Shown: positions 1 to 64,000 of the stretch, piece by piece
Numbering within the stretch: the stretch's first letter is position 1
Layout of the letters: each line of letters begins with the position of its first letter
From: Mytilus californianus
Taxonomy: Eukaryota
DNA: 64,000 nucleotides
Reading direction: 5' to 3'
Assembly: GCF_021869535.1 (NCBI RefSeq)
Contig: NW_026262668.1
Location: 74,462,001-74,526,000, forward strand
The notes under the pieces: model-generated
Database searches by the model: none
What the model was told of the DNA's origin: nothing
The model's input: the letters and a program-made list of their open reading frames with translations, nothing else
Made by a program: the position numbers and the translations under genes

Positions 1-799
1 GAATGATGTTTGCCCAACGTATTCTAAATGTCTTTTCTTAGTTTTACATGATATATTTGTAATGACTGGCTATCCTTCTGTGTTCATTTGACCGTAAACC
101 GACAAATTGTGAGCATGTAACCTGGTGGTAAAATATCGGTTACAAAAAGTATGATTGTTGAGTTCGTTGGCAAGAAACTAAATGGTCTATTTGTAAATTA
201 GAACCCCTACAGTATAGGGCAATATATTTTATTGGTCGATATGCTTTGATCATAATTTGTTAACAGTCACCTCTCCCCCCTCGTCAGGCGTCAAACGGTC
301 ATTTTCGGCTACCGTTAGCGACAAATTGGTTAAAATTTTATCGTGATTCGCAAAATATCCTTATCGTGATTTGTCAGAGGTTTCAAATAATTATCCGTTA
401 CCGTTATTTTTGGGAATAAATTTAACGTGATTCGTCAAAATCAGTCGATTTTTTTTATTGTCATAAAGAAAATTACATTTTATCGTCATGCACTTAAAAT
501 TACCGTTAACGTCATTTGTTAAGATTTTTTACCGTTATTCTTCATGAAGGTACATTGTACCCCCATATTATGACCCTCAATAAACTCCTGGTCATTACTT
601 AAACATGAAGATATTTCAAGTTACGTATTTATGACAGTGACAAAATGTAATAAAACGCAAAACTGATAGTGTGCAGATGAAACTCTCGATTCCATTTAAA
701 GCATACTGTATGGATTTTACTCGTTGTTGAAGGCCGTATGATGACATACAGGTCCTTTGTTTACGGTTAAACGTTGCGTCATTGGCAGTCGTACACCAT

Positions 800-1210
800 G
801 TCAATGTTACAATTTTATTAGTGTTATGCACAACATCATACTTATATTTCTGTCCTTTTAAAATTTTATGTGAAAAAGTAACTAACCACTCTGTATTTCT
901 GACCGTATTTCGTTTATTGAAGAAAGTTTTTGCATCGCTTGTTGACACCGAGAAAGGGTGCTCTCAGACACGCCCGCGTTCCGATGTCGTCAAAATTATT
1001 TTTGAGAAGACCCCTCAAAGCCATCGTTTCCAAGACGAAAAGCACGCGCTCGTCGTTTGAAACATGCGTTAAAAACTGCGCACTGTTAAAAGGCCGAGCC
1101 ACCTTTATGGAAAAGTCGTCCCGTTTATCATTAACTTTGGTTTGGGAAATTCTATTATTAAGATTTATGAAAGTTATGTTGAATAAATTAGATGAAGTAC
1201 ATTCCAAACG
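800..1210 (-). mobile_element. Decayed Penelope-like retroelement RT C-terminal remnant
   Basis: TKVNDKRDDF and, in another frame, FNKRN...SHKILKGQKYKY resemble the KLYDKRDDF and DFN.RN..LT.KLL.QGY motifs recalled for PLE proteins; heavily degenerate. Confidence 0.45.
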
Positions 1211-1619
1211 TCGAAACTGTCGAAATTATAGCTGGTAGTAAATTCCAAAAATCGAATTTTACTTAAATTATAGCTTGTAGTACATTCAAAACATCGAAAG
1301 TTATTTTCACATATTTGCGTCATTTTTAAGTTCCCATAATGAAAAGTGTAATGCTACTTAATTATCACTTGTTGATAAAACATTGATTTCATAACTATAC
1401 TAGTAAAGGACTACCGCATACTGTAAAGAGTTGCCATGGCTACATTTCAAACATCCAGATTCTTGTAAGTTATGATATCGATTAAATACAAAAGTTCATA
1501 TTAAAGTTGGATGACAATAAGAATTATAAAGCACAAGTGTGTTAAACGTTTTAGTCAGGACTAAACTTTCTGTGAACTAAATTTAAGTCATTTACTGAAA
1601 ATATGGACACTAATAAGGC

Positions 1620-1960
1620 TGTAAAACTTTTTGTGTAAAAATCGCATGACAAACATATCGATAATTGGCATGCTTATTTGCCAACAATTCCGATAAATCG
1701 GGTTGAGGTTGAAATAATCTACGAACTTACAAATTGTTAAAAAAAACCTGAACCTGAAGAATATGGTAAAACAGCTTTGCCTTCTAGTCACGGAAGCGCT
1801 TTCGTCAAATTAAGATGTGGAATAGCCCCGTTGAGGAGATATGCAAATATAGCTTTAGAAAACAGAGTATGTTATGTATGTGATGGTTTTATTGAAGACA
1901 CAGCGCATGTTTTATGACGGTTTTAGAATCAATTTATTTTAAGTTGCTGAAACTCTCAAT
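1620..1960 (+). mobile_element. Decayed non-LTR (LINE) ORF2 C-terminal fragment
   Basis: Translates with breaks to NLRTYKLLK...SAFVKLRCGIAPL...RVCYVCDGFIEDTAHVL, the CCHC-like tail typical of L2/CR1-group ORF2. Confidence 0.7.
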
Positions 1961-4900
1961 GAAAATTTCAATGATTTTGATGGCAACTAAAAATTAGTGT
2001 TTTTATTCCCAGACGTAAATATGATACGTGTGTGTGCCAAAACTTGAAATCAAAGAATAAAAAGATCGCCTAGATTTTTTTTACCTAATTTGGACAAATT
2101 AAAGACTTATACTGTAGAAGACTTATAGAAAATGACCTACCGTATATTATTTCTGTTACACATGTATGTTGGATTTGAATCAATCTTGGGGAAATTGTAA
2201 ACGGGGATTAAAATGAAGGAAAAAGAAACAGCACATGGCGCCAAGCGACAAAAAAAATTACAGTGACCATATGAGTCATGTGAGCTAAAAAGGAAATAAC
2301 GTATCATGTAAAAATTAAGCTTTTCAATTCAAATCATTTGCGGTCGACGTTTTAATTTTGATTATATCCTTAAGATGTGAATCTCAAACTGGTTGGTCGC
2401 TAGTTCCATGGATTGATGTTTTATGGCACAGTACATGTATGATTGCCGACGAGACAACTACACTTTATCCACCATAAACCAAAGGACGAGGAGGTAAACA
2501 ACTATAGGTCACCGTACGGCCTTCAACAATGGGCAAAATCCATTCAGTGAGGTAGGCTATAAGTGGCAACGGTATGATAACATGTGAAACAATTCAAAAG
2601 AGAAAATCAACGGTCTGATTTAAGATAAAACTATAAAAGAGAAGCAAATATGACAGGCAGACGACAACCACTATATAGCAAGATCCTGACTTGGGACAGG
2701 CACATAACGAGTACAGTTTGGTTAAACATGCTTTTGCTCAACTCTCTCCTCATCTTGGACTTTGCTGTTACAGTACAACAGAAGAACAAACAATAACAAT
2801 CAGTTGGGATTGGCTTGACTTAATAGATCCAAACAAAAATCTGATTTGTATTCGAAGTATCGTATAAAGATAATAGTTAACGACCTTACTACAGTGTTAA
2901 TATGATAACCTTTAATAATATGTGTATTCAACGGATTAATAAGTTTGTATTGATCGTATCTAAATTGGCGGGCTCTTTGAACAACATCGCATTAAGACTA
3001 CGGGTGTGATATCCGGTTTGTAATAATGTTTTTACAGGTAAAACAAAACTTCCAAACCAAGTCTTTTTATCTATGAAGAAATTTAAGTTATTTGTGGAAA
3101 CGAATTCCCCTGCTTAAAGTTTTTCCAGTTATACATAGATTACGTGTATTTAAACGGTACTACAGACACGGGTATAGCGAACGAGTTTGAAAATATACAC
3201 ACAGAAAGGATGAGCCAAAGGAATATTCCGTCCTAAAAAAAGGAAATCGACAATAGGAAACAAAAATCGTCTCTTTAGTCCAAAAATTTGTTAATCATGG
3301 AATTTCCAGTTTCATCTGAAATATTCAAATCCAGAAAAGAAAAATGATAACTTCTGTTTATATTAGATTTATTTAAAGTTAGCTCCCATGGGGAAATTTT
3401 CGCAGTATGATAAGAAAATTTTGATTATTAGAAGCAAAAATACCAACAAGAAAAAGGAAAATGTTATCAAATTTTTCTATTAAATGGAATATAGATGGAT
3501 GTTTTCTGAGTTTTGTCGAAAACTGTGATTCATAACAATAAAAGAACAGGGGCGCAGATGGCATATAAGTATACAACCTGTCGATAAACTGTTTAGGAAA
3601 GAGTGTGTATACATACACATTTGAGCTTAAAGTACATAAAAATCAATCAAGAGTAGACCAAGTTAATGTGGGTGTGTTTGCTTATGACGGTGTATGTAAG
3701 GGGTAGGGTTCATTTCTGCTGAATTTAATTTATTCATTATTTGTTTCAGCATCCGATGTTGTTTAAAACTACTGGTATTTGAGTTTCCCGAGTTTAAGTC
3801 CTACCCATTAAATATTTTACAACAATTATACACATATCCATGAAATCAAAATGTCTTTCAGCGCAAAATATTATTGTTGAAGACAGTCTTATTGCATTGA
3901 TTCGGGCGCTTGTGATGATTCTTATGTAGATGTAACGCGCGTCTGGTGTAACAAATAAGCCAGTTTATTTTTTTATATACAATACTGCAAATTTTTAATG
4001 TTTTTTTTGTTGTTGAAATTTGGCTGCGAAGAACATCCCTAACCAACATTAGAATTGAAAAAAATTATAACAAAAACTCCAAAGTAAATTCAAAAAGGGG
4101 GAGGTCCATAACGTGCAAACATAAATTACAGGCATACAACACAACCGACTAAAATTTCAAACAAACATACAAATAGATTGACAAAAAACAAATTGACCCT
4201 ACCTCTTTGCTTGTTTCTATAATGTAATATAATTTACATAATTGAATGCATATCTTTTGTATGTATTTTGGCGTGGAAATATATGTAATTGTTATGCTTC
4301 TTTTTTACAGCTCTTTAATACTTTTGTAATAATAATAGAAAATAATAGAAATCATTAAGAAACTAAAGTATCTACTGCCTCAGACAAAGTTACAGTTTAA
4401 GGTTCCATTTGGTCATATTTGGCTCTTCGTGTGTTTCGGTATTATACATCCTTGGCTTTCAAATATTTGGCTTTGATCGTTCCTAATGAAGGTAAACATA
4501 GAAAAACGCTTCGGACGCATACCATATTTAAAGTATTATTATTTTTTTTTGTGTCGTTATGGTTTTGCATATGTTATAATGGACGTTGAGAAAACCTCAA
4601 TGTTTCGACAAATAAAAAAAAACACTACACAACAAATATATACATGTACGGTCCATGAGACATACAAAAGTTTGAACACAACACAATGTATATGGACAAC
4701 TAGAGAAAAATATCGTATCTATAAAAGCGCCTGCTCCTTAACATTCACTGATACATACTACAGTTCGAGTTCGGACCGAGTCCATTGTAACGTAATTTAC
4801 ATCTGGTAATTTTGAATTAAAATTTTTTTCAGTATATATCCTTCTATATTCACTGAAATAGAAATCTTTATGTTGTAATGATACAAAAAAAAATAATTTT

Positions 4901-5339
4901 ACTTCAAAATTCAATAAATATTTACCTACCGGTTGTTTCTGTGTCAAAACTTTCGTATGAACACAATATGTTTGAAATGTTTCTATGGATACCATTTACA
5001 GTTCCATCTTTTGCAGAGGTGCTAATGAAAGACAAGTCTCCAAGTAAACAAATTATCTGGAGGTCAGTGGAGGCTTTGCGCAAATATGGAAATAAATACT
5101 CTGAAGTGTTAATGAACATTTATATTTTAAAAACTACAATATTTAAATCAAGTTTTAAAGTTTTAAAAACAGTTTTCATTGCATCTTCAATTTAGGATGA
5201 TTATTTCAAGCTTTCTTATTAATTATTATTTATTTTCACAATGTTCGATAACTAGAATGAAGAAGTATGAAAACGTTTCAGTAGTTACAAGTATACATCC
5301 TTGCATCGGAATTAAACATATTTATTCTAAAACCAGTTG

Positions 5340-5955
5340 TTGGCATGACACGGGTTATCTTCTTCTCATATATTTCATGATGGTATAATACTAAACCCCT
5401 AACAGGAGGGATTGTGCCTGATTTTCATATGATGAAGAAATAATCTTTCAATCAGTTTAATTGAGGTCTGGAGCTGGCATGTCAGTAACTGCTAGTAGTC
5501 TGTTGTTATTTATGTATTATTGTCATTTTGTTTATTTTCTTTTGTTTCCTATTCTGACATCGGACTCGTACTTCTCTTAAGCTGAGTTTTACTGTGCGTA
5601 CTGTTGTACGTTTGTTTTTTCTACATTGGCTAGAGGTATAGGGGAGGGTTGAGATCTCAAAAAACATGTTTAACCCCGCCGCATTTTTGCGCCTGTCCCA
5701 AGTCAGGAGCCTCTGGCCTTTGTTAGTCTTGTATCATTTTTAATTTTAGTTTCTTGTGTATAATTTGGAGTTTAGTATGACGTCCATTATCACTGAACTA
5801 GTATACATATTTGTTTAGGGGCCAGCTGAAGGACGACTCCGGGTGCGGGAGTTTCTCGCTGCATGGAAGACCCATTGGTGGCCTTCGGCTGTTGTCTGCT
5901 CTAAGGTCGGGTTGTTGTCTTTTTGACACATTCCCCATTTCCATTCTCAATTTTA
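5340..5955. repeat. Composite interspersed repeat; its 3' module recurs at 20271-20456, 23101-23290, 35945-36055 and, inverted, at 38265-38335
   Basis: Shared block GTCCATTATCACTGAACTAG...GAAGACCCATTGGTGGCCTTCGGCTG...TTCCATTCTCAATTTT seen in several copies. Confidence 0.85.
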
Positions 5956-6171
5956 TCCTTGAAACTTGTTTGTTTTGATTATGTAGACAGATTTTATTGA
6001 TTCCGTTTAGAATAACATCTTTATCTCTTTAATAAACCAGTGTCCCGTTATTTGCCAAATTTTAAGGGTTTACCTTTGAATTTTAAAGTCCGATATGGAA
6101 ATGTGAAATGCAAGATATAGATTCCTACATGTATACACTAAACTCACTTAACATTTGTCTTCTTTTCAAAA

Positions 6172-6440
6172 ACTTCTTTTTCAGTTTTCAATTGAGTGTT
6201 TCCGAAAATTCCTAAAAGTCTTTCCCTGTTCTGAATGGAGTGTTTCTGAAAATTCCTAAAAGTCTTTCTCAGTTATCAATGGAGCGTTTCCGAAAATTTC
6301 AAAAAGTCGTTCTCATTTATCAATGGAGCGTTTCCGAAAATTTCAAAAAAGTCTTTCTTGAGTTATCAATGCAACGTTTCCAATAATTCCTAAAAGTCTT
6401 TCTCAGTTATCAATGGAGTGTTTACGAAAATTTCAAAAGC
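6172..6440. repeat. 44-bp minisatellite, ~6 degenerate copies
   Basis: GAGTGTTTCCGAAAATT-like unit starts at 6194, 6238, 6282, 6326, 6372 and 6416. Confidence 0.9.
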
Positions 6441-8783
6441 TATAAACCGAATTGGAAATATGAAAAGGAGTACTTTTTTTTTACATAAAACAGCTGCATA
6501 AAAATAAATACACATCCCTTGATCCTTGTGTGTAAAGTGCGAAAATGTTCTATGACGGAGACTCGATTCAAGATATTAAAATGTAACAGTTATGATTTTA
6601 CCATATTGGCCATTTGATGATACTTGTATACAACGAATGACATATCAAGCATAGTGCTAATTCTTTTGTGTGTCGGATTAAAAAGGGAACGTAAAACTAC
6701 AATGTACCAATGTACATTAAATAAACTGGAAGAGATTCCGCTGTATATTTGCCACTTACAAATGCCGTTCTAGATAAATGTCTGCATTTAACAAAATCAA
6801 AACAAATGTTTACATGTTTGTCTAAACAATATTTGATAGTCTCTTTAATTTGTTCACTTTTTTGATCCAATGCGACTTAGAGCATGATATATTGTATAGA
6901 TTATTGTCAATTGATGAAGAAAACTTGCTGAGCACTAGATGTTGTTTTTCTTAAGCATTTGGTTGATTGTTCACTGACGTATACCCCACATCTCCTTTAA
7001 CTATTATACATTTTACCTGATAAAATTAGTTGTAATAAATTATACTAAGTTCTTTACTTTTTATGTCCCATTTCTACTTAAATACAGAAAAACAACAACT
7101 TATAAATTTATAACTATGCAGTCAGTAAATAATAACAACAAGCTTGTACAAACATAAAAGAAACCATCTATTTCAAATAAAAATAAAGACAAAAATAACT
7201 TTCAGGGTGAACGGTGGTATTCTATTCTCAATAGGCGACAGTACACATATTTTCTAAATTTTCTAATTTCTATAATAAAACCGGACAAAACAGTTGTGCG
7301 TGATATTAGTACTTTATTATTCTGTTTTAGAAATTGAAGTCAAATGGTGGTATGACAATCTTCCAAGGAAGCTTGTTTATAGTATCCATGGCAACTGTCA
7401 TTTTACTTCAGATTTATGAAAATAGTTCTAAAGAAAATGTGTTTCATAATTTACATCCAATCACAGCCGCTCCAGAGTTGACTTCTTTCACCCGAGTTTG
7501 GTAAACAAAATGTTAACCTAATGCCAAGAAAATGAAATACTACTTGAGTCAGGAATATGCCAGTTGTTTTTCATTTGATCCGTTGATTAATAGCATTTGA
7601 TTTTGTGAAGTTTTTATGAACTACCCCTTTTTGAATTTACCTTGGAGTTCGGTGTTTTTGTTATACTTTTGTTACTTTAATTTTTAGACCATATTTCTGT
7701 CTATTCTTTATTTCTCGCCCATTATTGTCTGTTCTTTAATTGTACACGAAAAAAACATTATTGTTAGATTAGAAAAAATAACTGAACGTAAATTTTTAAA
7801 TAAAAAAAAAATGACATTCTAGATAGCACTTAAAATGTGCTTTCATGATAAAATCGGTGCTAACGTACTCGTTTACTTGCTACAAAACAAAATATTTTAA
7901 AGAAAATTCCTTAACATTCCTTTATGAAATTAATCATCTCAAAAATTTTCTGAATTTGTAAAAACAGTCGTAATAATAAAATAAATAACATAATTTTTCT
8001 TCATTCAAATGAATTGCATTCTTGTCTCAAAATTTGCGTATTTCATGAAAGACATACCCTTTGTTTTTTTCAATTTTACCATCCAAGCTTTCGAGAGAAA
8101 TACAATCTTCCTAAATATTGAAATAACCCCAAATGTTTGTGTGTAAGTATACATCCTTCAAAATATTTGTAAATTGGGTTCATGCAGGGGAACTTGTTGC
8201 ACCATAGAGCTAAAAAGGGCGTTAATTACATTATTGCCACCTGTATTTTCTAAGAATTACATTTTGCTGTTGTTTCAAAAAGCCATTTAGTGTTATTTAA
8301 TATATTAACAGGTGCATCGTAAAATACAAATCGTGTTAAAATTTCAATTCTTTCTTTTTTTACTATTTAGATTTAAATTCTTCGAAATACTTCTTTGAGG
8401 AACATTTATGGTCAACATTAAATTTGTCAGTTGCTAATTTCACAAAAAAGCAATTAACTTTTTTCATAAATACTATATAGAAATAATATTCCCAACAATC
8501 AAAATGTTCCCGAAAACATAGCCAGCAGACATTGTACAGTGGAAAATAACAACTTTACAAAATTAACTTTTTTCGATTTTTACAATACACATGTATAAAA
8601 CAAGAGGGATAATTATTACTATACTAGTATCAAATTTGATTTAGTATTTCCAAATATGGCTTTTCCACATTATAACATTGTACAAATCAACAAGGACAAA
8701 CGTTTGAAAATAAACCACATTATAATGCACAACGTTCGACAAAAAAAATCATTATTTGTCATCAGTAATGATTTTGTTAGTTT

Positions 8784-8920
8784 TTAGTGCCATTGTTTTC
8801 TTCTAGGCGGTGGCTTCAACTGTCCAGGTTTAGTCTGATCTGAGTTTTCTACTATATCCGGAAGTGGATATCTCGTATCATCACTAGACAATGCTGATTC
8901 GTCAGCCGATATCCCAGAAT
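8784..8920 (-). CDS. Gene A terminal exon 2 (DSGISADESALSSDDTRYPLPD...RRKQWH*)
   Basis: Phase 1 acceptor; homologous to gene B terminal exon 29909-30021 (DSGVSADDS...YPLPD...WH*). Confidence 0.8.
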
Positions 8921-11900
8921 CTGAAATATCATGAAAATCCTCGTTTACACATAAATTCACGATAATCATTTCAAATAATCGGGTAAGTGAAATGGAATAA
9001 TTTTTTTCTTAGGACCAGGAAAACTTCTAGGCGTGACAACTTTAAATTTGCCTTTGTCTATGACTTTCTGTACACGAAACATCATAGCGTCATCGTTTTC
9101 CGCTACTTTTCCCGTGGGAGATTCGTCAGTAGATATTCCGGAATCTGAAATATTGTAAAATAGCTGGTGACGACTTCCATTATTGATTTTTGTGAAAATG
9201 TGTAACAACGAATCCGACATTAACACCACGACATACAAGACAAGTATGTTATTTTAAAACAGGTTTTGGCTACAAAAAGAGAGGCAAAAGATACCAAAGG
9301 GATATTCAAACTAATAAGTTGAATGCCATGGTAAAAAACGAAAAACGATCAAAAGACAAACAACAGTATACAAAACACAACATATAAAACAAAAAGACTG
9401 AGAAACACGAATCCCACAAAAAACTGGTGGTGATCTCAGGCGTTCCGGAAGGGTAAGTTGATCATGCTCCACATATCGCACCGGTCGTGTTGCTTATGTA
9501 AAGTACAAACCCGGTGATAAGATTTTATCGGTAGTTCACATTCGAGGAAAAGAGGACGGAATTGTGGTTACAACAGTTGTACTGCTGTTTGTCTGTTTGT
9601 CGGTTTCCTTTTAGCCATGGCGTTGTCAGTTTATTTTCGACTTGTGAGTTTGAATGTCACTTTGGTATCTTTCGCCTCTCTTTTGGAACATACCGTTAGT
9701 AAACGAATTTGAGTCTGAAAAGTCCGAACAAATAATCATTAAGTCATGTACAGTCTTTCAGTCTATTTTCAGATTTATCGATTATGGTAAAATCAGTACT
9801 GTTCAACAATTCGCTTGCAGTCAATTCAGTATTGTCCAGTAGCTTTTCGGGCAATTCAGTATGTTATTGATCTGTACAGGTAAAAGGTAAAATAACAACT
9901 ACTGAACAGTCTGGGCATATACTGAACAAATCTTAATTGACTGAAAGCAAATTGTGTGAACTCTACTGAGTTTACCGCAGTGGATAAATCTGAAAATTGA
10001 CTGAAAAACTGAAAATGATTTAATATTCTTTTTGCCAGTCTTTTAAGAGATGTTAACGTAAAAAATGACCGTTTCAGACTAAAATTCATTTTTAAGTGAT
10101 ATTCGTCGTCATCTGTGAAACAGATATTCGATAACGGTCAAACAACTTGTGACGGCGCCAGTAAAATTTTCGAAGGGATGATTCAAATTTCTTGGTTTAA
10201 TAGCTACCTTGTGAGTAGCAACCCTCTACCAATGTAATCATTATAGGAAAATTTGCATAACAAAAGGTAATTGAAACAAAACAGGTTGTACATTTTTCAT
10301 GGTTCTTGACTTGGGACAGGCACATAAAGAAAGTGGCGGGGTTGAACATGTTTGTGAGCGCCCAACTCTCTTAGCAAGCCGTTTTCAAAATTATGTTCGT
10401 ATGCTGTTACACCAATGTCAAAGGATATGGGAAGGGCTGAGCAAACCCCGCCATTTTCATTCTGTATGTGCCTATCTCAGGTCAGGAGCCTGTAATTCGG
10501 TGGTTTTCGTTAGTTGTTTTGTACATAAATAAGGCTGTTGGTTTTCTCGTTTGAATGGTTTTACATTTTGTCATGTCAGTGCCTGTAATAGCTTGATAAC
10601 ATGTATATTTCGTCATTTGGTCTCTTGTGGAAACTTGTCTTATTGGCAATCATACTAGAACTTTTTATTTTTATAATATATAATGGAGGTTTTTGGTTTT
10701 TTCAGCGTATATCCCGTTGTGTTTTAACACGATGTGCAATTTTAATCCAAAGTTGTAAAAGTGGTTTCTATTATTTCATGTGGTTATGTTTACCTCTAAA
10801 ACTGATCAGAAATAAAAGCTGTGAAAACAGATTTGAGGTACTCAATCGCCATGATAAGAAATTTTTCAAAACATTCACATTCAGATAAATAAAATTATTC
10901 TGAATCGAATATTGATTTTTTTAGAAAAATATTAAATGGTTTTTGATTTTTTCGGGTAAAAGTTACCAACATTTTTACACTAAGTAGACACGTTTTGGCT
11001 TTATGAAATATTAATTGCAAAAACGCTAAATGGCCTCTACCGTCAAATACGCTTATGCATTGTATTTCGACTACATTTGATAAAAAGAGAATTTGGCATA
11101 TCATATCTAGGAAATTCTTTCGAAAAGTAAAAAAAAGTGTACTGATTCCACAGCCAGTTATTACCCGCAACTCGACAAAAATATATACTGGCCTTACCTT
11201 CATACACCTTTTTATCCATTCTATATGTATTTTCACGCTTTGGTGCAGCTGAAACTAATCTTGGCTTATGGTCAATAGCTGGTAAATGTGATATTTCAGC
11301 ATCCATAAAATTCTCACCATTTGAATCTGAAATAAATTTTATAACTTGGAAAATTGCATATTTTTTTTTGGTTTCCGCACTCTAACTTAAGTTAGCCTCC
11401 TGCATATTTTATGAAACTCATACACAATACTTAGAACCGAAATTCGCAGACAAGAGTCCAAATTTGGGAACCGAATCACTTGCCGTTCTGGAGTTATGCC
11501 GCTTTATAACTTAGAAAATTGCATTTTTTTTCCGTTTCCACACTCTAACTTAAGTTTCTTTACGTATTATAATCAAGCTTGAGCGGCGGCATTCGTGTCC
11601 TCAGACATATTCTCCTTTTATTATGATTTGATTTTTAAAAATAAATCTATTTTGCAGTGGTTATCTTTTGTTATATCCAAAGAGTGTTGCTTTTTGTCAT
11701 TGAAGAGTTTATTTTCTCTTTAAGATAGATCTATTAGTGTTTGCTAAATTTTTGACATTTGCTTAACCTAGGGCCGATTTAGAGCTTTGAATATTGTAGA
11801 GCCAGTTGTATTTTAATACCAAATGTTGACCTATTGGTGTCTTTTTGTTTTATTAATGGCATTGGGTAGCTGCCTGCTAGACCAATACCCACTTTCTGTT

Positions 11901-14900
11901 TTACTCAACTTTCAAACTAAAATGTAGCATTTGCATTGAAAATGAAAAGACATACTAGTAACATATTTATCAAACTTATTTTCAAATGTAATTCTTGCTT
12001 CAAACCTGGGAAAAGTATACTGTCAATATATTATGTCCTAGACAAAAGTGCAATTTTTGGTTACTTTTTTTACAACTTTTGATAAATCTTACTAGTAATA
12101 TACAGTAAGTTAATAAAAAAAAACCCAAACCAACAAAAAATCAAGTCCAAACATACATCCAACAGAATTGATTGACGAAACCTTTGTTTATTGGGTAATC
12201 AAGATACGTAACCGTAACAAAACTTTCCAAATAAAAGAAGTAGATGCAGAAGAAAAGGAAGACGACCGTGTCGTCAATAGTGCCGTATGACATCATATCA
12301 ACCCTTCATTTCTAAGTTACAAACCTGAGGTAACGTCATGGTCTGTAGTGGCGAAATCTCTTGAAGTAAAGCTATCATTAAATCTTGCAATTGTGGTTGA
12401 TGACTTTGCAGGTTCTACCTTCGCATGCTTCATCTTACTTAATGATTTCAAAGAAAGTGTGCGTGTTTGTAGAGATGACGGAAGTGAAAAGGGAGATTTC
12501 CACGATGATTTCTTCTTACTGTATTTCTTTTTCCTCCTGACAGGTTGTTCCATGTTTTTATGTCTTAATTTTGTCTGTAGCATTGATCTTGCATTTTCTT
12601 TTAATTTCTCCGTTGAAGGACGTGTGCCATATACATTTGCTGCATTTTTTAGTGCACTCGGAGTAGGTAAAGTTTTAGATCTTGTCAGTGGTCTCATATA
12701 TGGTGGCAATGGCGGTTTTCGTTTATATCTGAGTGGCGATGGAATTCGTTCCTTTGATTCGCTGATAGTGTTCAACATTCGTGTATTGCTACGTTGCATC
12801 ATTAATTTGATCGTAGCAACAGATGCCCGACGTGACGGATTATTAGGCTTTGAAGGAGGTTTTTCAAAAAACTTGCTCTTTTGGAATGGTTTCCTGATAG
12901 GCTTTGATCTACTGACATCGTTATGCGACACAGATCTATCAAATAGCGACTTACTACTTGGATGTTTAGGAAATTGTCCCATTGAAGTTTTAGATCTATT
13001 CAGATTTTCCTGTGAGAAACTTTTCTTCATTTCAAGCATTCTGGTAGGTGGTCTAGACAGATTGTATACAGAACTTGCTCTGGACAATGGTCGCCGAGGT
13101 GGCGGATGCATATTCACACTAGACATGGTATCATCATACTTGATTCCGTAATTGTGTATAGTGAACTCTCCTAAGTCTGGTAACTCTGCAATGCGAGATT
13201 TAAAACTGGTACTCCCCGATTTCATAGAAGCCGGTTTACTTCTCATTGCACGGTTGGCAGTTCTCCATGGCCACGGCAGATACTGAGGCTCTGTAGGAAA
13301 CTCCTTTGTTGGAGTGTTATTCACGTTATTTAACAACCTTTGTTGTAACGTCTTGTTATTCGTAGCTACTGATGATATGTGGTCTGCACTACTATATTCG
13401 GGACTCTCAAAGTCTGCAATCGAAAATATTAAAGCTGGTTATTGTAAAACATTTTCACTCTGATGTTATATATTTTCGCTATTTTCACGGGAAGAAAATC
13501 TAACCGCCATTATTAATTTACTTTTAGCTATGAATTTGTTATAAACTCAAATCAAAATAAAAAGCCATAAAATTAGTCTGACTAGGCGATTTGCAAATAT
13601 ATTTTAAAATTAGTGTATCAAGAAAACTATTAAAAAAAGGACATAAAACAATGGGAGTTTAATAATACTTGTTCTTCATATGCATTTAAAAATGAAATAT
13701 TGCGAACCAAGTTTTGGTCATCATAATATGGAATTTTAAAATCAGGCTTTTCTTTATAGCAATCATATTTTATTGCTCTTTGATATAAAACGGTGGTTGT
13801 ATTTCATATACTAAAAAATATAACCTTTTTGTGTTGCTAAACTTCTGTTGGAACCATGGAATTGTTTTGTTGGTCCACCAAAGCTTCCAGGATTTCTATC
13901 TGACATTTGTTCGTGGGATGTGTAAGAACGCTCTGTTTGGATTTCAACGTTTGCAACTAAATTAAAAACAAAACAAAACAATCAAAATGATTAAATATAT
14001 ATATTTGAAATGTAATGGAATCTTTAAAGAATAATAATATGACAGGAACAATTATTACAGATTAAAAAAAACACATTAAATAAAAGTCTGTCCTAAAATG
14101 TATATTCCAAATAGCAATAGGGTACTGGTATATAAATACCATAAGAATAAGAAAAACAAAAACAAAAACAAAAAGGATTCAACCATAAGGTATCTATTCA
14201 AACAATCATTATCCGTGTGATATACATATATAATATTGCCTTCATTCAGGAAAATGTTCTCCAATTATTTTCTTTGATGCCACTGTCAATTGACTGTCCT
14301 AGTTCTGGCATGTATCTCGCAGTTTAAAATGTTACGGCGTGCATAACTTATTACTTGTATGAAAGTCATTTTCAACATAAAATTCAAGTTGTAAATTCAA
14401 TGGTATTAAACTGAATTATCAATTTATACCTTTTTAATGTTAACGATTTAAACTCATTTCAATAAAGGAAATGGCATCACTGTACTTTTCTCTAATATCA
14501 ATGGATCATGCTTTACATTTGAGATATTTGTCGTTATATGTCGTTCACTGTTTTCTGGTTTCTGTGGAGGTCTGTTAGACATTACTAAGTTGTAAAACTT
14601 GTGTCTGATCCATTTGTCAGTTTGAACAATACAATATAAACTAACGCTAGATAAGTCTGATATGTAAAAGAGAGGCAAAAGATAATGAAACTCATGAGTC
14701 GAAAACAAACTGACAATTCATGGAAATAAAAGAAAAACGATGATAAAAATATAAAAGTATACAAAACACATTGAAAACTAAATACTGAGCAACACGAACC
14801 CCACAAAAAACGGGGGTGATCTGAGGTCCTCCGGAAGGGTAAGCAGATCCTGCACAACATGTGGCTTTATTATTTGTAGATTATCATATTTCTACTTTTG

Positions 14901-17900
14901 ATTTATGAAAACAGAAAGTGTGTAACCATTACACAAATGCGAGATTAATGATTGTGATTTAAGTAAATGCTGCATACAAATGCTATAAAAATTTCAAAAT
15001 GCAAATTTTTATTTTTGCGAAACATACCCCGTAGCAATTTTCGCAATGAAAACATTGCAAAAATCTCTGAATTTACAGTACCTGTGGGCATACTATATCG
15101 TTTTGATTTTGGGGTAAGTTTCAACTGTAATGGCATTGGATATCCATTCTGTGGGAAATCTGGTACAAGCGAGGCTTCATTCAACGGGTGTTCATCATCA
15201 AATTCTGAAATATAGATAAATTCATTCGAAAATGAAATATAAAATTTTCATAATTAGATATCACAATTAGGGCAATCGGGAAAAGTATCAAACAAATTAT
15301 TTCTTTTGAATGATCTCTGCTTAAATTCAAAACAACAACACATGCCCAACATTTACGTCTTTTTCACTATAGACAATGGTGTAAAACGTGTTTATTACTC
15401 TTAATTTTGGAATATATGAATATTCAATTGGTTGTGTGCTTGTTTTTTTTTTTTGTTTTTTTTTTGTTTTTTTTAGACACAGCCATTAGAAAAATAATTT
15501 ATTTTGTCAGTCCTTATTTTTGAAAAGGGAAATTGAATTAGAATTTGCACCGGCATAAGCATGAAATTGATTAATCTGCTGGCAGAACACTATTTTTCTA
15601 TTTTAATCTACTGCTGTTTCCCTTTTGAGAGCACTGTAAATACCAAAAGGCTATTGTTTCAGACTAGTAAGATAAATGCCAAAGGCTTATTTCGAACCTA
15701 CTTTCACTGTGGTAGAATGGATTGGTTTTTAACGTCACGTGGTACATATTACATACATAACAGGACAAGAATATTTGATCTTGATGTGATGTGATTATGA
15801 ATAGACACACACGCGGGTCGGATGTTTAAGCTGTTAACACCAAAGGTGACAGTCTGCATGCAAATATATCACCCTACCAAGACACATTTTTTACTCCGAG
15901 GAGACTACTTGCTCTTAAATGCGGCGTGCTTAGCGAAGAAGCAGCAAACACCAATTTTTAAATCTTTGGTTTCAGCCGGCTGAGGGCCGAATCCACGACC
16001 TCTCAAGGCGAGCACACTATATCAAAATCACAGAGGCGGTATTTTGAATTAGGCATCTAACGACTTTCACAAACTACAACTAATTTTTCAACTTATTTCT
16101 ATTAAAATGGTAACATTTATGAAAAGTTAAATAACAACTGATGACTTTTGATAGAAAAAAGTAAAAGAACAAACAGCAGAAAAATGCCTCATATAATTAT
16201 GGAACACAATCTTCGAGAATAGATTAGGTCCAATTTAAAAAAAATAGCCTTATACAGAAACGATTGTGTGGTAATTAAATCTTATTGCGTTTTATACAAT
16301 TCATTTCCGTAAGGCACTGAACATTCGTATTTTGGGGGACAGGGGTTGGCATTGATTAAAAGAAGTTGTCAGATTTTGAATTTCCTTAAAATAATAAACA
16401 AAGGAAATGCAAGAATATATTTTTTGTATAGTTTTTCTTTAAGTTAGTTTAAGTATAATAACAAAATTGATTTAAAAAAATCATCCTTGTTCCTGTACAT
16501 AAAATTGAGAATGGAAATGTATATAAATCAAAGTTTACAAAAAAAGTATTGACCTATGAACATGCCCTCCCACACACATGGTGCCTAAAATATAATATTT
16601 ACCATCCATTGCCATTTTCTTTTCAAAAACTTTAAGATTTCTTTGCTCTAGAGCTTTGATTTTGTCTCGTTTCTTCTTCTTTTTACAGCAACAATAAATT
16701 AGAAGCGCCAGAAGAAGAAGAAATAGCAATCCAAATATAACTCCAAGTACAATGGGTAAAACGTTCACGGAATCTTCCGTAAATGCTGTAAGTAAACATT
16801 TATGTACGATTCTTAATTACAGATTTATAAATATATGTGCATTTTAAACAATACATCATCATTTTTAGCTTATGAATTATGCAAATGTATTTAAAAGAAG
16901 GTTGACCTTTGACTGCTTTTGTCGTGTTCTCGTCGGACTCTTTTTAACGTTGAAGCTCTCAAATATTTCATTTATTTGGCTTTTCATACCTTTAGTCTAT
17001 TTAGGGTTAATTTAGAAAAAAAATATGCCCGTTCACTGAATGCATATATGATACTCGCTAAAATTCTTGTGTCTATAGCTTTTCGCTTAAAGTGATCATG
17101 CTTATATACTTTGTATCTCATCTTCCAAAGTTTGATTGTAGTGCCAAATTTATTCCACTTGCAGAAATTTTGTAATTGCAAATTTATATGTTTTTTTTTT
17201 CAATTAGTTTCTGTCTTCTGTCTTGCACTTGCATACTGTTAATATCTTACCAAAAGTAGCACATAACACAGCAATCTCTTTTATTCACAGCAATTGTTAA
17301 ATTAAAAAAAAATAGAATTAAAGAAATAGTCAGTATTCCCCACTCTCCCAAGAAAACTTACAAAAACACAAAAACAAATTAGAAGAACTGCATTTCGTTT
17401 ATACAGTTCTATAGCTACAGAAACTTATACTTACGACAGGTCACTAAAAGAAAGAAGAAAATGAAACAACATTGGTTCGTTGAATTGAAAAAAAATAACA
17501 GCTAAATCATTTAAAACGTAAAATTTAAGGTTACATACTTTGCAACTAAATCTTTCAAACTGTTCAGTGTATTCAAAATTTACACATATCGAAAACTTTC
17601 TTGTTTTATAATATTATTATTCGCGTGTGAAAAGTATATACAAGATATATTTGTGTAATAGAACAACATACAATGTATATGGTTACATAATATTTGCAGT
17701 TTCTTTAAAGTTCAAATACAAGTATTTTTCGTACATATTCAGAATATTTGTTTTCTTTTAACGTATAAATATTTTACATTCAAGTGTATCTTTTAAAATA
17801 ATAATGAAATGCCATTATATAGTAGATTTACGTGTCCAATAGAAATGAAAACAGAAAATAAATGAACCGAAGATGAACACGTATATCAAATAAGAGTACA

Positions 17901-20900
17901 AATATCAGTAAGAGATGACTGAGAGGATCTTGGTTTGGCACATCTATGCTTTTATTCCAAGTTTTTCTTACATTTGCTTTTTTCCGCCCTATGGTCGATT
18001 ACATTTTTCAATTTCTATTTTTTCATTTCTGTCGGGCTGTTCATGAAAGTTTTTGTAAGATTTCCTTGTCCGATTTTAAAAAGAATTTCACCTTTTATAG
18101 TGTGCTTATTATTTGATGGATATTTTCTCCCTTCGGCTTACACCCTTTTCTCTACATCAGACCACCTTTACCGTAGTATGTTGCCCTCTAGATGTATTTT
18201 GGTTATTTTTGTCGTTGGGAAACACAACGTCTCATTGACGTTTACCCCGCATCTTCTTTTATTTATACAAAACTCTCAGTCGGGATTTTGCGAATTTTAA
18301 TTGTAATATGTCGTCTGTTCCTTGGGTGGGATAAAAAAGTAATTAATTTGTGATCTATTCCATATACTAGTAATATAACTGAGAGTCTAAAACTCGATCA
18401 GATTGCAAACAGAATATTCGTGTTTCCTAGTAAGATATTAAGTATACTTGAAATTTCAGAGCCTTTTATAGCTGACTATGCGGTATGAGTTTTGCTCATT
18501 GTTGAAGACCGTACAGTAACCCAGGCTATATAGTTGTTAACTTCTGTGTCATTTGGTCTCTGGTGGAGAGTTGTCTCATTGGCAATCATACCGCATCTAC
18601 ATATTTTTATATGTACATGACTATAAATGTCTGAAAATACAGGTTCAATCTCACCAATAGGTAAGTTAAGTTTAAAAAAAAATAACAATTGCAGTTATGC
18701 TTTTATTCAAATGCATGCACATATTTAACATAAATTTTGAATTTGCAAGGAGGAGAAATTTTGAAATATATTTGAAATTAGGAGAAATTTTACGAAGATT
18801 TGTATGTTCTCCTTCGTAGCTTCGTGCAGTTCATGCGTAATAATCATATTTACCGCTAGCTTTCAGAATGTAAAGTTGACCGGCAGTAATAGTTGTTGAA
18901 AGTTGATTTGCAGTGCATCGCTTCTGACTTGTGCTTACAAATATATGAGTTCCGTTTGAAGTCGCAGCCTGCAAATAAGCAAAAGACACTACATATATAT
19001 AAATCTTTCTATATTATCATATTTATGCGATGAAAATTTCAGTCAATAATACGCAGTTGTTCTCTTTTTTTTTTCTTCTTTTTTTTTTGAAAAGAATAAA
19101 ACATTGGGACAACATCACATCAAACACCGACAAAATCTATTTTATAACGAAACAGCACAACGAATACGTTAATTACATGTGTATTAACAAGTCCTCTAGT
19201 TTAAAATAAAATTTTAAAAAAGCATATTAAAATTTGTTTAAAGTTAAAGCTGTTAACAAAAATCAAATTTAGTGCCCCTATTTCAACAAGAAAGGGAGAT
19301 TTTCTGGAATTGTATTTTAATGTTTTCCATATTTTTAACATATAAACAAGTTCACTATATATATGCCCGAGATTTTGCGGTTATGAATAAAATCCAAAGA
19401 ATAAAAAGTAATCGATCCGATGCCGCGGCATTGTTTTGTCACCTGTTGTCTCCCCTCTTCTGTGTTTTACTTCAATAAAATACGTAATATACATGTGTAT
19501 ATGTAGATAATTAAAACTTTCATAAACGCCACTGATAATAACTTCAACTTACTATACAAACGAATTGAAATGTTGTTAGATCATTTGGCGTTGTACTGTC
19601 CATATTGTATAGGCCTGAATAGTATGTACCACCTCCAGTACTTGAATCATAAATGACAGACAAGCAACCAAGCTTTCCATCGCCTGTTAGAAAAAAAAAT
19701 ACTAATGAAATAGAGATTTTCGTAATTCAATAAAGTACTCTTATTTTCACGCTTAATTGCAATGGTACACTGGTCATAAATATGCAAATCTAGCTGCTGC
19801 ACACGTTTGCTGGTCTTTACATGGTTGTTAGTGTATATGTAGAGAGAGATCGTCAAAAACGGCTATATATACATGGTATTTGTTGATAAAAACTCATCTT
19901 TACTACGGTTACGATTGTAGCTGGGTTTTTGTTAACGTTTGTAGATTCCGAAATAATTAAAATTGAAAACACATGTTGAAAATTCAAAAAAATATTATAT
20001 AAAAACAAAATTTAATGTTTTCTGCTTATAGATTAATCTTGGACATCGTTAAGAAACAATAACTCAAAGTCCAGTCCATATTCGCTTTAACCTCTTGTTT
20101 ATTTGTAATAGACTCTTTTTAATGTATGATAATGCATCTTGCTATTTTATAAATATCCAAGTTAAAACCGGAGGTTCCAAATTTAAGTTTCAACATCGAA
20201 GATATTTTGTGATAAACTTCTTTAAAGTGAAAGTTAAAAAGATAAAAAGAAATATATGTGAACATATTTATTTAGTATGACGTCCATTATCACTGAACTA
20301 GTATACCTATTTGTTTAGGGGCCAGCTGAAGGACGCCTCCGGGTGCGGGATTTTCTCGCTGCATTGAAGACCCATTGGTGGCCTTCGGCTGTTGTCAGCT
20401 CTATGGTCGAGTTGTTGTCTCTTTAACACATTCCTCATTTCCATTCTTAATTTTATACTGTATGTTATGTAAATAAATATTAAACAAATCAAACATCAAA
20501 ACTTGAAAGTGAATATTTAAATACAGTTCTTACTGGTGTACATTCCAGAACCTGCACATGTTGCCTTGTTGAACTGAATAGACTGCCTATTATCACCGCC
20601 ACAAACGGTTAAATTATCATTCTGACAATCTGCCATGCTACTGGTTGGTGTCCCGTAGTAGTAAGTAAAATCGCCCAATATATGCGTCATGCAGTTAGTC
20701 GTTGCTGATGATGCTTCTCCTAAAATCGTATAAGAAAAATATACTTCAGGAGTATGTTTCGTAGGAATTTGATGAATTGGTTCATTGCAAAGTAAATCAC
20801 GTGACCTAGGAAATGATTCGTCTTAGTCATGTGCTTATTGTTTGGTAAAGGGTTGTAAATTGGTGTGTTCTCTAAACAAAATGAACATCTGTCATTTCTT

Positions 20901-23900
20901 AAAGAAAACAATAAAACTTATCGTTTTATAATATTAATTGATATTTTGAATAAAAAGGTTTCATCTGATCATAGATGTATAAACCCATAGATATGGGTTT
21001 ATACAATTGGGTTTATACATCTATGATCTGATAAATTTTTTAAAAATTAAGATCTAAATGGGCATAACGTATAGCCAGAGGCAATAAATTTGTGTAACAA
21101 TATAAACTAAAAATCTGAAATTTCAATTCTAGCATCGTAAAATTCTTATTATAAAAGTTCCCATGAAAGGTCAGAAAAACACTAGTTCTAAACACATCTC
21201 TGTATGGATTTAGATGAATAATAAGAAAACGTTTTCATTGCAAAGGGCTCTTTTTTTTCAGAACTGTAAAACAATGGTAGTTTACATTATAATTATTCGC
21301 ATTTTATTCTATCATAACCATGATAATTTGAACATATCACAGGGATCGTTGTCCCATAATAAATTAGATCTAGACAGTTTGCAAGTTTAACCTTTCCAAA
21401 AAAGGTATAGAGTGCTTGGCAGAAAATATCTGACATCATTGACTGTTATATGATACAGTAACTGATATATAGTGCAGGCGGTGTTGTCCCGATATCACAA
21501 TAGCATGAGTTCGAATCCCGGCGAGGGAAGAACAAAAATTTGCTTCCGCAAATTTGCAGATTTAACATTGTTGTGCTGATATTTAGAGTACTTATATATA
21601 TATATATATATATTTAATATATAATTCGTCTAAATAACAGCCCAACAATGTTAGATCTGTAAATTTGCGGAAGCAAATTTTTTGTTCTTCCCTGGCCGGG
21701 ATTCGAACTCATTCTACTGAGATATCGTGACACCAAATCGCCTTGCACAATGCCCGACGCGTTATACCACTCGACCACCTAGGCTCGACAAAAATCAAGC
21801 TTTCGATGGCCGGGTGTTACCTTTCCTCGTCAGTTTTTATCTAACGTCGTAACACAGTACATGATATATAAGGCATGAAGATGGAATATTACAGATCAGC
21901 TGAATTATCTTTCGTAGAGGATCTTACAAATTAATGTAGGATGCAGTCACAGAAATAATTATATTATAAGTACGTCTGAACCAGTGACAACTCTACGACA
22001 GATTTTATAACTGATGTAAAACATGGGATCGAATTCCTTAAGTGATAATTGGTTTTGATTGTTATATGTCAGTTTATGTTACTCTATTAATAATGTCTAT
22101 AGATCTGATATGGCATTCAAGAAATTTAAAAAAAAATCTATGTTTCATCCCGACAAAAATAATTTCGGTTTTTTTGGTATTGTTCGGTTGCTGTGTATAC
22201 CTTCATCTATACTCAGTCTGTTATTCATTATATGACAATTGTATTACTAAAATAAATACCGTAAAGTAAGTATAAACGGCACAGACAAAATGTGAAACAA
22301 TTCAAATAAAAAAGCTTATTGATGCTAAAAACAATAACAGAAAAACAAATATGACCGACAGCAACTACCGACAACCACTATAATAGCAGTAATAATTATA
22401 CTTGTATTACATACAACCCGTGACATATCCAAATTAAACACATACCACTTTTGACCATACTGTTAAATTCTGCTGAAGATGGTAGTGAACTGCATAACTC
22501 ACTGTCTGAAGGAGATGAAGTTGTCTCCCAAAAACTAATGCGTTCATTTCCGAAAACATGATTTTCATCTAAAAAAAAAGAACAAAATCCTGCTTTGCGA
22601 AATTTACATATCAGTGATTAGAATTAAATAAAATGTTTAAAACAAGGGAAAAAAGGATGATAAGAGTTTATCTTTCTGTAATCTACCACGTTTGACACTA
22701 GAACATCTCACTTTTGGTCGTGTAAAAATTCATCTTACTGGAATGGAAGTGCAACAAAACAAAATCTTAAAAAGTAGAATACTGCTGACACACACTAACA
22801 TTGTATCTGTCTTTATATCATACTGAACATCATTATGATAATTGAATAAGTAGTTAAAATGTAAAAACGAAGTACATGTAATTTGTTTAACCAAGGTAAC
22901 ATACTGTGGGCGTTGGTTCGTTATGAAAAACGATACTGTGCACTATGAATAAACTATGTAAACGACAAAACATCAAAATCACAAAAAGCAAATAGTAAAT
23001 ACAAGTATCAATGAATATTTTGGATATATCGTAATCAACTGTTACCCAAATTTTTGTTGGAGATCAGAAAACTTACTTAATTTTAGTTTATTTATATGTT
23101 TTGGAGTTTAGTGTGACGTCCATTTTCATTGAACTAGTACACAATTTTTTAGGGACCAGCTGAAGCCCGCCTACGGTGCGGGATGTTCTCGCTGTGTTGA
23201 AGACCCATTGGTGGCCTTCGGCTGTGTTCTGCTCTTTGGTCGGGTTGTTGTCTCTTTGACACATTCCCCATTTCCATTCTCAATTTTATTGAAGTCATTA
23301 GGGCCACATCAGGGCCTTTTAGGGTACATCCCTTGATGTGATGATATTGTCTGTATGTGTAACAGCGCGAGATATTTGCGCTTTTTGCTAGGACAATTGC
23401 TATTTTTAATGAAAATTTGTGCTTTTTTAATGGATATTTGTGCTTTTCAAAAAGGTCATTTCCGTTTTTTTAATAGGACATTTGCGCCTTATCAACATAA
23501 CTTTTGAGGTATCATAATGGTTAAGAGTTTAAGAATCATTATATATCCAAAACACAGCACATTCAAATATTTATCTACAGCTAAAAGACTGAATCTTTCG
23601 CCGTCATGCTTATGGAAGTAAATTCCATATAACAACCACGAACAACAGGTGGTTAAAAAATCAAATTGTGGTCTAAACAAATTGTAACAAGCTTATTTAC
23701 TATGACGGTAGAGTTCCTCGGACTTTCCATGCAATAGAATGGACACGAGATGATTATAGTTTCCATTTTTAAATCCACTAATGGTACATGTGTTTAAAGT
23801 GGCTTGAAGAATTTAGGGCACAATTTAAATGTTCCATCCATAAAAATTTCGTTTTCTCTGCCGTTTACCCGAATTATTTTTTTTTTCTCATTTTGTGGTC

Positions 23901-24664
23901 TGTACAGGATAATGTACAAAGAATGTGTGAACAGTTACATCTTTCTTTGACTTTGGTAAATTTGTTTAAGACCATATAGGTAAAAAGCATAAACGCCCTT
24001 AGCCCGTATGTTAGAATACATGTATATCACTTACCTGATTGCATATAGAAGTAGTAGTTGTTAGAATTCACGTAAGTAAACTGATAACAAATATAGGCAT
24101 TCCCAGGATGACCACTGAGGATAGTGAAAGTACTTGACCTGTGTAATATAGATAATTGATGAGAAAATTTAAAAAAGAACAAAATAATCTCAGAAGTCTA
24201 ATGTTTGTAACAGAAGGCCGGGTAAGCCATAGAACTTGACATGCTTAAAGGGGAACCGGAGGCCTTTTTTAATCGATAGTGAAAAAGTCTATTCTTTTCA
24301 AATGTCAAAGGTTAATTATCTTTATGTAGATTTATATCAGGTTTTTCTTTTCATACCAAAATTATTGCTGTTTTTTTTTCACCTAATGTATCTTATGTTG
24401 AGCTAGTAAACGAAATATACATGTTAAAAACACACCTATAGAACTATGCCATGAACAAAAAAATCAATAACTGCACTTACTTGACAACATATTTCAGACT
24501 TGATGGGTTTCTATCACAAGTAAAAGCAACGTTGGATGTTGATCCAGCTACGGAAGCAGACAATGTATCTAATGTCAAATAAGTTGAATTGATAATAATG
24601 TTGCCATAGTTACTGCTTATCCAAGTTCCTTCCAGGGAAGACGAAAACGTACATGCAGCATTAC
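8784..24664 (-). CDS. Gene A: uncharacterised type I membrane protein, ~800-870 aa. Exons: 24481-24664, 24035-24138, 22446-22568, 20534-20719, 19553-19683, 18854-18968, 17435-17443, 16603-16785 (TM), 15082-15204, [14486-14584], [13825-13956], 12325-13413, then 8784-8920 or 8966-9144
   Basis: All introns GT-AG and phases join without stops. Nearly every exon has a counterpart in gene B. Ectodomain starts ACTFSSSLEGTW; TM is VLPIVLGVIFGLLFLLLLALLIY followed by CCCKKKKK. Signal-peptide exon is uncertain; bracketed exons are less certain. Confidence 0.85.
8966..9144 (-). CDS. Gene A alternative terminal exon 1 (DSGISTDESPTGKVAEND...FHLPDYLK*)
   Basis: atatttcag acceptor in phase 1; 5' end duplicates that of 8784-8920. 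Confidence 0.55.
9278..9683. mobile_element. MITE-like repeat with inverted ends; family fragments at 14660-14860, 24860-25090, 26570-26750, 28520-28870 and 50400-50665
   Basis: GAGAGGCAAAAGATACCAAAGGG at 9280 and its reverse complement at 9650-9683; internal segments recur elsewhere in the window. Confidence 0.7.
11339..11620. repeat. ~165-bp partial tandem repeat with a Helentron/DINE-like terminus
   Basis: TTATAACTT.GAAAATTGCA...CACTCTAACTTAAGTT at 11339 and 11504, followed by GCGGCGGCATTCGTGTCC; family assignment is from memory. Confidence 0.5.
12325..13413 (-). CDS. Gene A large cytoplasmic exon (basic, Ser-rich, low complexity)
   Basis: 1089-bp open frame containing ORF 12317..13336; acceptor at 13414, donor after TCA G; motifs shared with 31069-32091. 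Confidence 0.9.
13825..13956 (-). CDS. Gene A candidate cassette exon (ANVEIQTERSYTSHEQMSDRNPGSFGGPTKQFHGSNRSLATQK)
   Basis: Strong T-rich acceptor, open phase 1/1, 132 bp; same position as 32385-32465 in gene B. Confidence 0.6.
14486..14584 (-). CDS. Gene A candidate cassette exon (VMSNRPPQKPENSERHITTNISNVKHDPLILEK)
   Basis: Open phase 1/1 frame with a reasonable acceptor but a weak gtacag donor; no homolog seen in gene B. Confidence 0.4.
15082..15204 (-). CDS. Gene A cytoplasmic exon (EFDDEHPLNEASLVPDFPQNGYPMPLQLKLTPKSKRYSMPT)
   Basis: Phase 1/1; homologous to 34903-34998 (DNDEYPLHEISLGPEFP). Confidence 0.82.
15795..16040 (-). mobile_element. tRNA-derived SINE (mollusc type)
   Basis: Degenerate tRNA-like head plus the central GCTGCTTCTTCGCTAAGCACGCCGCATT block recalled from mollusc SINEs. 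Confidence 0.6.
16603..16785 (-). CDS. Gene A transmembrane exon
   Basis: FTEDSVNVLPIVLGVIFGLLFLLLLALLIYCCCKKKKKRDK; phase 1/1; homologous to 43702-43899. Confidence 0.9.
17435..17443 (-). CDS. Gene A 9-nt microexon TGACCTGTC (V-T-C-P across junctions)
   Basis: ttttcttctttcttttag acceptor and gtaagt donor; matching microexon at 44961-44969 in gene B. Confidence 0.75.
18854..18968 (-). CDS. Gene A ectodomain exon (AATSNGTHIFVSTSQKRCTANQLSTTITAGQLYILKAS)
   Basis: Phase 0/1; homologous to 45698-45815. Confidence 0.82.
19553..19683 (-). CDS. Gene A ectodomain exon (DGKLGCLSVIYDSSTGGGTYYSGLYN...NDLTTFQFVCI)
   Basis: Phase 1/0; GTYYSGLYN and NDLTTF.F.CI shared with 46170-46291. Confidence 0.88.
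20534..20719 (-). CDS. Gene A ectodomain exon (EASSATTNCMTHILGDFTYYY...TVCGGDNRQSIQFNKATCAGSGMYT)
   Basis: Phase 1/1, four Cys matching 47474-47677. Confidence 0.85.
21472..21990. mobile_element. Two inverted copies of a tRNA-box-bearing repeat around a (TA)n spacer
   Basis: B-box GAGTTCGAATCCC on both strands (21506 region and 21700 region); arms ~21472-21585 and ~21625-21750. Confidence 0.75.
22446..22568 (-). CDS. Gene A ectodomain exon (ENHVFGNERISFWETTSSPSDSELCSSLPSSAEFNSMVKS)
   Basis: Phase 1/1, 123 bp, same length as 48363-48485; shared NER.SFWET and AEFNSMVK motifs. Confidence 0.88.
24035..24138 (-). CDS. Gene A ectodomain exon (SSTFTILSGHPGNAYICYQFTYVNSNNYYFYMQS)
   Basis: Phase 2/1, 104 bp, same length as the gene B homolog 49289-49392. 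Confidence 0.85.
24481..24664 (-). CDS. Gene A ectodomain exon (GNAACTFSSSLEGTWISSNYGNIIINSTYLTL...TCDRNPSSLKYVVK)
   Basis: ttttttag acceptor, gtaagt donor, phase 1/2; homologous to 49920-50112. Confidence 0.85.
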
Positions 24665-25211
24665 CTAAAAAATGCAGTCACTGTGGTATTATAGCACGTT
24701 GTTTCTTTAAAGTAGTACTAGTTGATATTAAATCAAATAAAAAGAAATCTGTTCGCTTTGAAGGTGTTATATCAATAAAAAATATAAGAGCTATACGTTA
24801 ACGAGACAAACCCCGTAGACATTAAAAACCTCTAAACAAGTTATATTTCTTCATCCGTTATATCAAATATATACGTAAAATCGATGAACAAAAAGAAAAA
24901 CAGTCCGCAAAATACGTAATAAAACAACCGAAAACTAAGGGTGAACTCAAGTGGTCCGAATGAGTTAGCAATTCCTGCCTCACTGGTGGCACCCGTCTTG
25001 TGCTCATGACAAGTAAAACGTCGATGATAAGTCGTATACAGTGATGTCACATTCGAAGAGAAGTAAGCATACCCTATGAGGTAGATCATCGATACGACTG
25101 TATAAGTTTAAACTACCGTCAAAACAGATTATCTAGTTAAGATAAAATAAAACTCATCATGCTTCACGTTAATTGTGAAATAAATGTAGAGTATACATCA
25201 ATGAGACGGCA

Positions 25212-25873
25212 ACAGATAACTAAAATAACATTTAGATGTAGACGTACTACGATATAGTCTACAACAATACACAGGTGTCTATACAAATAAACGAAACAGA
25301 TAACTAAAATAACATCTAGATGTAGACGTACTACGTAATAGTCTACAACAATACACAGGTGTCTATACAAACAAACGAAACAGATAACTAAAATAACATC
25401 TAGATGTAGACGTACTACGTAATAGTCTACAACAATACACAGGTGTCTATACAAACAAACGAAACAGATAACTAAAATAACATAGAGATGTAGACGTACT
25501 ACGTAATAGTCTGCAACAATACACAAGTGTCTATACAAACAAACGAAACAGATAACTAAAATAACATCTAGATGTAGACGTACTACGTAAAAGTCTACAA
25601 CAATACACAGGTGTCTATACAAACAAACGAAACAGATAACTAAAATAACATCTAGATGTAGACGTACTACGTAAAAGTCTACAACAATACACAAGTGTCT
25701 ATACAAACAAACGAAACAGATAACTAAAATAACATCTAGATGTAGACGTACTACGTAAAAGTCTACAACAATACACAGGTGTCTATACAAACAAACGAAA
25801 CAGATAACTAAAATAACATCTAGATGTAGACGTACTACGTAAAAGTCTACAACAATACACAGGTGTCTATACA
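25212..25873. repeat. 84-bp minisatellite, ~8 copies
   Basis: CAGATAACTA recurs at 25381 and 25801 (5 x 84 bp); copies are near-identical. Confidence 0.95.
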
Positions 25874-28800
25874 AAAATGCTGGCTCAAAAATGTGAATAA
25901 ATAAAAAAAACTATCAAAGATCTGCCATCAAAATCAAATCTCTGAATACGAAAAATATAAATAAACAAATGCAGTACAAAATACAACCATGCGTGAGATT
26001 CCTGACTTGTGACAGGCAGAACAAATATATAACAAACGTATGATCGCGATCCGTATTATTCATTTTCACTTGTCAATTTCGATGCATTTCCAGTGATTTC
26101 AACTTTGCAATCAATCATTATCATACTCTAAGAAACTGTGAAGGCATTAAATTCTTCAACTGTGCATTGACAGCATCCAATAAGAATACACGAATATACA
26201 AATGGTATAGCTATAATGTATCGCACTGAAGTAAACATACCGGGATATAAAGAATAAGAGTAATTTTGCATGATGTAATATTTCACGAACGAATTATTTA
26301 TATATATGATAGAGCGATAAATATTTATCTATAACGACAAATCTATTATGTTTTTATCCTTTTTGGGGCAAACAACTTCCCTCTGGTAAAACCATACAAA
26401 TAGGAAATCCTTACAATCTTTTAACTCGTACAGAATTCAATAGCTTAACAACACTGAACCAACTAAAGACAAGGGACATTATAAACAATATATCATAATG
26501 TTAAAAGTAACTATGCAATACACAACTACGAAACACTACAACAATTAATTCAAGGTAAAAAAAAGGATCTGCTAACCTTTCCGGGCACCTTAGACCCCGT
26601 GATTTGATTCGTGTTTCTCAGTCTTTAGTTTTCTATGCAGCGTTTTGTGGACTGGTTTGTCTTTTCGTCGTTTTTCTTTTTTTTAACCAAGGCGTTGTCA
26701 GTTTATCTTTGTCTTTTGAATGTCCCCTTGATTTCTTCCGCCTCTTTTTTTTTAAATTACGTATAAATAGCTCACTCTACGTCTTTACAAAGAAAATGCA
26801 TATGTTTATTCTCTAAGTTAAGGATGAAATAGAAAACATTTGTAATGCCTACCGTATGAGAATAAGTAACCGATTATTAATAAGTAAAATTCCGCATTCA
26901 TCACTTGTTTGCATAATTAAAACACATTTATGGAGTCTTATCAATTATTTTTATTGTCTCCATTTTATAAATATATATTGCGTTTATGTTTTCACCTAGT
27001 TACACACGTATTAGTGTGACGTCTCTTTAATGTTATTACAATTTTCTTTTTGTTTTAAATCATGACAAAAAGCAGAAAGTTTTAACCCTTTTCATTAAAT
27101 GGTATAAAATTTCTTATTGTCTTTTCGCTTTCACTCGAATCCTTCTATTGTACTATATATAATTACTGTTTCAAATATTGAATTAAAGTATTTCACATAT
27201 GAACAGTAAATCTGTAAATTTAACGTGACTTTTAATTCTTATATTAATTATAATATTGTTTTACATATTTAGAGCAGCATATCAGTTTTGACAATTTTAT
27301 GAATAATAACATAAAATGATAGGACTCCGGATTATCATTGAATAAAAGCATACCTCCCTCTAAAAAATCCCTAAACATAGAAATATCATATGGAGTTGAT
27401 TGCAGCTCTTTTCATTCACTATTGTATTTTCTGCGGATCGATTTAGAGCTTGACATATTCCATATACACTGTTTTTCGTTGAATTCATATGTCCTTTGGT
27501 TTATTTGTGTCAATGTGTAACTGTCTCATTGACGTATACACCTCACATCCATGGAACTATTGATTTTGCTGACAAAATATTAGAACGATAATAGTCAGAT
27601 TTTCGTAAAGAAAACGGATTAGTTAGCGTCAGTTATCGCCCTGTAACTGGATGAAACATAACAATTATAGACGTTACCATGCTGTTACTTGATGAAACAA
27701 CACTTATAGACGTTACCATGCTGCACATTTTAACAATTGCAGATTACATGAGTTTTTGGAATTTTTCAATAAACCTTTGAATTCAATACAAAACCGTAAC
27801 TGATAAACATTAAACTTCATTCAAAATCATGTGACGTGGAAATAATGGTATCATATATTTCTATAGTTTTATTGCTTTAATTTGGAAAAAAAACATGCAT
27901 ATATTCAAATACATGTATAATGAATCGTGTCGTGTTATTTCTACAAATTCTGGAAGAAATACTAAACTGCGGTAATACGAAAATAAAAACGCCTTTTTTG
28001 TGAAAAGTGGAGATAACTTACTCATCTGAATAAGTTGCAGAAAGAGCAGGACAATTTTTTAATGAAATTGCACAGACTGGTTCAAATTATAATATTTATA
28101 CATACTAAGACAAAAAAAGAAGATTTCCATAAACTGAAAAATAAAAGGAAACATGTTTTTCGTCCTCATTAAAACCACTTTACATTACAAATACGTGTTG
28201 TCCTCAATCTAAAGCACAAAAACAATGTTCTCATTAAAAGTGAATGTCTTTCAGAAAGCTACATTCATTTTTTGATAATTTGATAATTTGAAATGTTCAT
28301 TTATGTAATATATATTTCAATTTTACTGTTTTAAACAGGTTTTCTTTTTATAGTAAAATGCAATATTTTTTAGCTTAAATATTATTATGGTGTTTTTAAT
28401 TTATAGCCAAAAAAAAGATAGAAGTTTATAAACGATTCTCTATGTCAGTTCCACGAAAATTTGTATGTAAAACTGCAAATCACTTATAGGTATATCCTGT
28501 ATGAATAGTCTAGATCCATTCGTATAAAGAGGGCAATAAAAAAACATGAATAAAAGAAAGATGGACAACACAATGACTGCTTGAATGAAAGGAGGCAGAA
28601 AACAGGCAACACAACACTACAAAGCAAAGTAAGATTGAACAACACAAACCAAATACTGGGAACTGACGTGTTCTGTTAGCAGTTCCTGCTCCACTGGTGG
28701 TACCAGTTTCGACATGCAAGTTAAGTCTGATGGTAGGTCGCATTTAGTGATGTCCTGGAGGAATAACAGAGATTGTAGCTACGATACGCGAAACATTATC

Positions 28801-29908
28801 CGTTGTCATTTGTGACAAACATATTCCATATGGTCAATCAAATTATAATGGCGTCATTATAATTTTGATATACGTCGTAAAGAGCCAAATCCAGTATGAG
28901 AACAGATCACGTTTAATTTTTCTTGTTTGTGACGACTATAAAACTTATTTATTCAGTGATGTTACAAACCCTGATCATTGAAGTAGATTTTTTCAGACAT
29001 AACATTGCTCTTTCAAATATGCTACAAATCCAGTCTATATGTAACCCTTGTTAAGCAGTTTTGAGACAGGACAATGCTCTTTTAAGTATGTACCTGTATT
29101 TTTTACTGGTTAAACAGAAAATTAACCAAAATACCAGTTTTAATTAAAATCTTTGTATAGATTGGAGATAGAACTCATCAAGACCTCAGGCATAAGAGAC
29201 GTCCACGGTGCCGCTAAACCACCTAGGCTGTTCCAGGACTGTAACTGTCCAACAGTACTAGTGTTGCTGAAATGAAAAAGGACGTCCTTTTACCTGAGAG
29301 GGAAGAATATAAGTGCAGTATCTTCCGGTCGAAATAAGATCCTTTAATCCATTACCCGTTTCAGAAGAACTTAATGTTTTCCGCACGTATAATAAATCCT
29401 GTAGCTAGACATTTCAAATATTTTCGAAGGTCCCTTAGATGACGTCTAACAAGATTTATTTCTGATTCTATTCATACTTTTGCTATGGCATTAAATATGA
29501 TTACAACTAATATGCATGCAATCACACTGGACGTAGTAAACATAGGTTAATAAATCGATCATATATATTTCCATCCTCTAATTACTTCACCTGTATTGGT
29601 GCATTGTAGAAATATAGATAATTTCAATAGAGAAATAGGCAAATCCCTTTTTAATATATTTTTCTATCCAATATGTCAGCATTGAATGTTTGATACATGC
29701 ATCGTGTATTTACTCTGTCCTGAATTAAGTGATTGTTTAAATTATGTAATTATTTAGTGATAAAAAAACACAATACAAATGTTGTAATTTTTTTTAATTT
29801 CCTCTACATACATGTAACAGCAATTGAAAAAGATAAACTGTATAAAATTCGTCATGTGATTACGTAAGGATATACGGTTACAAATTCACAAAAATCGTAA
29901 GACGATGT

Positions 29909-30021
29909 TCAATGCCAAACTTGACGTCTGGCGTTAGCCTTGAAACTTTGAATGGTGTCTGGCAGTGGATATCCTTCTTCAAACAAAGACGAAGTTGAAT
30001 CGTCTGCTGAAACACCCGAAT
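29909..30021 (-). CDS. Gene B terminal exon (DSGVSADDSTSSLFEEGYPLPDTIQSFKANARRQVWH*)
   Basis: acatttcag acceptor in phase 1; homologous to 8784-8920. Confidence 0.82.
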
Positions 30022-33000
30022 CTGAAATGTAATTAACATCAAATTAAAGTTGTCATTCAAATTTCCAATTCAAAAAGGGAATGTTTTAAGGGCTCTTTTC
30101 ACAAAACATCTAACGACAAAAAATTGATCGTAAATTATACTGTTCAAAATGTTCATGACTTATGAGTATTTTTCACGCAAGATTTTGTTTGTGAAATGAG
30201 TCGTAGTTTCGGACATCCTGATTGGGCCAGACGTCATTTAAAATATCCTTGAAACTTCAATATGAAAAGGACTAATGTTGAATATTTGACTTTGATACGA
30301 TGCTTTGTTAAAAACATTCATTCTAATGGTAATTTTCAGTTTCCTGCTGTTAGACGGTACATTTATTTAGTAGTTGTCATTTACATTATACTTTCCAATT
30401 TTAACTAAGTAATTTATTGTTCCAATATATTAAAACTGAGATTACAACTTGGACTATCAGTCCCCGAGGGTATAACCAGCTCAATAGTTAGTTCTTTGGT
30501 ACTGACATGATTTATAACAAAAAAACTTTCTTGAATTGTCCGTTTATAAATTTTAAAAATATTAAGAAACAAAGGTTTCAACTCACTCAGCCAAAGTTGA
30601 CCTTAGATGGATTTGGCTATTATTTTTAGGTCCTTATTGGTCATATAGATCTTCAACTGTTTCGGTTCTTATACATCCTTTGCTAAATGCAGAAACGCGC
30701 TGCTGTCTTCCGATGTTCAAATCTCATAAATCAGTCAAGAAGATACAAAATGAAGGTAAGAAACATATACTGAGGGAATTCCATCAGCTTCGAAAGGTTC
30801 GAGACCGGCCGGTGCGTCTCAATGTATAAAATATTCATAAAAATCCGAAACACCATGGAATTACGTATTTTTGCCTGGAGATTGATTTTATACATGTACC
30901 CTTGGACACAAAATATACAACTATTAATCATGATATTTTTGAAACAAAATCAGTTAACATTTGCTTGTGCTTAAATGTTTTTAATGTTAGATTTTTGTAT
31001 AACAACTGTCTAATAGTTTCACCACTGTACAATTTGTCATATTTATCTCTACACCCTGAAATACATACCGGAAATTACGTCATAGTCCGTCGTTGCAAAT
31101 GCTCTTGAGGCAAACTTTTTGTTTGATTTTTTCACAGAATGTTTAGATTTAAAAGGTTCTATCTTTGGATTTTTGAATTTGTTGTAATACTTTATAGATG
31201 ACCGAGCCGGTTTAACAGGATGTAGAAAATAAGGTGATTTCCAATTTGTCCTTTTACTCATTGTTTTCTTTTTTTCTTCTGGTCTCTCTGCACTTTGTCT
31301 CATTTGCTTTTTTAATAACATAAACCTGTTTTCAGAACTCCTACTAGCTGGACGTGGTTCAAACGAATTGTCAAAAGTTCTAAGAGAATTATATGAAGAT
31401 ACTGATACCGGTCTTTGAAGCGTCTGCACATCTTTTTGTATAGATTTTCTATGTTTGTGCGGAATGTTTTCGTTTGATTCTCTAATCGTCTTCATCTTTC
31501 GTTCATTACCTCTTTGGCGCATTGACTGATGATAAGATTCAGACACCTTATGCTTTGAATTTTTAAATTCAAATAGCGGTTTTTCCTTGTTATATATTGT
31601 TTTTGTTTGTTTATATTGACGTACATCGTTTTTGAATACCTCACTGTCTTGAATTCTTTTGACTTTTGGGTAATGAGAATCATAGTTTACGGAGTTATGA
31701 GCTTTATTCATTTGCTCAAGTGAAACACTTTTTCTCATCTTTAACATTCGAGTTGTAGGCCTTGATAAATCATTCATTGAACTGGAGAGGCGATGGAAAG
31801 ATGAAGAGCGTGAATAATTTTCGGGTGATTCGTTAAATTCTTCACTGAACTCATTTAAGTCGGCAATATCTGCTAATTTATGCGAAAGCGACAGATTTTT
31901 CCTGGGTTTAGATTTGATTAAACTGCCATTAGTCTCTCTTGATTGTGATTTGGTGTACATATTGTCGAACGATCTTGCAGATGATATTCGGGCAACCTTA
32001 CTACTATGCTTGTTTTCTGATTGTAGGTAGTATGAACTCAATGATATATTGTTTTCCGAACTACTTCTTTCCAGTGTGGGTGTGGCTAGATCTGAAAGTA
32101 CGGAATAGCATACATGATGTTTAGTGCCACTGTAAATTAATATGACAACACAACCATCAACAATACACGTTAATGTTATCCAAAGAAAATACCAAAAATA
32201 AGACCTAGTATAGACAGGTACATTAATAATCAAGAGATGATACTTACAACAGGTGACACCATTATATTTTGTATACTTTACTTTTGTTTTCCCATTATAA
32301 ACTTTTACTCATATTTAGCAATATTCTAGCAGCACCCGCATTTGTTTTTTAAGTAAATACAACATTCTATATAATGTAAATTACTCCATCTTCCCGTTTC
32401 AGTTTTTCTTCGAAACGTTCTATTATCAGCTTTTTTAGTGTTGACGAGATGAGGATTGTTTTCAGCTTGCAGATTAAAGGGTGATATAGACAGGAGAGCA
32501 TTTTAGTTGTTGAACAGAAAGCAAAAATATTTCATAGGAATAGAGTCGTTCAATACAAATCACTGGCAGTTAAAGCAATCTCATGTTTTATCTATTAGTT
32601 GAAATTGTCGTAGAACTAGCTTTCAGTAACTTCTATAGGTACGTTGGGCTTTGTATTCTTTTTAAAGTTTTTAAAGTTTTTTTATGTTTTTTTTCTTTTG
32701 TGTTTCGCGCCGATCTGATGTTTACAGTTTGTTCTTATGTTCGTTGTGTTGTTACAGCACTGTCCCAGGTTAAGGGAAGGGTTGAACACTCACTCAAAAA
32801 CATGTTTAACCCCAGCACATTCTTAATGTGTCTGTCCTAAATCAGGAGCCTAAAACTCGTGGGTTGTCGTTGTTTGCTGTCTGTCCACCAACAGAGTTTG
32901 TGTGCCGTTCTATTTTCAGTAGATATTGTTCAGTCAATGTGTAAGTAAGATATACGTTTTCATCTTGAAGTTAAACGGGCTAGAAATAAAAGTTCATCTT

Positions 33001-36000
33001 AATCATTATCGCAGAAAACAAGATTAATTTGCTCTGTACAAAATCCAAGGGTTTGACCAGATTTTTACATATTTGAATCGCAGGAAGCTGGACTACAGTC
33101 CCGGTCAACATCATGGGATGACTGACACCATTAGGTACATGCATTATAGAAATAGAAGTAAAATATTATAATAAATTCAATATTTGAGAAAACTATCGAC
33201 CGAGTTTTGTATATTTATTTTTTTTAAAACTATTTATCTGGGAATATATTCGTATCATATCCAGGGATGGGCACAATTACTGACAAATGTAATCGATTAA
33301 TAATCGATTACATGAAGGATTTTTGTGTAATCGATTAATAATCGATTACTCTGATTTTTGTATGTAATCGATTGCAATCGATTACTTTATCAAAAGTAAT
33401 TACATTACTTTTCGATTAATGTCAATTATATTTTACAAAATTATAAAACAAATAATAAAGTAAGTTAAAGTTAAACACAATTATGTTGCTCAACGTTTGT
33501 ATAGTGGATATTTAGAAATTTACCAAAAACAGCATTTAGAGCATTGTTTTCAAATTTTAAGTTGACATTTTTTTTCTAGATGGAATCTCTTACTGAGGAT
33601 CAGAAATATTCAAACATTCTTGAAATTTGGCTTTCAACATGAACGAGAGATGACATCGCATTGCATCAATCACTTATTTATATTGCAAGTTTTTTTTCAA
33701 AAAATTTGCTTTCATACTGACTTAGAGTAGCTTTTTTGTTTTTACTCATTAAAAACAGGTATATTTTTATTCAACATAGTTAATTGCAATGTTGGAAGTT
33801 TTCCTCTGAAAAAAGTAGAATAATTAATTAGTTCAGCTAATTTCAAAGATCAATATTTATAATTATAATGTCATGCATGAATTAATCCTTTTGTTTTGAT
33901 AACCACCCCAATTACATGTTATAAAACTGCCAATGGAGTACAATTTATAACCTGGGGCAAAATAATGTAAATCTCCCTCTTAATTAGATATAATTGAAAT
34001 GAAAACAAAGTCTACATCTTATTTATTAGAAGTCTTTTATCATCTGATTAGTAAAGACAAGAATTGTGTTTAGATTTTTTTATTCTATAATCAAATTATA
34101 AACAATATATATTCATAGTGTCAAAATGGGATACATGTATCTATTTCTCCAAAAGAATTTCAGTGCATAGCCAATGGTTCATTGTCGAAAGGATTTTGTG
34201 TACTTTTTAATTTTTATATCATAACATTATAAGGAATCAACTGATTATCTACCCTAATCTAAAATTCCAACTCTTATTTAAAATTATGCTTTAAAGAATG
34301 TTAATACAAATAAGCTTACTACTTTAATGTAGTACAGTACTTAACTTTAGACTCATTTATTATTCTATTTCTATTTTCTTATTTCAAATCTATTTTCTTA
34401 TTTTAATATATAAGGTCTTGAATTATTGACAAGCACATAAATCCATTTTTTTTTTCAAAAGCTAGATATGAAGTAAAATTTGGTAGGGGATCTGGTTGAT
34501 CATAATGCAGCTTGTGACAATAGATAGATATAAAGCAGTTGATAAACTCTTAAATCATATTGATACATTCTGTTTAATACATACATACTTTCATTTAGAA
34601 TAGGTTATATTTCATCAAACTATTTTACTAAAGTAATCGAAATGTAATCGAAAAGTAATCGATGATTACATCACAATTTTTGCTGTAATCGATTAAATTA
34701 CGATTACATGTAATCGAAAATGTCTTCGATTACAGATTACTGTCGATTACTGGAAAAAATGTAATCAATTACAATCGATTACGATTACAGATTACAATTA
34801 CCCCATCCCTGATCATATCAAACGTCGATTCTTCGTGTAGCTTATATAATGCTGTCATTGGTTTTAGATTTATTATCATGATAATTTTGGTAAAACTTAT
34901 ACCTTTAGGAACTAAACGTTTCTTTTTGTATAACTGATTTCTTGCTTTTGGAAATTCAGGTCCAAGAGAGATCTCATGCAATGGATATTCGTCATTATCT
35001 GCAAAGATAGGAATTATATCAATTCCGATAAAATATAGTTCCACTGACATTCATTTCAAAATGAAGCATCCGAGATTTACCTCATATATGAGATACCTTT
35101 GAGACATAAAATATAGTAAAATGAAGGTATTTCACTTTATTGCAACTCCGTTCAATTGGAAGCGATTGAATATTTGATTTGAAGTATTTTATTTTATTTA
35201 GACACTATCTAATATGGTACAGACCTTCTAAAATTCAAACTGACCACACGCACGATACACGCACGCACGATACACGCACGGTGAATGCACGATACACGCA
35301 CGGTGAATGCACGATACACGATACACGCACGATGAGCGATGAGCGTTACACGGAGGATTAACGAAAAATGAATGATGAATGATGAACGCACGATACACGC
35401 ACGATGCACGATGAATGATGAACACACGATACACGCACGATACACGCACGGTGAATGATTCATTGACGAATGAACGATAAGCGCTTAATACACGGTTCTC
35501 AAAGCCATTTTATTTGGAATTGCATTTAAAATTGATGTATGATAATGAAAATCTATAAGGGTATACACATTTTAGATATCTCGCTTTCTGTGTTGATTGG
35601 TCGACAGTTTTACTAAACACTCGATGTATTAAATAAATTAATTGTAGTATAGTATTTCCAATATCAATGAGTGTTGTTAAATTATAAAACTCATCGATTT
35701 TCTAATTCTACTTAATATAAATAATTTATAAATTGCTACGTTTTAAAGGGTGGCGATTCCAGCCATTTTTAAAAAGAGGGTTCTCAACCCAGGATAAAAG
35801 GGGTGGTTTTAACCATATGTCCCCATTCAAATGCATTGACCCCCCCCCCCCCTTCTTTTTATCTGCCTAAATTTGTAACCTTAACTAATTAATTATCATA
35901 TGTTTACGTTCCGAAATTTAGGAAATATTTGTATGTTTCGAAGTCTAGTATGATGTCCATTATCACTGAACTAAAATTCATTTTTGTTTAGGAACCAGCT

Positions 36001-39000
36001 GAAAAACGCCTTCGGTGCGGGATTTTCTACCCATTGGTGGCCTTCGACTGTTTTCTGCCTGTACGTCTAAACACTGCTAAGGACTTATAATATGCCACTA
36101 AGGACTAGAAAGGACGTGTTACTTGTACTCTGTTTTCATACTATGGTAGAGATAGATAGATTTTTATTACATAAATTCCAATTTTTAAAGAAAAAGAATC
36201 ACCATTAAATGAGTAGTTGAACAATATTTGGAACGTGCCGGTTTTTCCTTGATATTGCCGAAAATCAGTGATCCGACTGACACGAGCGAACTTACACAAC
36301 TGATTAAACAATCATAATCTCTTTTTTTTTACTTAAGTTACAATGTTCCTTATATTATCAGAATCGTATGAGTTAATTTAGAGCAAAATATATAATTTGT
36401 CAGAAAAATCTGATTCGTACAAATTAATTAGAAATAGCTAAGAAAATGAAATTTACCAAATAATGAGAAAATTTAAACATTTGTAATACCAAATACTTCA
36501 TAATATACTTCTGAAACGACTTTTCGTCCTGAATATGCATGAAATTTTTGCCACTGGACGTTTAAACAACCACTGAATAATCAATCAATCAAATTTTGCT
36601 CTCAGTAAAAATGAATTAAACAATATAAGCCACAATGGTACATTGTATCTATCACTTGGTGTCTGTTGTTTGTTTGTACAGTAAACATACTGAATCTTTT
36701 TATATTCCTTATACAATTTCTAGTATGTAATAAAATTCATACATATTTTCAAACATCCTGGCACTTCAAATTTCTAAGAGGTGACATTCTCGGGGTTTTA
36801 CCTGAAACTCTTTAGGAAATGCAATTTTTAATTCCAATTCCAATTCCAAACTGTAAAAGATATCCCAATGTTTTTTTTAAAATGCATTTCTAATTTGATA
36901 AGGAGATTTGAAAAAAAACGATCTCAATGGTAGTTGAAATTATTCAGTGCAATCATTTTGTGTCCGCCGTTGTCTTTCATACATATCAATTGGTGTATCC
37001 ACTGTTTGCTGTTCGTTATCTGTTGTTTATGGCAGTTAGGCCTCGCGATCGGTCTCCAAATTTAAGCCCCCACTTAGGTAAATTAATGATCATTTATAGG
37101 GGGGGGGGCTTTTTTCTCGGGACAAACATTATTTTCCTTCCTTAAAAACAACTTAACAATTTTCTATATTTTTCATTTAATCATAAACCGATGAATATTA
37201 AATGATTTTTAAAAAATTTAAAAAATATTTTTATTCTAATATATCTAAATATCTGGGTTATTTTCTTATCCAAATAATTATTTTTTCATTTTTTTAAAGG
37301 AAAAAGTGTTATCAGTTATGGTCCCTCATTTTAGACATGACATTTTGCTTGATACTGTATGAAGATTATTCGTTGCAACTTTTATGAAGAAATTACCGAC
37401 TTTTTTTTAACTAGATAAATATACAACAAAAATACCGTTTTTTCTTCTTGTATCAATTTCTTTTCACAAAAATTATTTTTAACAAAGAATTGTTACACAA
37501 ATGTAGAGCCCAATTTTATAACGAAGATATTCCTAATCTCTTGACCGAAATCCGCATATCTTTATCTTTTGAAACAAAAAGTTAAGGATGTCTGTTCAAA
37601 GGACAAAAATGTCCAAGAAACCGAAATGTTAGAAGTAAATGTCGAATAATTCAAACCCATTTGTCTTTTAAATTTAGCACATGAAGATATAATTTTTATT
37701 ACATATACAAATTGATTTTGTAAAAATTAGCTTGTATATATGTGAACTTTTGTAAAAAAAAATCACTGTGGTTCTAAAACTGTATCACATGCCCATAATT
37801 GTCCTAAAGCTAAATGTCATCGTCAGATTATGAGGGTCTGAATAGGGATTCATTATTTCTGTATTCTATCATTTTAGGCATTTTTTTCTAATCGTTATAC
37901 CTTTTGTCGATCATTCTTTATTCCATATATTCTAGTACCTCATCATTTTCTTTTCTATATATTTGTCTGGTTATTTTTTGTATTCTTTATTTTTTGGTCA
38001 ATAATTTTCTATTCTATAAACCCCCATCCACACCCTCATGTATAATGGAAGACGATAAACATTTTAGTATACATACCACCCGTTGTCACTTTCACCTGAC
38101 ATACAAACCACAAATTGTTATTTCTACCTGGACGCGGGACTTATATAATTACGTAATAATAACGGATATAGTAAATTCAGTAGAATATAACCTGTATCAA
38201 TGCACTGGCTTGTTAAATGAATATTGATCCGACAACTGTTTATCATATTTTTAGTTATTTTAAAATTGAGAATGGAAATGATGAATATTTCAGAGACAAC
38301 AACCCGAAAAGAGCAGATGACAGCCGAAGGCCACCATATTTGATAAGGTTTTAGTTTCTAATGAGACAGTAACCATCGTATTTTCAGAAAATCTCTAAAC
38401 GGATAATGAGAGTTTAGCGACCTTGACTGGCTATACAGCCCAAGCACGGTCGGTCTCTAAAAGTTGCCGAATTTAAGAGCCTATATTAAGAGATAGGCTT
38501 TACCTAGCTTTAGGTGTTTAAAAAATATCCATTTAAGAACCAAATGTGGCTTCTTTATATTTATACCAAAATTGAGTTCAAGGCAGTATTTTGTCGAAGA
38601 GAACAATAACATAAAGTGCAACATGCGAGAAGAGGTTTCATTTCCCTTATTTATTTTTTATTGAAGTGAGTAATCTTTTGAGATTACTTCACGGAAATAT
38701 ATTTTAAATGAAAAGGTGCAACTGGATGCATCCCTTAAAAACAAATTTAAATATATATATGTCTTACCTGAAGATCTGTAAAAGCAGTGAAAGCGCTAGT
38801 AAAAGTGATGAATTGAAACCGTTATTATCTTTTATTAATTTTCTTATATGTTACCAGCATACGGATTCTACTTAACTTTTCTTTATATATATATATATAT
38901 ATATAATTTAAATTTGTTTGTTATTTATAAATATAAAATGACGGATATTCGTCAATCAGACAGCAATCCAACATAAACACGAGTAAGTTACCTGACATCT

Positions 39001-42000
39001 AGAATAAGAGGTTTAAGCATACCCCGCGCTGGTCAACTTTCTGAGTTGTGGGTAAAATTCAATATACATGTAGGACTGTAAAACGGGAAATATACGAAAG
39101 ATTTGTTTTTACGTACGATGAAGTGTCATTCCCTCAATACATACGGGTCCACCGTGAAACTATTCTTATGATTATATAACGGTAAATGATGATCTCATTA
39201 GAGGAACAAATTAAGTAAAGATACATGTTAAAGCAAGAATAATTTCCACATGCAAAACATCAAATAGGACGATCTCTTAATTAATACGCGGCAACTTTAA
39301 CTATTACATTCATAGACAATAACACTAGTAAATGCTTTATATACTGACATTGAAACAAATATACTGCTCATAATAATTGCACATCTGTAGACTTTAATCT
39401 AGGTATCCCGCGTTATATAAACCATCGCAAACCATCGAACAGCTCATCGCACTTCGGCGCAGACCAGCGCACTTCGCGCGTGGCCATCAAACTTTATGAT
39501 CTCCATTGCACCTCCGAGTCATACACACATATATATTCCGATTTTCTAATAATGGTTTTTATTATTTTAATTGCCGTAGGTATTGCCCAAAGAAATAGGG
39601 TTTATTTAAGGGTTTACACATCTTCATAGCTAAAATATTTTGATACTTATATCACGAACAGATATCTATGACAAACATTACTTAAATTGTCAGTATATAA
39701 ATTTAGATTTTTTTTAAGAAACGTAGGTTTCAGCTACAGCAGACTAAATTGGCTTTTGATGGATTGAAGGCTTATGTAAAAATAAGAAAATGTGGTATAA
39801 TTGCTAGTGAGTCAACTATTCAAGAAAGTTCAAATCAAGAGGAATGCTAGTAGTTATATCTATACGACCTTCAATAATAAAAAAATACGGGAACTGTAAA
39901 GTCGGTTATTAAAGGCCCCGCCCCGACATGAAAAAAATATGAAACAATTCAATTGAGCAAACTAACGGCCTTCTTTATTTCAAAGCTACATGTATCTTGC
40001 CACAAAAAAAAGCCCAAATACATGTATATAACAGAATTGATGTTACGAAAACCACTGAACTACGTGCTTTTGACTTTGGACAGACACATAAATACACAGA
40101 ATCTTGTGAATGTGTATAGGCCCTTTATTGGTCATATAGCTCTACACTCTTATCTATTTTATACATTCTTTGGCTTTCAAATATTTAGCATTGAGCGTTC
40201 CTAGTGAAAGTAAGTCCAGAAAAGCGTTATAGATGCATGAAATTTATAAAGTGTTGTTTTGTGAGGGGATCAAAACGGAGGGATCGATGTTAATGTCTGT
40301 TTTATATGTGCAATAATATCGGCCTTCTAACTTTAGTGAAACTCTGCAGTTGTTCAGTGACGGATCCAGGGGAGGGTTCAGGGGGTTGCAACCCCCCTTT
40401 TTTGTACGATCAATGCATTTGAATGGGGACATATAGTTGGACCCCCCCCCCCCCTTTTTTGCCCTGGGTTGGGAACCCCATTTCTAAAATGGCTGGATCC
40501 GCCCCTCCGCCCCTGTTGTTTCATGTATTTGATATGCAAATTATCACAAAACTAAAAGGATAAGATGGATGAATTAATAGTTGATCGTTTTACGTCCAGT
40601 GGCATATATTATAGATTCATTATTAGGGGGAGTACAATAATTATGATATAATGATGAACATTGGCAATCATACCACAACTAATTTTTTATAAGAACGTAC
40701 ATGTGTAGATTTTCGTCTTTTACTGTAAACGACAGTGTCCCCGGGAGTCAAAGCCGAAATCAAACTTGTGTAAATTTCTGAAACATACATTTCATTATTT
40801 AACCCAATGTAAAGCAAAACAAATAATACTGTTTGAGCTATAAAACCAAGGCAACCCTTTATACTAGTCAAAAGTTGCTGGATCGTGATAGATGCATACG
40901 AAACTTCAATTAATTGTTTGTATTTTTTCAATCTTTTATATCCGATAAAGATGAACACAAAATCTAAAAACTACCGATTTTTCTATAAGATAAAATGTAT
41001 CCTTATTGGAGTCAAATTTGTCATATGGATTCATAAAGGACAAAAAAATGTCCTCAGTAAAGGAACAAAAAATACCCCCATGGTAAAATAATCCGTCATT
41101 CTTTAATACAAAGTACTATTGTGAATTATTTTTTCGGATATTAATCTTTTAGACATACATTAAAAACGGTGTCCTTGATATGCAACCATGAACACAATGA
41201 AAAGTGAATCTGTGAAAGTGTTCCATGTTTATTCCATTTAAATCAAGACTTGTTATGATTATACAATATATTTAACTATTTTATCAAAAAATTTAAATAA
41301 AAAAGAATATCTTAAACTCGTAAACACAATTTAAAGTTTAAAAAGTTCCTCAATTTAAAATCCTTCTTAAGGAATACGGGATATATTTGCGTGATCTTAT
41401 ACTTGTTTAATTAAAAAAATGCCTTCAAATACATATGTTTATTTGTATTCAATTTTCCACAAAACATATTTAGCTTATTTTAAATGAAAATAAAGAACAG
41501 AGAATAAAAACACTGTTGAAGAGAAAATACATATTCGTGTTAAATTCGCCTCAGTTTAATTTGTTAATTCAAGTTTGACATCTAAAATCGTAATCCGCAA
41601 TCCACATTTACCCGACAATCTTGTATATTGTATTTTCTCAATGGAAAAACCTTACGTGCACGTGACCATCAGAAACGAAGACAAAAATTATATTTTCTAA
41701 TGGTATTTATCAAAACTTAAATGTTTGAATATTTTAATAAGTAGAATATGAATTTGCCAAATAAGCGAAGAATTATAATCTTGCATTGTTCAACATCGGA
41801 GAAATGACTCAAGTTGAACATTAATCATGTTAATACTGATTCAATATTTTATTATAGTCTCACCACATACAAACATAAAATGAGAATCACAGAAATAAAC
41901 ATAAAACATTAAAACATTTGCATTGTATGTACCAATCTTAAAAAGAATAATGAGAGACTTTTAAGACACAATATATTTACTCATTTACATTTAAAATTTA

Positions 42001-45000
42001 CAGCGTCCACCTGTACTATATGAAAATAAAACATTTTTTCTTTGAGAACTAGGAAATAAAATGCAGTTTCTTTTCAATGAAATATTGTTGATGTTTTTGG
42101 CAACTATAGCAGCAACATTGCCGTTATTAAATAAAAATATTAATTTTTCGCTATCTGATAATTGAAGGTTAAAATGTTCATTAAAATGTTTAGCTTAATG
42201 TATCATAATTTGTCTTAAATCTACATATAATGGGCATTTTAAAATGACATGAAGTTCATCTTCAATAGTAGAGCTACAACACATGTCATCTCGTGGACTT
42301 CTTTTCTTTTATACTTTCCAGTTTCTATTTTTAGTGGAGCTACCCCACATCTAAATTTTGCAAAAGCACTGTTGTTTTTAATTGGCGGAATATTTTTAAC
42401 AAATAACAGTTGGCCAACAGTATATTTTTAAGCCCATTTCGCTCAGTTGAATAGAAATTCCAATTTATTGTTTGTACGTAGAACATGTATCATTATATTA
42501 AGATGTGTCAGTCCCAGCCAAGATTCACTGAATAACCACGAAATGTTTACAGATGATAAATAAATTTTACACAAAAATTCATGAATCTGTATGAACGTTA
42601 TGTACGATGAAGTTAATCAAGTGTTCACAAGAAAGTAAGTATGAATGTAAATTTTATTTAAAGTCGGAACATATATATACACTTTAACCGTGAGATAAAA
42701 TATAAGCTTTGATGAGCTCTATAACCGACTATCATATAAAAACCGCAATGAATGAACGTTACCCGATTAGAGATGAACGTTTGACAAATGCACGTTATCT
42801 GATGTACACAGTTATACACGATTGACGAACGCACGATACACGGTTAAGAATGAATGATTGATGAACGCACGATACACGCACGATGCACGCACCATACACG
42901 ATTAAGAATACACGGTGCACGCACGTTACACGGAAAATACACGGAACGATGAATGATGAGCGCACGATTGGTACACGCACGATACACGCACGCAACACGC
43001 ACGATACACGATGAACGCACGAAATAATGGTCAGTTTGAATTTTAGAAGGTCTGTAACAACGTAGACCGTGACAACTTCAGCAGCGAAAAAAATATACAT
43101 GAAATGATTTGTTAGTATTTGCATGGCGGGTGATGTATGCATAGGAGACGCGTACCTTGTTGACACATCCGTTATCGCTCCTTTTGGAGTTCATGCGATT
43201 GCATCTGTTTTTGTTTTAACCTTCATTTATATCTTCTTAATGGATTTATGAGATTTGAACATTGGTAAGCTACTGTTGCTTCAAATTTTCATCAAAGTAA
43301 CAAAGGTTCTTTTTTATTTGCATTACACTTCATTTTGGTCTGTGTGGCGTATATTATGTAACTTACAATTAAACTTATGTAAGATTGTCCTGTTTTTCTG
43401 ACGTGTGGTCAGAATAACATTAATTTCATGAAGATATCAATAGTTAATGCTAAACTTTTTCAGACTTACTAATGCTAATTTAACGTAAAGGTACATGAAG
43501 CAAGCTGCGTATTTTAAGTAAATATCGATTTCTAGACGTAACAAAGGTTATTCACAGACTATGTCGACAATCTTGTCCAATGTAAACTCAGTCCTCTTAT
43601 CAAAATCAATGTGCCATATTTTATAAGTGTTTTGTTTATTAACTTAAGTTTGTCTTACAATTTCAATATGATACAATTTTCTTACATGATAACAGATTTA
43701 CCTTTCACTGTCATTCTCTTTTTAAACACACTGATATTATTCTTTATTGTTGATTTGAGTTTCTGCTTTTGTCTTTGTTTTTTACAGTAAAAATACAGTT
43801 TGTATATTATTATAACCAGCAGAATTAGAAAAATTAGTCCGAAGATAACTCCCAAAACAATGGCGACTATGTTAACAGAATCAGATGATGATGTGAATGC
43901 TACAAAAATATTAAAATAAACACTGAAAATTATGAAAATTCGTTACTAATGACATATATACAATTATAAATATTACAAAACACCTAATAATAGTACACAA
44001 AAAAGTATTGCATCGATCATTAAAACGTTTCTGTTTTGGCATATCTTGCTTAGCACGTCAAATGTACACTGTATTTCGCCATTTACCGGAGGCATGCAGT
44101 TAACGTTTATAAATGATCTATATACAAATGTACTTCAAATAAGTTAATATTGAGATTTTAAAAAAATATCCGTCAAAAAATATACAGTGTCCATTTTAAA
44201 AAAAATACCATAACTGTTAACAATCAGAATGTTATCTGTGTAAAAAGAGTAAAGTTCTGACGTTTTGTACAAAAGTCGATAAAAATTAACGGTAAATACG
44301 TCGAGTAACGTTACCATTGCTTTAAAAACAGAACACCGTGCGTTACACGGGATCCTGACAAACCCTTTACTACATTTGCATGCCATTTGTTTCGTTGAAA
44401 AGATGACATAAAGGATAGTTGATAAAGATTTAACTGGTGTAACGGTATTTTTTATATATATGCTACGCAAATTTACCGCATTGGTATATAATCTTAAATA
44501 TATGGTAGTATACACCAACTGTATAATATATATTACAAATGCATATATAAACATTTAAAGAGGCGTTAATTTGGCTGATTTTAACAAATTAAAAAAATCG
44601 TCGCGAATACAAATAAAAAAAAGAAGCATATTAGTCATTTGTTGAGTGTCAAGTTTAAAAAAAAAACATACATCTAAAAACTTTCTTTTTGCTTTGTGGA
44701 TTTGAAAATACTGTATATTTTGGAATGATTTAAATGTAAGTCAATTTGAAACCTCTCATACGACTGGGTCAAACAGATTTACTTGAGAAAATAAGTCTTA
44801 TGGAAAATGCAAAAAAAAATAACCATTGAAGTTGTTTAACAATAGGCTTCATTTACTTTATGATGGATCGATATAATCCTATGTTTTAAAACAAATGAAT
44901 ACTTATGAAATGACAATTCAATTTATTTACAGAGATATCTTAGTAAATCTGAATACTTACGACAAGTGGCTACAACAAAAAAATTATTTAAATACACAAA

Positions 45001-48000
45001 ATGTAAAACTGTACATTTTTCTATAGCATTTTTCATAGATATCTTAACGTGTATATAAAAATAAGGAGATGAGGTATGATTGCTAATGAGACAACTATCC
45101 ATCAAAGTTCAAATAAAGTGGATGTAAGTAATTATGGGCAACCGTAAGGCCTTCAACAATGAGGAAAACCCATACCATATGGTCGGCTCTTTTTTTTTTT
45201 TTTTGCTATGACGATGTCTGTATGTTTTCGACTTTGAGTTTCTATTTTTCAATACGATTACATTATGTAGTGGTGAGATAATGAGACCTCCTTTGCACCA
45301 GACCAGCACGTTGCGTCGAGTACATAATGTGCATAATGTAATAAAGGTAACTGTGTTGTGGAAGACATGTCAGTCACCCTATCTGAACATGATCGACTTC
45401 GAGTCGACCTGTCTTCGTTACTCACGAACCCGTTTGCTACGAAGAGAAACAGCATGTACACCTTTCAAATATCTCACAAGTGTAGGTATGTACTAAACGT
45501 AGATCTTTAAAAACTAATTATTGAACAACAATAAGGATAAACAAAAAATAAATAGATCTAGTCTTGTCTTCTTTAGACATGTTAGACAAGACAGACCCTT
45601 TAAGGCCGTTTAAAATATATACAATTTCGATCCTAAGAATCCTACCCATTTATATAAACGTATATTCATTTAAAAAGGTATCCATAATTGCACTTACTTT
45701 TAGCAGTCATAACATATAATTCACCATCATTTGGCTTTATAGTTGAACTCTGGTCTTTCTCACAACGTCCAGGACTTGCTGTTAATCTCCTTTCTGTATC
45801 AACGATGCTCACAGCCTGACCAAATATAATTCATAAATTTGAGTTGGGTTTTTTTCTGTGTGTTGTTTTCTTTCTTTCCTTTCTTTTTGTTGTTCAATTC
45901 TTATTTTTACATCTATTTAATTATTTTATAGTCAGTTTTATCTTTCTTGGGATTTTTTTGAATAATGCATTTATGACAGGGAATCGATAAATGTATCACT
46001 TTCGCCGTTGATGTCCCATTTTATATTTAGATTGACTTTACTTGACGCCTCAATTGTTGTTGCTTTTGTTGTTGAAATTTCTTAATTATAAGCTTTTATT
46101 GATATATTATACGCAATATGTTTTCTAAGCAGTGAAGATAATTGCATTGCTGTACAAAACACTACTTACAATGCAAATAAAACGAAATGTTGTCAAATCA
46201 TTTACAGAGCCTGGATTGTATAAACCGGAATAATAAGTTCCCTCAGTGGAGTCTGGTGTAATGGCTGATACACAATACAAATTACCTTCAGCTATAAAGC
46301 AAATAGAAGGATTTTAATAGCAGGACTTTTGTAACTCAATGTATATTTTAACAGAATATGTTCTTTAGTGTGTACAAAGTGTACAAAGAACGTCGAAATC
46401 AAAAGTGCTTGCTTAATGAGTAGACCATAGATTTAGAGAGTACCTATAGATGCTACTAGCCCATCAATTCGTGGTACACAGTCAGGTTAATTAACATGCA
46501 AAAGGATGATATAACAACTGTTTGGCTAGTTTGTTTTGATAATAATGTACAATAGCAAATAAGGAATCCATGGTTTATCTAACAAACTTAAATTTACTGC
46601 ATTAAGTACACATTCAAATAGTTCAGCTGTAACTGTAATTTTGATTAATTTGAGTTTGCTGTCCAGTGAAAAATATGTCTTGCATATTCAGGACGAGAAC
46701 AGATTAACAATACACCCAATAGGTATAGAAATGGGTTTTTTTTTCATGCAGAAGATTAATAACGGACCTCTAAGAATTTTTGCAATTGTTCTTTAACGTA
46801 TAACGAGCTTTCTTCCTACAAGATACACCAATTTAACATCCTGATTCTAACCGGACGTGGCTGAGTATTTATACATCATGCACTGCCAAACTGATGCCCC
46901 TCTTTAACATATGTTTTGCTTCAGTTAAGAGGGAATCCAAGGATTGCCATATTTGTATACTTCAGTCAACCCTTGATGGTACTAGATTTGTTGACTGGTA
47001 TACGGTAAATTGAAGGCTTAGAACGTTTATTTCGCCCCTGACTTTATGTGTATAACTTCTTTGTGCAAGTTGAAATGCTAAAAATATAATTTTAAATTAT
47101 TTTGTTGTTATGTTTTATTTCCATTGTAAAGCACTGTGCACATTACCCTATATTCTATGCGATATTCATTTTCAAAATGCTTTCATTAGCAAGACTATAA
47201 GTTAGTGTTTTGCTTCAGACCATTTCTAATTACATTTGATATTGAACAAATTATCTGTTTTATTTTACAAAATTATTTGCAATTCTTACAAAAATTCCAA
47301 CAAAAAATTTGACCGTAGTTAATGTTTTAAAGCCCTATGGCTAGATTTCATTTTTATTCTTTTCTTTACTCAGAAAGCAGTAAGTAATTTACATAATGCA
47401 TGCGATTGAGTTTTTATTCTATTTACAACCCATGAGTGAAACCTACACCAAAATAAAACAACTCGAATCTCACCAGTAAACATAACTGACGATGTTGATG
47501 AAGTACATTGCTGGTGTAGATTTAGGTCAAAAGTTAAGTTTTGTCTGTTTTCACAGACAGTCAAAAGACTATTTCCATCCCCGTTACAAACATTTGTAAA
47601 TGTTGCCGACGTCAAGGAATAGTAAAAGTTACCAAGGAGTGGATCCATACAGTATGTCTTCGACGAACTTGAATAACCTAAAGGTCAAATCGAAACAAAT
47701 GAAACCTTAGGATGTATATGAACATTTTCGTATCATTTCTGTGTCTTTAGGTTAGTTAAGGTTCATTAATGTTTTGTTGAATGAAATGTAATAAACATAA
47801 TTAATTATACTAAAAGAAACCAGTATTCGAATTAGTTGAAGCTACGAGTAATTTCTAATGTTGACGACAGAATGACAAAATATAGGGTACTAATTTCAGA
47901 AAATTGCTTCGAAAGATTTACTAGGGCGAATATGTATTTGATGAATTCATAATTGGTAATGAATTGTGTTTTCTAGACATATTTTGCTATTTTTCCTGCC

Positions 48001-50112
48001 TAATCAAGAAGGGGATTTTCATTCTTTTTCTGTCATACTTTTCCTAAAACTGTCAGTAAAGTTATAATTCATGGAATTTGGTCATCCCAATGTTTAGTTC
48101 TGAATGATCCTGATAAAGCTTAATCCAAAAGTACGCATTTATATAAACAACAATTCAATATCTTATGCAACATTAATATTCAATGTTTTATTTGTTCTTT
48201 CACATACACACTTTGCTTTATTTTTACATTGTTTGTTTGTTTGTTCTGTAACTAAATATAAACACTTTTTTTTTAAAGAAAAGTCTACGATTAAGATAAA
48301 AAGAAATGTAGCAGCTAAAACATCACCATTTACATTTTTACCGCTAGCATTACTATATTTACCAACTTTGACCATACTGTTGAACTCTGCCGTTGTTGGG
48401 GTTACAGTACACTCAGTTCCAAAGTCTGGATTTACACCTGTTTCCCAAAAACTAACACGCTCATTGGCAAATCTGTTGTTTTCCACTGATATAATTATAA
48501 AATCAATAAAAAGTAAAAGTATAAAAAAACAAGTATTGTGATTATTCCTCGTATTCTGTTACATCAGATGGAAATAAGCTGTATATTTTTCTCTGTATTT
48601 ATTTATTTTTAATAACGTTAGATTTTGTCAGTTGCTAAGTACTTCCCCTTTTTGAATTTCATACCTTTGAGTTCGGTATTTTTGTTATACTTTTTTCTGT
48701 TAATTAGGTTTCAAGTAATCTTAGAATCTAGTACACATGTAATTTCCTATTATTTTGTATTTGACAGTGTTTTTTTTCGATACTGAACCTTGATTAATAA
48801 AATATAATCATTCGCCTGGGTTTCTTAAGACATCAATCGGTGATAAAACTCTACGGTGATCTACTAAACATTTCTATGAAACATCATTTTATAAATTTTT
48901 ACTTTAATATTATCACATGGTTCATACTTCCTCTTGAAAAGTTAATATCCTTAGACAGGTTATGTTTGGGTTTTTTTTTCTTGTTTGGTATCGATTGTTT
49001 TCAATTTATTTTTGTTTTGGTAATTTGTGTTTTGTGTTTTGTTCTGTTTTTGTTTACAATGTTTTCCCAAAATCTTCACGACCTGTGAATATGCGCATTT
49101 CTTATGAAGGTAAGTTCCGTGTGGCGTTTCGCACGCAATAAATACACCTGTGTATGGCTGTTATAACATGCCTGTACACCCTCAGCACCGAACATTTTTT
49201 GTATCTCAAGAAAAGAATCTATTTTAAGAATTAATTCGTTCTTTCACACTTATAATTTGAAAAGCATATTAAAATGTTTTATACTTACATGACCGCAAAT
49301 AAAAGTAGTAAGAATTTTCGTTAACTCGGGTGAATGATAAACATATATAAAGATATCCAGTTTTCCCGAGATCTTCAAATGGGTGGTGATTTCTAAATAA
49401 AAGATTATTTTGGATTTAAAACATTATCGTTGAACTCTGTCTTATGTCTTCAAACACGTGTTTGCCCCACAAAGCAAACTTTCGATTGACATTTGTTGCC
49501 TGTTTGTAAACCTATCATATATAAAGTTTGTACGTATTTATACATCCCTGGCTTTCCAATTTTTGAGTTGAGCGTTCCCGATGAAGGTAAATCTAGAAAA
49601 AAGCTTTGGACGTACGAAATGTATCAATATCAGTGTTCATTTTTCTCTTATTAGCACTGGGTCGATAAAACTGTTGGTTGGTTGGATGCTGATATTTTCA
49701 TTTTTCAGTTTCTTTAAATCTGGCGGCGCAATGATAGTGAAAACAGCAGATATAGAAAATGAAAATAACAAATAACAAAATAAGTAAAAAGAAAATGATC
49801 AGAAAACAAATACAAAAAGAACAATGCCCGAGGTCGTGTGTCAATATAAGACTTCTTTACATATAACAAAACTCCAAATGACTATTTCGTACAGAACTTC
49901 ATGTTTGTTTAGAGTCTACCTGATTAGATAATATTCTGGTGATGACTGACCAAGGAAGCAATCAAACACAGTTGAACTTGTGGATCCATCAATTCTGAAC
50001 GAATGTTTCTCCAATGTTAGTGTACTGGAATTGATGAGAATTGTTCCATATTCACTACTATCCCAGAGTGCTTGTAATGCTTCAGGGAACGTACAGTGAC
50101 ATCTTGTGTGGT
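29909..50112 (-). CDS. Gene B: paralog of gene A, ~770-800 aa. Exons: 49920-50112, 49289-49392, 48363-48485, 47474-47677, 46170-46291, 45698-45815, 44961-44969, 43702-43899 (TM), 34903-34998, [32385-32465], 31069-32091, 29909-30021
   Basis: GT-AG introns with phases consistent throughout; exon-by-exon homology to gene A; TM is IVAIVLGVIFGLIFLILLVIIIY. First coding exon unresolved. Confidence 0.85.
31069..32091 (-). CDS. Gene B large cytoplasmic exon
   Basis: 1023-bp open frame within ORF 31049..32233; tactttcag acceptor, gtatgt donor. Confidence 0.9.
32385..32465 (-). CDS. Gene B candidate cassette exon (ENNPHLVNTKKADNRTFRRKTETGRW)
   Basis: Open phase 1/1, AAG acceptor, gtaatt donor; same position as 13825-13956. 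Confidence 0.45.
33262..34811. mobile_element. Non-autonomous hAT-superfamily DNA transposon, 1550 bp
   Basis: TIRs CAGGGATGGG...CCCATCCCTG, perfect 8-bp TSD ATCATATC (33254-33261 and 34812-34819), subterminal arrays of the palindrome TAATCGATTA; no transposase ORF. Confidence 0.9.
34903..34998 (-). CDS. Gene B cytoplasmic exon (DNDEYPLHEISLGPEFPKARNQLYKKKRLVPK)
   Basis: Phase 1/1; homologous to 15082-15204. Confidence 0.82.
35247..35490. repeat. Degenerate (CACGATACACG)n tract next to the left TIR
   Basis: Seen directly; produces spurious RACIV-repeat ORFs. Confidence 0.85.
40355..40515. mobile_element. Short MITE (CGGATCCAG...CTGGATCCG ends); truncated opposite-orientation copy at 35748-35840
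   Basis: Inverted termini; shared ATGTCCCCATTCAAATGCATTGA block. Confidence 0.7.
42190..42490 (-). mobile_element. Decayed LINE ORF2 C-terminal fragment
   Basis: SAFAKFRCGVAPLKIETGKY then, after a frameshift, CSSTIEDELHVILKCPLY. Confidence 0.75.
42745..43027. repeat. Degenerate (CACGATACACG)n tract next to the right TIR
   Basis: Seen directly; same orientation as the 35.3-kb tract. Confidence 0.85.
43702..43899 (-). CDS. Gene B transmembrane exon
   Basis: FTSSSDSVNIVAIVLGVIFGLIFLILLVIIIYKLYFYCKKQRQK; phase 1/1; too short for the ORF track. Confidence 0.9.
44961..44969 (-). CDS. Gene B 9-nt microexon CCACTTGTC (T-T-C-P across junctions)
   Basis: tttttgttgtag acceptor, gtaagt donor; paralogous to 17435-17443. 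Confidence 0.75.
45698..45815 (-). CDS. Gene B ectodomain exon (AVSIVDTERRLTASPGRCEKDQSSTIKPNDGELYVMTAK)
   Basis: Phase 0/1, gtaagt donor. Confidence 0.82.
46170..46291 (-). CDS. Gene B ectodomain exon (EGNLYCVSAITPDSTEGTYYSGLYNPGSVNDLTTFRFICI)
   Basis: Phase 1/0, gtaagt donor. Confidence 0.88.
47474..47677 (-). CDS. Gene B ectodomain exon (YSSSSKTYCMDPLLGNFYYSL...QQCTSSTSSVMFT)
   Basis: Phase 1/1, gtgaga donor. Confidence 0.85.
48363..48485 (-). CDS. Gene B ectodomain exon (ENNRFANERVSFWETGVNPDFGTECTVTPTTAEFNSMVKV)
   Basis: Phase 1/1, 123 bp. Confidence 0.88.
49289..49392 (-). CDS. Gene B ectodomain exon (NHHPFEDLGKTGYLYICLSFTRVNENSYYFYLRS)
   Basis: Phase 2/1, 104 bp. Confidence 0.85.
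49920..50112 (-). CDS. Gene B ectodomain exon (HTRCHCTFPEALQALWDSSEYGTILINSSTLTL...FDCFLGQSSPEYYLIR)
   Basis: Phase 1/2; homologous to 24481-24664. Confidence 0.85.
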
Positions 50113-53100
50113 CTTAAGAAAACAAAAAAATCTTAAGTGAAATATGTCAACAAATAAGGAAGAGATTAATTCTTTTCAATTCAATTCTTTTTGTGCTGTA
50201 AAATAAAATTGTATTTTGCTGCGTGTGGACATAAATTGGAAGCAAAATCACACTTAGTGTATGGTAAGAGATTTACTCACACCAACTAATAACCAGTAAT
50301 GATATTCGAAAATAATCATAATGACATCATCACTGGGATAATGTGTTTGCTGCTCTAATTTTTACAGCAAATATAAATTATTGCTTCCTTATTTCCTCGA
50401 TTGTGACATCATTGAATGAGGCTTGTCACCGAACTTACAATGAAAAACATGACGGGTGCCACTAGTGGAGCAAAATCTGCTTACCCTATTGGGACACATG
50501 CGAACTTCCCAATTTTTGACGGGGTTCCTGTTGCTCAGTCCTTATTGTTTTATGAAGTGGTTTGTGGACTTGAATGTCTTTTCGTGTCGTGTGTTTTTGA
50601 CATGACGTTGTTTCTCTATGAATTTTAAAATGTCCCCTTGGTATCTGCCGACACTTTTTTGTACTGATTTATATAAAGAATTCTCATATGTTATGCAATC
50701 GATTATCGAATTTAGTGTCTTAGACATAAGCAAAATAAACTTTGCTGAATCCCAAAATAATTGCATATTCATTGATCGGCGGTTGCTTATCGTCCAGCAA
50801 AAATCTCACATGCATTAAAATGGGTTACAGTATGAGATATAATCAAGAATGCACACATTGTCGTGTAAACCATACCCCCATTTATAATTCAAATCATCGG
50901 AAAACGGATAGAAGGTATAAAAAATGTATTAAAACAAATGCCAAAGTTTATTCGAAAAGAGAGACCGATCCATAAAACCTGACAAGATCAAACGTAAGAC
51001 TATATCAAACAACGGAACGAATTGAAATAACTGTCATATCCCTGACTAGGTATAAGCATTTTCCGAAGAAAATGGTGGGTTAAAATATCTGACAGATCCG
51101 AAAATGTTCACACGTTTCAACTCATCACTGCAACCGCTGCTGATAAAACATGAAGTCAGTCTGTAGAGTAGTCCTGGAGAAATGTGTGACGTACAATTTT
51201 TAGTATCGAAGAACAGGAAGTAGATGTCTGCCTAGCTCAATATTGCTATATAACGTCTGTTGCCTTTAGGACGTGGGACGTCAGAGTACGGTCCATATAG
51301 AAAACATGGAAATAGGCGACCCAGACTTGGGGCGCCAAGTTTTTGTCTCGAAATCGTAATAGATCTATATTGAAGTAATTAATCTGGGTCTGATGTCTGA
51401 CAAATCCTTAAAGTGCTCACACGTTACAACTCATCACTATCAAGCTGCTGACCAAATATGCAGTCATTCTGTTAAAGAGAGTTCATTATATAGGTGACGG
51501 AAATATTTTGACGAACGTAAAGAGGGAAGGAACGGACAAGGTAAATAAGAGTGTTAGTATAGGCTGTGAGGATAATAAACCCTGTTTTGTATTGGACCGG
51601 CACGCTGTGTGTGATTTGTTATGCTAAACTCAAGTTAAAGTCTCGATGAAGATATATATCCAGTTATGCTGACTACATGTCGATCAGTGTTTGATCTGTC
51701 TACCAAATGCAACCTGCTTGACAGAGAAGCAGCAAAGTTAATCTATATGTCTTTAGTTTGCACCTACCACGATGCCAACAAAGCAGTGTACATGATGACC
51801 ACAATTAAAGCATACATACCTATATATTGTAGAAAGCACAGCAATAGAAAAAATAATTCCGTTTTCATTAGTAAGGAAGAACGAAACAATCATTTCTTTG
51901 TCAGATGCATGCTTATTTTTGCACATTACTATATAATTAAATGGATCAATCATGCATTAATAAGCATATAATTGTGTTTTCATTTGAAAATCATTTAACA
52001 ACTTTTTAATAGTTAAACAAGAGCGTGTAAATTTGGTTTTGTTTCTATTAATTGGACCAGTCAACTATTATTATTGAACCGATCAATTTAAAAGTCTATA
52101 ATTGCAATAAATTCATTAACAGGTGTCGGTGTTTGGTTGTCTTCCAAAGAAAACCATATGACTTTACATACTTGTATGTCTTTAACAATCTGTTCTGCAC
52201 AATTAAACAAACTAGGTGGACAATATTAAATAGTCAAAATCTAGGTACGAAACTTAATAGGGATATGTATTAAAGGACCATTAGCCACGATTTAGAAAAA
52301 AAAATAAAATATGATTTTGTTTTGTTTCAAACATTAATTAAAGGAGAATATAGAAATAATAATTCGCTATTAACAGCCAATTTGGTTCAATTTTGTAAAA
52401 TTAATCTCTAAAACATCCCTGATATATAATTGTCCTGCAAGACAATTATTCTTGCAAGTCGTCAATTCGACCTTATTTTGGTCCTGATGCCCTAAATAAA
52501 AATCTTAAAGGCATTTCAAGTAAATAGAATAGCCAAAGAGATCAAGAGTAACTTCAGATAACAAAATTATGAATCAAACTTAAACTAACATTATGTGAAA
52601 TAGGAAGTTTATAAATTTGTACATCGGAGAGATATCTTACTACAGTGTTCTAACAATGAAGTTACAATTGACAAGAAAGATTCAACTTCTACTTCAAACC
52701 AACATATAATTTTGTACTTTGACATGGTTCTATAATGCTGGTTGGTCAGACATCTGCAGAGGAATGACATAATAACAATATTTCAGAAAGGATATCCGCC
52801 ATAAACGACTAGCAATTATACCAAAGTAACAAACAAAAAATACTTAACATTGCGCCACGATAGCAATTTGTCAGCTTTAACTTTATAACAACTATTATAT
52901 CATGTAATTGTAAACAGACAAAATGACTTTACTCATCAGATTTGTATTTTTTAAATGTTGGCAAGATTCCTTACTTTTAATTTTTTCATGAGATAAATGC
53001 CGCAAAAGGGGAGGTAACTGCGGTTATAATGCAAAGCACTCACCTTTTGGAGAGAGTCAGTTACATGCTTTCGCACAATGCAGCATTTACTTTTGCAAAG

Positions 53101-53963
53101 TGTACACAAAACACACAGAAAAATATAATTATCTTTTTTAATCAAATAACAATACTGAATGTTTTAGATCAAAAATGTAATTAGTTACATGCTCAATGCA
53201 TGTCAAGCAATTTTGCGTTTCGTTTGTTCAATTTAGACATACAACACAGACCACAACCAATATAGCCGAAGCATATATACAGAACACAATACAACTTGAT
53301 ATGTTAATAATCAAGAATTATAACTATGATTGTATAAAATATAACATATTTACATGATATGCAAACTACTGAAACAGATATAAAAACATTAATTTGAGAT
53401 ATCAATTACAGTTTTAGTCTTTAAGAATGTATATGTACATAAAAATATTTCCCTATTTTTCTTATATAATAAACGTATAAGAATTATAAGAATAGCAGCC
53501 AATTTTGCAACTGCTTATCATTAAAAGGTATATATATATAGCCTGATATAGCTATATGAATCATATATTGAAAATAAAATAAAACTCATAGTCTCCAGTT
53601 AAAATATCGAATTCCATAATAAAAATAACGATTTGTTAATCTATTTATATTCTTATTTTTGAACGTAAAAAAAAATTCCATCGATGGTGATTTTCCATAC
53701 TATATGCTATTACGGGTCATACATAGCCAAATAGTATTTAGAGGAAATTTTTTTTTCATTAAATTTTTTTTAAACCTATATTAAAAAAATATTGCACAAA
53801 TAAGGAAGTGTTATGATAATAATAAATATTTCACTTTAAACACCACATTTCCTATATGACCACATAGATCAAACGACAAACCAGATAATACAAATGTACA
53901 TGTATATATAATTACTAGATATTAATTTCAATAAATATCAGACACCAAAAGTATTTACGTTAT

Positions 53964-54203
53964 CTATTTACACCTCCTACTACATTTACATCTTTTGATC
54001 CATGCATACTTAAAGTATTCATAACGTCCATCGTTGCAGAGAAACTCAATTTCTCTGGTCTTTGTTCTTTTTGGATAACAACATTGTTTTTCTTTACAAT
54101 TAGTACAAAACTTCAATCTGTACGCCCGTACACTGTGACAGTCTTTATAAGAAATTCGTTCTTTCTTTGTTATCCGTGTTGTTGGCGTACATTTTTTCTT
54201 TCG
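53964..54203 (-). CDS. CCN: CCN C-terminal cystine-knot exon (RKKKCTPTTR...WIKRCKCSRRCK*)
   Basis: ttttatttcag acceptor, phase 0, 80 codons including stop; absent from the ORF track because it has no start codon. Confidence 0.92.
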   Translation of the reverse strand, partial: RKKKCTPTTRITKKERISYKDCHSVRAYRLKFCTNCKEKQCCYPKRTKTREIEFLCNDGRYEYFKYAWIKRCKCSRRCK

Positions 54204-57200
54204 CTGAAATAAAAACGTATTATATATTAAGCAGCGATCAATTCCATAAAAAGATATCGAAAGAATATATACTCGTCATGCACATATCAGTATAACTTAC
54301 GATCATAATCGACAGACAAAACACCAAAAAATGCTAGAAGTCACAGGTTATATACTTCTATGCATAACACCGTTTACCAATTCAAAAAATATAAATTTTA
54401 AGCACTAACGTCTGTTACAAAATTATCATGATACATTTTGATATGAAATTATCAGATTTTTAAAAATTTTTGGTTCAATGATGGATGCTTAGCATTCAAT
54501 AAGTTTCTAGTAATATACTATTCTTTTGTACTTGACCAAAATGCCAAATCGAATCTTAACATGCCAGCTCTCAATGTAACTATACGTAGGGAGACTCATT
54601 TATATACGTTGATACTGCTGTAACACACCCTACGGGCCGTCAGTACAGCAATAGGTAATACTGATCAAAATATATTGTACACGATTGCAAAATCCATTGT
54701 GTCTTTAAATAGGAACAGAAGACAAAACTCTGATGCACACGATAGCAAATAATAATTGTTTTAAATTACAATTAGGAACACAGATTGCCGTTAGTAGGGT
54801 GAAAACTATGCGTAAAACATACCAAGGAAATATTTAATGCCACTTCCACATTTAATTGTATACCTATTTATCGTATACATCATAAGTTTGCTAATGTTTG
54901 TACAAGTAGCATCGTATGTTAACCTTATAGCACGAACAAACTCATTACTGTACGCGGACATAGAATGCTTTTAGACGCAAATAACGAATTTCCGGTTCCG
55001 TTCAGAAAAAACCAAAGGAACTAATCATAAACAACAGTTTTATCTAATACCTAATTTAAAGATTTAACAGAATAAATGTTCGATCACTGATAAAGTTCAT
55101 CCTGAAGTAATCATTGCCATGAAAAGAAATGTCAAGTAAGGAATGAAAGCCACAAAAACTAATTACAGTCATCAATGGTTTTAGTTTCAAACACAATTTA
55201 TCAAATGAAATAAATATCAAGATAATATGCCTCGTCTTCTCGAATGTTCTTTAAGTTTTATTAGTTATACAAGCTAGCTCAATCTAATAACCGACTTTAG
55301 AATGTCTACTCAAAACCTTAAAGTCAGTGACATAACCAGATGTTTAAGCAATGATTGTAGATTTTATCAACTTTGAGTCATCCAAGTTTATCAATATATA
55401 GGATTAATTAGTTTTTCACGAAAAATTGCAATATGAGGATTGTCGGGTGAAATGTGAAAGCCATTGGTATTAATCCGGGACTGTACACAGACTAATAAAA
55501 GACGGAATATTGCGTTTACATTGACGTAGAGTATACAGGTTTCTCTCTTTTAAAAGGCGCCTTACTGGTCATCAAAACGTCCCATGCTAAAAAAAAAGAA
55601 GAAGAAAAGAAAATGACCAATGTCCCATGCACATTGAAAGTCATTGACAATGTCATAATTCTTCTATAGATGTATGCAAGTAACTAATGTCCAACATTGT
55701 ATATCGCTACATTTCCGAAAACCATCATTTTCAAAATCTATATAAATTGCTGTTATAGTATACCAGAAAGTGTGGTTCTGACTGCAACACACTATGCAAA
55801 CATTGTGTTCTTTGAAACGATATTTTATGTTGAATAAACGATGCAGTCAGAAAAAAACATTTTTTTACTGTTATCATTATTCTCCATCACAAACTAACCC
55901 TTTACAGATTGCATCCGTCATGCTGTACTAAACATCCTTTCAAAGGATTCTTGCTGTCTCTTTAAGTGGATGTTTTAATTTCGGGATTTTTGAATGAAAG
56001 TATTTTTTTGCAAAACTCAAAAGTTTCGTCTGCCGCGGGCTGAAGTTAAATTCCTCATAAGTGCATTGCTAAAATTGTTGCAAGGAAATCCAAAGCATTT
56101 AAGAATACCTAGGAAAATTAAGATAACCAGATGGACAAGTATGGTGGAAATATGTTTCTATCTTACAGATAGGTTTAAAATGAGCAGACAATCTATAATA
56201 TTGAATAAGGATTTCATTGTTCACACTTTTACTTGTTAGATATACGCTACCAGAAAAAAATATATATATTGGTTAGACCGCAGTCAAAACATAAATTATA
56301 TAATATCGCAAGTTTTACTCCAAATCATTGGAATCGAAATATAGTTCTTTTCGCTAAGTGAACAATAATAAGAAGCTAACATAGATTTGAAATTTAAAGT
56401 GAGCTGATTCAAAAAAAGTCATGTATTGGTATTTGCCCTAACACAATGATATAATTAAAAAGATTGTAAACTCGGGACTATTTTTCAATTTATTTTATCG
56501 TACAACTCTTTTATTTAGACGGATCCTCGAAAATACATCAAACCTCGCCAAATTGTACGACATTTCTACTTTTAATCTGATTTCTGGCTGGTAATTGGAA
56601 TTTTTAACGTAATTTAACAAGACATCCTGAATAAATAATGTGATAGAATAAGAAAAAATAGACCTTAATTTAACCTACGACAAATTCAATTATTGAATGT
56701 GAATGTTCATTCTTAATTGAATATTAAGATACAATATCCATTGTAATAAATGAAATAGAATCCGTGGCTTTACTTCATTGATTAAGTACAAACAATATCA
56801 TGTAGGTTTCTATAGTATTTCTGTTTATCTTAACAACTAGTTTTTAGAGATCTTAAGGGACTTCTGTCGAAATCCATATTATTTTATTCATACCGTAAAG
56901 GTCAGGAACAAGCAAGATTTCAGTAGTTTTTGGTACTAACTAATTACACGTACAAACAAAAATCAAACATACGTGTAAACTATAGTCACGAAGACAATTG
57001 AAAAAATTGTAATAAGTTAAAATTTGCAAATGAACATTGAATGTATCTACACGACTTCTTAAATGTCAAAGCATCATATAAACATAAACTTCAAGTATGT
57101 TATCCAAACGATAGTTTGCTACTGTATAGTTAGAACTAATCAAAGGACTATAAATTTTGCTTTAATTAAAAAAAAAAAAAAGAATAAATCATTTTTTTTT

Positions 57201-60200
57201 TATTTTTTATTTCTGAAGCCTGAATTTCATTCAAAATCATAACATGATACGTTTAAAAGCTACCTTGGTCCGTTGTCTTTAGTTGGAGTAACCGTTTTAA
57301 AAGTACACTCCTTTTCATTTGACATTTACTTTTAAACATTTCTAAAAATGTTTTTCTTATTACTCAAATACTATGCCATATTTTCAGGAGCTTTGACTTC
57401 ATATTTAAGGGATGTACATGTAGTACAAACTTACATCATTACTATACAATACTGTTCCACATGGGCGTAAATAACACAACCTTGTGTCTTCCTTCCGCCT
57501 GCAGTGCTTTGGTGCCATACGAACAGATATTCCTACACCACATGTGACTGAACATTGGCTCCATTTTGTTTCGTTTAGGGAACAGTCAGTGACACCAGTG
57601 TGTATCACTTCATTTAGTTGTTTAGATTCTTCAACTTAAAATAAAGAGAGATACAAAAATATAGAGAGAAACACATACCGGTATATACATATTTGAAAAC
57701 CTTTGAAATTACTCAAGTTTACTGACAAAATTCTCTCTTATTTCATTTAGTCCAAAATATTGAAATTTGTATGTTTCACGTCTGATTGTAACAATGGTGG
57801 AGGAATTTCTTGTCCTTCCGAAACACCTAAGTCTTTAAAGGGGTTCGTGTTGCTGTTGCTCTAATATTCTGTATCGTATGCTATGATGTTTTACTTTAGA
57901 TACTGCTGTATATAATTTACATGTAATGTCAATAATTTGTCATTGGGACATTTCATGTTTTAAATTTTCACATTCGGTTTTGTGTAAGGGATAGATAATT
58001 TACATGGGCTGATCGGCAATAAATTTGGTAGTGCTTTAGGTTAGATATTTGCCGACTCGATGCGTACAATACCTTATCACTGGTCTTAAAAGCTTATCAA
58101 CAAGTATTTAACAAAACACGAGGGAGCTGGAACTTCAACACTTCCAACGTTCATGAGTTCGACCTTGATTTTTTTACGAATTTATAAGTTTTAAAAAATT
58201 TTCAAACTTGTTTCCGATTCCAATATTTGACTGCTTGTAAAATGTATGTACTATTATATTGTTATAATATTTCAATAATAGATACTGTTAAACTTAAATG
58301 TAAACATTGGATTTTCTCCTCAAAGAAGTTAGTAAAGGTTATCTTACCAATGTTGTAATTAGATCTTTGAATATAATAGTTTACACTGGCACTAATATCG
58401 ATTTTGTCATCAGCAAATTAAAACATAACTAAATTTGTATTCTTTTCAAACGGGATGTATAAAGACACACCCACATTCATTTTTATCTATAAAGAGGTTA
58501 AACTTCTAACTATCCTACTGCCTGTCGATACATTTATTTTTGGCATTGCACAAGTCATGTCTTCTTTGACTGTCCATGACGTTAATATACTAAATCCGTG
58601 GGATGTGTTTTAGTTGATTTTAGTCTCTGATGCATGATGTTTTTATTATTAATTGTTTTTGGCTTTTAACTAGCTGTCAGTAACTGCGAGTACTCTCAAA
58701 TCGTACTTTCTTGTTTATTTGACCTGTTGATACTAATTGTAATGATTTTTTGTTACTTAATGTTATTAAAGGTTATATCTGGTCTATATACCAGCTTTGA
58801 TAAGTGTTTGGTATTAATATGAATTTTCACTTCGTACTATGAACATCAAAATTATTTCTTTTGTAAAAATATTTCCTTTCTCTATTTGAACTGTACACGT
58901 ATACCTAACAACAAAATTATTTTCATTTACCTGTGTTTAAAGTAAATGCAAATGGCTGATATTTTTGTTCGAGCATATTGTTTTTCTTAAATTGTTTAAC
59001 ATTTCATGGCGGTATAACATGTTACTTTTATTATTCTTCCCTTAGTTTATTTATTTTGTATTTACATTGTATCATAGGTCAAATTTATTTGTTCAGTGTA
59101 TGTTCACTGGTGTTAATATGTCCTTTGATTGAGTAAAGACATTTCAGTTAATATTTTATAGTGTGTCTTTCTATGTTGTGATGTTACACTATTGTTTCAG
59201 AAAAAGGGCGAAGATTTGGTACCATTAAAACGTTTAAACTTGCTGCAATTGTTTGCACCTGTCCTAAGTCAGGAATCTGATGTTCAGTAGTGTTTCTCGT
59301 TTCTCGTTTTTTATATAGATTAGACCGTTGGTTTTCCCGTTTGAATGGTTTTACACTGGTAATTTTTGGGGCCCTTTATAGCTTGCTGTTCGGTGTGAGC
59401 CAAGGCTCCGTGTTGAAGACCGTACTTTGACCTATAATGGTTTACTTTTATAAATTTTGACTTGGATGGAGAGTTGTCTCATTGGCACTCATACCACATC
59501 TTCTTATATCTATATAGAGATAAATTTCGTAGCTTTGTTTATATCTATTATGATTGCAATTTATTTTATTTAAAAGATAATAATATGAAAGATATAACAG
59601 TAAATAAACGCTCGCGTACGACAACTTTTAGAGTTGGGCTATTGTAAGTCACACATAAACAAAAAATTCTTTTCGGCGTGCATCAACATATTGTTGATTA
59701 TAGTTTACAATTGCTTTTAACTATAATTCTGAAAAAAATCGCCACTTTTGAAAATGATTTGAATATTTATGAAATTTCAGTGTCATGGTTAGGTAAAGTA
59801 ATGTCATGGTTTGTTCCATGTTCGCCATGGTTCAGTTCTGTAATTCATACATGCATAACATACATATGAAATGAAATGAGTGAGATAGATGAACAAATGA
59901 ACAAACATAATACACTTATCTAAATAAATAGATATAAGTCTACAGCTTTATTAAATAGGTATACAACGACGACAATGCAAGGATAACAGATTCACTTTGA
60001 AAATGCCAAAGTCTTTAAAAAATGAAATGACATAAAAATTATGGAGAGAACCAACAACCTTCCTTGTCAATCAATGAATCTTGAGAAAGATTAGTTATGC
60101 ATTTTTAAAGTAATCGTAACCTAAGATATAAAATGTTATCATATGTAAAAATGATGCTTCTCAAATTAGAGATGGACTTTTATTTGCGTACACTTTTATT

Positions 60201-60637
60201 TGCATTGCGTACACTAGATTTTTAATTTTACATTGTGTATATTGAGACAACTGTATATGTATTCTAGTTTGTTTTAGCATGGAAGTATTATATTGACAGG
60301 AACTAGAATCGCATGTAAATAAGTTTCTTACCCCATGTTGGATTATTTTGCGGGCGTATTTTGTAATTGTTTGTAACGTGTCTTGGTATTTTGTTAGACT
60401 CTGTTTTATTTGGTTTCAAACAGCTCCATTCTTTACAACATTGTCCTCTCACAGCCATCAATTCGGCATTGGGGCAAAATATCATAGACGGCTTCCGGTA
60501 CTCTTGAGGACACAAGTCAACGCAACCATAATGTCCATTTTGACAAGTGCAACGATTTCTACAATTATTGTTAAGATAAAACGTGTCGCCATCATTATAA
60601 CTTTTGCCATTGATCACACATGCTTTTGGAGTATTAG
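53964..60637 (-). CDS. CCN: CCN-family (CYR61/CTGF/NOV-like) matricellular protein gene, 3' part. Exons: 60332-60637 (VWC), 57435-57634 (TSP1), 53964-54203 (cystine knot)
   Basis: Domain order VWC-TSP1-CT, one domain per exon, phases 1/1, 1/0, 0/stop. Motifs CRNRCTCQNGHYGCVDLCP...CCKEWSC, WSQCSVTCGVGISVR...RLCYLRPC and KFCTNC...CCYP...F.C...WIKRCKCSRRC are CCN hallmarks. IGFBP and signal exons not found in the window. Confidence 0.92.
57435..57634 (-). CDS. CCN: CCN TSP1-domain exon
   Basis: WSQCSVTCGVG motif; gtaagt donor. Confidence 0.92.
59150..59520. repeat. Abundant short interspersed repeat (GAGAGTTGTCTCATTGGCA family); other copies near 2420-2830, 10540-10670, 18460-18610, 39770-40110, 45050-45190 and 62900-63190
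   Basis: Core motif and flanks found repeatedly in both orientations. Confidence 0.8.
60332..60637 (-). CDS. CCN: CCN VWC-domain exon
   Basis: ttattcttttcag acceptor, gtaaga donor; 10-Cys VWC pattern. Confidence 0.92.
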
Positions 60638-63191
60638 CTGAAAAGAATAACATGCTCGTTTTAAATTGTACCACATGTATCTCAAAGTGATGTTATTTTC
60701 AAGATATTTTTAATTGCGTTTCAAACACAGTACAGTTTACTCGTGTTAACAAACAGATAACGAAGTACAATGCAATTAACGTTCTTCTGATAATTAAAAT
60801 TCACAGGGGAGATCTCTCTTCAAACTGTATATAATTTGATTTCAATGCAATTTTTAAATGGCTAAAATACCGTGGCATATGTTTGATGACATTTATTTTC
60901 TAGGAAGTAAATTAAAACTAAAAATGCGTTTTCAATACCGATTGTTAGTTTCTACACATAATTGTATAATTGTATGAAAATGATCTAAAACGTTTTAAAT
61001 TTGTAGTTGTATTGTCATAATAAAACAGACGTCTCTGTACAGTAACTACTAATGGTTTCAACACCACAGTAATAGCTCTTCAAATTCCAAATAATACAAT
61101 AGTTGTATGGAATTGTTTAAACAACCATTTCATTTCACTGGCAAATCATTACAAGAATCATAGATATAATAGCTATTATATCTATGCAAGAACTAAAGAA
61201 AACCTGTAAGACAAGTCAATTCTGTAAACATAATCTGTGTTGATACACTTACTTCATATTCCCTTATGATCTGGTGTTTGATCAATATTTATCTTAGAAT
61301 TATGAGACAAACACGGCGAATCGATTGTAAATTCATTGATAATTGTTCAGTATTTACAGCCACAAAGGTAATATAGTGCCATATGAAGACACTGTCTTTT
61401 GCTACATGGTAAACTTCATGTCAGATAAATTGATAAATTATTTGGAATTGATAAATGACCTTGCATCATATTAATATCATTGTTCTACACTGAAAAAAAC
61501 CAACTGAAATACTGGTGGTTTAATGTTCGTCTTCAATATGTACACTGGTTCTATCGGCACTGACTATAATTTGAGTGTAGATATATCACGAAAACTAGGG
61601 TTTCACTTTACAGTTTAAACCTTTGAAAAGTTTGTTTCTATAAATATATTATATATAGTATAATATCTGATGGTCACTATATCTGGTACCTCAGTTTTTA
61701 CTATATTTTCATTTGTTGCATATTCTTACTTTAAGTAGTGTTTGTACTTGTTTTCTTGTTAGTATCTTATTGTCATCAATGTAATTTTATATATACTCCT
61801 ACTTGCATGGTTCTCGTTTGTATCTTCTATCTAAATCAACTGCCAAAAATGTATAACTATTAAGGAAAAATAAGCTAGGGTACTGATCATATGATTTCAG
61901 TAAAAATACAATTCAGTCTTGGTTTTATTATATGTTTCTTCATGATACTACTTTTTCATGTTTTGTGCGTGACTTTTGTTACTCTTAAACTAATAATGGT
62001 TCTTATCTATTCAACGTTCCGTAATGTTGGTCTAGACGGTATTTGATATTGTTTAATGCAAAAACGAGCTTCGCATGCAATCGTTAAGACTATCACGTAT
62101 TTTTCTGTGTCTTTTCCTGAAATACGATATCTTTGATAATTTTTAAAAACATATTCAAAATGATTCTCAAATCAATAATGGAGAGGAACAAAAGTTGTTA
62201 CAGTTGGCCCTGAAATGTCGCCCGATTCAAAATCTATGAAAACAAAACAAAATAAACAAATCAATGTATCCAGTTTTATATCCTTTTTATTGCACTGTTA
62301 TACCATAAACAGTCTGCTTAACTAAATTGACTTCGTATCATCAGAGGTCATTTCTGACATAAACCGGCTAAAGCAAAACAATGTGATGTTAATATAGATC
62401 ATTTATTGGAAATAAAAGCTTTGATTTTCCTTTTTTTTATTTCATCCATTTATAGAAGGAAGTCTTCCTGAATAGAATTGTACTGGTTCGTAACAGAGCG
62501 GTCTATAGACAAATCCATATGATGTAGTTTATGGCGGTATGGATTGAGAAAGTTGTTCCACAAAAGTATTGTTTGCCCAATAAGCGACATGACTCAGTAT
62601 AGGGCTTTTCAAGATAACGATTGCATGAGGTGTGAATTCCGACAATAAAAGGTTGTTCAGCTTGGTATAAATACATGTGTCCTGTCCCATTTATAATAAA
62701 ATTTCTCAAGTATTTCATTTTGTAGTCTATATAATTTCTGTAAAAATAATGGTCCATTAATTCTTGATACCACGTTATATTTTGAAAAATTGCTGCTTCT
62801 ATAAGTGTAGTGGAACCTGTAGGTCTATATGTTTAGGGAATGTTTAGAAGTGTGCTATATCCTTTTTGAACCAACTACGTGATGGTACCATGCAACAGTA
62901 TAAATGTAAGGAGAAATTGTATGATTGCCAATGAGACAACTATTCAGTAGAGTTCAAATGACGAATATATAAGCAATTAAAGATCACTGTATGGCCTTCA
63001 ACAACGACAAAATTATCTGCCTAATAAAGAACAATACAATTTTTGAAAAACAAGTATGACAGACATGAACTAACGACAACCACTGAATTACTATATGTGG
63101 CGGGGTTAAACATGTTTGACGCGCTCAACCCTCCATAACTTGGCACATTGGTGTAACAGAACAACATAAGAACAAACTGTAAAAATGAATT

Positions 63192-64000
63192 GCATACGGC
63201 TTATCTCAAGATTGGAAAAACTTAAAACAAAAACTGACGGGGTTCCTGATTCTAGATAGACACGTGAATATGTGGTGGGGGTTAATTATTAACTAGGGTA
63301 TTTAAATCTGAATCCTCCCCTTTTAATCTCGACCCTTGGAGTAAGAAAAGGTTCAAGGAACGTGGAACAAAATCAGAACAGAAAAAACACTTTACTTCAA
63401 AATAATTTACTGTATAATCGATAACAAGACCAAAAGTACAAACACAAAAATAACAACCAATATCGTATCAGAAAATACTACAGTAATGAAAAAAATCCTA
63501 CGAACAATGCATGTTACATAATTGTAATATATCATTAAAGTATTTAACCTTTGTCCTTTTTCTTTGCTGAATGTGCAATGCAAGAAGTGAAAGTATGGGA
63601 AGTAAAATGAAATCCTACATCAAGCATACGGCTTATCTCAAGATTGGAAAAACTTAAAACAAAAACTGACGGGGTTCCTGATTCTACATAGACACGTGAA
63701 TATGTGGTGGGGGTTAATTATTAACTAGGGTATTTAAATCTGAATCCTCCCCTTTTAATCTCGACCCTTGGAGTAAGAAAAGGTTCAAGGAACGTGGAAC
63801 AAAATCAGAACAGAAAAAACACTTTACTTCAAAATAATTTACTGTATAATCGATAACAAGACCAAAAGTACAAACACAAAAATAACAACCAATATCGTAT
63901 CAGAAAATACTACAGTAATGAAAAAAATCCTACGAACAATGCATGTTACATAATTGTAATATATCATTAAAGTATTTAACCTTTGTCCTTTTTCTTTGCT
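63192..64000. repeat. 432-bp tandem duplication; second copy runs off the window edge
   Basis: GCATACGGCTTATCTCAAG at 63192 and 63624; copies near-identical. Confidence 0.95.

Follow-up and report, generated by a model that had tools for sequence, protein, structure and literature searches.

Two genes that lie in tandem on the minus strand of the window (the whole 64,000-nt stretch of Mytilus californianus DNA analysed here) are best explained, with a probability of roughly 60%, as each encoding one type I single-pass receptor of the mollusc DUF7042-7044 family; in this explanation two predicted lipocalin-like beta-barrels outside the cell would bind a ligand, a transmembrane (TM) helix would follow, a long basic tail would signal through short motifs, and the two genes would stem from an old tandem duplication. 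The observation of a tandem, receptor-like pair, as made in the original prediction, is confirmed, and the interpretation given to it there is supported; what is new is that the fold can be named, as a prediction, and that each locus appears to be a single gene.

The pair emerged from blastp of minus-strand stop-to-stop pieces, those from 8000-28000 being compared to those from 28001-51000, which gave ten collinear exon matches between the genes, here called A and B, with E-values of 1e-8 to 6e-32. One weak pair of pieces (23430-23528 and 49079-49243) is not an exon, as the models close without it and it is absent from the RefSeq proteins. Every intron is GT-AG in both genes, both full models translate without stops, the window holds no runs of N, and the intron phases are 1,2,1,1,1,0,1,1,1,1 in A and B alike; exons of 49, 104, 123 and 9 bp are of equal length in the two genes, whose ectodomains are 48.6% and whose tails 35% identical. 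The joined models served for checking the translation, for aligning A with B and for computing dN/dS and the tree, while database and fold work used exons or public proteins. In the spliced model, gene A spans 26901-8784 on the minus strand with 14 exons, and its product has 911 aa with 9144-8966 as the last exon and 897 aa with 8920-8784 instead:

Exon 1, 26853..26901, minus strand: start codon and signal peptide, 49 nt, phase 1 out (tblastn of XP_052090750.1, splice model)
Exon 2, 24481..24664, minus strand: start of the predicted N barrel, C-T-F...G-T-W (paralogue blastp, tblastn, splice model)
Exon 3, 24035..24138, minus strand: 104 nt (tblastn, splice model)
Exon 4, 22446..22568, minus strand: 123 nt (tblastn, splice model)
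Exon 5, 20534..20719, minus strand: start of the predicted C barrel, DUF7042 module, C-M-T-H-I-L-G-D-F (spliced RNA contigs, splice model)
Exon 6, 19553..19683, minus strand: phase 0 out, RNA joints and RefSeq agreeing on the donor at 19553 (RNA joints, splice model)
Exon 7, 18854..18968, minus strand: end of the predicted C barrel (tblastn, RNA joints, splice model)
Exon 8, 17435..17443, minus strand: 9-nt microexon, ttag|TGACCTGTC|gtaagt, encodes V-T-C (RNA contigs and exact splice-flanked match)
Exon 9, 16603..16785, minus strand: TM helix and basic juxtamembrane stretch (RNA contigs, splice model)
Exon 10, 15082..15204, minus strand: 123 nt, cytoplasmic (tblastn, RNA contigs, splice model)
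Exon 11, 13825..13956, minus strand: cytoplasmic, without counterpart in gene B (tblastn, splice model)
Exon 12, 12325..13413, minus strand: 1089-nt disordered basic tail with conserved short motifs (blastp, tblastn, splice model)
Exon 13, 11198..11326, minus strand: without counterpart in gene B (tblastn, splice model)
Alternative last exon a, 8966..9144, minus strand: RefSeq isoform X1, ends ...PDYLK (100% tblastn match to RefSeq protein)
Alternative last exon b, 8784..8920, minus strand: isoform X2, ends ...KQWH (homologous to the last exon of gene B)

Gene B spans 51868-29909 on the minus strand and has 12 exons that encode 783 aa in the spliced model:

Exon 1, 51820..51868, minus strand: start codon and signal peptide, 49 nt (splice model)
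Exon 2, 49920..50112, minus strand: start of the predicted N barrel (paralogue blastp, splice model)
Exon 3, 49289..49392, minus strand: 104 nt (paralogue blastp, splice model)
Exon 4, 48363..48485, minus strand: 123 nt (paralogue blastp, splice model)
Exon 5, 47474..47677, minus strand: start of the predicted C barrel (paralogue blastp, splice model)
Exon 6, 46170..46291, minus strand (paralogue blastp, splice model)
Exon 7, 45698..45815, minus strand (splice model)
Exon 8, 44961..44969, minus strand: 9-nt microexon, tgtag|CCACTTGTC|gtaagt, encodes T-T-C (sequence match; the RefSeq 319-aa model stops at about 44926, just past the microexon)
Exon 9, 43702..43899, minus strand: TM helix (paralogue blastp, splice model)
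Exon 10, 34903..34998, minus strand: matches the RefSeq LOC127730288 protein
Exon 11, 31069..32091, minus strand: 1023-nt disordered basic tail (paralogue blastp, RefSeq match, splice model)
Last exon, 29909..30021, minus strand: ends ...RQVWH (paralogue blastp, RefSeq match, splice model)

Two collinear tandem genes on the minus strand had been proposed from the letters alone, and the exon matches, identical phases and GT-AG introns bear this out; the exact exon lengths of 104 and 123 bp given there were reproduced by splice-site and phase reasoning. The span assigned to the pair, 8784-50112, contains it except for the signal-peptide exon of gene B (51868-51820), and the proposed exon set had missed exon 1 of gene A, exon 7 of both genes, both microexons, the two extra tail exons of gene A and its alternative last exon.

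RNA was aligned to positions 15001-21000, from three runs of transcriptome contigs (X1, X3 and X4, all belonging to one study with two samples at most) and one raw run (X21). A single contig of 3.8-4.2 kb in each of X1, X3 and X4 joins 20720-20533, 19682-19552, 18967-18854, 16785-16603 and 15204-15082; each stretch skipped between these exons of gene A begins with GT and ends in AG on the minus strand. Where 18854 is joined to 16785, nine additional letters that match 17443-17435 exactly are present in the contigs of all three runs, and this microexon is preceded by a polypyrimidine tract and AG and followed by GTAAGT. In the raw run X21 only intronic repeats are covered, the exons being without reads. 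The cysteine encoded by the microexon is the 12th conserved one, and gene A without it has 11; because the motif [VT]-T-C-P recurs across the DUF7042-7044 family just before the stalk or TM helix, the microexon encodes a family-conserved cysteine.

RefSeq annotates four genes here, at each locus one “ectodomain” and one “tail” protein. Exons in the window match M. californianus XP_052090750.1 (304 aa), XP_052094558.1 (554 aa) and XP_052094559.1 (540 aa) at 100% (tblastn); the two RefSeq genes over gene A are LOC127727676 and LOC127730287, and over gene B the tail is LOC127730288 (414 aa), with a 319-aa gene upstream of it. Taken at face value, each locus would hold two genes, one for a secreted double barrel of 304 or 319 aa ending in a retained intron and one for a cytosolic protein of 554 or 414 aa starting from a Met in the “TM exon”, and an identical split in four Mytilus RefSeq annotations (also at both loci in M. 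edulis, and at gene A in M. galloprovincialis and M. trossulus) speaks for this arrangement. However, for gene A the split is bridged by single RNA contigs in three runs, the intron phases run on unbroken across it, and the halves are united in an M. coruscus model (684 aa) and in older M. edulis models of 940 and 900 aa. The “ectodomain” proteins end after exon 7 or after the microexon in read-through tails that are plain intron translation, and the “tail” proteins begin at a Met that lies four residues short of where the TM exon ends, which would leave the TM helix in neither gene. Such a helix follows the ectodomain in 70 of 122 relatives (32 models stop right after the ectodomain). Two genes per locus thus appear very improbable; each locus is probably one gene for a membrane protein, and its division into a “secreted” and a “tail” protein an artefact. 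Expression, proteomic or evolutionary studies based on RefSeq would mistake the receptor for two proteins, one secreted and the other cytosolic, and some RefSeq models omit the 9-nt microexon that bears the conserved cysteine; the corrected gene model and the conserved microexon are useful by-products of the analysis.

Both products have a hydrophobic N-terminus and, by simple hydropathy, a TM helix (residues 309-330 in A, 318-340 in B) followed by a run of K/R/Q, which is the layout of a type I single-pass protein with signal peptide, one TM segment and a positive-inside cytoplasmic C-terminus. The ectodomain contains 12 cysteines in A, and B has those 12 and one more in its mature part. The tails (552 aa, net charge +41 in A; 438 aa, net charge +45 in B) are rich in Ser, Lys, Pro and Arg, and no Pfam domain was found in them by scans of exons and public proteins; the conserved tail motifs are YLPWPWRTA, YGIKYDD, SRPPT, RRASV and DSG[IV]S[AT]D, and outside the pair these recur, scattered single-motif matches aside, only in one paralogue from M. 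coruscus and in close relatives among the mytilids. RRASV resembles a basophilic-kinase consensus. DSGISADES is akin to a beta-TrCP phosphodegron, but its spacing does not fit the canonical D-S-G-x-x-S. An ectodomain of about 280 aa, a single TM helix and a long non-catalytic tail had been anticipated in the original prediction and were found, the ectodomain measuring about 285 aa; the two module starts were also located, as CTFSSSLEGTW in A and CTFPEALQALW in B for the first, and as CMTHILGDFTYYY in A and CMDPLLGNFYY in B for the second. Spliced transcripts of gene A are seen and no characterised family matches.

The link to DUF7042-7044, drawn tentatively in the original prediction, holds as well: of 123 ectodomain slices from homologues, 105 match DUF7042, 19 DUF7043 and 8 DUF7044, and UniRef names several of the homologues “DUF7042 domain-containing protein”. 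With the 304-aa gene A ectodomain XP_052090750.1 as query, phmmer (HMMER) returned 145 cluster representatives at E<=1e-3, of which 73 reach E<=1e-10; the alignments almost always span the whole of about 270 aa. DUF7042 (PF23069) corresponds to the second module; alone, this C module of gene A reaches a significant 24.4 bits (E 3.1e-5) over profile positions 2-113 of 123, and that of the gene A orthologues 25.1 bits, both below the curated Pfam cut-off of 27 bits that applies to DUF7042, DUF7043 and DUF7044. Against the same cut-off the N module reaches 23.7 bits with DUF7043 (PF23070; 25.8 bits for the M. coruscus orthologue) and 13.8 bits with DUF7044 (PF23071), and exon 2 of gene A by itself matches DUF7043/7044 weakly. 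No DUF7042 was reported in a Pfam scan of full-length public gene A-type proteins, and gene B scanned exon by exon gave no DUF7042 match; public records show no domain for gene A because its scores (24.4 and 23.7 bits) lie just below 27. The C module of gene A is 38% identical (E 3e-20) to the DUF7042 region of an M. coruscus paralogue (P0021), the near-invariant cysteine columns C26, C34, C49, C63, C99 and C118 (gene A numbering) are all present in A and matched in B, and the modal cysteine count in the family is 12. All 19 named genuine relatives that were looked up are molluscs, the genera being Mytilus, Pecten, Argopecten, Mizuhopecten, Mactra, Ruditapes, Mya, Ostrea, Sinanodonta, Potamilus, Haliotis, Aplysia and Elysia; a match in a cichlid fish (P0130, 10 stretches) is spurious, being a low-complexity protein without a DUF704x domain. 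These comparisons support a placement of A and B as divergent members of a catalogued but unstudied mollusc family, for which a search of the literature on DUF7042, DUF7043 and DUF7044 found none.

Purifying selection acts on both genes. Compared to the M. edulis orthologues, at a dS of about 0.26-0.27, dN/dS is 0.10 for gene A, with 0.09 in the ectodomain and 0.12 in the tail, whereas gene B has 0.21 overall, 0.11 in the ectodomain and 0.29 in the tail; the introns are alignable with those of M. edulis in patches only, at 76-82% identity. The tandem order in M. edulis is alike, the ectodomain and tail of B being followed by those of A and these by a guanylate cyclase gene, and A and B come out as sisters (support 90) in a FastTree of 101 ectodomains, on long branches adjoining the M. 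coruscus paralogue P0021. Because of this order, the dN/dS values and the sister position, the duplication is taken to be old, predating the split of M. californianus and M. edulis, with both copies kept. That one copy, most readily gene B, is a decaying duplicate without function could be argued from the two tail exons and the two conserved motifs of the tail that B has lost in comparison with A, from the failure to find Logan-derived proteins for the B tail and from the want of direct RNA evidence for gene B here; but its reading frame is intact over 783 aa with all splice sites present, its dN/dS is low at a dS of 0.27, and besides the pair kept in M. edulis an orthologue of the B tail occurs in M. 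trossulus, which makes decay exceedingly improbable.

AlphaFold2, run on an alignment of 123 rows, predicts the ectodomain as all-beta with a pLDDT of 91.7 and a pTM of 0.89, and the second module alone as eight strands (pLDDT 89.7); the model has the form of eight-stranded antiparallel up-and-down barrels. The top VIA structural matches are all lipocalin-like barrels, Foldseek with both models gave nothing at E<=1e-3, and a PDB sequence search with the family profile returned two chance antibody matches and no APCDD1 chain. Two lipocalin-like beta-barrels are a confident prediction for the ectodomain, and the first structural hypothesis for a family that in bivalves and gastropods counts at least 145 clusters (50% identity). 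An origin of the two modules by internal duplication was rejected, their profiles being homologous with an hhalign probability of 0.6%.

The receptor proposed for each locus would start with a signal peptide and an eight-stranded, DUF7043/7044-like barrel containing four cysteines, followed by the eight-stranded DUF7042 barrel with seven; a short stalk with V/T-T-C-P, the 12th cysteine being supplied by the 9-nt microexon, would lead into the TM helix and a disordered, Ser/Lys/Pro-rich basic tail of 440-550 aa with conserved short motifs. Six disulfides are predicted, in which the cysteine from the microexon would pair with the odd seventh one of the second barrel. By analogy to lipocalins and APCDD1, it is possible, and proposed here tentatively at less than even odds, that the barrels, locked by disulfides, take up a small hydrophobic compound or a lipid-modified ligand on the extracellular side and that the tail, having no enzymatic domain, relays or scaffolds via phosphorylated linear motifs. 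The double barrel might instead be a module for recognition of proteins or glycans or for adhesion (e.g., immune or self/non-self recognition by a lineage-expanded family) and not a pocket for hydrophobic ligands. This would suit a large, fast-diverging family, limited to molluscs among the relatives sampled, some members of which carry EGF arrays (e.g., a Pecten “notch-like” protein), and also top structural matches such as Tp0751, potempin, a T6SS immunity protein and fHbp/TbpB-type barrels, which bind proteins; yet the ectodomain dN/dS of 0.09-0.11 is low, unlike that of typical arms-race receptors, and the class of lipocalin-type barrels is best known for cavity ligands. A recognition module is only slightly less probable than binding of a hydrophobic ligand, and ligand binding by the barrels coupled to motif-based signalling is the reading favoured here.

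Closest among known proteins is M. coruscus CAC5376044.1 (A0A6J8AXV3, “DUF7042 domain-containing protein”), which resembles gene A over the whole ectodomain (40% identity, E 2.8e-40 over 11-291), has a DUF7042 region of 53.8 bits to which the gene A C module is 38% identical, and shares the tail motifs PWPWR, KYDD, SRPPT and DSGISADES; they differ in that the HMM scores of gene A itself fall below 27 bits, and most members of the family have unrelated tails. Lipocalin and calycin barrels (Tp0751 pallilysin, 5JK2; the Bacteroides lipocalin-like proteins 4QRL/4GZV; FABPs) are 6-10% identical to the modules in sequence, with Foldseek E-values that are not significant, and are soluble and single-domain, in contrast to A and B. 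APCDD1, a vertebrate WNT inhibitor (PDB 8E0P/8E0R), has an unusual architecture of two lipocalin-like barrels with six disulfides and a membrane anchor, and binds lipid and WNT7A (PMC10193966). Among known proteins it is the nearest working analogue of the ectodomain of A and B, although the two modules of the latter are not detectably homologous to each other as the barrels of APCDD1 are, and no APCDDC domain was matched at E<=1 in Pfam scans of the gene A ectodomain protein and the M. edulis and M. coruscus models. An improbable reading sees in the DUF7042-7044 proteins a counterpart of APCDD1 that expanded in molluscs, be it by analogy or by very remote homology: membrane-tethered pairs of lipocalin barrels that would capture lipids or lipid-modified secreted signals, for instance palmitoleoylated WNTs. 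Coupled in A and B to long phospho-regulated tails, they would then signal and not only sequester. As predicted, the family would be the second example, after APCDD1, of a membrane-anchored ectodomain built from tandem lipocalin-like barrels.

Gene A, like its tandem paralogue gene B, keeps a microexon of only 9 nt, and it ends in one of two alternative last exons:

17435-17443, minus strand, 9-nt microexon of gene A
44961-44969, minus strand, 9-nt microexon of gene B
9144-8966, minus strand, alternative last exon of gene A
8920-8784, minus strand, alternative last exon of gene A

The product of the microexon, V/T-T-C, is found family-wide ahead of the transmembrane helix; it is lacking from the 304-aa RefSeq model of M. 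californianus, as well as from the M. coruscus model CAC5380356.1. Both last exons of gene A start with D-S-G-I-S-[TA]-D-E-S, and for this reason the pair looks, by sequence, like a local exon duplication. The older M. edulis model P0009 is spliced from within the first of these exons into the second.

Repeats are found within the introns and towards both ends of the window:

18400-18600 and 20271-20400, a pair of short repeats within introns, RNA-contig depth in thousands
25211-25875, 84-bp tandem repeat, 7.9 copies, 97% identity, gene A intron 1
6164-6439, tandem repeat, 44/134-bp units, 81-82%
63192-64000, tandem repeat, 432-bp unit, 1.9 copies, 99%, reaching the window end

The two short repeats, which resemble a dispersed element whose transcripts come from numerous loci, collected many loose ends in each of the four RNA runs; false joints such as 15081>20355 stem from them. 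The 84-bp repeat gives rise to a spurious 236-aa ORF on the minus strand.

Upstream of gene B lies an ORF that is probably an exon of another gene:

60306-60674, minus strand, 123 aa, domain PF00093 (von Willebrand factor type C) at 30.6 bits, E 4e-7

On the other side, gene A of M. edulis is followed downstream, at a distance of about 9 kb, by a gene for a receptor guanylate cyclase (26584-27746 of the M. edulis locus L001; domains NIT, HNOBA and Guanylate_cyc); in M. californianus the equivalent position would be just past the window start.

Follow-up and report, generated by a model that had tools for sequence, protein, structure and literature searches.

Genes A and B of Mytilus californianus are tandem paralogs on the minus strand of the window, the whole 64-kb stretch of DNA analysed. 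They encode single-pass membrane proteins with a two-barrel ectodomain, probably of the DUF7042 type, and each holds a 9-nt unit in the intron before its transmembrane exon. Both units are probably genuine internal coding microexons, apparently used constitutively or nearly so. The gene A microexon is present in mRNA; use of the gene B unit is strongly indicated by its sequence and by comparison with the family. The exon is of a known kind and already stands within some public models of relatives.

Gene A starts with a first coding exon (26853..26901, minus strand as all exons of both genes) for the signal peptide MNAEFYLLIIGYLFSY, which agrees with how the M. edulis model at L001:931 begins. 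The ectodomain continues with exon a (24481..24664), the start of the first barrel with the residues ACTF, followed by exon b (24035..24138), exon c (22446..22568), exon d (20534..20719; donor picked by phase and by retention of a conserved Cys) and exon e (19553..19683; contig support). Exon f (18854..18968; contig pieces) comprises the final strand region of the second barrel with the invariant Cys of the 'KRC' motif, and ends in phase 1. The transmembrane exon (16603..16785; contig pieces) runs from phase 1 to phase 1. Downstream lie the cytoplasmic exons h (15082..15204) and i (13825..13956), both with contig support, a large cytoplasmic exon (12325..13413) and two more 3' exons at approximately 11.2-11.3 kb and 8.97-9.15 kb. 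The ectodomain exons a-e of gene B are located at 50112-49920, 49392-49289, 48485-48363, 47677-47474 (exon d, with a predicted donor) and 46291-46170. Exon f (45698..45815) and the transmembrane exon (43702..43899) follow. The open frame 31052..32308, whose limits are those of the frame and not of the exon, holds the large cytoplasmic exon of gene B. It ends in ...FATTDYDVISG, as does the exon of gene A.

The gene A microexon (17435..17443, minus strand), TGACCTGTC, was located by sequence and in spliced contigs of the RNA runs X1, X3 and X4. It is preceded by a pyrimidine tract with AG (17444..17465) that is conserved in M. edulis, and followed by the donor GTAAGT (17429..17434). The minus strand reads ...ttcttctttcttttAG / TGACCTGTC / GTAAGTataag (17443-17435), and the contigs confirm the use of both splice sites. 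The gene B candidate (44961..44969, minus strand), CCACTTGTC, was located by sequence and by the family consensus and profile. Its tract and AG occupy 44970..44985, its GTAAGT donor 44955..44960, and the minus strand reads ...ttttttgttgtAG / CCACTTGTC / GTAAGTattc (44969-44961). With 9 nt and phase 1 to 1, both units belong to the size class of microexons (≤30 nt, frame-compatible). Since both junctions are in phase 1, the reading including the split codons is V-T-C-P in gene A and T-T-C-P in gene B, and the frame survives skipping. The nine bases complete a codon begun in exon f, contribute Thr and Cys, and begin a Pro codon that ends in the transmembrane exon. The motif x-T-C-P thus stands immediately behind the final strand of the second barrel. 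Recognition may proceed via the unusually strong GTAAGT donor and the good pyrimidine tract, while selection on the protein would keep the exon.

Alignment of about 220 nt around each microexon revealed no similarity between genes A and B beyond the splice signals. Away from the microexons, the introns of both genes have one interspersed repeat in common, in opposite orientation. A sequence-only reading of this DNA had described the 9-nt units with their pyrimidine-rich acceptors and GTAAGT donors, the flanking exon ends 18854/16785 and 45698/43899, the phase 1/1 with VTCP and TTCP and a frame kept on skipping, and the dissimilarity of the surrounding introns. All of this holds at both loci, for the introns apart from that repeat. 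Its count for the gene A ectodomain, 11 Cys in the other exons and a 12th from the microexon, is reproduced by the gene model.

RNA evidence for gene A comes from assembled contigs of three runs, representing two samples of one study. The contigs of X1, X3 and X4 cover exons e, f, the transmembrane exon, h and i, with introns with GT..AG ends spliced out. Each joins 18854 to 16785 with GACAGGTCA in between, the plus-strand letters of 17435-17443, so that the nine letters are part of the mature mRNA. In X1 a synonymous allele, GACAGGTGA, replaces GTG by GTC, both of them Val codons. X21, an RNA run of raw reads, has no depth on gene A. Direct joining of 18854 to 16785, which the sequence-only reading had named as evidence against the exon, occurs in none of the three contigs spanning the site; as these are assembled contigs, which drop rare variants, and not raw reads, a minor skipped isoform of gene A may exist.

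The ectodomain belongs to a family that spans the molluscs. A phmmer search returned 209 representatives at E≤1e-3. All named ones are molluscs, and none is more than about 50% identical to A or B. Word-index protein searches with P0001, residues 1-300 of P0008 and the tail of gene A yielded neither an A- nor a B-type protein at full length, and hence no database protein with these exact microexons. The searched literature held no entry on this mollusc-wide ectodomain family. Exon-wise tblastn comparison with P0009 gave 45-50% identity. The joined ectodomains of A and B match a local family HMM (90 members) with E values of about 1e-63 and 1e-65, covering positions 2-278/280, and the score rises by about 5 bits when the microexon is included. 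Relatives score 35-57 bits against DUF7042 (PF23069; cut-off 27). Single exons of the window gave no DUF7042 match in Pfam, only sub-threshold DUF7043/7044 and generic transmembrane matches.

The family pattern consists of 11 near-invariant Cys and a 12th before the stalk/TM region, followed by one TM helix. A 127-row alignment shows the 'KRC' Cys as invariant. The microexon column holds Cys in 90 of these rows; T or S stands before it in 67, and P or V after it in 39. By column occupancy, the 11 Cys columns reach 92-100% and the microexon column 73%, a lower bound. The sequence-only reading had named an absence of TCP from relatives as evidence against it; the outcome favours it, T-C-P/V being the family consensus in bivalves and gastropods. 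As the microexon supplies the 12th conserved ectodomain Cys of the family, constitutive or nearly constitutive use is the best reading. The encoded Cys is old and not a lineage-specific add-on, which also fits constitutive use. Members truly devoid of the 12th Cys would keep 11, so some lineages may be able to do without it.

Bivalve and gastropod lineages split in the Cambrian. A phase 1/1 microexon at the same position was found in Sinanodonta, Mactra, Mercenaria, Pinctada, Gigantopelta and Lottia (9 nt) and in Haliotis (12 nt). The annotation includes it in Gigantopelta, Sinanodonta, Mactra and, with its 12 nt, Haliotis. The hexamer GTAAGT follows the microexon at 11 of 11 family loci examined. 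The M. edulis ortholog of the gene A microexon, TTACCTGCC, shows two differences, both in synonymous third positions, and every difference among the microexon sequences of the window, the X1 allele and M. edulis is of this type. The retention of a 9-nt exon with its phase and GTAAGT donor across bivalves and gastropods represents a clean case. Sliding identity in a pairwise alignment marked an intron island of raised conservation around microexon A (17415..17551, minus strand), with 78-92% identity to M. edulis versus 66% across the aligned stretch. From this comparison of two species, we infer that the island may be a splicing-control sequence; the conserved flank would assist exon definition.

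Public models often mishandle the exon, as the sequence-only reading had expected of automated annotation. The models of M. edulis and Mercenaria read through past the microexon donor. For the M. edulis ortholog of gene A, the remaining gene forms a separate model. M. trossulus is also among the species with read-through or split models. Models that skip the microexon occur in M. galloprovincialis, Lottia and Pinctada. Paralog C and other relatives with 11 Cys were considered as natural Cys losses. This reading was dropped for three models with available DNA, because each has a perfect candidate microexon concealed in the expected intron. Cys-less public models that can be checked against DNA are annotation omissions.

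The further proposal of the sequence-only reading, a splice-controlled switch, is unsupported, every checkable spliced sequence including the exon. It is unlikely that the microexon is a regulated cassette, skipped in some tissues or conditions to leave an unpaired thiol and to alter disulfide pairing or dimerisation. Skipping would preserve the frame in both genes, and the intronic island beside microexon A is of a kind typical of regulated microexons. Only one transcript-derived relative, P0086, has no Cys at the microexon position, where skipping and gene-level loss are indistinguishable. Against regulation, the checkable Cys-less models are omissions, the Cys is old and structural in character, and no skipped form occurs in the three gene A contigs, in 8 of 8 members of the C. 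gigas cluster (six being short Logan contigs of transcript size) or, omission cases apart, in several RefSeq models spanning the site. Only inclusion was observed in contigs and the oyster cluster, and contigs may miss a minor form. Quite improbable is also the broader version, a cassette conserved since before the bivalve-gastropod split, whose skipping by tissue, stage or stress would take away the 12th Cys, so that the residue it pairs with stays free. If true, a redox- or dimerisation-competent isoform would exist across a whole family of mollusc surface receptors.

Constitutive use of both units also has to be weighed against a use of the gene A microexon only. The gene B look-alike would then be a decaying relic or a chance motif, with 45698 spliced to 43899, and such direct splicing stays in frame. 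This is very unlikely, as the gene B site is the sole AG-N9-GTAAGT in its intron and has preserved its Thr and Cys codons together with phase and pyrimidine tract. It conforms to the family consensus NN-ACN-TGY-N and completes the 12-Cys pattern, and its inclusion raises the family HMM score by about 5 bits. The other exons of gene B are all open and have canonical sites. AG-N9-GTAAGT occurs three times on both strands of the window, and two of these occurrences are the units of genes A and B. Markov-1 simulations of the two introns placed the motif in both at a frequency of 7.5e-4 of trials. At least 6 of 9 letters common to both units contribute a further factor of 0.021, for an overall chance estimate of about 1e-5. 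That the units are chance motifs or splicing intermediates such as recursive splice sites, absent from mature mRNA, is hardly credible: an AG closely before GTAAGT resembles recursive-splice-site architecture, but the nine letters stand in the mature gene A contigs, which refutes this reading for gene A, and many relatives have the nine-letter unit in annotated proteins or in proteins derived from transcripts.

The microexon Cys would pair with one of the 11 near-invariant Cys in an intramolecular disulfide. Co-loss of Cys in the family alignment named no partner, since members without the 12th retain the other 11. An AF2 model of an oyster relative (pLDDT 94.8) places the microexon motif directly after the last barrel strand. 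The second half of its ectodomain reaches Z scores of 6-8.4 against lipocalin-like barrels and 6.2 against APCDD1 (PDB 8e0r), middling values for which the tool warns of a merely common arrangement. The best VIA-align match is 5jk2_A (Z 8.4, 97 residues, rmsd 3.0; model residues 145-271). Foldseek returned nothing from the PDB at E≤1e-3 for this model. APCDD1, a single-pass protein, has an ectodomain of two barrels; the mollusc family likewise has two barrels and then one TM helix. Lipocalin-like eight-stranded beta-barrels and APCDD1 have no sequence similarity to the mollusc family. The modelled likeness is to be taken as resemblance, not membership.

The microexon marks the true C-terminal end of this uncharacterised mollusc-wide ectodomain. 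A count of 11 ectodomain Cys, or a model ending in C-R-K or C-S-K, flags a skipped or read-through microexon. The same flags mark a gene wrongly split into 'secreted' and 'cytoplasmic' halves. After correction, many proteins that seemed to be secreted or orphan become single-pass receptors.

Neuronal microexons of animals are regulated by SRRM4. Animals have alternatively spliced, largely neuronal microexons of ≤30 nt (PMC7821500). The mollusc exon resembles them in size class, symmetric phase, strong flanking signals, a conserved flanking intron and the difficulty it poses to standard aligners. It differs from this set in that no alternative use was seen in the mollusc exon, and its residue, a conserved Cys, looks structural and not like a surface modulator. 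The exon shares its position, phase and T/S-C motif with public models such as Gigantopelta XP_041359795.1, Haliotis XP_067660574.1, M. edulis XP_071123982.1 and C. gigas XP_011450892.2, which represent other members of the family or paralogs. Plants possess small constitutive microexons (≤15 nt), which are conserved, domain-coding and widely misannotated (PMC8831610). Both the plant microexons and the mollusc exon are very short, frame-preserving, deeply conserved and domain-encoding, and are often missing or wrong in reference annotations. Unlike the plant set, the mollusc case concerns one uncharacterised receptor-like family, in which the annotation error is visible from an odd Cys count or a C-R-K / C-S-K end.

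Gene A, one of two tandem minus-strand paralogs for receptor-like membrane proteins, comprises exon 1 (26901-26853), exons a (24664-24481), b (24138-24035), c (22568-22446), d (20719-20534), e (19683-19553) and f (18968-18854), the microexon (17443-17435), the transmembrane (TM) exon (16785-16603), exons h (15204-15082) and i (13956-13825), a large cytoplasmic exon (13413-12325) and two additional exons 3′ of it. When gene A frames were compared with the region of gene B by tblastn, exons a to e and the TM exon were paired, and both genes share splice sites and phases. The gene B ectodomain piece holds an uninterrupted reading frame all along; its large cytoplasmic exon lies within the minus-strand open frame 31052-32308. 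The first intron of gene A contains a minisatellite (25211-25875; 84-nt unit, 7.9 copies, 97% identity), which produces a long but spurious minus-strand reading frame.

Microexon A reads TGACCTGTC, preceded by ttcttctttcttttAG; microexon B (44969-44961, minus strand) reads CCACTTGTC, preceded by ttttttgttgtAG. Both are followed directly by GTAAGT. The exons upstream end in phase 1 at 18854 and 45698, and the TM exons start in phase 1 at 16785 and 43899. Therefore, the microexons read V-T-C-P (gene A) and T-T-C-P (gene B), and the frame survives skipping in both genes. The 9-nt phase 1/1 units that the sequence-only reading had placed before both TM exons are seen in the sequence. The window contains no N, and AG-N9-GTAAGT occurs three times on its two strands, two of the three being microexons A and B. 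The motif was present in both introns in 7.5e-4 of 40,000 Markov-1 simulations; two random 9-mers of the same composition agree at six or more of nine letters with a probability of 0.021.

The tail exon of gene A was found in several RNA runs, all from one organism. Four runs were compared with 13750-19700. Contigs of 3.8-4.2 kb from X1, X3 and X4 (two samples, one study) cover exons e, f, TM, h and i and lack the introns, whose plus-strand ends CT..AC correspond to GT..AG on the strand of the gene. They represent spliced mRNAs, because depth in intron bins is near zero. At the 18854/16785 joint, all three carry nine additional letters. In X3 and X4 these match 17435-17443 exactly (GACAGGTCA); X1 has GACAGGTGA, a synonymous GTG>GTC allele (Val to Val). 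The gene A microexon is real, and that of gene B, judged from its sequence and from its family, very probably is. The proposal of splice-controlled skipping as a switch for disulfide pairing or dimerisation is not supported by these contigs: all include the microexon, and no skipped form of gene A was seen in X1, X3 or X4, contigs being prone to lose rare variants. X21, the sole run with raw reads, had zero depth on gene A. Use of the microexon looks constitutive; a minor or tissue-specific skipped form may exist.

A search with the gene A tail identified the M. edulis protein P0001 (94% identity). The P0001 locus aligns collinearly with gene A (nucleotide identity ~70-90%), which places the window in a Mytilus species outside the edulis complex. 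The M. edulis microexon, TTACCTGCC, retains AG and GTAAGT and encodes V-T-C-P, with two differences, both at synonymous third positions. Intron identity reaches 78-92% from ~17551 to 17415, versus 66% overall. The public annotation splits this orthologue exactly at the microexon into two models (931-8112 and 10001-17746 of the locus). A 309-aa 'secreted' model ends at 8112, the exact stop of a donor read-through (V-T-C-R-K-Y-K-F-L-stop), and the 554-aa 'cytoplasmic' model P0001 begins with a Met that lies inside the TM exon. The downstream neighbour (26584-27746) is a receptor guanylate cyclase-like gene with NIT, HNOBA and Guanylate_cyc domains.

Relatives' proteins mapped onto their own loci revealed a phase 1/1 microexon at the same position, in every case followed by GTAAGT. 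It is annotated in Gigantopelta (TTACCTGCC, V-T-C-P), Sinanodonta (TAACTTGCC, L-T-C-P), Mactra (TGACGTGTC, V-T-C-P) and Haliotis (CATCCTGCAACC, 12 nt, T-S-C-N-P); the Mercenaria model (AAACCTGCC, E-T-C-R-K-stop) runs through the donor. Three annotated models lack the Cys, and each has a perfect candidate, correct in phase, hidden in the expected intron: M. galloprovincialis paralog C (GTACTTGTG), Lottia (CACCGTGTG) and Pinctada (TAACCTGTC). In a fourth Mytilus paralog the microexon is absent from an older model (..SLK-T-YTEAE) and present in RefSeq models (..SLK-SSCP-YTEAE), and one M. trossulus model runs through it. The chain ends at most 12 residues past the microexon Cys in 15 of 88 Cys-bearing representatives, eight of these 15 showing C-[RSG]-[KE], the signature of donor read-through. 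Such read-through, split and microexon-less models in several species bear out well the expectation that the exon trips automated annotation; small microexons, conserved yet misannotated, are an established phenomenon (PMC8831610, PMC7821500). All eight members of the C. gigas cluster contain I-T-C-P-F, six being short Logan contigs of transcript size; the transcript-derived relative P0086 lacks the Cys. The microexon is older than the bivalve-gastropod split.

Further models deviate at the next exon: the stalk/TM exon is missing from M. coruscus P0008, and M. californianus P0007 begins within the intron ahead of it. In paralog C, the TM exon (M. galloprovincialis locus L006, 7702-7995) also codes for a mucin-like stalk of ~35 residues, rich in Thr and Glu, that is absent from genes A and B. 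The hidden microexon would fall between barrel and stalk.

Several repeats were observed in the window. An interspersed repeat occupies 18327-18724 (gene A intron), 45040-45176 (gene B intron, opposite orientation, just ~70 nt upstream of microexon B) and 59454-59522; its depth in transcriptome runs is very high (summed word depth to ~42,000), and it shows numerous variants and loose ends. A second high-copy element (14546-15142; depth to ~6,000 in contig runs) adjoins exon h; related copies, oppositely oriented, lie at 50459-50571. Upstream of gene B, minus-strand exons of a CCN-family-like gene (57408-57635, 60306-60692) match TSP1_CCN (56.5 bits) and VWC (30.5 bits). At 63285-64000 the sequence repeats directly every ~432 nt, and the same minus-strand frames recur there (63285-63467/63717-63899 and 63410-63619/63842-64000).

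Pfam DUF7042 is present in the third Mytilus paralog (P0007-P0010). The match to the DUF7042 profile stops ~20 residues before the microexon Cys. No literature was found on DUF7042 or the mollusc family. A phmmer search with the ectodomain of this paralog against 1.84 billion representatives gave 209 matches at E<=1e-3, and all those looked up were of bivalve or gastropod origin. The ectodomain ends were aligned locally in 127 rows: the exon f Cys is invariant, and 90 rows have Cys in the microexon column. The preceding residue is T in 50 rows and S in 17; the next one is P in 24 and V in 15. Of the 12 Cys columns in the complete ectodomain, 11 show 92-100% conservation, and the twelfth, from the microexon, shows 73%. 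The gene A model has 11 ectodomain Cys outside the microexon and 12 with it, in agreement with the earlier count. The joined A and B ectodomains match a local HMM built from 90 family members across the whole profile (E ~1e-63 and 1e-65), and the score rises by about 5 bits when the microexon is included. The microexon supplies the conserved final Cys of an ectodomain that occurs across molluscs.

An AlphaFold2 model of the oyster ectodomain (90-row alignment; pLDDT 94.8, pTM 0.91) comprises two all-beta halves, with the I-T-C-P motif immediately past the last strand. Foldseek returned no significant PDB match. In VIA-align, lipocalin-like barrels (Z 6-8.4) and APCDD1 (Z 6.2) align with the second half, in each case as a resemblance only.
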